DNA of 42,114 bases. It comes from Rhodocyclales bacterium. GTDB lineage: Bacteria; Pseudomonadota; Gammaproteobacteria; Burkholderiales; Rhodocyclaceae. Positions 1 through 42,114 of the stretch are shown piece after piece. Numbering within the stretch: the stretch's first letter is position 1; every line of letters begins with the position of its first letter. The position numbers and the translations under genes were made by a program. The DNA lies in the NCBI GenBank assembly GCA_050872585.1, contig JBNMHE010000001.1, positions 1 to 42,114 on the forward strand, read 5' to 3'. Under the pieces are notes generated by a model. It searched no databases. It saw nothing but the letters and a program-made list of their open reading frames with translations, and was not told the origin of the DNA.

Positions 1-147
1 ATTTTTTTCATGTAAATTATACACTCCTTATAATTATAAATAACTTTTATATTAACCAATTATTTTTAATTTAAATCATTTTAAAAATTTTTAATTTTTT
101 AATTTTTTAATTTTTTAAACGATGGCGTTATTTTTTTGATAAAAAAA

Positions 148-224
148 TGGTCGGAGTGACAGGATTCGAACCTACGACCCCTGCGTCCCGAACGCAGTGC
201 TCTACCGGGCTGAGCTACACTCCG
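148..224 (-). tRNA. tRNA-Pro (anticodon CGG)
   Basis: The reverse complement is a 77-nt cloverleaf with acceptor CGGAGTG/CACTCCG, anticodon loop TTCGGGA, T-loop TTCGAAT and an encoded CCA. Confidence 0.9.
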
Positions 225-230
225 ACAAAC

Positions 231-1205
231 TTAATTGCGGCGAGATACCGCAAAAATCGGCAATTCTAACAGGGCATTTTTGTATTGTGAAGCACTTAAA
301 ACATTTTCAATGGCATCTTTGGCTTTTTGCGCTTCTTGTTGGGCAATTTTTTGGGTGTAAGACAAAGCGTTGGTGTTGTTAATGGCATTGAATACTTTTT
401 TAAAATCTGCCCTGCCGCCCGATTCAATTGCCGTTTTCACCGCCGCCACATCCGCTTGTGTGCCGTGATTCAAAACGTAAATCAACGGCAATGTGGGTTT
501 GCCTTCTGCCAAATCATCGCCCAAATGTTTGCCAATTTCGGCTTCATTGCCGGAATAATCCAAAACATCGTCAATCAACTGAAACGCCGTGCCCAAATAC
601 ATGCCGTAATCGCCCAAAGCATTTTGTGTTTGCAAATCCACACCTGCCAAAATGGCGGCAGTGCGTGCCGCCGCTTCAAAAAGGCGAGCAGTTTTAAAAT
701 GAATCACTTGCATATAACGCGATTCCGACACATTCGCATCGTGGCAATTCAACAATTGCAAAACCTCGCCTTCGGCAATGGTGTTGGTGGCAGAAGACAT
801 CTCTTGCATAATCGGCATAGAATCAATTTTCACCATCCATTCAAAAGCGCGGGAATACAAAAAATCCCCCACCAAAACACTTGCCGCATTGCCAAACACC
901 GCATTGGCGCTTTTTTTGGCGCGCCGCATATCCGATTCATCCACCACATCATCGTGCAATAGCGTAGCGGTGTGAATGCATTCAATCACGGCTGCCATTG
1001 TGTATTTTTCCACACCTTGCACATTCAATGCATTGGCAATTAACAAATGCAAAATGGGGCGCAGCCGCTTGCCACCGCTTTGAATAATGTATTGCGCTAT
1101 TTGCGAAATCAACGCCACTTCGCTTTTTAAAGCCTTTCTAATTTCAGAATCCAAGGCGTTTAAATCGTCTTTGAGCAATGCCAAAACGTTGTGAATGCTG
1201 GTCAT
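231..1205 (-). CDS. ispB: octaprenyl-diphosphate synthase (trans-polyprenyl diphosphate synthase)
   Basis: 324-aa ORF with both aspartate-rich motifs (LLHDDVVDESDMRR and QLIDDVLDY) and the length typical of IspB. Confidence 0.85.
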   Translation of the reverse strand: MTSIHNVLALLKDDLNALDSEIRKALKSEVALISQIAQYIIQSGGKRLRPILHLLIANALNVQGVEKYTMAAVIECIHTATLLHDDVVDESDMRRAKKSANAVFGNAASVLVGDFLYSRAFEWMVKIDSMPIMQEMSSATNTIAEGEVLQLLNCHDANVSESRYMQVIHFKTARLFEAAARTAAILAGVDLQTQNALGDYGMYLGTAFQLIDDVLDYSGNEAEIGKHLGDDLAEGKPTLPLIYVLNHGTQADVAAVKTAIESGGRADFKKVFNAINNTNALSYTQKIAQQEAQKAKDAIENVLSASQYKNALLELPIFAVSRRN

Positions 1206-1209
1206 TTTT

Positions 1210-2694
1210 TTATTCTGGGCGCATATGCGGAAACAAAATTACATCGCGAATGGAAGGCGAATCGGTTAAAAGCATCACCAAGCGGTCAATGCCGATGCCG
1301 CAACCGCCAGTTGGCGCCAAACCATATTCCAAAGCGCGAATGTAGTCGGAATCAAAATACATGGCTTCTTCATCGCCGGCATCTTTGGCTTTCACTTGTT
1401 CTTCAAAGCGCGCGGCTTGGTCTTCGGGGTCGTTTAATTCCGAAAAGCCGTTGGCAAGTTCGCGCCCAACCACAAACAATTCAAAACGTTCAGTAATGTT
1501 TTCTGTTTTATCCGATTTTCGCGCCAAGGGGCTAACTTCCACGGGATAATCCACAATAAAAGTCGGCTGCCACATTTCTTTTTCCGCACACGCTTCAAAA
1601 AGTTGCAACTGCAAAGCACCTAAGGCGCCCGGTGTAACTTCTTCACCAAAATGGCGAATTTTTTCTTTTAAAAAGGATTCATTTTTTAAATCTGAATCGT
1701 TCATTTCCGGATGCACTTTTTGAATGGCTTGCAAAATTGTTAAGCGTTCAAAAGGTTTGGACAAATCCACCATTTTGCCTTGGTATTCTATTTGCAACGT
1801 GCCGCAAACGCTTTGCGCCAGTTTTTTTAAGAGATTTTCGGTGAAATTCATCACGTCTTCATAATCGGCATAAGCGCAATAAAACTCCATCATCGTAAAT
1901 TCGGGATTGTGCCGAGGCGACAAACCTTCATTCCTAAAATTGCGATTGAGTTCAAAAACCTTTTCAAAACCGCCCACCACCAAACGTTTTAAATAAAGTT
2001 CAGGGGCAATGCGCAAAAACATCGGCAAATCCAAGGCATTGTGGTGCGTTACAAAAGGTTTGGCGGATGCACCACCCGGAATGGGATGCATCATCGGCGT
2101 TTCCACTTCCATAAAACCTTCGCCACGCATCAAATCGCGCAAGGTATGCAAAATTTCGGAACGTTTTAAAAAAACCGCACGGGATTTTTCATTCACAATC
2201 AAATCCACATAACGTTGGCGGTATTTTTGTTCAATATCTGCTAAACCGTGGAATTTGTCCGGCAGTGGCCGCAAACTTTTTGAAAGCAAGCAAATTTTTT
2301 CAGCATGCAAGGTTAATTCGCCCGTTTGGGTTATCATTAAAAAACCGCAAACGCCAGCAATATCGCCCAAATCAAAACGTTTGAAATCTGTGTAAGCGTC
2401 TTCGCCCACGCTGGCGCGGCTTACATAAACCTGCAAACGTGAAGACATATCTTGCAAGGTTGCAAAAGCGGCTTTGCCCATCACGCGTTTTAAAAGCATT
2501 CTGCCGGCAATTGAAAAATGCTTTTTGTTTTGCGCCAAATCTTCTGCTGATTCGCCATCAAATTGCGCGTGCAAATCGGCATTCAATGCGTTGCGTTTGA
2601 AGTTGTTTGGGTAAGCACCGCCATTCGCGCGCCATTCGGCAAGTTTGGCGCGGCGCTCTGCCAAAATGTGGTTATCGTGGTTGTCATCCGCCAT
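1210..2694 (-). CDS. lysS: lysine--tRNA ligase, class II
   Basis: 494-aa ORF. It carries class II motifs ([26 protein letters not shown]) and a C-terminus near-identical in pattern to proteobacterial LysS. Confidence 0.95.
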
Positions 2695-2765
2695 AACAAT
2701 TTATTTGCAATTTAAAAAAGCGCAATTTTGGCACGTTTGGCTTATTTTTTTGAAAAAAATTTCAC

Positions 2766-2832
2766 GTTGACCGTGGATTTTTTTTAAATTTTTTAAAATT
2801 TTTCAGCACTTTTAAAAAAATCCACGGTCAAC
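2766..2832. terminator. inverted pair of the 12-mer repeat (GTTGACCGTGGA at 2766-2777, TCCACGGTCAAC at 2821-2832); putative intrinsic terminator after menA
   Basis: The 12-bp arms are exactly complementary and flanked by T and A runs. The pair lies 21 nt downstream of the menA stop. Confidence 0.5.
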
Positions 2833-2852
2833 CCAAATTTTTTTTTGATTTT

Positions 2853-3710
2853 TCAAAAAGACAAAAAACAACAACCCAACAAAATAGAAAACACAAATTG
2901 CAAGCGGGCGCAAAAAGCCAACAAAGCATTTAAAGCGTGGGCGGATTCAGTAAAAAATCGTTGGATTGCCCAAATGGCAAAAGGCAAACACAAAAAAGGC
3001 AAATAACATTGCAAAAAAGGCAACATCAAAAAAGGCAACAAAACTTCCAATGCAAAAATCCATTTGATTTTTTGCTTGCCCAAACAAACGGCAAGCGTGT
3101 TTTTGTTGTTTTTTTTGTCTTCGTTGAAATCGCGGTAATTGTTGATGGTCATCACCGATGCCGCCAGCAAACCCGTTAAACAAGAAAGAAAAAAAACATT
3201 CCAAGAAAACAAAAAGGTTTGCACATAAAAACCGCCGCAAACCGCCACAATGCCAAAAAAAATAAGCACAAACACTTCGCCAAAAGGATGATAAGCAATG
3301 GGATATTTGCCGCCCGTGTAAGCCCAACCTGAAAACAAAGAAGCAATGCCAATCAAAAAAATGAGCCAACCTGCCCAAAAAATCAAATAAATGCCGCCCA
3401 AAAGCGCCAAGAAAAAAACAAAAAACGCCATTGTTTTCACACTTTTGGCAGACAAATAACCTTGTGCCACCACGCGCGGCGGGCCCAAACGCGCTTTGGT
3501 ATCGGCGCCTTTTTCAAAGTCAAAAACATCGTTGAACAAATTGGTGCCGATTTGAATGCACAACGCAGAAAACAAGGTGATTAAAAAAGGTAAAAAATAA
3601 AATGTGCCGTTTTGACAATACGCCAACATCGCGGACAAAATCACAGGCGATGCAGAAAGCGGCAAAGTTCTGGGACGAATGGCAAGCCACCAACAATCAA
3701 ACCAAGACAT
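2853..3710 (-). CDS. menA: 1,4-dihydroxy-2-naphthoate polyprenyltransferase (UbiA superfamily)
   Basis: 285-aa polytopic membrane ORF. The motif [20 protein letters not shown] parallels E. coli MenA NDYGDAVKGSD...R.GP.R. Confidence 0.75.
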
Positions 3711-3771
3711 AAAAAAAGTTTTAAAAGCAAAAAGGCAAAAGTATAAAATGCGTTTTACAAAAAAATTTCAG

Positions 3772-3783
3772 GTTGACCGTGGA
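3772..3783 (+). repeat. 12-mer repeat copy (GTTGACCGTGGA) overlapping the uvrC start
   Basis: Exact match preceded by AAAAAAATTTCAG. Confidence 0.95.
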
Positions 3784-5596
3784 AAAACGTTTTGATGCCC
3801 ATTTGTTTTTAAAAAATGCGCCGGAAAAACCCGGCGTTTATCGCATGTGGGATAAAAATCACAACCTGCTCTACGTGGGCAAAGCCAAAAATCTTAAAAA
3901 ACGCTTGGCATCCTATTTTCAAAAAAACACCAAAAGTGCGCGCATAGCCTCGATGGTTTCTCAAATTGCCCACATTGATTTGAGCATCACGCACACGGAA
4001 AAAGAAGCGCTTTTGTTGGAAAGCAATTTGATTAAAACCCAAAACCCGCGCTACAACATTATTTTTCGGGATGACAAATCTTATCCGTATATTGCGCTCT
4101 CGCGCGAAGATTATCCGCGCTTGTTGTTTTTTCGCGGCAAACCCAACAAAAATGCCGATTATTTTGGTCCTTTTCCCAACGCCAACGCGGTGCGTGAAAG
4201 TATGGCGGCATTAGAAAAAATCTTCAAATTGCGCACGTGTGAAAACAGCGTTTTTCGTTTTAGAACACGCCCTTGTTTGCTTTTTCAAATCAAACGTTGT
4301 TCGGGTGCTTGCACGGGCGAAATTGCGCAAAATGCTTATTTTGAAGATGTGCAAATGGCGCGCCTTTTTTTAAGCGGAAAAAGCGCGCAGGTTTTGCAAA
4401 ATTTAAAAAATGCGATGGCGGCTGCCGCCCAAAATCTGGCTTTTGAATCGGCAATGCGTTACCGCGACCAAATCAACGCCTTAAATGCTTTGTTGGAAAA
4501 ACAAGCCATTGCCACAAAAACGCGCCATCCTATTGATATTGTTGGCATTGCGATTGTGGAAGGCAAAACTTGCGCAAGCGTAGCATTTGTGCGAGACGGG
4601 CAATATTTGGGCGAGCGCGCGTTTTTTCCGCAAAATGATAAAAATTTAGACGAATCGGATATTCCCAACATTTTGGAAGCCTTTTTAAGCGATTTTTATA
4701 GCCATCACGAATCGCCCAAAACATTGATTTTAAAAGAAAATTTAAGCGAGGAAGCGGCAGAGTTTTTGATTTCAAGTTTTGGTTGTTCTATCAAAACCCC
4801 AAAAAATCGCCTAGAAAAAGCGTGGGTGGATTTGTGCGCGCAAAATGCCTTGGAAACTTTAATGCGCCAGCAAACAACGCAAAATAATGCGGCAATGCGC
4901 CACAAGCAATTGGAAGAAATTTTAAAAATGGACATTGCCCGCGTGGAATGTTTTGACATCAGCCACACGCAGGGCGAAAAAACGGTGGCATCCTGCGTGG
5001 TTTATCAAGATTTTGCGATGCGCCACAAGGATTATCGGCAATTCAACATTGAAAACATCACGCCCGGTGACGATTATGCCGCGATGAATCAAGCTTTATC
5101 CCGCCGCTACGCTTCGGTTTTAAAAAACGGCGGCGTGTTGCCCAGTTTAATTTTGATTGACGGCGGATTGGGTCAAGTTAAAAAAGCGCAAAAAGCCTTG
5201 GAAGAAATCGGCTTATCGGGTTTGCCGCTCTTAGGCGTTGCCAAAGGTGTAGAAAGAAAAGCGGGGTTGGAAGAATTGATTTTGCTCACAGAAAATGTTG
5301 TTCATCGTTTTCGCCTGCCGCCTGAAAATTGGGCGCTGCATTTAATCCAAGAAATTCGCGATGAATCGCATCGCTTTGCCATCACACGCCACCGCGCGCG
5401 CCGCGCAAAATCGCGCAAACGCTCCATTTTGGACGATATTGCCGGAATCGGCGCCCAACGCCGCAAAGCTTTAATTGCGCATTTTGGCAGTGTTTCTGCT
5501 TTAAAAAACGCCACTTTAAAAGAAATTTTAAGCATTCCCAAAATGCCCAAAAAAGTGGCAGAAGAAATTGTTGCCGCTTTCAAAAATCCACGGTAA
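3779..5596 (+). CDS. uvrC: excinuclease ABC subunit C
   Basis: The GIY-YIG N-terminus (PGVYRMWDKNHNLLYVGKAKNLKKRLASYF) aligns with E. coli UvrC from residue 5. GTG at 3779 gives the same N-terminal length as E. coli; TTG at 3773 is the alternative. There is no ATG upstream of the conserved FDA motif. Confidence 0.9.
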   Translation: MEKRFDAHLFLKNAPEKPGVYRMWDKNHNLLYVGKAKNLKKRLASYFQKNTKSARIASMVSQIAHIDLSITHTEKEALLLESNLIKTQNPRYNIIFRDDKSYPYIALSREDYPRLLFFRGKPNKNADYFGPFPNANAVRESMAALEKIFKLRTCENSVFRFRTRPCLLFQIKRCSGACTGEIAQNAYFEDVQMARLFLSGKSAQVLQNLKNAMAAAAQNLAFESAMRYRDQINALNALLEKQAIATKTRHPIDIVGIAIVEGKTCASVAFVRDGQYLGERAFFPQNDKNLDESDIPNILEAFLSDFYSHHESPKTLILKENLSEEAAEFLISSFGCSIKTPKNRLEKAWVDLCAQNALETLMRQQTTQNNAAMRHKQLEEILKMDIARVECFDISHTQGEKTVASCVVYQDFAMRHKDYRQFNIENITPGDDYAAMNQALSRRYASVLKNGGVLPSLILIDGGLGQVKKAQKALEEIGLSGLPLLGVAKGVERKAGLEELILLTENVVHRFRLPPENWALHLIQEIRDESHRFAITRHRARRAKSRKRSILDDIAGIGAQRRKALIAHFGSVSALKNATLKEILSIPKMPKKVAEEIVAAFKNPR

Positions 5597-5637
5597 ACCC
5601 AATATTTTTTTGAAAAAAAAACGCAGTTGACCGTGGA
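5587..5637. terminator. inverted pair of the 12-mer repeat (variant TCCACGGTAAAC at 5587-5598, GTTGACCGTGGA at 5626-5637) after uvrC
   Basis: The arms are complementary apart from one mismatch. The first arm contains the uvrC TAA stop (5594-5596). Confidence 0.45.
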
Positions 5638-5687
5638 AAATCAAAAATTAAAATGTTTTGTTTCAAACTTCATCACCACTTTTTAAA

Positions 5688-6251
5688 ATGCCTTTGAATT
5701 TGCCTATCTTCTTAACGTGGTGCCGCATTGTTGCCATTTTGTTTTTGGTCGGCATTTATTATGTGCCCGAGCCGTGGCTTGCAATGTCGGCACGCAATGT
5801 TTTTGCCAGCCTGATTTTTATTTTGGCAGCGCTTACCGATTGGTTGGATGGCTTTTTGGCGCGGCGCTTAAACCAAACTTCCGCATTTGGCGCTTTTTTA
5901 GACCCGGTTGCCGACAAATTGATGGTGGCAACAACGCTGATTTTGTTGCTGGAATTGGGGCGCTGTGATGCCATTTTGGCGCTTGTTATCATCGGGCGCG
6001 AAATCACCATTTCGGCGCTGCGCGAATGGATGGCAAAAGTGGGCAAAAGCAAATCGGTTGCGGTGTCAATGATTGGCAAAATCAAAACCAGCGCGCAAAT
6101 GCTGGCACTGCCTTTGTTGCTTTACGCCGCGCCAATTTTTGGCATCAACACGCTTTTTTGTGGCAAAGTTTTGCTCTCCCTTGCCGCCTTTTTAACCTTG
6201 TGGTCAATGTTTTATTACCTTTCCAAAGCCTTGCCTGCTTTCAAAGAATAA
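5688..6251 (+). CDS. pgsA: CDP-diacylglycerol--glycerol-3-phosphate 3-phosphatidyltransferase
   Basis: It has the CDP-alcohol phosphatidyltransferase motif DGFLARRLNQTSAFGAFLDPVADK. ATG at 5688 gives MPLNLPIFLTWCRI, matching the E. coli PgsA N-terminus; the ORF track start at 5658 is probably too early. Confidence 0.9.
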   Translation: MPLNLPIFLTWCRIVAILFLVGIYYVPEPWLAMSARNVFASLIFILAALTDWLDGFLARRLNQTSAFGAFLDPVADKLMVATTLILLLELGRCDAILALVIIGREITISALREWMAKVGKSKSVAVSMIGKIKTSAQMLALPLLLYAAPIFGINTLFCGKVLLSLAAFLTLWSMFYYLSKALPAFKE

Positions 6252-6256
6252 AAAAA

Positions 6257-6307
6257 TCCACGGTCAATGTGAAAAAATTTTCAAAAAAACAATCGGTTGA
6301 CCGTGGA
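6257..6307. terminator. inverted pair of the 12-mer repeat (variant TCCACGGTCAAT at 6257-6268, GTTGACCGTGGA at 6296-6307) after pgsA
   Basis: The hairpin arms start 6 nt after the pgsA stop and are followed by a T6 run. Confidence 0.5.
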
Positions 6308-6371
6308 TTTTTTACCTAACCCATTGATTTTTAAAGGAAAACAAAATAAAATGAAGACGCAAATTAAAAAT

Positions 6372-6427
<56 letters not shown>

Positions 6428-6441
6428 CAGCCGAGCCGCTT

Positions 6442-7449
6442 TTGAGCATCATTGTGCCGGTTTACAATGTTGAAAAATATTTGCCTGAAACCATCCAAAG
6501 CGTCCTTTGCCAACATTTTGAACATTACGAAGCCATTTTTGTCAATGATGCTTCCACCGATTCTTGTCCTTCTCTTCTCAACAAAACGCAACAAGAACAT
6601 CCGCACAAAATCAAAGTCATTCATTTAAAAGAAAATCGCGGAACACATTACGCGCGAAAAATCGGCGTGCAGCACGCCACTGGAAAATTCATCAGCTTTT
6701 TGGATGGCGATGATACTTTCTTGCCCCATGCTTTTGAAACCATGGCTTGCGAAATGCACAAAAATCCAGCAGATATTTTGCGGTTTGATGTGGCATTTTG
6801 CGATTTGTCTTCCAACATTCTTTCCCGCAAAACCGGCTTTGAAGAATGGTTTAATCCAAGTTTTGCACCCGTTTTCGGTCATCAACAAGTTTTGGCGCAT
6901 CTTTTTTTAAAGAAAAATGCCGCACACAATGTTTTTGCCGCGCTTTATCCTGCCGCGTTAATTCAAAAAACTTTTGAACATTTAAGCAATGCATGGATTG
7001 TTTCTTGCGAAGACCAATACACCACGCTGATTTTGGCGCATTTTGCCCAAAGTTTGCGCCAAGTGAATGTGCCCGTTTATGTTTATCGTTTGGGTTCAGG
7101 CGTTTCGTTTAACCAAATGGATTTAAACAAAGCCGCACTTTTGTTGTTGTCTTTTTTGAATATTGAAAAAGGTTTAAAAAATTTTCCACTGCATGCCAGC
7201 GTGCAACATTACGCCCAAAATTTTCCCAAAGAGCGCGCCAATGGCGTTGCAAAAGCCTATTTGAATGCGTGGGAAAACATGGTGCATGGCGTTTTTGAAA
7301 ACGAACAACAAGCACATTTTGCGCTTTATCACGCATCTTTGCGCGCCATTCCAATGAGCCGCGCAGAAAAATTAGGCAAATTTTTGTTGTTCCCTTTTTA
7401 TTGGCTTCAAAAAATCTTTCAAAAATTGAAAAACAATAAAAACAATTAA
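6442..7449 (+). CDS. family 2 glycosyltransferase, putatively phase-variable
   Basis: 335-aa ORF beginning SIIVPVYNVEKYL...VNDASTD...FLDGDD, a GT2 signature. The TTG at 6442 is only the first in-frame start after a stop. The upstream ATG at 6351 with an AAGGA Shine-Dalgarno sequence is one frame off at 14 repeat units. Confidence 0.8.
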   Translation: MSIIVPVYNVEKYLPETIQSVLCQHFEHYEAIFVNDASTDSCPSLLNKTQQEHPHKIKVIHLKENRGTHYARKIGVQHATGKFISFLDGDDTFLPHAFETMACEMHKNPADILRFDVAFCDLSSNILSRKTGFEEWFNPSFAPVFGHQQVLAHLFLKKNAAHNVFAALYPAALIQKTFEHLSNAWIVSCEDQYTTLILAHFAQSLRQVNVPVYVYRLGSGVSFNQMDLNKAALLLLSFLNIEKGLKNFPLHASVQHYAQNFPKERANGVAKAYLNAWENMVHGVFENEQQAHFALYHASLRAIPMSRAEKLGKFLLFPFYWLQKIFQKLKNNKNN

Positions 7450-7473
7450 AAAAAATAATTAAAAAACAAAAAA

Positions 7474-7485
7474 TCCACGGTCAAC
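7474..7485 (-). repeat. 12-mer repeat copy (plus strand reads TCCACGGTCAAC)
   Basis: Exact match in the convergent gap between the GT2 gene and the oxidoreductase gene. Confidence 0.95.
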
Positions 7486-7533
7486 GTCAAATTTTTTTTA
7501 TTTTTTTAATTAAAAAAAAATAAAAAATAAAAA

Positions 7534-8640
7534 TTAGTTTTCAATATGAAATTGTGCAACAAAGCGTTTGTCGCGCCAGAGTTTCCAACGCCAATTCCAA
7601 TAACCAGCGGCGGTAAAAGCGCCGTAGTTCATCAAGCCAACTTTGGGTCCGGTGTTTAAAATAGACAGCGTTCTTTTGGGCAAAGGCACATCAATTAAGG
7701 GTTTGCCTTGTATTTGCCGATACAAATTTTGATTGAGTGCCGCCGCACAAGCAAAAGCATAAGCACTGGAGCGCTCAAAATAAGAATCGGTGCGGCTGGC
7801 GCAATCGCCCGAAGCAAAAATAAAACGATTGCTGCTTTGTTGGTGATGGTTCGCCGCAAAAAAACCATCCGCACACAAAGACAAACCGCTATGGCGAAAC
7901 CAATTTTGCGGTTGAACCGTGGTGGCAACCAAAACAAAATCCACCGGCAACAGTTCGCCCTCGCCCAAAATTAAGCCATTTTTGCCGGCATAAGCTTTGC
8001 CATGGATGATGCTGATTTTACGGTCTTCAAGCATTTCTTGCGCCAAATGGCGCGCGTCTTTGGAAAAAGTAGGCAACAAGCCATCGCCCGTAATTAAAGA
8101 AATTTTAACGTGGCGCGCTTCCACAATACGCGTTAAACGCCAATGTGTAATCAATGCCAATTCCACGCCTGCCGCACCGCCCCCCAAAACAGCCACGCGA
8201 ATTTTATTGTGCCGCTTGGCCGATTGAATCAACATTTGCCATTCCAATGCAAAATTTTCCAACGGACGCACGGGAATCAAACGGTATGCTTCGCTTTCCA
8301 AATACAAACTATCAATTTGGCCGCCCAACGACAACGACAAAACATCATACGGCACGGATTGCCCAGATTTCAAACGCACCGAGCGGCAAGCTTCATCCAA
8401 ACCACAAACGCAATCTTCAATCCATTCCACATTGGCTTTTTGGGCAAGTTTTGCCACATCAATGGCGCAAGCATCCAAAGGCGCATTGCCGCACATCCAA
8501 TGTGTGAGCATTCCTGCGTGCCATTGTTGTTTGTCGTTGTTGATTAAAGTAACGTGAATGTCTTTCCAAGGTTGCTTTAAAAGTGTTTTCAACACAACCA
8601 AATGGGCAAAACCAGCACCTGCCAAAACCAAATTTTTCAT
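7534..8640 (-). CDS. FAD-dependent pyridine nucleotide-disulfide oxidoreductase (NDH-2/SQR-like family)
   Basis: 368-aa ORF with two Rossmann dinucleotide motifs (LVLAGAGFAH and VAVLGGGAAGVELA). The pattern resembles the oxidoreductase family often found next to selD. Confidence 0.65.
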   Translation of the reverse strand: MKNLVLAGAGFAHLVVLKTLLKQPWKDIHVTLINNDKQQWHAGMLTHWMCGNAPLDACAIDVAKLAQKANVEWIEDCVCGLDEACRSVRLKSGQSVPYDVLSLSLGGQIDSLYLESEAYRLIPVRPLENFALEWQMLIQSAKRHNKIRVAVLGGGAAGVELALITHWRLTRIVEARHVKISLITGDGLLPTFSKDARHLAQEMLEDRKISIIHGKAYAGKNGLILGEGELLPVDFVLVATTVQPQNWFRHSGLSLCADGFFAANHHQQSSNRFIFASGDCASRTDSYFERSSAYAFACAAALNQNLYRQIQGKPLIDVPLPKRTLSILNTGPKVGLMNYGAFTAAGYWNWRWKLWRDKRFVAQFHIEN

Positions 8641-8652
8641 GGCATTTATTTT

Positions 8653-8712
8653 TCCACGGTCAACCCATTATTTTTTTTAAATTTTTAAAAATTTTTTTCA
8701 GTTGACCGTGGA
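8653..8712. terminator. inverted pair of the 12-mer repeat (8653-8664 and 8701-8712) after sodB
   Basis: Exact complementary arms downstream of the sodB stop (8741) on the minus strand. Confidence 0.5.
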
Positions 8713-8740
8713 AAATCCAACAAACACATTCCAAAAATTT

Positions 8741-9325
8741 TTAAGCAAAATTTTGCTCGGCAAAATCCCAATTAACCAAATGTTCCAAAAAGGATTCAAT
8801 AAATTTGGGACGCGCATTGCGGTAATCAATGTAATAAGCGTGTTCCCAAACATCCAAACACAAAATGGGCACATTGTTTTCGGTTAAAGGATTGCCGGCC
8901 GCGCCCATATTCACAATTTCCAAAGAGCCATCTGTTTTTTTAACCAACCATGTCCGGCCGGAACCAAAATTGGCAGCGGCACTTTGGGCAAAAGCGGTTT
9001 TGAAATTGGCAAAATCACCCCATTTTTGGTTAATGGCATTGAGCAAAGCGCCTTTGGGTTCGCCACCGCCAGAAGTCGGTTTTAAACATTGCCAAAAAAA
9101 GGTGTGGTTAAAAGTTTGCGCGGCATTGTTGTATAAACCGCCAGATGCATTTTGAATGACTTCTTCCAAAGGTTTGCCATTTAAAGGCGAATCTTGAATT
9201 AAGTTGTTTAAATTATTAACGTAAGTTTGGTGATGCTTGCCATAATGAAAATCCAAGGTTTCCGCAGACATATACGGCTCTAAGGCATTTTTTTCAAAAG
9301 GCAAAGCAGGCAATTCGTAAGTCAT
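8741..9325 (-). CDS. sodB: superoxide dismutase (Fe type)
   Basis: 194-aa ORF with YELPALPFEKNALEPYMSAETLDFHYGKHH and DVWEHAYYIDYRN, hallmarks of Fe/Mn-SOD. Confidence 0.93.
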   Translation of the reverse strand: MTYELPALPFEKNALEPYMSAETLDFHYGKHHQTYVNNLNNLIQDSPLNGKPLEEVIQNASGGLYNNAAQTFNHTFFWQCLKPTSGGGEPKGALLNAINQKWGDFANFKTAFAQSAAANFGSGRTWLVKKTDGSLEIVNMGAAGNPLTENNVPILCLDVWEHAYYIDYRNARPKFIESFLEHLVNWDFAEQNFA

Positions 9326-10521
9326 TTGTTTTCCTCCAAAACATTTTCAACACGCACTTTCAAAGTGGTATGCGCCATTTTGACGTGCAAAAAAACGCCT
9401 TTTTTAACGCGATTGCCATCAAAAATCAACTTTTTGTTTTCATCCAAAATCAAGGCATAGCCGCGTTTTAAAAGATGATTGGGATTCATTAAAGCCATTT
9501 TTTCTTTGAACAAAAAACATTGTTGGCGCATGTGTTCGTATTTTGCATTGATTTTTTGCGGCAAAACAAATTGAAAACGCGCCAAAATCAATTTTTGGCG
9601 CGCCAATTGTGTATTGGGCGACAAATGCGCCATTTGGTGTGCCAGTTGCCATAATTTTTCTTGTTTTTGTTTCAGTTGCGCTTCAAACAAAATGCGCAGT
9701 TGATTTTTAAAAAACAATAAGGCGTTGAGCACATTTTCCAAACGTTGGCGAACGCGCATAGCGGCATCGGTTGGCGTGGATGCGCGTTCATCGGCAACAA
9801 AATCGCACAAAGAAACATCGGCTTCATGGCCAATTCCACTGATGGTGGGCGTTTTCAAATGGGCAAAGGTGCGCACCACGTTTTCATGGTCAAATGCCGA
9901 CAAATCCGAGGAAGCACCGCCCCCACGCGATAAAATAATCACATCACAACCGGCATTGTCGGCTTGTTTTAAAGCCAACACCAAAGAATCAGGCGCCAGA
10001 TCGCCTTGCACTTGCGCATTAAAAATTTGTGTGCAAATGGGTAACCCCCGAAAACGCGCCAAAATATCATGCACCGCATCGCCAGATTGACTGGTCACAA
10101 TGGCCACATTCAACATCACAAAAGGAAGCGGTTTTTTGCGCGACAGCAAAAACAACCCTTCTTTTTCCAGTTGCGCTTTCAAGCGCGCCAAGTCTTCTTT
10201 TTGCGCGCCCAAACCGGCTTGGCGCACGCTTTGCACATTCAGTTGAAGCGTGCCGCGTTTGTTGTAAAAACGCCAGTTGGCCGCAATTTCTATTTTGTTG
10301 CCATTTTGCAAGCGGTATTTGCTTGGCGCATAAGTATTCGCCCAAATCACACAAGACAAAGCAGCATGGCCGTCGGTGAGCATAAAATAAAAATGCCCGT
10401 TGGCCGATTTTTTTAAATCCAGCACTTCGCCTTGCACCCACATTGCATTGGGAAAATCATTTTTCAACACATTTTCCATTGCCGCGCACATTTGCGAAAC
10501 ACTTAAAACATTTTCATTCAT
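9322..10521 (-). CDS. xseA: exodeoxyribonuclease VII large subunit
   Basis: It has an OB-fold N-terminus (VWVQGEV...GHFYFMLTD), a catalytic core (IILSRGGGASSDL, ISGIGHEAD) and a long coiled C-terminus. ATG at 10521 (MNENVLSVSQM) is preferred over the track start at 10575, which lies inside a repeat copy. Confidence 0.88.
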   Translation of the reverse strand: MNENVLSVSQMCAAMENVLKNDFPNAMWVQGEVLDLKKSANGHFYFMLTDGHAALSCVIWANTYAPSKYRLQNGNKIEIAANWRFYNKRGTLQLNVQSVRQAGLGAQKEDLARLKAQLEKEGLFLLSRKKPLPFVMLNVAIVTSQSGDAVHDILARFRGLPICTQIFNAQVQGDLAPDSLVLALKQADNAGCDVIILSRGGGASSDLSAFDHENVVRTFAHLKTPTISGIGHEADVSLCDFVADERASTPTDAAMRVRQRLENVLNALLFFKNQLRILFEAQLKQKQEKLWQLAHQMAHLSPNTQLARQKLILARFQFVLPQKINAKYEHMRQQCFLFKEKMALMNPNHLLKRGYALILDENKKLIFDGNRVKKGVFLHVKMAHTTLKVRVENVLEENK

Positions 10522-10564
10522 TTGTTTTTTTCCTTTTGATTTTGTTTGGCATTTTGCTGGTTTT

Positions 10565-10576
10565 TCCACGGTCAAC
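10565..10576 (-). repeat. 12-mer repeat copy (plus strand reads TCCACGGTCAAC)
   Basis: Exact match between the methyltransferase stop and the xseA start. Confidence 0.95.
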
Positions 10577-10604
10577 GCAAAATTTTTTTTATTTTTATTT
10601 ATTT

Positions 10605-11777
10605 TTATTCTTCTAATTTTTTTAAAAACGGCAAAAAGGATTCATTTAACAAACTATTTTCCAAACTTTGTTGCGAAAATAAAAAACGACCATCGCAAAC
10701 AAAACCCAAATCTTGCCAATTATTTTGATTAAGCAAAAAACACAATTGTTTTAAACTTTCTTCATTGACTTTAAATTTTGGAAAAATCGCCAAAACAGAA
10801 CCATCATAAGCATAAACAGAATGAATAAAAAATGGAAAAGCATAACGCGTTTTGCAATTCACATAAATTCTAGGCAAATCACTTTTGAAATAATCGCGTC
10901 CCCATTCCCACCAATTATTTTCATTCATTTTTTTAATTTTTCTATTGACTAATTGCGTTTTGTATTTTTTTAAATATTTTTTATTTTCATCATTAAAATA
11001 ATAAATCATTTTTTTTGTTTTTCCGGTTTGATTGGTTTTGGAACAAACAAAATCCAAATTGCCGTATTTTTCATTTTCAAAAATCAAATCGGAACCGCTA
11101 ACAGCGCCAACTTTTACAAAAAACAAATCTTTAAAAAAAACGGGATAGTTGTTTTGGGTAAAAAATAATTGTCCTTGAATACAATGAAAATAATTTTTAA
11201 AATTAAAATTATTCTTTTCAAAACGCCAAATTGCACAATTAGGTTGCGCATCGGAAAATAATTTTACATCGCCCAAATCTATAAAATGTGTAATAGAACC
11301 TTGTTGAAAAATAAACTCATTAAGTTTTTTGGCAGAAGTGCTTTTCATAAAATCGCGCGGTGTAATAAAAACCAATTCTCCATTTTCTTTTAAATGCAAA
11401 ATACATTTGTAAATAAAAAACAAATACAAATTGGCATTTTTATAAAACAAAGAATGAAAATTTTTTAATAAATTTTTTTTTGTTTTTGGTAATATATTTT
11501 GGTATTTAACATAAGGCGGATTACCAATAATAACATCAAATTTTTCATTTAAAGGATAATCAAAAAAATCTATATTTAAAATCTCTTTTTGTTTGATGGC
11601 GTTTTGGTCTAATTCTATTCCAATTTTGTGCGCCGGCAATTGTTGAAAAAAAGCGCCATTGCCGGCGCTGGGTTCCAAATAACGTGCTTGTGGATTTTGA
11701 TTGTGAATCAACAACAACATTTGTTGAACCAGATTTTCAGGCGTGAAAAATTGTCCAAAATGGTCTTTTTTTTTCAT
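10605..11777 (-). CDS. gamma-class N6-adenine DNA methyltransferase (TaqI/Eco57I-like), with no adjacent endonuclease
   Basis: 390-aa ORF with motif X FGQFFTP, motif I LEPSAGNGAF and motif IV IIGNPPYVKY in gamma order, followed by a C-terminal target-recognition region. It is strongly AT-rich compared with its neighbours. Confidence 0.8.
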   Translation of the reverse strand: MKKKDHFGQFFTPENLVQQMLLLIHNQNPQARYLEPSAGNGAFFQQLPAHKIGIELDQNAIKQKEILNIDFFDYPLNEKFDVIIGNPPYVKYQNILPKTKKNLLKNFHSLFYKNANLYLFFIYKCILHLKENGELVFITPRDFMKSTSAKKLNEFIFQQGSITHFIDLGDVKLFSDAQPNCAIWRFEKNNFNFKNYFHCIQGQLFFTQNNYPVFFKDLFFVKVGAVSGSDLIFENEKYGNLDFVCSKTNQTGKTKKMIYYFNDENKKYLKKYKTQLVNRKIKKMNENNWWEWGRDYFKSDLPRIYVNCKTRYAFPFFIHSVYAYDGSVLAIFPKFKVNEESLKQLCFLLNQNNWQDLGFVCDGRFLFSQQSLENSLLNESFLPFLKKLEE

Positions 11778-11810
11778 TTTTTAAAATAAAAAAAGATAAA
11801 ACGGCAAAAG

Positions 11811-12192
11811 GAAAAGTCGCCCGATAAGCCGGGTTCTGTGCGATTAAAATCGTGGCAATCATTCATCTAGGCGTTGAATTGCTCCAACGCTCAAGCGACC
11901 AACCCGAAAACAACGCGGGCAACGTTTTGGTTTTCCTATTTGGTCTTGCTGCAAATGGGGTTTGCCATGCCGCAAATGTTGCCATTTGCGCGGTAGGCTC
12001 TTACCCTGCCGTTTCACCCTTGCCTGTGCGCATCAAGCGCCATCGGCGGTTTGTTTTCTGTGGCACTTTCCATCGCCTTGGGGATGATCCATCCTTATAG
12101 CGTCCGGCCGTTAGCCGGCATTCTGCCCTGTGCAGCCCGGACTTTCCTCCCGCTTTATTCAATAAGCCAGCGATTGCCTGAGCGACTTTTCG
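11811..12192 (-). ncRNA. rnpB: RNase P RNA, bacterial type A
   Basis: The reverse complement contains GAGGAAAGTCCGGGCT, CAAACCGCCGATGGC, AAGGGTGAAACGGCAGGGTAAGAGCCTACCGCGC, CCTAGATGAATGATTGCCACG and ACAGAACCCGGCTTATCGG. These are collinear with E. coli M1 RNA, and the P1 stem is formed by GAAAAGTCGC/GCGACTTTTC. Confidence 0.95.
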
Positions 12193-12198
12193 GTTTCA

Positions 12199-12204
12199 AT
12201 TATA
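12199..12204 (-). promoter_or_regulatory. candidate -10 box (TATAAT) for rnpB
   Basis: A perfect TATAAT on the minus strand ends about 7 nt upstream of the predicted rnpB 5' end. A TTGAAC upstream is only 11 nt away, so the -35 box is unclear. Confidence 0.35.
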
Positions 12205-12274
12205 CGCCAAAACACGTTCAATTTTTTTTATTTGTTTTTTTATCATTTTTTTGAATAAAAAAATAATTGAAACA

Positions 12275-12308
12275 ATTTAAATCATTTAAATCGTTTAAAT
12301 CATTTAAA
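12275..12308. repeat. about 3.8 tandem copies of the 9-mer ATTTAAATC
   Basis: Read directly: ATTTAAATC, ATTTAAATC, GTTTAAATC, ATTTAAA. The tract lies between the cysK terminator and the rnpB promoter region. Confidence 0.9.
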
Positions 12309-12322
12309 AAAAATAAAAAAAA

Positions 12323-12371
12323 TCCACGGTCGACTTAAATTTTTTTAAAAAAATTTGCCGTTGACCGTGGA
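12323..12371. terminator. inverted pair of the 12-mer repeat (variant TCCACGGTCGAC at 12323-12334, GTTGACCGTGGA at 12360-12371) after cysK
   Basis: Complementary arms with one mismatch, 30 nt downstream of the cysK stop on the minus strand. Confidence 0.45.
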
Positions 12372-12400
12372 TTTTTTCAAGTTAAAACAACAAGCATTTT

Positions 12401-13333
12401 TTAAACTTCCAAATCTGCAAACAAAGCCGTTGATAAATAACGCTCACCATAAGATGGAATCACCGTCACAATCAATTTGTTGGCATTTTCCGGGCGTTTT
12501 GCCACATTCAAAGCTGCCCACGTTGCCGCCCCAGAGGAAATGCCCACCAACAAACCTTCTTGACTTGCCAAATTGCGCGCGGTTTGAAAAGCATTTTCAG
12601 CTGAAACGGGAATGATTTCATCAATCATTTGGGTGTTCAACACTTTGGGAATAAAACCGGCACCAATGCCTTGAATGGGATGCGCGCCTTTGGGTTTGCC
12701 TGCCAAAACTTGCGAAGTTTCCGGCTCTACCGCCACAATTTGAAGATTCTTGTTTCTTTGTTTTAACACTTCGCCAATGCCGGTAATGGTGCCGCCCGTG
12801 CCCACACCCGCGACCAAAATATCAATTTTTCCATCGGTATCACGCCAAATTTCTTCGGCGGTGCTTTGGCGATGAATTTGCGGATTAGCAGGATTTTCAA
12901 ATTGCTGCGCCAAAAAATATTTGGAATCGGATGCGGCAATTTCTTTTGCTTTGGCAATGGCACCGGGCATTCCTTCTGAACCGGGCGTTAAAATCAAATC
13001 CGCGCCATAAGCCTTTAACAAAAGTCGCCGCTCGCGGCTCATGGTGTCGGGCATCACAAACACAGCTTGGTAACCTTTGGCTGCGGCAACCATGGCCAAA
13101 CCGATTCCGGTATTGCCCGATGTGGGTTCAATAATCACCGAACCTTGTTTTAATTTGCCTTGTTTTTCGGCCTCTTCAACCATGGCAAACGCAATGCGGT
13201 CTTTCACCGAATGCCCAGGATTAAAATATTCCAACTTCAAAGCAATATCGGCATTGAAACCTTTTGTCAGACGATTTAACCGCACCAAAGGTGTGTTCCC
13301 AATTAAATCCAAAATGCTGTTGTGAATGTTCAT
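12401..13333 (-). CDS. cysK: cysteine synthase A (O-acetylserine sulfhydrylase)
   Basis: 310-aa ORF with the PLP-lysine motif NPGHSVKDR and the loops [10 protein letters not shown] and [10 protein letters not shown]. Confidence 0.92.
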
Positions 13334-13446
13334 TTTTTTCTACCTTATTGAAAATCAAAAAACAAACGCATTAAAAAAGGATTTGATTAACCTGTAAAAT
13401 GTTATTTTTTATTTTTTTTATTCTTTTTTGGAATAAATGAAGATTT

Positions 13447-13458
13447 TCCACGGTCAAC
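13447..13458 (-). repeat. 12-mer repeat copy (plus strand reads TCCACGGTCAAC)
   Basis: Exact match in the divergent gap between cysK and the TPR/GT41 gene. Confidence 0.95.
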
Positions 13459-13525
13459 GTCTTATTTTTTTCAAAAATAAAAAAGGTAAAATGCTTTTTG
13501 GTGTGATTTTTAAAACTATTTTTTT

Positions 13526-15574
13526 ATGGAAAAAGATTTTTTTTATTTTGAAAGTGCCATTTTAAGTGCCGCCCAAAGAAACGATTTTGCGCGTGTTTTG
13601 CGTCTTTCAGAAGAATGTCAAGCGCATTTTCCACAACATCCTTTTGGTTTTAAAGCGCAAGGTTTTGCTTATGTGCAGTTGAATCAAAAACACAAAGCCT
13701 TGCCTGCGATGTATCAAGCTGTTTTATTGGATCCTTTGGATGCTGAATCGCTTTCCAATTACGGCCAAACGCTCACCGATTGCGCCACAACCCATGATGA
13801 TTTTTTGCAAGCGCGCTCTTTTTTGGAAGAAGCCTTGCGCATTGCCCCAGAAAGTGCGGTTTTTTTAAACAATTTGGCAGCCAATTTAATCAACGACAAC
13901 GACCCCAAAAATTTACAAAAAGCCAAAGAATTGGCCTTGCGCGCCATTCAAATTGATTCCCACAATGCCATGGCTTACAACAATGTAGGTTTGGCGTTTT
14001 ACCATTTGAAACAAGATGATTTTGCCAAAGAGTATTTGGAAAAAGCGCTTCAAATCAATCCCAAATTGGCGCAAGCCTTAGATGGTTTGGGACATTTGGC
14101 GCGCAAAAAAAGAAAACCCATGCAAGCGCTTTTTTATCACCAACAAGCAGTAGAATGCAATCCCGATAATCCCAAATTGGTATTGAGTTTGGCCAAAGCT
14201 TTGCACGATGTGGGCGAAACACCAATGGCGCGCGTTTTGTTACAAGAATTAGAAAAACAGCCCAACATGGCTTATCACGCTTTGCAATACCGAATGATGA
14301 TGGATCCGTATTGCGAATCCACGACACTTGAAATGGTCAGTGATGTGATTAAACGCTTGAAAAAAATTACCCAAGAAATTTATCCGCAAAAACTAACCAA
14401 CACCGCGCCCATCAAACCCAAAGAACGTTTGCGCATAGGCTTTTTAACGGCGGATTTGCGCCAACATGTTTGTTCTTTTTTTATTTTTCCACTGCTGTTG
14501 GGCAAAGAAAAAATCAATGCGCCTTTTGATTTTATTGCGCTGGATACTTCCGACAAACTCAACAGTTTCAACGACGAAACTGCGGAAGTTTTTTTGCCTT
14601 ATTTTTCAGAATGGCATTATGTTCGGCATTTGCACGACAAAGAATTGGCCAATTTTATACAAGAAAAAAACATTGATATTTTGCTGGATTTATCCGGTTA
14701 TACTGATGGCAATCGTTTGTCCGTATTTTCTTTGAATCCGGCTCCAGTTTCGGCAACATGGATTGGATGGTTAGGCAGCACCGGTTTTGATGGCATTGGG
14801 CACATTTTGGTCAATTCCATTTTGGTTCCCCAAAAAGAAAACGAGGCGCAATTTTCAGAAAAAGCACTGTATTTAAAACATTCTTGGGCGTGTTATCACC
14901 CGGCAGGCGATATGCCACCTTTGTTTGATCTTCCTGCTTTAAAAAACAAGCACATTACTTTTGGTGCCTTTCACAATCCCAACAAAGTGCAAGAGCCCAC
15001 CTTAAAACTTTGGGCGGCTGTTTTACAAAAAATTCCCAATGCCAAATTGATTTGGGTGCGAGGTGATTTGGCGGACAAAGCCTTGGCAGACAAATACCGC
15101 AACAAATTGCGCCAACTGGGCGTTTTGCCGCATCAAGTGCACTTGTTTGCCAATCGTTCGGCAGCGCAATACGTCAAGCAATACCAAAATATTGATTTTG
15201 TTTTGGATACTTATCCAGCTTCGGCAGGCGCCACCGCTTGTGAAGCGCTTTACAACGGCATTCCACTGGTAACTTTAACGGGAACTCTCATGGCATCACG
15301 CCTTTCCGCCAATGCTTTAACACATTGCGGATTAAGCAATTGGATTTGTTCCACCCAAGAAGAATATGTGGAAAAAGCCTGTTTGTTTGCCCAAGATTTT
15401 GTGGAAAATGCGCCAAAATGGAATGCGTTTCGGCACAATTTGCGCACGCAATTTATGAATAGCCCAATGGGCAATGCGGCTTTGTTTGCAGAAGATTTTT
15501 TGGGCGCATTAAAAAATGTTTATGATTCTTGGCGTTTTGAAGAATTAGAAAAAAATAAAAAATTAAAAAATTAA
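13526..15574 (+). CDS. TPR-repeat protein with a C-terminal GT41-like (O-GlcNAc transferase/SPINDLY family) glycosyltransferase domain
   Basis: 682-aa ORF. The N-terminal roughly 270 aa contain TPR-like repeats (AxxNxGxAxxxL patterns). The C-terminal part (ITFGAFHNPNKV, DTYPASAGATACEALYNGIPLVTL) is typical of bacterial GT41 proteins. Confidence 0.7.
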   Translation: MEKDFFYFESAILSAAQRNDFARVLRLSEECQAHFPQHPFGFKAQGFAYVQLNQKHKALPAMYQAVLLDPLDAESLSNYGQTLTDCATTHDDFLQARSFLEEALRIAPESAVFLNNLAANLINDNDPKNLQKAKELALRAIQIDSHNAMAYNNVGLAFYHLKQDDFAKEYLEKALQINPKLAQALDGLGHLARKKRKPMQALFYHQQAVECNPDNPKLVLSLAKALHDVGETPMARVLLQELEKQPNMAYHALQYRMMMDPYCESTTLEMVSDVIKRLKKITQEIYPQKLTNTAPIKPKERLRIGFLTADLRQHVCSFFIFPLLLGKEKINAPFDFIALDTSDKLNSFNDETAEVFLPYFSEWHYVRHLHDKELANFIQEKNIDILLDLSGYTDGNRLSVFSLNPAPVSATWIGWLGSTGFDGIGHILVNSILVPQKENEAQFSEKALYLKHSWACYHPAGDMPPLFDLPALKNKHITFGAFHNPNKVQEPTLKLWAAVLQKIPNAKLIWVRGDLADKALADKYRNKLRQLGVLPHQVHLFANRSAAQYVKQYQNIDFVLDTYPASAGATACEALYNGIPLVTLTGTLMASRLSANALTHCGLSNWICSTQEEYVEKACLFAQDFVENAPKWNAFRHNLRTQFMNSPMGNAALFAEDFLGALKNVYDSWRFEELEKNKKLKN

Positions 15575-15578
15575 AAAA

Positions 15579-15590
15579 TCCACGGTCAAC
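15579..15590 (-). repeat. 12-mer repeat copy (plus strand reads TCCACGGTCAAC)
   Basis: Exact match in the convergent gap between the TPR/GT41 gene and dnaE. Confidence 0.95.
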
Positions 15591-15618
15591 GGATTATTTT
15601 TTTAAAATAAAAAAACAC

Positions 15619-18600
15619 TTAACGCACAAAATCAGAATAAAACAATTGCACTTGTGGCATTTTTTGTTTTAATTCCAATAACAATGGAATTTGCGGTTGC
15701 ACTTTGTAAGATTCTCCTAAATTCAAACGGCATTTTGCCTTTTGGTTTTGATAATGAATCATAATTTTACAATTGCCGCCCAAATAAGGTTTTAAACTGG
15801 TTTTTAAATCCTTGATGTTGATATTATCTTTTTCATGAATGGTTAATAAAATGGTTTTTAAATAGTGCGTGCGAAAATTGGCCAAATTCATTGCCAATTC
15901 TGGTCGTGCCAAAAAGCGTTCGTGGTGATGGTCTTTGTCTATTTTGGTTTTCACCAACAAAACTTTGTCTTTTTCTATTTGGTTTTTCAATTCAAAGTAT
16001 TTTTCAGCATAAAACATCAATTCAAAACTGCCTTTGCCATCATCCAAAGTCACAAAATAAATTTTGCCTTTGGCGGTGGTTTTGTCGCGAATGTTTGACA
16101 CCACGCCTGAGAGCCACACGCTTTCTTTTTGCACGCTTAAATGGTCAAGCGAAAAAGCCAAGGCGCTTTTTAATTCTTTTTCATACAAAGAAAATGGATG
16201 CCCAGAACAATAAAAACCCAACACGGCTTTTTCTTCCGACAATTTTTTTAAGCCATCCCAAGCAGGCACGGTTTTGTATTCCGGCATGGCAAAGTTGGCG
16301 CTATCGCCCAAAGCATCAAAAAGCGAGCCTTGGTTGGCGTTTTTTTGTTCATTGGCGGCGTATTCCATGGCGGTTTCAACATTTGCCAAAAGCTGTTCGC
16401 GCGGCATACCGAATTCGTCCATGGCACCTGCGGCAATTAAACTATCCAAGGCGCGGCGGTTGACAATTTGTTTGTCGCAACGTTTGCAAAAATCAAACAA
16501 ATCTTTGAATTTGCCGCCTTTTTCGCGCGCTGCCATCATCGCCAAAACGGCGTTTTCTCCCACACCTTTGATGGCGCCCAAACCATAACGGATGGTTTTT
16601 GAATCGCTGGGCACAAAGCGGTAATCGGATTCGTTGACCGAAGGTGGCAAAATTGTTAAGTGGTTTTTGACGGCATCGTCAAAAAAGATTTTCACCGTAT
16701 CCGTTTTGTCCATTTCAGAAGACAACGTTGCCGCCATAAATGCCGCTGGATGATGCACTTTGAGCCACGCCGTTTGATACGTTAAAACCGCATAAGCCGC
16801 CGTGTGCGATTTGTTAAAGCCGTATTCCGCAAATTTTGCCATTAAATCAAAAAGATGCGCGGCCAATTCTTCTTTGTAACCTTTTTGAATAGCGCCATCA
16901 ATGATGGTTTGGCGATGTTTTGCCATTTCTTCGGGCTTTTTCTTGCCCATGGCGCGGCGCAACATATCCGCACCGCCCAACGTATAACCACCGATAATTT
17001 GGGAGATTTGCATCACCTGTTCTTGATAAACAATCACGCCATAAGTGGGTTCCAACACGTTTTTTAAATCCGGGTGGAAAAAATCAATTTTTTGCGTGCC
17101 TTTTTTGCGCGCAATAAAATCATCCACCATTCCAGAATTTAAAGGTCCCGGGCGGTAAAGCGCCAAAACGGCGATGATGTCTTCAAATCTGCCCGGCTCC
17201 AACTTTTTCAACAATTGTTTCATTCCATCGGATTCAAGTTGGAACACGGCGGTGGTGTTGGCTTCTTTTAAAAGTTGATAAACCGCAGGGTCATCAAAGC
17301 CAAGCGCCATTAAATCGGGGCGTTTGCCGCTTTCTTTTTCAATATACGACAATGCCAAATTGATGATGGTGAGATTTCTTAAACCCAAAAAGTCAAACTT
17401 CACCAAGCCGATTTTTTCCACATCGTCTTTGTCAAATTGCGAAACAAGCGAAGCGTCCTGCGCACCCAAATACATCGGGCAAAAATCGCTGATTTTGGAA
17501 GGCGCAATTAAAACGCCGCCGGCGTGCATGCCTGTGTTGCGGGTTAAATCTTCCAAAGCAATGGCAAGTTCAAAGAGATTTTTAATGGATTCGCCATCGC
17601 GCGAATCGTTCATCATCTCCACAATTTGCGGTTCTTTTTCTTTGGCAACAGAAAGCGACACAGGGCGATTGCCTTCAAAAGGAATAAGTTTGCTCAAACG
17701 GTCGCACAAAGAATAAGGCATACTTAACACACGTCCTACATCACGCAAAACTGCGCGGGAAGCCATCGTGCCAAAAGTCACAATTTGAGAAACTGCCGAT
17801 TTGCCATAACGCTCGCGCACGTAATCAATCACGCGGCCGCGGTTATCTTGGCAAAAATCCACATCAAAGTCGGGCATAGAAACGCGTTCAGGATTCAAAA
17901 AACGCTCAAAAAGCAAGGCATACGCCAGCGGGTCAATATCGGTAATACCCAAAGCAAATGCCACCAGCGAACCCGCGCCTGAGCCGCGCCCGGGGCCAAC
18001 CGGCACATTGTTGTTTTTGCCCCAGTTGATAAAATCCGCCACGATTAAAAAATAACCTTGAAAACCCATTTGCACAATGGTGTTGCTTTCAAAAGCCAAG
18101 CGTTCTTCATAAATGGGGCGCTTGGCATTGCGCACGGTTTCATCGGGATACAGTTGGATTAAGCGTTTTTCTAAACCTTTTTTTGCCTCATCAATCATAA
18201 AATCGGCAACGCTTTGCCCTTTGGGCGTTGGAAAATCGGGTAAAAAATGCTGCCCGAGTTCTAACTCCAAATTGCAACGTTTGGCAATTTCCACAGAATT
18301 GGCAAGCGCTTGTGGAAAATCGGAAAACAGCGCTTGCATTTCTTCTTGCGTTTTAAAGTATTGCTCTTTGGTGAAATTTTTCACCCGATTGGGATTAGAC
18401 AAAACTTCACTTTCGGCAATGCACACCCGCACTTCATGTGCCAAAAAATCTTCTGGTTTTAAAAATTGAATAGGATGCGTCGCCACAAGCGGCAAATCCA
18501 ATTCTGTTGCAAGGCGATGCGTTTGATCAAGTAGCCAATCGGCATTTTTTTGTCCAAAACGCTGCACTTCCAAATAAAAAGAATCAGGGAACAATGCTTG

Positions 18601-19065
18601 GCACAATGTGGCGGCTTCTTTTGCCAAATGGTATTTTTTTTGATTTAAAAATTGTCCAATTTCGCCAAAAACGCCGCCCGAGAGCATAATCAAATGGGCG
18701 CAATTTTGCGCATTCAACCACGCCCAATCAATGGCAGGTTTTTCTTTGTTTTGGGCATAAGCGCGCGTTAATAACCATGATAAATCTTGATAACCTTGAT
18801 GATTTTTCACCAACAAAATTGCACGAAAAAACGCCTTTTCTTTTTTGAAAACCACATCCGAACCCAAAATCGGTTTAATGCCGTTTTTTTGCGCCGTTTC
18901 ATAAAACTTCAACAAGCCAAAAACATTGTTTAAATCCGTTAATGCCAAAGCAGGCATGTGATTGTTTTTTGCACATGTTGCGGCATCTTTCAAACGCACA
19001 ATGCCATCAACAATAGAAAACTCAGAGTGCATGCGCAAATGCACAAAAGCGGGTGAATTCATCAA
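15619..19065 (-). CDS. dnaE: DNA polymerase III alpha subunit
   Basis: 1148-aa ORF with a PHP N-terminus ([15 protein letters not shown]), the polymerase core ([29 protein letters not shown]) and a C-terminal OB region. Confidence 0.97.
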   Translation of the reverse strand: [1148 protein letters not shown]

Positions 19066-19084
19066 AGCATTTTTTCAAAAAAAA

Positions 19085-19101
19085 TCCACGTTGACCGTGG
19101 A
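19085..19101 (-). terminator. compact palindromic form of the repeat (TCCACG-TTGAC-CGTGGA); putative terminator of the tRNA operon
   Basis: The minus strand reads TCCACGGTCAACGTGGA followed by T8, starting 19 nt after the tRNA-Leu 3' end. It includes an exact GTTGACCGTGGA at 19090-19101. Confidence 0.5.
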
Positions 19102-19119
19102 AAAATGTGCATTTCAAAA

Positions 19120-19209
19120 TGGTACCAGGGACCGGAATCGAACCGGCAAGGAGTTTTAAGCTCCGGCGGATTTTAAGTCCGCTGTGTCTACCTATTCCAC
19201 CACCCTGGC
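19120..19209 (-). tRNA. tRNA-Leu (anticodon TAA), long variable arm
   Basis: The reverse complement GCCAGGGTGGTGGAATAGGTAGACAC... has anticodon loop CTTAAAA, a 17-nt variable arm, T-loop TTCGATT and an encoded CCA. Pair G1-U72 is a wobble, so the ends are accurate to about 1 nt. Confidence 0.85.
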
Positions 19210-19214
19210 ATTTT

Positions 19215-19290
19215 TGGAGCGGGAAACGAGTCTCGAACTCGCGACCTCAACCTTGGCAAGGTTGCGCTCTACCAACTGAGCTATTCCCGC
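19215..19290 (-). tRNA. tRNA-Gly (anticodon GCC)
   Basis: The reverse complement is GCGGGAATAGCTCAGTTGGTAGAGCGCAACCTTGCCAAGGTTGAGGTCGCGAGTTCGAGACTCGTTTCCCGCTCCA, the canonical Gly-GCC sequence. Confidence 0.93.
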
Positions 19291-19303
19291 AAAAATGTGG
19301 CAC

Positions 19304-19330
19304 TTTATAACCAATCTTTTTTTTCGTCAA
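19304..19330 (-). promoter_or_regulatory. candidate sigma70-type promoter for the tRNA-Gly/tRNA-Leu operon
   Basis: The minus strand has TTGACG, a 15-nt spacer and TATAAA, with the -10 box ending about 13 nt upstream of the tRNA-Gly 5' end. Confidence 0.4.
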
Positions 19331-19365
19331 GTTGAAGCAGATTAAGACTTTTCAACGCGCATTTT

Positions 19366-19377
19366 TCCACGGTCAAC
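19366..19377 (-). repeat. 12-mer repeat copy (plus strand reads TCCACGGTCAAC)
   Basis: Exact match downstream of the rnfH-family gene stop and upstream of the tRNA promoter. Confidence 0.95.
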
Positions 19378-19400
19378 GCTTATTTTTTTTGAAAAATTTT

Positions 19401-19742
19401 TTATTCTTCTGTTGGAACATTGGATGTGCCTTTTTTCATAATTTTGCCGGATTCGGCGCGTTTTTTGCGCACTTCTTTGGGATCGGCAATCAAAGGGCGA
19501 TAAATTTCAATGCGGTCATTTTCACGCAAAAGGCAATCCATTTTAACCAATTTGCCAAAAATGCCGACTTTGTTGATTTTCACATCCAAATGCCACTTTT
19601 CAAACACTTGGCTTTTTTCAAGTGCATCCGAAACGCAAGAACCCAAAGGTATTTTCAAAAAAAGGCGTTGCTGCTTGTTTTCCAAGGCATAACAAATTTC
19701 AATGTCTATTTCTTGCATTTTTTCATTGTTTTGTTCATCCAT
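19401..19742 (-). CDS. RnfH-family (UPF0125, YfjF/RatB-like) ubiquitin-fold protein
   Basis: IEICYALENKQ...VGIFGKLVKMDCLLRENDRIEIYRPLIADPKEVRKKRAE matches the E. coli YfjF pattern. The start is ATG 19742 (overlapping the ratA stop) or ATG 19718; the track start at 19787 is too early. Confidence 0.8.
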   Translation of the reverse strand: MDEQNNEKMQEIDIEICYALENKQQRLFLKIPLGSCVSDALEKSQVFEKWHLDVKINKVGIFGKLVKMDCLLRENDRIEIYRPLIADPKEVRKKRAESGKIMKKGTSNVPTEE

Positions 19743-20160
19743 GTTTGGCTCTTTGAATAAAAGCATCCACAAAAGAATTGCACACATAAGAAAAAACCGG
19801 TCCTAGCGCTTTTTCTAACAACAAATTGGAAAATTCATAATGCAAATCAAACTCAATTTTGCACGCATTTTCCGCTAATGCTTTGAATTGCCAAGCGCCT
19901 TCTAATTTTTTAAACGGTCCTTCTAAAAAATGAATGTGCATTTTTTGTGGAAAAATTTTGTAATTTTGGGTTGCAAAATGCGTTTTCACCGCTCGAAAAT
20001 CAATATAAAGCCGCGCAGCGGTGATTTCTTTGGTGCGTTGAATCAAATCGGCTTTGGCGCACCAAGGCAAAAACAAAGGATAATTTTCACAAGAATCCAC
20101 CAAATGAAACATTTTTTCCGCACTTTGTGCCACCAAAACGGATTTTTTGATTTGTGCCAT
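19735..20160 (-). CDS. ratA: SRPBCC-family RatA/Coq10-like protein
   Basis: About 141 aa from ATG 20160 (MAQIKKSVLV...YPLFLPWC). Its position between smpB (divergent) and the rnfH-family gene matches the conserved E. coli smpB/ratA/yfjF arrangement. Confidence 0.8.
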   Translation of the reverse strand: MAQIKKSVLVAQSAEKMFHLVDSCENYPLFLPWCAKADLIQRTKEITAARLYIDFRAVKTHFATQNYKIFPQKMHIHFLEGPFKKLEGAWQFKALAENACKIEFDLHYEFSNLLLEKALGPVFSYVCNSFVDAFIQRAKHG

Positions 20161-20213
20161 CGTGCTGTTGCCTTGTGTAAAATAACGCAATTATTGTATA
20201 GAATGAAACGCTT

Positions 20214-20666
20214 ATGCGCATCACCGTTAATAAAAAAGCCGCACACGATTATTTTATAGAAGATACTTTTGAAGCCGGTTTGGTTTTGGAAGGTTGGGAA
20301 GTCAAAGCCATTCGGCAAAATCGGTGCCACTTAAAAGAAGCGTATGTCATTGTTAAAAACGCCGAATTGTTTTTAATTGGCATGCATGTCAGCGCGTTGC
20401 AAAGTGCTTCCACACACAAAAAAAACGACCCCATTCGCACGCGCAAGTTGTTGATGCATCGGCGCGAAATCAATCGTTTAATTGGCAAAGTGGAGCGCGC
20501 AGGTTATGCGTTGGTGCCGCAAGATTTGCATTTTTCCAAAGGCAGAATCAAACTCAATGTGGCGCTTGCCAAAGGCAAAAAATTGTATGACAAACGCCAA
20601 GATGCCGCGCAAAAAGATTGGAATCGCGAAAAACAACGCTTGCTCAAACAACAAGTGCGTTTTTAA
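20214..20666 (+). CDS. smpB: SsrA-binding protein
   Basis: 150-aa ORF with [29 protein letters not shown] and a basic C-terminal tail, as expected for SmpB. Confidence 0.95.
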
Positions 20667-20714
20667 CTTTTTTCAATTTTTAATTTTTAATTTTAATTTT
20701 CAAAAAAAATAAAG

Positions 20715-20726
20715 GTTGACCGTGGA
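20715..20726 (+). repeat. 12-mer repeat copy (GTTGACCGTGGA) overlapping the dnaB start
   Basis: Exact match preceded by AAAAAAAATAAAG. Confidence 0.95.
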
Positions 20727-22107
20727 AAATCCTTCAAAAAAATTGCCGCCGCATTCTACCGAAGCCGAACAAGCGCTTTTGGGCGCTGTGTTGGTCAATA
20801 ACGATCTTTTTGATTCCATTCAAAGCATTGTCAATGAAACGGATTTTTACCATCAAGATCACCGCGCCATTTTTGTAGAAATTGCTTACCTTTTAAACAA
20901 TGCCAGCATTGCCGATTGCATTTTGGTCAATAACCTTTTGCTTGAAAAAAAATACACCTTGCAAAACGAACCTTTGGCGTATTTGGAATCGTTGGTGGAT
21001 ATTGCCCAAACTTCTTCATCCAGTGTGATGGCACATGCCAAGTTAATCCGAGAACATGCCATTTTGCGCGCGCTTTCCAAAACGGGCAGCGAAATTGCTT
21101 TTGATGCGTTTAATCCTGAAGGACGCTCATCCGATGTTTTGTTGGATGAAGCCGAGCGCAAAATTTTAAGCATTGCCGATATTTCCGCCACGCACCGCGA
21201 AGGTTTTCAACCGATTCGCCCATTGATGAAAGAAGTATTTGCCAATTTGCAAGCCTTTGCCAACCGAGAAGACAAAACCGCTTTGTTGGGACTTTCTTCT
21301 GGTTTTGCAGATTTGGACAATATGACACAAGGTTTTCAAAAAGGCGATTTAATCATTGTGGCCGGCAGACCTTCCATGGGCAAAACCGCCTTTGTGTTGA
21401 ATGTTGCCGAGCATGTGGCATTGGTTGAAAAAAAAGTGGTTGCCATTTTTTCCTTAGAAATGAGCGCCACACAACTTGTTTTTCGGCTTTTGTCTACCAA
21501 TGCAGATATTCCTGCCAGCCGCTTGCGCACCGCCAATATAGATGAAGAGTCCACCGATTGGCTGAGTTTAAGTCAATCGTGTTCCAATTTTTATGAAGAC
21601 AAAATCAACCGCATTTTCATTGATGATACTGGCGGATTAACGCCTTCGGCTATGCGCAGCCGCGCGCGGCGCTTAAAAAGAGAAGTCAAAAACTTGGGGC
21701 TCATCATCATTGATTACATTCAACTGATGCAAGGCAACAAGCAAAACGATAGCCGCGCCAGCGAGGTTTCAGATATTTCGCGCTCCATCAAAGCCTTGGC
21801 GCGCGAATTAAACGTGCCGGTTATTGCTTTGTCGCAGCTTTCGCGCAAAGTGGAAGAGCGCTCCGACAAACGCCCGGTGATGAGCGATTTGCGCGAATCA
21901 GGCGCCATTGAACAAGATGCCGATTTGATTTTGATGCTCTACCGCGGCGAATACTACAATCCAGGTGATACCAATTTAAAAGGCTTGGCAGAATTAATTA
22001 TCGGCAAACAAAGAAACGGCCCAACCGGTTCAATTAAACTCACTTTTATAGGCGAAACCATGCGTTTTGCCAGCTTCACTTCGGCAGAAGTTCCGCCCAA
22101 TTATTAG
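20722..22107 (+). CDS. dnaB: replicative DNA helicase
   Basis: PPHSTEAEQALLGAVL at the N-terminus, Walker A GRPSMGKTAF, then IIDYIQLM and SQLSR motifs. The start is GTG 20722 or TTG 20716, both inside the repeat, and there is no ATG upstream of the conserved N-terminal motif. Confidence 0.93.
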   Translation: MENPSKKLPPHSTEAEQALLGAVLVNNDLFDSIQSIVNETDFYHQDHRAIFVEIAYLLNNASIADCILVNNLLLEKKYTLQNEPLAYLESLVDIAQTSSSSVMAHAKLIREHAILRALSKTGSEIAFDAFNPEGRSSDVLLDEAERKILSIADISATHREGFQPIRPLMKEVFANLQAFANREDKTALLGLSSGFADLDNMTQGFQKGDLIIVAGRPSMGKTAFVLNVAEHVALVEKKVVAIFSLEMSATQLVFRLLSTNADIPASRLRTANIDEESTDWLSLSQSCSNFYEDKINRIFIDDTGGLTPSAMRSRARRLKREVKNLGLIIIDYIQLMQGNKQNDSRASEVSDISRSIKALARELNVPVIALSQLSRKVEERSDKRPVMSDLRESGAIEQDADLILMLYRGEYYNPGDTNLKGLAELIIGKQRNGPTGSIKLTFIGETMRFASFTSAEVPPNY

Positions 22108-22127
22108 TTTTGCATTGCGTTTTTTTC

Positions 22128-22188
22128 AAAAAATTTGACCGTTGACCGTGGATTTTTAAAAAATCCACGGTCAACGGTCAAATTTTTT
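22128..22188. terminator. 61-nt near-perfect palindrome built from two repeat copies; bidirectional terminator between convergent dnaB and the large glycosyltransferase
   Basis: Positions 22128-22152 pair perfectly (25 bp) with 22164-22188. The centre is T5/A6, and the outer arms are A6/T6 runs. Confidence 0.7.
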
Positions 22189-22212
22189 AATTTTTAAATT
22201 TTATTTCAAAAC

Positions 22213-25200
22213 TTAAAAATCACACCAAGCCGAGCGCCATTCTTCCAAATGGTTTTGCAAAATCCAATCTTTTTTCACCCATTCGCGCAAGGTGTTGCCC
22301 GCCAAAGCAGCAGAATCCAAATCGTTGATGTGTTCGCGGATGGCATTCATCCACGCTTTGGGCGTATTTTCCACCAAGGTCACTGGAAATTGGCTGCGGG
22401 CATACGGTCCAAAATTGCTGGCCACAACGGGATAACCCAAAATGCCGTATTCCAACAACTTCAAATGGCTTTTGCATTCGTTAAAAGCATTGTGCGCCAA
22501 AGGGGCAATGGCCAAATCCAAATTCAAAGATGCCAAATAAGCCGGATATTCTGGCGTAGGCACGCCGCTATGCCATTCCACAATATCGCGGATTTCCTCA
22601 GGGCACATTCCAAAAAAGACCCATTCCACTTCATTGGCCAAACGTTTGACCACTTCAAAAATTTCTTGCAAATCACCGCGATGCGAAATGCCGCCTGTCC
22701 AACCTACGCGCGGCTTTTTGCCTTGTTTGCGTTTGGGCGTTAAATTGCCCCATTTGGTGTTGTCCAAATAATTGGGAATGATGCGAATATCATCAATGTA
22801 TCGCGAGTAAACTTCTTTTAAAGGTTCGGTTGTCACCACAAAACGATCACAAAATGACAATGCTTTTTCCAAACGTTGGGCCAAATCTTTGGCAATATGC
22901 ACATAATGGTCAGAAGAAACATTGACTTGGGTAATAAAATCGTCCAACTCATAAACCAAACGCATTTTGGAATAACGCCGATAATTCTGCAAAAAGCGCA
23001 ACTGGTCATCGGAAATTTGGCGTTGCAAATACAAAGTATCGGCTTGAAAAACTTCCAAATCAAAGGGGTTAAAATGTTGCGCACTCAAAAAACCATCAAT
23101 CAATCCGGCTTTTTGCACGGCGTAAAAAGGTTCAATAACACGATAATGGCCGCAACCCATATTGTCTGCATTGAATGCCATCACGCGCGGCAAAGGTTTA
23201 AAAGACAAGCGCATTTTGGAAACTTCGGGCACATTGCTTAATTGAAACGGATTCAAACGGCTTAAATTGATATTGTAAAAAGGATCTTGTGCCATTTGCG
23301 GCAACCAATTTTCCAGCAAACGCACTTCATCCGAATCGGTAATCAAATCGGCAGGTTTGTCGTTTAAAACAATTAAAGAAATCCACGGCAACCACACCAA
23401 ATTTTGTTGGGTTTGTTGTATGCGCATGGAAAAATCAACACAAGCGGCATGGTCTAATTTTTCCCAAGAAGTATCCAAACCGCCGGTTAAAGTCCACGTT
23501 TCTCTTCTTAACAAAAAGGCATCAAAGGTTAAAGCAGAAGGATTTTGCGTTATCAACTGCCTTGCAAAATGCCCTTTTTCATCAAAATGCGTGCCTTGAC
23601 CAAAGTGCGTTGCCGTGCCAACCGAGCCCAAAATCAAGGCATTGCCAAGCAAATTGCCTTGTTTGTTCAAAACGCGCGGAGCAACGGCACCCACATTCGG
23701 CATATTCAAATAAAGCGCCAACTTGGAAAATCCGCTTTTGTCCGCCCAAAGCGCATCGCAACGCGAGATAAAAATCAAAGGCGATGAACTTTGTTCCACC
23801 AACAAATTCACCATTAAGGTTTCCGTTTGGTCTTCTTGAATCAAATAAAAAGCCAAATTGGATGGCGGATTTTGGTCTACAGAATCCAAATAATCCAACA
23901 CTTGCGAAGACAGTTTGGGAGAAACCAAAACGGCAAATTGCGTGTTTTCAAATTGCGCAACCGTTTTTTCTACAAAATGCCGCATGAAAGCAAGATCATC
24001 CAAAGCCAAGCTAATCCACAAAACTTCTTCATGGACCACACTTTCGGGCAAAACTTCAAATGTGCCAGGCACAATGCCTTCTTGAATATGAAAAGAAGGC
24101 ATTTTTTGACAAAGCCATGGTTTAACATTGCCCGAGCGTTTTAAAATGCGTTCTTCAAAACGATGGTAAAGCACATCAGCAACATGACCAATGGCTTTTT
24201 TGCCGTGTTGTTGCCACAACAAAAACAAAGCAGCGTAAATTGGATTAGGTGCGGACAAATCCAAACCGCCCAAATTTTGAAGCGATGGAAGATGAAAAAA
24301 AACGCCATCACCCACATAATCATGAGCTAAAAAATAATCGGGGGAAAAATCCGGTTTGAAATAAGGATTGACCACATTGCCATCTTCATTAATGGCATCT
24401 TCATCCACATAAAAAGCTTTCCATTCCGGTTTTTGAAGCAAACGCTCTGCCAAAAAAGGCAAGGCATAAGGCAACAAATTGTCGCCCGATTCCAAAACAA
24501 TGGCGTAATCGACCGTGCTTTTTAAGATTTCTTGGTTTAAATCAGCCCAACAATTTTGGCTGTCTTTGACTTTTAACCAAGAAAGACGTTTCACCGATTG
24601 CAATTCTTCTGGCGGGTCAAAATCGGCCAAAATGCGCACGGAAAAATCATCGTAATAAAGGCGCGCCAAAGCATTTAAAGAAAGAGACAAGGTGTTGATT
24701 TTTTCAAGTTGCGCAACCAAAAACAATTCAAAATGCGGGACACGTTGTTGTTCTTGGAAAAATTTATCCAGCGCCACGGCTTCATGTTGGGCAATATTGT
24801 GCGCGGCCAGCAAAGAATAATAAGCGCTTAACACTTCGCTTTGCGGCGTCACCGGAAAATGCACTTCGCTTTCGCGGATGATTTTTTTGGCAAGCGATTC
24901 AGGCAAAAAATAACCATCATAAACTTCATTGGCCAGGGCAAAAATTTCTTTTAAATCTTTCAAGCCATAATCTTTTTGCAAAACGCCAAACCATTCTACA
25001 AAATCTTGGCGTGTTAAAACGCCCCAACGCGCTTGCATACAAAGCATCAAAGCCGTTGCAAATGCAACCGATGCGGCTTTTTTTTCTATGCCTTCTATTG
25101 AAAAATCCACGGTCAACGCCCATTTTTTTCCAAGATCAGAAAGCAACCAGTTGCATGCGGCTGGCAAACTCATATCCGCGCCTTTGATTAAAAAACTGGC

Positions 25201-25989
25201 CATGGACATCAAGCGATTCACTTGCCAATAAGCAGTTTTATTGGTTTGGTTGGTGGTATTACCCAAACAATACAAAATGGGTTCCATCAGATATTCCGCT
25301 GCAATTTGCCCATTTTTTTGATGAAAAAAAGTAATTTGTTCATTATGGCGCCGCCAATAAGTAAAATTGCCGGCATTCAAAAAAGCAGGACCATTTTGTT
25401 CTTCCAAAGCTTTCATCAAACAAACTTCACCAATTTGGCGAATGGGCGAATTTTCCAACATTCTTAAAAAAGGCAACACCGTTTGCGTTTTGAAAACCAG
25501 AGCAGTCATGGCAATAAAATTGCCGTAAACAAAATAAGGCGACAAATAAACTTTATTTTGAAAATCAAGCGGAAAAGGAATGTAACCTCTGCCTTGATGG
25601 ATATTGCCTTTTTCATCCACAGAGTGTGCCTGCCAACCAAATGCATAATAAGAAGCATCGGGTGCGTTTGCAATGGCTTGTTGCGCGGCTTCTAAAAAAT
25701 GCGATTCATACCAATCATCAGCACAAAGCAAAACGCAATAATCTTCTTTGGCAAGAGAAAAACCTTTCACAATGTTGGGCAATGAACCAATATTTTCTTC
25801 ATTTTGGATAAAATGCACACGCGAGTCAGCCAAATAAGGCTCCACAATCTCCAAGGTGTTATCGGTTGAACAATTGTCCAAAATATACAACTGCCAATCG
25901 GTATGCGTTTGATTCAAAACCGACAAAATGGCTTCTTCAATAAATTTTCCGTGATTGTATGAAGGCATGACCACAGCAATGGTTGGCAT
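22213..25989 (-). CDS. multidomain glycosyltransferase: an N-terminal GT2, two further GT2-like modules and a C-terminal GT-B-like domain
   Basis: 1258-aa ORF. The N-terminus VVMPSYNHGKFIEEAILSVLNQTHTDWQLYILDNCSTDNT...CADDW is a GT2 signature. Internal stretches (VGAVAPRVLNKQGNL..., FLLRRETWTLTGGLD) are GT2-like, and the C-terminal third has a GT1/GT4-like pattern. Confidence 0.75.
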   Translation of the reverse strand: MPTIAVVMPSYNHGKFIEEAILSVLNQTHTDWQLYILDNCSTDNTLEIVEPYLADSRVHFIQNEENIGSLPNIVKGFSLAKEDYCVLLCADDWYESHFLEAAQQAIANAPDASYYAFGWQAHSVDEKGNIHQGRGYIPFPLDFQNKVYLSPYFVYGNFIAMTALVFKTQTVLPFLRMLENSPIRQIGEVCLMKALEEQNGPAFLNAGNFTYWRRHNEQITFFHQKNGQIAAEYLMEPILYCLGNTTNQTNKTAYWQVNRLMSMASFLIKGADMSLPAACNWLLSDLGKKWALTVDFSIEGIEKKAASVAFATALMLCMQARWGVLTRQDFVEWFGVLQKDYGLKDLKEIFALANEVYDGYFLPESLAKKIIRESEVHFPVTPQSEVLSAYYSLLAAHNIAQHEAVALDKFFQEQQRVPHFELFLVAQLEKINTLSLSLNALARLYYDDFSVRILADFDPPEELQSVKRLSWLKVKDSQNCWADLNQEILKSTVDYAIVLESGDNLLPYALPFLAERLLQKPEWKAFYVDEDAINEDGNVVNPYFKPDFSPDYFLAHDYVGDGVFFHLPSLQNLGGLDLSAPNPIYAALFLLWQQHGKKAIGHVADVLYHRFEERILKRSGNVKPWLCQKMPSFHIQEGIVPGTFEVLPESVVHEEVLWISLALDDLAFMRHFVEKTVAQFENTQFAVLVSPKLSSQVLDYLDSVDQNPPSNLAFYLIQEDQTETLMVNLLVEQSSSPLIFISRCDALWADKSGFSKLALYLNMPNVGAVAPRVLNKQGNLLGNALILGSVGTATHFGQGTHFDEKGHFARQLITQNPSALTFDAFLLRRETWTLTGGLDTSWEKLDHAACVDFSMRIQQTQQNLVWLPWISLIVLNDKPADLITDSDEVRLLENWLPQMAQDPFYNINLSRLNPFQLSNVPEVSKMRLSFKPLPRVMAFNADNMGCGHYRVIEPFYAVQKAGLIDGFLSAQHFNPFDLEVFQADTLYLQRQISDDQLRFLQNYRRYSKMRLVYELDDFITQVNVSSDHYVHIAKDLAQRLEKALSFCDRFVVTTEPLKEVYSRYIDDIRIIPNYLDNTKWGNLTPKRKQGKKPRVGWTGGISHRGDLQEIFEVVKRLANEVEWVFFGMCPEEIRDIVEWHSGVPTPEYPAYLASLNLDLAIAPLAHNAFNECKSHLKLLEYGILGYPVVASNFGPYARSQFPVTLVENTPKAWMNAIREHINDLDSAALAGNTLREWVKKDWILQNHLEEWRSAWCDF
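25106..25117 (-). repeat. 12-mer repeat copy inside the large glycosyltransferase CDS
   Basis: Exact match. The sense strand reads GCG TTG ACC GTG GAT, encoding ALTVD. Confidence 0.95.
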
Positions 25990-25992
25990 GGT

Positions 25993-27039
25993 TTATTCCT
26001 TTTGAAAATAAGGATTATTCACCAAAGGATTTGGCAAAACTTCTCCTTTAAATGTTTGCAAATTCACCCAATACGGCGTATTCCATTCTTTTTGTTTGCG
26101 CCGCAAATGCAAATTATAAACATCAATAGGTTGTTGCAACATCATCCAATCCAATTTGTTTTCTAAACAAATTTTGCAAAGCGGATTTTGGCGGCGCAAA
26201 TGTTGTAAATCGGTTAATTCTATTTTTAAATAATCAGCCAAATACGCAAATTCTGGAGAATAAACACCACAACAAAGTGGAACCGTGCCATCGTAATTTA
26301 AAACAACTTGTTTTTCTAATAAATCACAACTTGTGCTTTTGGGATTATTTTGATTGATTTCAAAAACTTCTTTTGTGCTAAAACAAAGCCGATTTAAAAC
26401 GGCCTTGTCGTTTTGATTCAAATAATTTTCATCACAAGAATAAATCATATTTTCCAAAGGCATAAAATAAGCCAAACCGGTAAAAAATCCAAAATTCAAT
26501 TTTTGAGTAAAATCATACATATTTTTGATATTGTCATCGCAATTATCTTTGTAAATTAAATAAAAAATATGCACATTTAAATTTTGGTTATTTTCATCCA
26601 TTATTTTTCTTAAATGAATTAAATTCTTTTTAACCAATTCTATATCGCCGCCTTTGTGCCCTTTTTGATACATTTCTTGCGCAAAACCAGAAACTGTGAT
26701 GCGCAACATATCGGGCGGATAATGAAGCAACAAAGACAAATCCATTTGGGTGTTGAAATTGGAAGAAAGGCCAAAATGGATATTTTCATTGTATAAATAC
26801 GCCAAAATTTCATCAATTTGCGGATGAATCAATGGCTCGCCCCAGTTGTAAAGCGCCACTGTCAAAGGCAAATTGTTTTTGGCGCAGTCGTTGCGTGCTT
26901 TATCAACCAAACGTTGAAACAAGGCAGGCGGCATAAAACCTTTGGGGCGCACCATGCTTAATTTTTCTTTAAAATTGCCAACAGGACAAGAAGGACAACG
27001 CAAATTGCAAGTGCCGGTGATATCAATCAAATACAACAT
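25993..27039 (-). CDS. radical SAM protein (possible SPASM-like C-terminal Cys cluster)
   Basis: 348-aa ORF with the N-terminal CX3CX2C motif (GTCNLRCPSCP), a later WGEPL motif and C-terminal cysteines (PLCCGVY, CKIC). Confidence 0.75.
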   Translation of the reverse strand: MLYLIDITGTCNLRCPSCPVGNFKEKLSMVRPKGFMPPALFQRLVDKARNDCAKNNLPLTVALYNWGEPLIHPQIDEILAYLYNENIHFGLSSNFNTQMDLSLLLHYPPDMLRITVSGFAQEMYQKGHKGGDIELVKKNLIHLRKIMDENNQNLNVHIFYLIYKDNCDDNIKNMYDFTQKLNFGFFTGLAYFMPLENMIYSCDENYLNQNDKAVLNRLCFSTKEVFEINQNNPKSTSCDLLEKQVVLNYDGTVPLCCGVYSPEFAYLADYLKIELTDLQHLRRQNPLCKICLENKLDWMMLQQPIDVYNLHLRRKQKEWNTPYWVNLQTFKGEVLPNPLVNNPYFQKE

Positions 27040-27871
27040 TTTTTGCCTTCCACTTATTCAAGGCACAAGTTGAAATGCGAAAGCGTTTGTTTTTTTTGGG
27101 TTTTACCCCCCCCCCCCCCATTTTGCGATGCAAAAAACCATTTTCAGCAACGCTAATTAAGGTTTTCAAAAAAGGTTGTGGGTCAATTTCAAATTCCGGA
27201 TGGTCTTTTAAAAAAGCATGAACCGCCGTCATGGGTGAATTGCCTTTGTGCCAAGGACGTGGTTCGGGAGAAGAATCTGATTGTAAAGTTTCCACAATGG
27301 TATCCAATACCACGCAATAAGAATTTTCAGAAACCAAAGGCGCATACAATTCCAATTCTTTTAAAACATGCGCAAAAGTGTGATTGGAATCCAAAAAAAG
27401 CAAAATGGTGGAATAATTTTGGGCAAAGTTTTTTACTTTTTCTGCCATTTTTAAATCAATCGAAGAACCTTCAAACATGGTAATCAAATGGCTTAAAGGA
27501 TGATTTAAAATTTCCGTTTTGTTGTGTTTTCTAATATCAATATCAATGCCCAATACTTGGCGATTTTTATTTTCTTTTTCACAATAATCAATCAATGCCA
27601 ACATAGATGCCGAAAATATTAAAGAACCGCCATGCGCAATGCCTGTTTCAATAATTAAATCCGGTTTGATTTTCCAAATTAATTCTTGCATTAAAACAAT
27701 ATCATTGGGATATTGAATAATAGGTCTGCCCAACCAATTAAAATTATAACTATATTTGTTTTTAACAGAAACATTTAAAAAATGTTCGGCACTTTGTTTT
27801 AATTCTTCATTATGCGCATAACTTAAAATGCGTTTTTGTTTTTCTAATTCAAATTCTTGAATGGGATCCAT
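27023..27871 (-). CDS. CmcI/cephalosporin-hydroxylase-family SAM-dependent (O-)methyltransferase
   Basis: WLGRPIIQYPNDIVLMQELIWKIKPDLIIETGIAHGGSLIF...FLDSNHT is the characteristic CmcI-family core. The C-terminal tail after the G14 tract (GGGGVKPKK...) is probably not native sequence. Confidence 0.7.
   Translation of the reverse strand: MDPIQEFELEKQKRILSYAHNEELKQSAEHFLNVSVKNKYSYNFNWLGRPIIQYPNDIVLMQELIWKIKPDLIIETGIAHGGSLIFSASMLALIDYCEKENKNRQVLGIDIDIRKHNKTEILNHPLSHLITMFEGSSIDLKMAEKVKNFAQNYSTILLFLDSNHTFAHVLKELELYAPLVSENSYCVVLDTIVETLQSDSSPEPRPWHKGNSPMTAVHAFLKDHPEFEIDPQPFLKTLISVAENGFLHRKMGGGGVKPKKNKRFRISTCALNKWKAKNVVFD
27106..27119. repeat. homopolymer C14 (G14 on the coding strand)
   Basis: Counted directly. 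The tract lies in the 3' end of the CmcI-like CDS, 67 nt upstream of the radical SAM ATG. Confidence 0.95.
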
Positions 27872-27941
27872 TTTATAAAAACTTTCTAATTCAACAATTT
27901 ATTTTTTGTAGATAAATAAACAAATAAAAAAACAAAAAAAA

Positions 27942-27993
27942 TCCACGGTCAACGTTTAAAAAATTTTAAAAAAATTTTGGCGTTGACCGTGGA
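27942..27993. terminator. inverted pair of the 12-mer repeat (27942-27953 and 27982-27993) after the DUF4124-like gene
   Basis: Exact complementary arms immediately downstream of the stop at 27999 on the minus strand. Confidence 0.5.
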
Positions 27994-27998
27994 TTTTT

Positions 27999-28415
27999 TT
28001 ATTCCGGAATTTTTTCCAATTCTTTTTGAATATTTTCAATGTTGCGCTGGTGTTGCGCAATGCGCTCTTGTGCTTTTTCTTGTTGCGCTTGTTTTAAGGC
28101 GCGCTCTTCGCTTTCCAATTCTTGCGACAAAATCAAACGGCGATCTTTGTCGCGCGCTTTTTGGTCGCTGACTTGCACTTTGGGAAAAGTAGGATCGGTG
28201 CCCACTTTGGCATTTTTACTGGAATAAGTTTTTTGCCCTTCTGGCGCCGGAATGCTATTGACCGGTTGCGAAGGCAAGGCTTGGCATTGTTTGTTGATTT
28301 TTTTATTGGTGATGGTGACGGCACCCGTTTCTTCATCCACACAACGATAAAGCGTTTGCGCCATCAACGGCATAGACAACATTGCCACACTTAAAATGCC
28401 AACAATTTTTTTCAT
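27999..28415 (-). CDS. secreted DUF4124-like protein
   Basis: 138-aa ORF with a signal peptide (MKKIVGILSVAMLSMPLMAQ), then TLYRCVDEETGAVTITN, which is typical of DUF4124. The C-terminal half is charged and coiled-coil-like. Confidence 0.6.
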   Translation of the reverse strand: MKKIVGILSVAMLSMPLMAQTLYRCVDEETGAVTITNKKINKQCQALPSQPVNSIPAPEGQKTYSSKNAKVGTDPTFPKVQVSDQKARDKDRRLILSQELESEERALKQAQQEKAQERIAQHQRNIENIQKELEKIPE

Positions 28416-28481
28416 TTTGTGTTCCCTCTTTTTTTAAAAAAACCTGTTTATTTTAACGGCAAAGCCGCTTGGAAATAAAAT

Positions 28482-28493
28482 TCCACGGTCAAC
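28482..28493 (-). repeat. 12-mer repeat copy (plus strand reads TCCACGGTCAAC)
   Basis: Exact match 21 nt downstream of the glmS stop. Confidence 0.95.
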
Positions 28494-28513
28494 CGTCCAT
28501 TTTTTTTTAAACT

Positions 28514-30340
28514 TTATTCCACCGTGACGCTTTTGGCCAAATTGCGCGGTTTATCCACATCCGTGCCTTTGACCAACGCCGCGTGGTAAGCCAACAGTTG
28601 CAAAGCCACCACGTGCAAAATGGGCGACAAAGCGCCGTAATGCTCGGGCAAGCGCAAAATATGCACGTGCGGGTTTTCAGCAACATCGGCATTGGAATCC
28701 GCAAAAATATAAAGCTCGCCGCCGCGCGCTTCTACTTCCTTTAAATTGGATTTGAGTTTGTCTATCAAAACATCGTTGGGTGCTACCACAATCACCGGCA
28801 TATTGGAATCAACCAAAGCCAATGGTCCGTGTTTTAATTCGCCAGCAGGGTAGGCTTCGGCGTGAATGTAGGAAATTTCTTTTAACTTCAAAGCGCCTTC
28901 TAATGCGATTGGGTAATGCCGCCCGCGCCCTAAAAATAAGGCATGCGATTTGTTGGCAAAACGCTTTGCCCACGCCACAATGGGCGATTCCAAATTCAAC
29001 ACCTTAACGATGGCGGCAGGCAAATGCCGCAATTCGTCCAAAAATTGCGATTCTTGATTTGCTGGCAACTTCCCGCGTATTTTGGCAAGCAAGAGTGTTA
29101 ATAAAAACAAAGCAACCAGTTGCGTGGTGAAGGCTTTGGTGGAAGCCACGCCAATTTCTGGCCCTGCGCGCGTTAAAAAAGAAAGCGCGCAGAGTTTGGT
29201 CATTGCCGATTCAGGCACGTTGCAAATGGCAAGCGTTTTGGGTTGATTTAAAGCCATGGCGTGTTGAATGGCGGCGATGGTATCTGCCGTCTCGCCCGAT
29301 TGCGAAATGCCCACCACCAACTGTTTGGGGTTGGCAACCGAACTTCTATAACGGTATTCGCTGGCAATTTCCACCGTGCAAGGAATTTGGGCGATGGCTT
29401 CCAACCAATAGCGCGCCGTCATTCCTGCGTGGGCAGAAGTGCCGCAAGCCAGAATTAAAACGCTTTCTACGTCTTTTAAAATAGCCAAAGCCTTGTTGCC
29501 AAAAATTGCCGCATCCAAAGTTTTTGCGGTGCCGAGAATTTCTAATGTGTCGACAATGGCTTGCGGTTGTTCAAAAATTTCTTTTTGCATGTAATGCCGA
29601 AAATTGCCCAATTCCACAGCGGCGGCAGAAAGTGCGGTTTCATAAATTGGGCGCTCAATTTTTTGGTTGGTTTTGGCACAACGAATTTCAAAGGATTTGG
29701 GCGTTAAACGCGCGCAATCGCCGCTTTCCAAATGCAGCATTTTTTTGGTGACTTGCAAAAGCGCCGAAGCATCGCTTGCGGCAAAAAAGCCATCTTCTGC
29801 CAAACCGATTAAAAGCGGCATATGTTGGCAAGCAATAACCACTTCGTGCGGATTGTTAGAATCAATCACGGCAATAGAAAACGTGCCTTCCAAATCTTGC
29901 ACGGCGCGGCAAACGGCTGAAAAAAAGTCTGTTTCGCTTTGGCAGTATGCGTGAATCAAATGCGCAATGCTCTCTGAATCGGTGTCTGATTCAAAGGTGT
30001 AGCCCAAGCCTTCTAAGCGGTGGCGCAGATTTTCAAAATTTTCCACAATGCCGTTGTGCACCACGGCGATATTTTTGGAAATATGCGGGTGCGCGTTTTT
30101 TTCACACGGTGCGCCGTGCGTTGCCCAGCGCGTGTGGGCAATGCCCGTGAAAGCTTTTAAGTTTTGTGATTCTGATTCTAATGCCACAACGCGCCCCACT
30201 GCGCGGCGGCGAACGATGGCATTATCCGAAACAATCGCCAAGCCCGCCGAATCGTAACCGCGGTATTCTAATTTTTTCAAACCTTCCAACAAGTTCGGCA
30301 CAATATTGCGCATTGCCGCCGCTGCCACAATTCCGCACAT
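28514..30340 (-). CDS. glmS: glutamine--fructose-6-phosphate aminotransferase
   Basis: 608-aa ORF with an MCGIVA N-terminal nucleophile, two SIS domains and a C-terminal KSVTVE. Confidence 0.97.
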   Translation of the reverse strand: MCGIVAAAAMRNIVPNLLEGLKKLEYRGYDSAGLAIVSDNAIVRRRAVGRVVALESESQNLKAFTGIAHTRWATHGAPCEKNAHPHISKNIAVVHNGIVENFENLRHRLEGLGYTFESDTDSESIAHLIHAYCQSETDFFSAVCRAVQDLEGTFSIAVIDSNNPHEVVIACQHMPLLIGLAEDGFFAASDASALLQVTKKMLHLESGDCARLTPKSFEIRCAKTNQKIERPIYETALSAAAVELGNFRHYMQKEIFEQPQAIVDTLEILGTAKTLDAAIFGNKALAILKDVESVLILACGTSAHAGMTARYWLEAIAQIPCTVEIASEYRYRSSVANPKQLVVGISQSGETADTIAAIQHAMALNQPKTLAICNVPESAMTKLCALSFLTRAGPEIGVASTKAFTTQLVALFLLTLLLAKIRGKLPANQESQFLDELRHLPAAIVKVLNLESPIVAWAKRFANKSHALFLGRGRHYPIALEGALKLKEISYIHAEAYPAGELKHGPLALVDSNMPVIVVAPNDVLIDKLKSNLKEVEARGGELYIFADSNADVAENPHVHILRLPEHYGALSPILHVVALQLLAYHAALVKGTDVDKPRNLAKSVTVE

Positions 30341-30424
30341 AAAAAAAATCTCAAAAAAATCAAAAAAATAAAAAAAATGAAGAAATTAAACCATAAACCT
30401 TATTTTAAAAAAAAATTAAAAAAA

Positions 30425-30511
30425 TCCACGGTCAACCCAAATTTTTTTTGCTTTTTTGAATTTTTTACAAAAATTTCACAATTTTTAAAAAAATTTGGCG
30501 TTGACCGTGGA
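30425..30511. repeat. inverted pair of the 12-mer repeat (30425-30436 and 30500-30511) in a divergent promoter region
   Basis: Exact arms 63 nt apart, between the glmS start and the MFS gene start. The pair is not downstream of any gene. Confidence 0.9.
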
Positions 30512-30555
30512 AAAATAGACAATCCGCTTTTTTAATCAACTTGTTTTTTTGTTTT

Positions 30556-31779
30556 ATGATTCGCGGCAGTTTGGGCGTTATTCTTTCCTTTGGCATGCTG
30601 TTTTTGGGCATTGCTTTTATTTTTATTGCCGATGGTTTATTGGTCAGTTCCACCGCCATTATTTTAAAAAATCAAGCGCAATGGGTCACCGGAATTATCA
30701 CCGCTTGCCTTTTTGTTGGCGCGCTTTTGGGCATTTTTTTTACGCCCAAACTCATTGCCAAAATTGGTTTTGTCAGAAGTTATGCCGTTATTAGCGCCGT
30801 TTTTGCCTTGATTACTTTAATGCACACCACAACGGACAATCTTTTTTCTTGGGGCATTTTTCGCGTGGTGGTGGGTTATTGTTATTATTCCATTGTGCTC
30901 ATTGCTGAAACTTGGCTCAACGCCCGCGCCATTGACCAAATTCGCTCGCGGGTTTTGTCGTTTTATGAAATTGTGTTTTATTTGGGGTTCATCAGTGGCA
31001 CGCTGATTATGGGTTTGGATTTGCCAACACTTTGGATTTTTATCATCGCCACAGGCTTTGTGATTTTGGGGCAAATTCCGCTCAATTTAACGTTTATTAA
31101 AGCCCCGCAAATCAAAAAATCCCAAAAAACGCCGTTTTCACTCTTTCAAATTGCGCCTTTGGCTTTAATCACAAGCATTGCGGCAGGGCTTTTGATGAAT
31201 GGCTTTTTTACGATGGCACCGCTTTATGCCATTTCTGCTGGCAAAACCACGTTTGAGGCAAGCTTATTTATGATAGTCGGGATGTTGGGCGGGCTTTGCG
31301 CGCACACTTTTTGCGGAAAAATTTCAGACCATTTTGGCAGACGCATCACCATTATTGGTTTTAGCATTGTGGCGCTTGTGGCCAGTTTGCTTCTTTTTTT
31401 AACGGAAAACACAACTTTTGGCTTTTTTGCTTCTTCTGTTTTTTTGGGGGGGGGCATTTGTGTTTTGTATTCCTTGGCACTTGCTCGCGCCAACGACCAT
31501 TTGAACGACAAAACCTTATCGGTTGAAATTGGCAAGCGCTTGCTTTTTTGTTATTTGGCAGGCTCTTTTGCATCACCCATTGTCATTGGCGTTTTTTTGC
31601 ACATTTGGCAAAGCGCAGGCTATCCCTTGTTTAATGTATTTGTCAGCGCCATTTTGCTGATTTTTGCTTTAAGCCAAAAAAACTTACCGCCCAAACAACG
31701 CAAACAATTTGAACATCACGGCGGTTTAAGTTTGATTTTTGAAAAAAATTCTCATTCATCCATTCACCATTATGATTAA
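30556..31779 (+). CDS. MFS transporter
   Basis: About 407 aa with 12 predicted hydrophobic segments. ATG at 30556 is preferred over TTG at 30541. Confidence 0.7.
   Translation: MIRGSLGVILSFGMLFLGIAFIFIADGLLVSSTAIILKNQAQWVTGIITACLFVGALLGIFFTPKLIAKIGFVRSYAVISAVFALITLMHTTTDNLFSWGIFRVVVGYCYYSIVLIAETWLNARAIDQIRSRVLSFYEIVFYLGFISGTLIMGLDLPTLWIFIIATGFVILGQIPLNLTFIKAPQIKKSQKTPFSLFQIAPLALITSIAAGLLMNGFFTMAPLYAISAGKTTFEASLFMIVGMLGGLCAHTFCGKISDHFGRRITIIGFSIVALVASLLLFLTENTTFGFFASSVFLGGGICVLYSLALARANDHLNDKTLSVEIGKRLLFCYLAGSFASPIVIGVFLHIWQSAGYPLFNVFVSAILLIFALSQKNLPPKQRKQFEHHGGLSLIFEKNSHSSIHHYD
31446..31454 (+). repeat. homopolymer G9 inside the MFS transporter CDS
   Basis: Counted directly. The tract encodes GGG in FLGGGICV and is currently in frame. 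Confidence 0.95.
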
Positions 31780-32785
31780 TTCATCTTCGCACTTTGGTTT
31801 TCCTTTGGAAACCCTTTTGATTTTCACTTTCACCATTTTGTTTTCGCTTTATTTGGATTTGTTTGCGCACCGCAAACATCAAGCCATATCCGTTCAAAAT
31901 GCCGCGTTGTGGTCTGTTTTTTGGATTAGCTTGGCATTGCTTTTTTATGTTTACTTAGGACTTCGGTTCAATTGGAATTGGGCTAATTTGTATTTGTCGG
32001 GTTATGTTTTGGAAAAAAGTTTATCTGTGGATAACTTAATGGTTTTTATGGCTATTTTCACTTCTTTTGGCATTCAACAAGAATTGCAACACCGCATTTT
32101 GTATTGGGGCATTTTGGGCGCTTTGGTCATGCGAGCCATTTTTGTGTTAATTGGCACCGGTTTATTTGCCGCCAGTCCTTTTGTTGGTTTTTTGTTTGCC
32201 GCATTTGTCATTTGGAGCGCCTTGAAAATGCTGCAAGCCTTAGGCAAACAAAATGTGGCCATTCACGATTATTCCAACCATTACAGCGTGCGCTGGACAC
32301 AACGTTTTTTTGCAATTTATCCCAAATTGTTTTCTTTTCAATTTTTTGTCAAAGATTCGCAAATTCCCAATGAAAACCGCTGCCTTTTAACGCAACAAGC
32401 CAAAATTTACGCAACGCCCGCATTTTTGTGCTTAATTGCCATTGAAGCCTCTGATGTGGCATTTGCCTTTGATTCTGTTCCTGCTGTCATTGCCGTAACA
32501 CAAGAACCTCTTTTGGTTTATGCCGCCATGATTTTTGCCATTTTGGGTTTGCGCAGCCTTTATTTTGTGCTTATTGCTTTAACCAATCGTTTGGTGCATT
32601 TGGACAAAGCCGTCATTGCGTTGTTGTTTTTTATCGGCTTAAAAATGGCTTTGCAATCCTTTAACCACGCTATTTTTGATTCTGGCTTGCACATTCCCAA
32701 TCACATCAGTTTAAGCATTGTGTTGGGCACGCTTTTTGTTGGCGTTATTTGTTCTTTTCTTTTTCCATCCCAAAAACAACCTTAA
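31772..32785 (+). CDS. TerC/Alx-family integral membrane protein
   Basis: LYLDLFAHRK, the EKSLSVDNLMVF motif and a second SDVAFAFDSVPAV motif are typical of the TerC family. ATG at 31772 overlaps the MFS stop (ATGATTAA). Confidence 0.8.
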   Translation: MINSSSHFGFPLETLLIFTFTILFSLYLDLFAHRKHQAISVQNAALWSVFWISLALLFYVYLGLRFNWNWANLYLSGYVLEKSLSVDNLMVFMAIFTSFGIQQELQHRILYWGILGALVMRAIFVLIGTGLFAASPFVGFLFAAFVIWSALKMLQALGKQNVAIHDYSNHYSVRWTQRFFAIYPKLFSFQFFVKDSQIPNENRCLLTQQAKIYATPAFLCLIAIEASDVAFAFDSVPAVIAVTQEPLLVYAAMIFAILGLRSLYFVLIALTNRLVHLDKAVIALLFFIGLKMALQSFNHAIFDSGLHIPNHISLSIVLGTLFVGVICSFLFPSQKQP

Positions 32786-32790
32786 AAAAA

Positions 32791-32849
32791 TCCACGGTCA
32801 ACCTGTTATTTTTTTAAAATTTTAAAAATTTTTGAAGGTCGACCGTGGA
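32791..32849. terminator. inverted pair of the 12-mer repeat (32791-32802, variant GTCGACCGTGGA at 32838-32849) after the TerC gene
   Basis: The arms start 6 nt after the TerC stop and are followed by a T6 run. Confidence 0.5.
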
Positions 32850-32889
32850 TTTTTTAAAATGGCTTTGAACATTGTTTGGAAAATGGCTT

Positions 32890-34209
32890 ATGAAAACCCA
32901 ATGGCAACAATTATTAAGCGCGCAACGCCAACCGTTTAAAAATACAACCGGCAATGCCGAGCGCACTTCTTTTCAACAAGATTTTGACCGCATTATTTTT
33001 TCTTCATCGTTTCGGCGTTTGAAAGACAAAACGCAAGTTTTTCCGCTTTCACATTCCGATTACGTTCGCACGCGCTTAACGCATAGTTTGGAAGCGTGTT
33101 CGGTTGGGCGTTCATTGGGCACGTTGGCAGGCAAAGCAATCATTGAACGGCACAATTTACAACACGTGGAATCCAGCGATTTTGGCGCCATTGTTTCGGC
33201 AGCAGCATTGGCGCACGACATTGGAAATCCGCCTTTTGGGCACGCCGGCGAAGATGCCATCCGTTTGTTTTTTAAAAACAATTCTTCTCTTTTGCAAACT
33301 TTTTCACCAGCGCAACAAAACGATTTTTTAAATTTTGAAGGCAATGCGCAAGGTTTTCGCATTTTAACCACTTTGCAAGGTCGGCAACAGCGCGGTTTAG
33401 AACTCACCAGCGCGGTTTTAGGCGCGTTTCTGAAATATCCCAGAGCGTCTTTTTTAAAGGAAAATTTGGCGGGCGCCTCCGCCAAAAAATTTGGTTTTTT
33501 TGATTCTGAGCGCTTGATTTTCAATGAAATCGCCCAAGATTTAAACTTAAAAAAACGCAGTGAAAACGCTTATTTTCGGCATCCACTCGCATTTTTGGTG
33601 GAAGTGGCAGACGATATTTGTTACTTAATTGTAGATTTGGAAGATGCTGCACGCTTAAACGTTGTTTCGTATTCAACTGCCGAAGAATTGCTGCGCGCAT
33701 TTTTGCCGCAAAACGAACATTTGAAAAAACGTTTAAATGCATTGGGCGACAACCAATCGCGATTGGAATATCTTCGCGCCAAAGCCATTGGTGAATTGGT
33801 CAATTGCGCCGTTGCCAGTTTTTTGGATTCCGAAAACGCTATTTTAAACGGCACTTTGGATGAAAATATTTTGCGCATTTGCCCTTTGAATGCCGCCGTT
33901 TTGGAATTGCAACATTTTGCAACGCAAAACATTTACAACGCCAAAAGCGCTTTGGAAATTGAAATTGCCGGTTTCCAAGTGATTGCGCATTTGTTGGATT
34001 TATACCACAGCGCGATGGAAGACCCTTCATTGACGCGGGAAAAAATGATTCTTTCTATTTTGCCTGCACAATTTTTACAAAACGGCAAACCCCATGAAAA
34101 TCCTTACCAACGGCTTTTAAGCGTGGTGGATTTTGTCTCCGGAATGACCGATTCTTACGCCGTTGCGCAATACCGAAAATTAAGCGGAATCGGCATTTTT
34201 TCCAATTAA
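32890..34209 (+). CDS. dgt: dGTPase-family deoxynucleoside triphosphate triphosphohydrolase (HD domain)
   Basis: FQQDFDRIIFSSSFRRLKDKTQVF, RLTHSLE, and the HD motif LAHDIGNPPFGHAGE. ATG at 32890 gives MKTQWQQLLS. Confidence 0.85.
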   Translation: MKTQWQQLLSAQRQPFKNTTGNAERTSFQQDFDRIIFSSSFRRLKDKTQVFPLSHSDYVRTRLTHSLEACSVGRSLGTLAGKAIIERHNLQHVESSDFGAIVSAAALAHDIGNPPFGHAGEDAIRLFFKNNSSLLQTFSPAQQNDFLNFEGNAQGFRILTTLQGRQQRGLELTSAVLGAFLKYPRASFLKENLAGASAKKFGFFDSERLIFNEIAQDLNLKKRSENAYFRHPLAFLVEVADDICYLIVDLEDAARLNVVSYSTAEELLRAFLPQNEHLKKRLNALGDNQSRLEYLRAKAIGELVNCAVASFLDSENAILNGTLDENILRICPLNAAVLELQHFATQNIYNAKSALEIEIAGFQVIAHLLDLYHSAMEDPSLTREKMILSILPAQFLQNGKPHENPYQRLLSVVDFVSGMTDSYAVAQYRKLSGIGIFSN

Positions 34210-34239
34210 AAAATTGTTTTTATTCAAAAAAACATTTTT

Positions 34240-34297
34240 TCCACGGTCAACGCTTTATTTTTTTTAAAATTGAAAATTTTTCAGAGTTGACCGTGGA
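34240..34297. terminator. inverted pair of the 12-mer repeat (34240-34251 and 34286-34297) between convergent genes
   Basis: Exact arms between the dgt stop (34209) and the stop at 34323 of the minus-strand gene. Confidence 0.5.
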
Positions 34298-34322
34298 TTT
34301 TTGTAAAAGAACAAAAATAAAT

Positions 34323-35282
34323 TTATTTTTTCGGGGGGGTAAAAAGCGCTTGGGCAATTTTTTGAATGTGATTTTGGGAAAAAATCGCACCCAGCGGCAA
34401 AGTTTTTGCCCAGTTCGCCACTTCAAAACAAACAGGCGCTTGAATTTGATAAAGTTCAAGCAAATGCACCAACAACAAAAAAGTCAAATGCACATCTTCT
34501 TGAAAATAACGATGCGCAAAATGCGCCACCCAAATTTTGTTGCTTTGAATCATCGGAGCCAAAATATTTTCAAATGCTGCAATAGAGTGAATTTTTTGAC
34601 TCAATTCAAAGGCATTATGAACATCGTAATGCTGAGTTAAAGGCGGCAAGGCATCAGACGAAACATGCAATTTTTTTAAAAGTTGCTGCAATTCTTCATC
34701 CATTTGCAACAACTTGTGCGAAGAAAAATCATCCCATTCTTTGTAAAAATAAATAGGATTTTCATAAGCATACTTTTGGCCAAACAAGCCAAAAAGTCTT
34801 GCGGTATGCAAAAGCGGATTAGAATTGGAAAGCGCTACATTTTCAATTTTGGGCAACAGCACAACCGGTTTTTGTAAAACCCGCTCCCAAAATGCCTTCA
34901 ATTTTTGCGGATTTTCCACTTGATTGAAAGCAAGATAATGCAAAGCACGACAAGACAAAATTTGATGATCGCGCGCAATATAGGGAACGCGCGCAAATGC
35001 AAACAACGCTTGATGATGCGGCAAAATCAAGCGCGCAAAAAAAACAAAACCATTGCTGCCCACAATAGAACCCAAAAGCGTGGTGCTTTTCAAAAAAGGC
35101 GCAATTTTTCTTAACACATTTTCAATTAAAAAACCCGGACAAGTCAGCAACACGCAATCGGCATGGTTGATTTGTTCTTCAAAATCCACCAAATGGCGCG
35201 CGGAAAAAATGCTTGAAACATTTAGTTTTTTTGCCAAAATGTTGCCCAAATTGCCGTTGCCAATGATGACGATTTTTTTCAA
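34323..35282 (-). CDS. NAD(P)-binding oxidoreductase, octopine/nopaline (opine) dehydrogenase-like
   Basis: It has an N-terminal Rossmann motif KKIVIIGNGNLGN. The central LSNSNPLLHTARLFG resembles the opine dehydrogenase L(T/S)N.N..(M/L)H motif. TTG at 35282 is the first start before the Rossmann fold, and the 47 aa upstream in the track ORF overlap the cheA end and a repeat. Confidence 0.45.
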   Translation of the reverse strand: MKKIVIIGNGNLGNILAKKLNVSSIFSARHLVDFEEQINHADCVLLTCPGFLIENVLRKIAPFLKSTTLLGSIVGSNGFVFFARLILPHHQALFAFARVPYIARDHQILSCRALHYLAFNQVENPQKLKAFWERVLQKPVVLLPKIENVALSNSNPLLHTARLFGLFGQKYAYENPIYFYKEWDDFSSHKLLQMDEELQQLLKKLHVSSDALPPLTQHYDVHNAFELSQKIHSIAAFENILAPMIQSNKIWVAHFAHRYFQEDVHLTFLLLVHLLELYQIQAPVCFEVANWAKTLPLGAIFSQNHIQKIAQALFTPPKK

Positions 35283-35347
35283 TGCTTCATTCTTTCTTTG
35301 AAAAAATTTTCTTTCAAAAAAATAAAAAAAATAAAAAAAAAATAAAC

Positions 35348-35359
35348 GTTGACCGTGGA
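35348..35359 (+). repeat. 12-mer repeat copy (GTTGACCGTGGA)
   Basis: Exact match flanked by A10 and T7 runs, 18 nt downstream of the cheA stop. Confidence 0.95.
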
Positions 35360-35376
35360 TTTTTTTTAATTGAACT

Positions 35377-37236
35377 TTAAACCGATTCCAATGCACGCAC
35401 GTTGGTGCGTTGATTAGGATCAAAAAGCAATTCTTTGATATCCAAAATCAACACGATTTTGCCGTTGGAAAGTGTGGTCACCCCCGCAATGCCTTTGGGG
35501 CGAAAACCTTCCAAAGATTTCACCACGGCATCATCTCTGCCCGCAAAACTATCCACGCCCAAAATAAAACTGCGTTCTGCCGTTTGAATGGAGACGCCAT
35601 AACCCGGATAACGCTCTTGCGGCCAGCCCAGCAATTTAACCAAAGAAACCACCGGCAACACTTCGCCGCGCACCACCAAGGTTTCTTTGCCGCCCACTTC
35701 TTGGATTTGCTCTTTGTCAATAGGCAAAATTTCACGCACCAGTGAAAGCGGCAAAGCAAAAGGTTGTTCGTCCAATTGCACAATCAAAACCGGCAAAATC
35801 GCAAGCGTTAAAGGCAGCGAAATCACAAAAACCGAGCCTTTGCCCAACTCCGAGCGGATTTCAATAGAACCATTGAGTTTTTGAATATTGGTTTTCACCA
35901 CATCCATCCCCACGCCGCGCCCAGAAACACTGGATATTTGCGTTTTGGTGGAAAATCCGGGTAAGAAAATCAAATTCAAACTTTGGCGGTCATCCAAAGT
36001 GTTGGCTTCTTCCTCAGAAATCAAACCTTTTTCAATGGCTTTGGCACGAATATGTTCGGGGCTCATCCCTTTGCCATCATCGGCAATCATCAACACAATG
36101 TGGTCGCCTTCTTGACGCGCTTCCAAGCGTACCAAACTTTTTTCGGGTTTACCATAAGAGCGGCGCTCTTCGGGCGTTTCAACACCGTGGTCAACGGCGT
36201 TCCTAACCAAGTGAATCAACGGATCCGCCAAGTCTTCAATCATCGTTTTGTCGACTTCGGTTTCTTCACCCGCCATCACCAATTCAATGTTTTTGCCCAT
36301 TTGGCGCGCCAAATCCCGCGCGATGCGTGGGTATTTTTGAAAGAGTCTGCCAATGGGTTGCATGCGGGTTTTCATCACGGAATTTTGCAAATCCGAGACC
36401 AACAAATCCAGTTGATTGACCGCTTGATCCAATGCGTGCAAAGTTTCGGTATCGTTTTTGCCAGCCAAAATATCACTTCTTAAACTGGTGAGCCGATTTT
36501 TGGTTAAACCAATTTCGCCCGACAAATTCAAAACTTGGTCAAGCCGCGCAGTATCCACCCGAATGGTGGTTTCTCTGTTGCTTTCAACCGAACGTCTACT
36601 ATTGACAGCGCTGGGCGCGGCTTTGGGCGCAGAAGATGCAACATTGTGCATTGCGGCAGCGCTTGCGGTATTTTGCACGGCAACGGGTGGCGTATTGTTT
36701 TGCGTCATTGCGGCATGCACCGCATTCCAATCCGGTTCATTGGAAACATTGGAAGAAGATGGCGCATTTTGCGCAGGATTTTCCACGGTCGACGCGGATT
36801 TTTTTTCATTTTGCATTTCAGCAGGAACATCCGTTGTCAGCGCCTTACCTTCCACCACATCTTTTAAAGATTGCAAAATGGTGGCATCGGCTGGTTTGGG
36901 TTGCACCATTTGTTGCAATTCGTCAAACATTTGGTGCACGCCTTGCGTTGCCGCCATAATGATATCCATGAGTTCAGGCGTTAATTCCAATTGTCCGTTG
37001 CGCAATTTATCAAAAATATTTTCTGTTAATTGGCAAAGCGTAACCAATTCAACTGCATTCAAAAAGCCGGCACCGCCTTTGATGGTATGAAAACCGCGAA
37101 AAACATCGTTTAACAAACTGCGGTCATCAGGTGTTTTTTCCAATTCCACCAGTTTGTTATCCACATCGCTTAAAAGATCATAAGCTTCTTGCAGAAAATC
37201 CTGTAAGAGTTCTTCCATGCCGGCAAAATCACTCAT
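35377..37236 (-). CDS. cheA: chemotaxis histidine kinase CheA
   Basis: It has an Hpt domain (FRGFHTIKGGAGFL), an HATPase core (LVRNAVDHGVE, DDGKGM, GRGVGMDVV) and a C-terminal CheW-like domain. ATG at 37236 is preceded by AGGAGA. Confidence 0.95.
   Translation of the reverse strand: MSDFAGMEELLQDFLQEAYDLLSDVDNKLVELEKTPDDRSLLNDVFRGFHTIKGGAGFLNAVELVTLCQLTENIFDKLRNGQLELTPELMDIIMAATQGVHQMFDELQQMVQPKPADATILQSLKDVVEGKALTTDVPAEMQNEKKSASTVENPAQNAPSSSNVSNEPDWNAVHAAMTQNNTPPVAVQNTASAAAMHNVASSAPKAAPSAVNSRRSVESNRETTIRVDTARLDQVLNLSGEIGLTKNRLTSLRSDILAGKNDTETLHALDQAVNQLDLLVSDLQNSVMKTRMQPIGRLFQKYPRIARDLARQMGKNIELVMAGEETEVDKTMIEDLADPLIHLVRNAVDHGVETPEERRSYGKPEKSLVRLEARQEGDHIVLMIADDGKGMSPEHIRAKAIEKGLISEEEANTLDDRQSLNLIFLPGFSTKTQISSVSGRGVGMDVVKTNIQKLNGSIEIRSELGKGSVFVISLPLTLAILPVLIVQLDEQPFALPLSLVREILPIDKEQIQEVGGKETLVVRGEVLPVVSLVKLLGWPQERYPGYGVSIQTAERSFILGVDSFAGRDDAVVKSLEGFRPKGIAGVTTLSNGKIVLILDIKELLFDPNQRTNVRALESV
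36782..36793 (-). repeat. 12-mer repeat copy (variant, plus strand TCCACGGTCGAC) inside the cheA linker
   Basis: The sense strand reads GCG TCG ACC GTG GAA, encoding ASTVE, in the low-complexity region after the Hpt domain. Confidence 0.9.
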
Positions 37237-37246
37237 GTTTATTCTC

Positions 37247-38083
37247 CTAGAAGCCAAGATTGGCTAACAATTCATCCACTTGTTCTTGATTGACCACCAC
37301 ATCGGTGCGCCCTTGCGATTTAATCACCGGACCTTGCAACATATGATTAACAGCAGGCGTTTTTTTGTCATCCGGCACCACTTGCAACAAAACGCTCATC
37401 AAACTGCTTTCCAACTCTTGTGCAACCTCAATGATTTTTTTGATGACTTGGCCGGTTAAATCTTGAAAATCTTGCGCCATCATCATTTCATTGAGTTGCT
37501 TATGCAAAATGGCATTTTTTTGCGGCAGTTCTTCGCTTAAAAACGCTTGCGTATCCAAAGACAATTGGCGCAAACCTTGCGCATCCAATTGATTGGCAAA
37601 CAATTGCGCCCAACGATGCGACAAACCTTGTGCCGTTTGATTAACCGAATCCAACACCGGGCGCGCCGTATCAGTGGCATTGAGCACTTTGCAAGCGGCT
37701 TGTTCGGTTAAATTGGCAACGTATTCCAAACGCGCTTTGGTATCCGGCATGGCTTCAATGCTTTTTTCCAGCATTTTGTCATAGCCCAACTTGCGCAAAG
37801 TATCATGCAATGTGCGCGTCATTTGTCCCAGTTGATTGAATACGTTTTCTTGCGCATTCCAATTGTTTTCCACGGTCAACGCAGAATTTTTTTGAAAATT
37901 ATTCACCGAATCTGCCGCATTTTTTAACATTTGTGTTTGTTCGGGCGTAGGCGATGCAACTTTTGCTTGCAAAGGCGGCACAGATGCTTGCACATTTTGT
38001 GGCAAAGCATCATGAGCTTGATTGTTTGCCGCAATAGAATCAAATAAGGCTTCTAATTCGTCAGAATCGTTGGTGGCAGTCAT
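37247..38083 (-). CDS. cheZ: CheY-P phosphatase CheZ
   Basis: QDFQDLTGQVIKKIIEVAQELE matches the CheZ active-site helix, and the C-terminal DELLANLGF matches the CheY-binding peptide. Confidence 0.9.
   Translation of the reverse strand: MTATNDSDELEALFDSIAANNQAHDALPQNVQASVPPLQAKVASPTPEQTQMLKNAADSVNNFQKNSALTVENNWNAQENVFNQLGQMTRTLHDTLRKLGYDKMLEKSIEAMPDTKARLEYVANLTEQAACKVLNATDTARPVLDSVNQTAQGLSHRWAQLFANQLDAQGLRQLSLDTQAFLSEELPQKNAILHKQLNEMMMAQDFQDLTGQVIKKIIEVAQELESSLMSVLLQVVPDDKKTPAVNHMLQGPVIKSQGRTDVVVNQEQVDELLANLGF
37869..37880 (-). repeat. 12-mer repeat copy inside the cheZ N-terminal variable region
   Basis: Exact match. The sense strand reads GCG TTG ACC GTG GAA, encoding ALTVE. Confidence 0.95.
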
Positions 38084-38095
38084 GGTGGTTGCTCC

Positions 38096-38488
38096 TTATT
38101 TGCCCATTTTTTCAAAAATTTTGTTGAGTTTTTCGGACATCGTGCCTGCTGTAAAAGGCTTGACAATGTAGCCGCTGGCACCCGCTTGCGCAGCCGCAAT
38201 GATGTTTTCTTTTTTGGCTTCCGCCGTGACCATCAAAACGGGCAGATTTTGCAAAGCCGGCGTTGCGCGGATATTTTGCAAAAGGGTTAAACCGTCCATA
38301 TTCGGCATATTCCAGTCGGTCACCACAAAATCAAAACCGCCTGATGAGAGTTTTTCCAACGCCACTTTGCCATCTTCTGCTTCATCAACATTGGTAAATC
38401 CCAATTCTTTCAACAAATTACGAACAATGCGCCGCATAGTAGAAAAATCATCCACCACTAAAAATTTAATTTTGGGGTCTACCGCCAT
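38096..38488 (-). CDS. cheY: chemotaxis response regulator CheY
   Basis: 130 aa, collinear with E. coli CheY ([59 protein letters not shown]). Confidence 0.97.
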
Positions 38489-38513
38489 TTGTTTCTCCTT
38501 TTTTCAATGTTTT

Positions 38514-39461
38514 TTAATGTTTTTCCAACAAAGGCCGCAAGGTATCTGCCAGCGCCACGGCATCAAATTTGGCAACATAAGCATCCACCCCCACATTTTT
38601 GCCCATTGTTCTATTGGCCTCAGAAGACAACGAAGAATGCATAATCACCGGCACATCTTTAAAACGGGCATCGCCTTTGATGTTTTTGGTTAAAACATAG
38701 CCATCCATCTCCGGCATTTCGGCATCCACCAAAATCAAGCGCACTTCATCGCGCATATCGCGCCCAGTTTGCTGAACGTGCATGGCAATGGCTTGAAGAC
38801 GCGTCCAAGCCTCTTGTCCGTTGGTGGCGTGTTTGTGGCGCACGCCCAATTTGTCCAATACTTCGGCAATTTTGCGCCTTGCCACAATAGAATCATCGGC
38901 AAAGAAAACACATGCATTGGAATCAATATGTGCGGCAGGAATATCCATCACCATGGAATCCCCAAAAGCATTGGTTAAAATTTGTTCCACATCCAAAATG
39001 GAAACCAAATTGCCGTTGTCTAATTCAATAACCGCGGTAATCAAACATTGATTGGCACTTAAAACGCTTTCCGGAGCCTTCACACGGTCCCAATCTACAC
39101 GAATAATGCGATCAACTTCATGCACCAAAAAGCCCAATGTGCGCTGGGAATATTCCGCCACCATCATTGTTTTGCCCAAACCTTCAGATGAACCGGTTAA
39201 TTGCAAAAAAGAAGACAAAGACAAAACAGGAATGGCATTGCCACGCAAAGAAATCAATCCTTCTACGCCGTGCGGCATATTCGGGGTTTTGGTAATGTGC
39301 GGCGTTCTGCCAACTTCACGCACTTTAAAAACATTGATGCCAAAAATTTCTTTGGTGCCCAAGTTGAAAAGCAAAATCTCCATTTTGTTGGAGCCTGCCA
39401 AACGCGTGCGGGCATCAACCGTTGCCAATAGATTTTTATTTTCAGTTTGTTCTTCCATCAA
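38514..39461 (-). CDS. cheV: CheV (CheW-like domain fused to a receiver domain)
   Basis: 315 aa with an N-terminal CheW-like domain (FGINVFKVREV...LRGNAIPVL) and a C-terminal REC domain (FFADDS...DAEMPEMDG). Confidence 0.9.
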   Translation of the reverse strand: MMEEQTENKNLLATVDARTRLAGSNKMEILLFNLGTKEIFGINVFKVREVGRTPHITKTPNMPHGVEGLISLRGNAIPVLSLSSFLQLTGSSEGLGKTMMVAEYSQRTLGFLVHEVDRIIRVDWDRVKAPESVLSANQCLITAVIELDNGNLVSILDVEQILTNAFGDSMVMDIPAAHIDSNACVFFADDSIVARRKIAEVLDKLGVRHKHATNGQEAWTRLQAIAMHVQQTGRDMRDEVRLILVDAEMPEMDGYVLTKNIKGDARFKDVPVIMHSSLSSEANRTMGKNVGVDAYVAKFDAVALADTLRPLLEKH

Positions 39462-39467
39462 AATCTC

Positions 39468-40418
39468 CTAGGAAATCGCCTTCAAGCGCCGTGCCAAGGT
39501 TTCAGACAAGCGCAAGGGGTCAAACTTCGGCACGTATTCATCCACGCCTACGGATTTGCCTAATTCCTGATTGGATAAGCTTGATAAGCTTGAGTGCATA
39601 ATCACTGGAATGTCGTTCAAACGCGGGTCGGTTTTGATTTTTTTGGTCAAAATATAACCATCCATCTCCGGCATTTCAATGTCGGTTAAAACAAGTGCCA
39701 CGCTATCTCGCGCACGTTTGCCGGTGCTTTGCTCCAAGTTGGCAATTTTGTCTAATTCTTCCCAAAGCAAGCGACCGTTTGCGGCACCAACGCCTTTCAC
39801 ACCCATTGTCTCTAATGTTTTGGCGATTTGTTTTCGTGCCACGCTCGAGTCATCACAATAGTAAACCGTTAAATCGTGGCGGTTCAATTCTTCAACACCG
39901 CGGAAGGCAATATCGTTGTCAATGGAAGTTGTTTCAGACAAAACTTTTTCTACGTCCATCAGCATCACAAGCCGACTGTCTTCTAATTCTGTAACAGCCG
40001 TTACCAATCCACCCGTTTGCGCCGTCAACATCTCTGGCGGCACGGACATTTTGGACCAATCCAAACGCAAAATGGTATCCACGCCTTCCACCAAAAAACC
40101 CTGCGTGTGGCCGGCGTATTCGGTAACAATTAAAATCTCGCGCGGAGTCGTTACCGGAATGCCTGCGTATTTGGCCAAATCAATCACCGGCACCAACACA
40201 CCACGCAAACTCACCATTCCTTCTACCGCCGCAGGCATATCTGGCGCGGCGGTAATCGTCGGGGTGCGCATGACTTCGCGCACTTTAAAAACATTGATTC
40301 CATAAGTTTCTCGGCGATTGGTGCGCGGATCCACTCCTAAAAAAAACAGCAGAATCTCCAACTTATTGGTGCCCGCCAACTTGGTGCGGGCGTCAATACT
40401 TTTGAGCAAATCCGACAT
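39468..40418 (-). CDS. cheV: CheV paralogue (CheW-like domain fused to a receiver domain)
   Basis: 316 aa with the same architecture as the adjacent CheV, and roughly half its residues identical by eye. Confidence 0.9.
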   Translation of the reverse strand: MSDLLKSIDARTKLAGTNKLEILLFFLGVDPRTNRRETYGINVFKVREVMRTPTITAAPDMPAAVEGMVSLRGVLVPVIDLAKYAGIPVTTPREILIVTEYAGHTQGFLVEGVDTILRLDWSKMSVPPEMLTAQTGGLVTAVTELEDSRLVMLMDVEKVLSETTSIDNDIAFRGVEELNRHDLTVYYCDDSSVARKQIAKTLETMGVKGVGAANGRLLWEELDKIANLEQSTGKRARDSVALVLTDIEMPEMDGYILTKKIKTDPRLNDIPVIMHSSLSSLSNQELGKSVGVDEYVPKFDPLRLSETLARRLKAIS

Positions 40419-40481
40419 GCCAATCCCCTTTAATACTTTTTTTATTCAATCAATCGCTAGTTTAAACCAAAGGCCAAATTT

Positions 40482-40531
40482 TCCACGGTCAACGCTTCTT
40501 TTTTTTGAAAAAATTTTGCGTTCACCGTGGA
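40482..40531. terminator. inverted pair of the 12-mer repeat (40482-40493, variant GTTCACCGTGGA at 40520-40531) after the thiolase gene
   Basis: Arms with one mismatch, about 20 nt downstream of the thiolase stop on the minus strand. Confidence 0.45.
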
Positions 40532-40551
40532 AAAACAAATCTAAAAAAGAT

Positions 40552-41733
40552 TTACATCCGTTCAAAAATAGCGGCAATGCCTTGGCCGCCACCGATGCAC
40601 ATCGTTACCAAACCGTATTTGCCACCTGTGCGTTGCAATTCATAAAGCGCTTTGGTTGCCACAAATGCGCCCGTGCAGCCCACCGGATGCCCCAAAGCAA
40701 TGGCGCCGCCATTGGGGTTGGTTTTGGCTGGGTCAAAGCCCAATTCATTTGCCACGGCACAAGCTTGTGCGGCAAAGGCTTCATTGGCTTCAATCACATC
40801 CATTTGGTCTAAACTCAAACCGGCTTTTTTAAGCGCCAAGCGCACAGCGGGAACAGGACCAATGCCCATAATTTCATGCGGCACGCCTGCCACAGCATAA
40901 GAAACCAAACGTGCCATCGGTTTTTGACCAGCGGCTTTGGCGGCTTCTTCGGAAGCCAACACAAAAAAGCATGCGCCATCATTGAGCGATGAAGCATTGC
41001 CCGCGGTTACCGTGCCGTCTTTTTTGAAAACAGGTTTCATTTTGGCTAATTTTTCTAAGGTAACTTCTTTGGGATTTTCATCCACATTGAACACCACATC
41101 GCCTTTGCGGGTTTTTAAAGTGATATCCACAATTTGCGATTTAAAATGGCCAGCTTTAATGGCGGCAGCGGCACGCGTTTGCGAAGTTAAAGCCAATTCA
41201 TCTTGCATTTGGCGCGTGATGCCGTATTTTTCTGCGACATTTTCAGCGGTAACACCCATATGCCCAACACCAAATGGGTCGGTTACAACCGAAACCATAC
41301 CGTCAAAAGCGCTCACATCGCCCATGCGTGCGCCCCAACGCAAATTAGGCAACATATAAGCCGCACGCGACATGGATTCCACACCGCCGCCAATGCCGTA
41401 TTGCACTTCACCTAACATAATTTGTTGTGCGGTGGTCACAATGGCTTGCAAACCCGAAGAACACAAGCGATTGACCGCCATTGCAATGGAATTGTTTTCA
41501 TCACAACCAGCATTGACCGATGCCACGCGTGCCACATAAGCATAACGTTTATCGGTGGGCATGGTGTTGCCAACGGTCACATATTCAATGGCTTTGGGAT
41601 CCACGCCGGAACGCGCAATGGCTTCTTTCATCACCACCGTGGCCAATTCACAAGGTTCCATATCTTTCAAAGAACCACCATAAGCACCGATTGCAGAACG
41701 CACAGCACTCAAAACCACAACGTCTTTACTCAT
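40552..41733 (-). CDS. acetyl-CoA C-acetyltransferase (thiolase II)
   Basis: 393 aa with the active-site Cys region (VNRLCSSGLQA), and the C-terminal NPNGGAIALGHP and MCIGGGQG motifs. Confidence 0.93.
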   Translation of the reverse strand: MSKDVVVLSAVRSAIGAYGGSLKDMEPCELATVVMKEAIARSGVDPKAIEYVTVGNTMPTDKRYAYVARVASVNAGCDENNSIAMAVNRLCSSGLQAIVTTAQQIMLGEVQYGIGGGVESMSRAAYMLPNLRWGARMGDVSAFDGMVSVVTDPFGVGHMGVTAENVAEKYGITRQMQDELALTSQTRAAAAIKAGHFKSQIVDITLKTRKGDVVFNVDENPKEVTLEKLAKMKPVFKKDGTVTAGNASSLNDGACFFVLASEEAAKAAGQKPMARLVSYAVAGVPHEIMGIGPVPAVRLALKKAGLSLDQMDVIEANEAFAAQACAVANELGFDPAKTNPNGGAIALGHPVGCTGAFVATKALYELQRTGGKYGLVTMCIGGGQGIAAIFERM

Positions 41734-41956
41734 TACTTTTTCTCCTCACTTAAAAAATACCTGACCATTTCTGCACACAACAAAAACGGCACAAGCACCG
41801 GGCACAACAAAAATTTTCAACCGAACACTTGTTGTTGTAAGCTTTGGCGGCCACAATTTGCTTTGCGCACAGACCAAAGTCGGCAAGGCGCATTTTAAAC
41901 CAAATTGCCTTGTCTTAAAACAACATAGGCAAAATTGCCGTTTGCCAAAATAAAAA

Positions 41957-42007
41957 TCCACGGTCAACCCTTATTTTTTTTGAATTTTTTTTGGCGTTGA
42001 CCGTGGA
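41957..42007. repeat. inverted pair of the 12-mer repeat (41957-41968 and 41996-42007) in a divergent intergenic region
   Basis: Exact arms between the thiolase start and the start of the next plus-strand ORF. Confidence 0.9.
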
Positions 42008-42043
42008 AAAACGTAAAATCACACTATTTTTCAGGATGACGCC

Positions 42044-42114
42044 ATGTTTTCTAATGTCAAAAACAAAAAACAACCATTTAATAAAACATTTAATGCATCT
42101 CGAGGGGGGGGGGG
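42044..42114 (+). CDS. 5' end of an unidentified ORF running into a poly-G tract (partial, truncated by the window edge)
   Basis: ATG at 42044 is preceded by AGGATGA and the frame is open to the window end. A second frame starting at GTG 42003 is also open, so the true frame is undetermined. Confidence 0.3.
   Translation, partial: MFSNVKNKKQPFNKTFNASRGGG
42104..42114 (+). repeat. homopolymer G of at least 11 nt at the window edge
   Basis: Counted directly. The tract is cut by the end of the window. Confidence 0.9.

Follow-up and report, generated by a model that had tools for sequence, protein, structure and literature searches.

The locus raises the question of why one 12-nt word recurs, nearly unchanged, throughout a 42,114-nt stretch of DNA (the whole stretch analyzed, hereafter the window) from an organism known from metagenomes only. 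To our knowledge, the only other words present at ∼1 copy per kb, singly or as palindromes, are the DNA-uptake sequences of Neisseria and Haemophilus relatives. This word may therefore mark a third such system, which would then belong to an uncultured group of betaproteobacteria. At somewhat less than even confidence, we interpret it as a new uptake signal of the DUS/USS type that may have been co-opted into terminators.

Abundance and placement of the word

The word, GTTGACCGTGGA, has 31 exact copies in the window and 37 when one mismatch is allowed, spanning positions 2766–42007, compared with 0.00 and 0.11 copies, respectively, in dinucleotide-preserving shuffles. Strand use is balanced (17 plus, 20 minus), and the GC skew of the window is uniformly negative. 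Twenty-four of the 37 copies form 12 inverted pairs (ten divergent, two convergent), and 21 of the 23 intergenic gaps of at least 40 nt contain a copy. Our recount reproduced what the initial annotation had reported: 31 exact plus six one-mismatch copies and their coordinates, far-above-chance abundance, 24 copies in inverted pairs, and near-universal gap occupancy.

Four copies overlap start or stop codons. Three are single units at gene starts, namely 3772–3783 (+) at uvrC, with TTG at 3773 and GTG at 3779 inside the word and TTTGACCGTGGA as its orthologue at the uvrC 5′ end of sister species L011; 10565–10576 (−) at xseA (TTG 10575, GTG 10569); and 20715–20726 (+) at dnaB, where the strain-contig gene call starts at a GTG inside the word. 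The fourth is the left arm of the palindrome at 5587–5637, a GTTTAC variant whose TAA (5594–5596) is the uvrC stop codon. Other single units occupy the convergent gap at 7474–7485 (−), facing the 3′ end of a GT2 gene; the divergent gap between cysK and a TPR-GT41 gene at 13447–13458 (−); the 44-nt convergent gap between the TPR-GT41 gene and dnaE at 15579–15590 (−), 4 nt past the TPR-GT41 stop; the gap between tRNA-Leu and dnaE at 19090–19101 (+); a site 75 nt upstream of tRNA-Gly at 19366–19377 (−); the boundary of the glmS end and the start of a DUF4124 gene at 28482–28493 (−); and that of the cheA end and the start of an octopine-DH-like gene at 35348–35359 (+). The minus strand of the 19090 unit reads TCCAC-GGTCAAC-GTGGA-T8, a small terminator-like hairpin.

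The same architecture was found in metagenome contigs from four assemblies (∼0.93 Mb in total), with the CCGTGGA core at 0.86–0.95 per kb; the motif itself was used to select the 120 metagenome loci, and loci fetched via proteins, not via the motif, had 0.66–0.75 per kb. The high density that the initial annotation proposed to check in related genomes is clade-wide, at 0.66–0.95 per kb across four related populations. In species of ∼71% nucleotide identity to each other, orthologous sites still carry copies, whose linkers are randomized. Position 4 of the word is mostly G in the window and in OARM, and G and T are equally frequent in ERZ (140:140), a shift between species like that of a dialect. 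Copies were present in 257 of 353 gaps in the metagenome loci. Such near-saturation, as in the window, suggests a role at gene boundaries rather than uptake alone.

A composite unit and its palindromic form

The 12-mer described initially is real, but the conserved unit is longer, the A7 tract, T-run, and AAA/TTT flank having been missed. The full unit comprises a T-run, A7 at a set offset, a random linker of 4–6 nt, GTT[G/T]ACCGTGGA, and AAA or TTT. In the window, the T-run lies at −18 to −15, A7 at −13 to −7, and random linker at −4 to −3, with AAA or TTT directly after the word. Position −12 is A in 37 of 37 copies, and the core and the register of the A-tract are invariant, with neighboring linker positions at ∼0 bits. 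The T-tract and A-tract followed by TTGACC resemble rrnB P1 with its UP element and −35 hexamer, and the word could be read as the upstream half of a promoter, with TTGACC ∼7 nt downstream of the A-tract and the T-tract before it. That reading is very improbable, and effectively refuted by the lack of a −10 element: TANNNT occurs at 16–18 nt in 1–3% of start-facing copies, little different from the 2–4% of end-facing ones. Many copies, moreover, overlap a start codon or point toward the 3′ end of a gene, and the tRNA operon has a separate promoter-like site downstream of its word copy.

Two units that share their AT side form a 51-bp palindrome with a 27-nt spacer. Besides that at 5587–5637, the window holds such cassettes at 6257–6307, with A-run/T-run flanks 5 nt past the pgsA stop, and at 41957–42007, in the divergent gap at the window end. 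The remaining divergent pairs lie at 8653–8712 (36-nt spacer; oxidoreductase gene start/sodB end), 12323–12371 (GTCGAC variant plus exact arm, 25 nt, A…T flanks; rnpB/cysK), 27942–27993 (28 nt, A…T flanks; CmcI-like methyltransferase/DUF4124 genes), 30425–30511 (63 nt; divergent gap between glmS and an MFS transporter gene, with arm position 30432 polymorphic between strains), 32791–32849 (exact arm plus GTCGAC variant, 35 nt, A…T flanks; terC/dGTPase gene), 34240–34297 (34 nt; convergent gap between the dGTPase and octopine-DH-like genes), and 40482–40531 (exact arm plus GTTCAC variant, 26 nt). The convergent pairs are 2766–2832 (arms 2766–2777 on the plus and 2821–2832 on the minus strand; 43-nt AT spacer; lysS start/ubiA end), whose orthologue in L011 has one degenerate arm, and 22141–22175, a perfect hairpin with an 11-nt T5A6 loop between the convergent dnaB and 1258-aa glycosyltransferase genes, kept in six of six strain contigs.

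The pair geometry is very rigid, with the 27-nt spacing in 97 of 173 divergent pairs, and arm position 4 covaries inside pairs (odds ratio 9.2, p = 1e-5) and not between neighboring unpaired copies. Hairpin function is thus a real part of the biology, and these features, with ∼57% of copies in pairs, also point to a discrete hairpin element and against the uptake reading. In such an account, the 51-bp cassette would be the unit of a palindromic element akin to REP/BIME or REPIN. A RAYT-type enzyme, or another that recognizes the hairpin, would spread or maintain this element, which would act post-transcriptionally as a terminator or mRNA-stabilizing stem-loop, with singles as decayed halves. 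Like the RAYT-associated elements of E. coli and Pseudomonas, the word is strongly extragenic, enriched at gene 3′ ends, and often arranged as inverted doublets forming hairpins, and E. coli REPs likewise combine conserved stems with loops that vary. Singles are slightly more degenerate than paired arms, the 19090 unit is triplicated with a 51-nt period in L085, and L011 lacks both the 5587–5637 cassette and the whole gap, so that uvrC and pgsA abut.

We nevertheless consider this account unlikely. The 12-mer by itself is not a palindrome, 274 perfect arms are unpaired with no alternative hairpin possible, many singles look functional, and the linkers show no complementarity. Each of the 94 cassette spacers is different, and with linkers devoid of information no master sequence exists, which speaks against recent copy-and-paste and favors recognition of the conserved blocks themselves; L011 has a cassette in the same spot after pgsA with completely different linkers. 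The initial annotation had offered a REP/MITE-like element or a terminator module as its main alternative, and both transposon tests were negative within the sequence available: no RAYT was matched in ∼1 Mb by phmmer or an HUH…Y motif search, and the flanks are independent, with no target-site duplications or direct-repeat pattern. The word's density is also several-fold above that typical of REPs.

Terminator-like pairs at gene boundaries

Sixty percent of convergent gaps contain a pair, against 30% of tandem and 15% of divergent ones (p = 3e-7). Pairs are flanked by A…T far more often than T…A (33 vs. 2) and have a mean MFE of −21.5 kcal/mol; these figures agree with the original proposal that inverted pairs double as terminators. 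The cassette is built like a bidirectional intrinsic terminator (A-tract, 12-bp GC-rich stem, AT-rich apical part, T-tract), and the gaps contain no other GC-rich hairpin. Pairs thus look like the standard bidirectional intrinsic terminators of this genome. This parallels published reports in which about half of all DUES, and on average 70–90% of inverted-repeat DUES, lie in predicted terminators.

The look and distribution of the pairs, and their being the only GC-rich stems in the gaps, would also suit a pure terminator module, a single successful stem copied among gaps by recombination or gene conversion with no recognition function. This seems quite improbable to us: termination requires stem stability but no specific sequence, and here one sequence serves in all stems and also stands unpaired and inside genes. 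Some 40% of copies are singles, which cannot fold, 23 of 53 divergent gaps contain singles although terminators are not needed there, and homologous gene conversion requires more than 12 nt.

The GGA end of the word lies a median of 11 nt from stop codons, and whether a copy is flanked by AAA or TTT correlates with its facing the start or the end of a gene (p = 7.5e-9). Together with a copy in almost every gap, the want of other GC-rich hairpins, and conserved blocks split by fixed-length random linkers, this is compatible with an array of binding sites for an abundant sequence-specific protein at gene boundaries (a nucleoid, insulator, or roadblock-termination factor), each site, an A-tract bend plus the 12-mer, being held by selection. 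That, too, is unlikely in our estimation. Per-site selection would need to keep 11 positions invariant at roughly one site for each gene, we know of no bacterial DNA-binding protein with thousands of near-perfect 12-bp sites, and no candidate protein was identified.

A possible uptake signal and conserved single copies

The word shares with the Neisseriaceae DUS (ATGCCGTCTGAA and its dialects) the form of a non-palindromic 12-mer at ∼1 copy per kb on both strands, dialect-like single-position differences between related species, inverted pairs that form terminators behind genes, a frame bias among coding copies, which lie in permissive regions, and a betaproteobacterial host with type IV pili. 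With the Pasteurellaceae USS (AAGTGCGGT with flanking AT tracts) it shares a composite layout (an invariant core that contains GC, then positions of low information content, then A/T tracts whose register is fixed), a similar density, and inverted pairs in terminators; the core sequence is unrelated and the host class differs. Unlike the DUS, it has a mandatory A7 tract at a set offset, a much higher pair fraction, and rigid pair geometry, and the host's LysS is nearest to Rhodocyclaceae (∼70% identity), not Neisseriaceae. About 10% of copies are intragenic and ∼90% intergenic by crude gene calls, whereas coding fractions are roughly one third for the DUS and two thirds for the mostly intragenic USS, a difference that weighs against the uptake reading. 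Apart from a shared CCGT, the sequence is unrelated to the DUS, and the statement that it matches no known DUS or USS holds, because it lacks the CTG core common to all described DUS dialects (10.1101/2025.10.24.684340).

Motif-bearing contigs encode PilB, PilT, a secretin, several pilins, and ComEA; comEC, dprA, and comM had no match in the sampled DNA, which is only part of each genome. The DUS receptor is ComP, and the candidate here, a pilin of the PilE/ComP_DUS family, matches the Pfam model over its N-terminal half only, with a predicted fold matching generic pilins. The uptake reading first put forward is thus partly supported: its in silico signatures all hold and extend past the window, whereas uptake bias and receptor identity are parts that we infer. 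Under the uptake reading, the word would be the core of a composite dsDNA signal (A7 tract, 6-nt linker, GTT[G/T]ACCGTGGA) recognized sequence-specifically. A type IV pilus/ComEA pathway that preferentially takes up self-DNA, with subsequent recombination, may keep it perfect at thousands of sites, and it would accumulate where tolerated, in intergenic gaps and unconstrained protein linkers. Back-to-back units sharing their AT side would yield the 51-bp palindrome, which the cell may use as its standard bidirectional intrinsic terminator.

Three copies lie deep within genes, the first at 25106–25117 (−) on the sense strand of the 1258-aa glycosyltransferase gene, with an A7 tract and the frame xxG TTG ACC GTG GAt. 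The copy at 36782–36793 (−), a GTCGAC variant with an A8 tract on the sense strand of the cheA P1–P2 linker, encodes EKKSASTVEN, and cheA of L140 carries the orthologous GTCCACCGTGGA with A7. That at 37869–37880 (−) lies in the variable N-terminal part of cheZ, has an A7 tract, and encodes QKNSALTVEN; it is conserved in cheZ of both L140 and L142, where the third codon positions of ACC GTG GAA are identical. These cheZ and cheA singles, in poorly conserved linkers, are thus kept in two or three species with A7 and synonymous positions identical. Such conservation counts against both a REP-like element and a pure terminator module, and a conserved protein roadblock inside coding regions would be harmful. 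It is a better fit to an uptake signal than to a hairpin element, DUES being reported to accumulate in “poorly conserved parts of genes” (10.1101/2025.10.24.684340).

A repeated 12-mer within a longer unit

A pattern search of the window for GTTGACCGTGGA or its complement returned 31 exact copies and 37 with at most one mismatch, spread over positions 2766–42007. These are exactly the counts given in the initial annotation, which had put the 12-mer forward as a hyper-abundant genome word of possible uptake-sequence type, and that observation is fully confirmed and extended here from the window to the clade. Dinucleotide-preserving shuffles gave means of 0.00 exact copies and 0.11 copies with ≤1 mismatch. 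When every gap was printed, the word was present in 21 of the 23 window gaps of ≥40 nt. The genes of the window are ordinary housekeeping genes (ispB, lysS, ubiA, uvrC, pgsA, sodB, xseA, rnpB, cysK, dnaE, three tRNAs, smpB, dnaB, glmS, terC, a dGTPase gene, and the cheV-Y-Z-A operon), and LPS-type glycosyltransferases are also encoded. Despite negative GC skew over the whole window, the 37 copies are balanced between the strands (17 plus, 20 minus); a replication-polar word of the Chi or KOPS type is unlikely given this lack of strand bias and was rejected. Gaps in the window (e.g., 1–147, 7450–7533, and 30341–30424) are little more than A-runs and T-runs of 4–9 nt in alternation, including in word-free stretches.

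Alignment of the 37 copies showed that the unit is longer than the 12-mer initially described. It comprises a T-run at −18 to −15, any base at −14, an A7 tract at −13 to −7 (with A at −12 in 37/37 copies), TT at −6 and −5, two low-information positions at −4 and −3, two partly constrained positions at −2 and −1 that are never T, and then the 12-mer, directly followed by AAA or TTT. Units are oriented with the GGA end toward the nearest gene and the AT side toward the gap center. The uvrC, xseA, and dnaB reading frames start at TTG or GTG within the word, and the stop codon of uvrC is provided by a GTTTAC variant of it.

Several known site types were considered for this unit and rejected. It resembles an UP element followed by a TTGACC −35 hexamer, but a sigma-70 promoter is ruled out by the missing −10 hexamer 16–18 nt downstream, for copies facing gene starts and for those facing gene ends alike. 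The reverse complement of A-type copies (TTTTCCACG) is similar to a DnaA box, but the fit holds for half of the copies only and leaves the conserved GGTCAAC extension unaccounted for. The IHF site (WATCAANNNNTTR) does not fit in its spacing.

Paired and single copies

Twelve inverted pairs, 10 divergent and two convergent, take up 24 of the 37 window copies. A wider set of 732 copies contains 173 divergent and 34 convergent pairs; the spacing of the divergent ones peaks sharply at 27 nt (n = 97), and the most common convergent spacing is 12 nt. Two units that share their AT side at the 27-nt spacing form a palindromic 51-bp cassette laid out as TCCACGGTNAAC, N6, T7, C or G, A7, N6, GTTNACCGTGGA. 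The arms and center are almost invariant and the arm-adjacent positions are essentially without information (linker columns, 0.05–0.3 bits); the spacers of all 94 distinct cassettes differ (94/94), and no excess complementarity was seen between cassette linkers. In assembly ERZ1035025, the two arms of a pair agree at position 4 (odds ratio 9.2, p = 1e-5), whereas neighboring unpaired copies show no such agreement, so base pairing between the arms matters. Pair occupancy depends on gap type, at 60% for convergent, 30% for tandem, and 15% for divergent gaps (p = 3e-7). Pairs are flanked by an A-run and a T-run in the A…T order in 33 cases vs. 2 in the reverse arrangement, and their mean fold is −21.5 kcal/mol. 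They show the gene-downstream GC-rich stem-loop and following U tract of intrinsic terminators, which singles do not, and every terminator-like gap hairpin in the first 20 kb of the window, the portion scanned, is built on the word. With fair confidence, we take the paired cassette to be the standard bidirectional intrinsic terminator of this clade; the gap-type bias, the A…T flanks, and the arm covariation all bear out the earlier suggestion that inverted pairs double as terminators.

In the dnaE/tRNA-Leu gap of metagenome locus L085 (7038–7190), three 51-nt units (A-tract, tccacGTTGACCGTGGA, T-run) lie head to tail, where the window has a single copy (19090). Such a tandem triplication with a 51-nt period would suit a discrete element, as would the rigid pair spacing, the arm covariation, and the absence from the syntenic sister-species contig L011 of the window's cassette-containing uvrC-pgsA gap. 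A REP/BIME-like hairpin element is nevertheless an unlikely explanation of the word. REP/REPIN units are imperfect palindromes of ~20–40 nt, whereas the 12-mer has no self-complementarity and becomes palindromic only as the 51-bp doublet; the copies do not derive as close variants from one master sequence, each of the 94 spacers being unique; and location is not strictly extragenic, given the copies inside cheZ, cheA, and a glycosyltransferase gene, those in cheZ and cheA being conserved across species. In ~1 Mb of partial genomes, phmmer with E. coli RayT gave no hit (best E about 1), and a separate motif search found no HUH…Y. Target-site duplications, named in the initial annotation as a mark of mobile elements, were not found: window pairs lack direct repeats, and whether a cassette is bordered by an A-run or a T-run on the left is independent of which it has on the right (A…T, 33; A…A, 26; T…T, 28; T…A, 20; Fisher p = 0.85). 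A MITE such as the Correia element is ruled out by this lack of duplications. An integron attC-like site, considered for the inner arm ends (…CAAC / GTTG…) beside an unpaired linker, was ruled out by the symmetry of the sites, the housekeeping-gene flanks in both orientations, and the single occurrences.

About 40% of copies are unpaired, including 274 perfect singles. With their own linkers, singles form no substitute hairpin above background (mean fold only −1.3 kcal/mol), and they are equally common in divergent gaps and elsewhere. Three window copies are intragenic, in cheZ, cheA, and a glycosyltransferase gene, all of them sense-strand, read as xxG-TTG-ACC-GTG-GAx, and accompanied by the A-tract. 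Those in cheZ and cheA fall within linkers of low conservation and recur at the same place in sister species, keeping the A7 tract and identical third-codon positions amid varying neighboring residues. Since a terminator requires a stable stem and not one set sequence, something appears to recognize the sequence itself. A pure terminator module, which would fit the paired copies, therefore seems very improbable as a full account of the word. An array of binding sites for a boundary protein is, like the REP/BIME-like element, unlikely.

Distribution across related populations

The host is an uncultured betaproteobacterium with 42% GC, whose LysS is ~70% identical to Rhodocyclaceae proteins; nearer relatives are confined to metagenomes. 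The sister-species contig L011 (~71% nucleotide identity to the window) also carries the unit, with copies at orthologous sites (the 5′ end of uvrC, the lysS-ubiA gap, and the cassette after pgsA) and wholly different linkers. A metagenome scan with A7-N6-12-mer as the query yielded 120 loci (0.93 Mb) from four assemblies. The CCGTGGA 7-mer core occurs at 0.86–0.95 per kb in all four, within the same surrounding architecture, and the A7 tract at −13 to −7, seen in 37/37 window copies, is kept in all four populations. Loci fetched via proteins rather than via the motif had 0.66–0.75 cores per kb, with outgroups at background. Position 4 is mostly G in the window and in the OARM contigs, and is split evenly between G and T (140:140) on the same contigs of ERZ1035025, thus behaving like a dialect position. 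In that assembly (e.g., loci L041, L034, and L024), the GTTGAC and GTTTAC forms are thus equally frequent and are intermixed on shared contigs. Read in reverse complement, the T form holds a TAA at which the upstream gene often stops; 41 ORFs terminate in that frame. In an underpowered strain-level test of constraint, variability was 2/180 in the arms vs. 2.7% in the remaining intergenic DNA.

Viral contigs gave no match to the word, a result that is uninformative because about one or fewer chance matches would be expected. The one reference-genome scan, with DnaB as the query, returned only distant Thermosynechococcus matches; the top repeated k-mer of these loci (L007–L010) is the cyanobacterial HIP1 word GGCGATCGCC, which is unrelated to the present finding. 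No Rfam family fits the element, literature searches by accession had no match, and papers mentioning the 12-mer itself were all unrelated, dealing with eukaryotic genes and with another, unrelated bacterium in which it apparently formed part of an oligonucleotide, as in the others.

For binning contigs of this clade the word offers a sharp marker, and it probably explains the fragmentation of the clade's assemblies. The last 11 nt of the window (42104–42114) are all G, and many poly-C/G 10-mers occur in OARM contigs; the poly-G at contig ends is probably a two-color sequencer artifact. The glmS ORF of metagenome locus L024 (9801–11628) is 96–100% identical to that of the window (28514–30340), with flanking genes at only 40–77% and the shift in identity falling almost exactly at the start and stop codons, to within a few bases. 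Either related species recently exchanged a gene-sized segment or the metagenome assembly is chimeric, and because of the latter possibility we left this mosaic out as evidence of transformation. Adjoining ispB in L011 (12666–19500) is a Cas12a-Cas4-Cas1-Cas2 locus with a repeat array, ~7 kb nearly free of bona fide word copies.

Comparison with known uptake signals

Sequence-biased DNA uptake is established in two bacterial families only, and both the origin of uptake signals and their spread via molecular drive vs. selection are still debated. According to a 2025 survey, uptake sequences are known solely from Neisseriaceae and Pasteurellaceae, build up with frame bias in intergenic DNA and poorly conserved gene parts, and in intergenic regions frequently form inverted repeats serving as terminators (10.1101/2025.10.24.684340). 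Predicted terminators hold about half of all uptake sequences and on average 70–90% of the inverted repeats, and a CTG core is common to every described dialect of the neisserial uptake sequence, DUS (10.1101/2025.10.24.684340). Like DUS, the word is present on both strands at about one copy per kb, in hundreds to thousands of copies, with inverted repeats sited in transcription terminators. DUS, however, are 10–12-mers of the GCCGTCTGAA type, with which GTTGACCGTGGA has CCGT alone in common. The Pasteurellaceae signal (USS) likewise combines its core with A/T tracts in fixed register, an analogous architecture rather than homology, and its core (AAGTGCGGT or ACAAGCGGT) differs from the word. 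Lacking both the CTG core and the USS core, the word matches neither, as initially stated, and is thus a member of neither family. It shares all the distributional properties of uptake sequences.

Among type IV pilus and competence proteins, a group that the initial annotation proposed looking for, those encoded on motif-bearing contigs are PilB, PilT, several pilins, ComEA, and a secretin that has AMIN and Secretin_N domains. A clade-specific PilE-like minor pilin lies in a minor-pilin cluster at L056 (3639–4265; proteins P0257–P0264). It is ~40 residues longer than its nearest relatives (≤34% identical) and has Cys-rich insertions. It scores 38.8 bits against PF16732 (the ComP_DUS family), above the Pfam cut-off, with only the N-terminal half covered (profile positions 1–43). 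A PDB sequence search returned generic pilin N-termini only, and its AF2 model, of moderate confidence (pLDDT 66.6), matched FimA, PAK pilin, and PilV ahead of ComP. This Cys-rich minor pilin is a candidate receptor for the word.

The leading reading of the word is a DUS/USS-type uptake signal co-opted into terminators, to which we give a little less than an even chance. More fully, and with the same slightly less than even chance, it could represent a third, independently evolved uptake-sequence system, in an uncultured betaproteobacterial clade outside Neisseriaceae, based on the composite A7 + GTT[G/T]ACCGTGGA; the 51-bp form made of two units back to back would then have been adopted as the bidirectional terminator used almost everywhere in the genome. 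A self-recognition word would in that case mark almost every gene boundary. If true, such a system, with its unrelated word and its different lineage, would provide an independent test of models for the origin and spread of uptake signals, of how these signals are tied to terminators, and of the receptor search, for which the Cys-rich minor pilin is an obvious candidate. Were the word REP-like or protein-bound punctuation instead, it would still stand out, being present in about three quarters of intergenic gaps, providing start and stop codons, and showing conservation within genes.

Two further loci of the window were noted. A gene for an Eco57I-family N6-adenine methyltransferase (10605–11777) has no neighboring endonuclease ORF and is surrounded by DNA of low GC (34%); it may be an orphan methylase gained from elsewhere. 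Within 6351–6444, a perfect (AATC)14 array (6372–6427) separates an ATG (6351) from the ORF of a GT2 glycosyltransferase (TTG, 6442). The ATG is 91 nt upstream and out of frame, and loss of one AATC unit or gain of two would fuse the frames. The locus resembles the surface-glycan genes of Haemophilus and Neisseria whose phase variation works by strand slippage.
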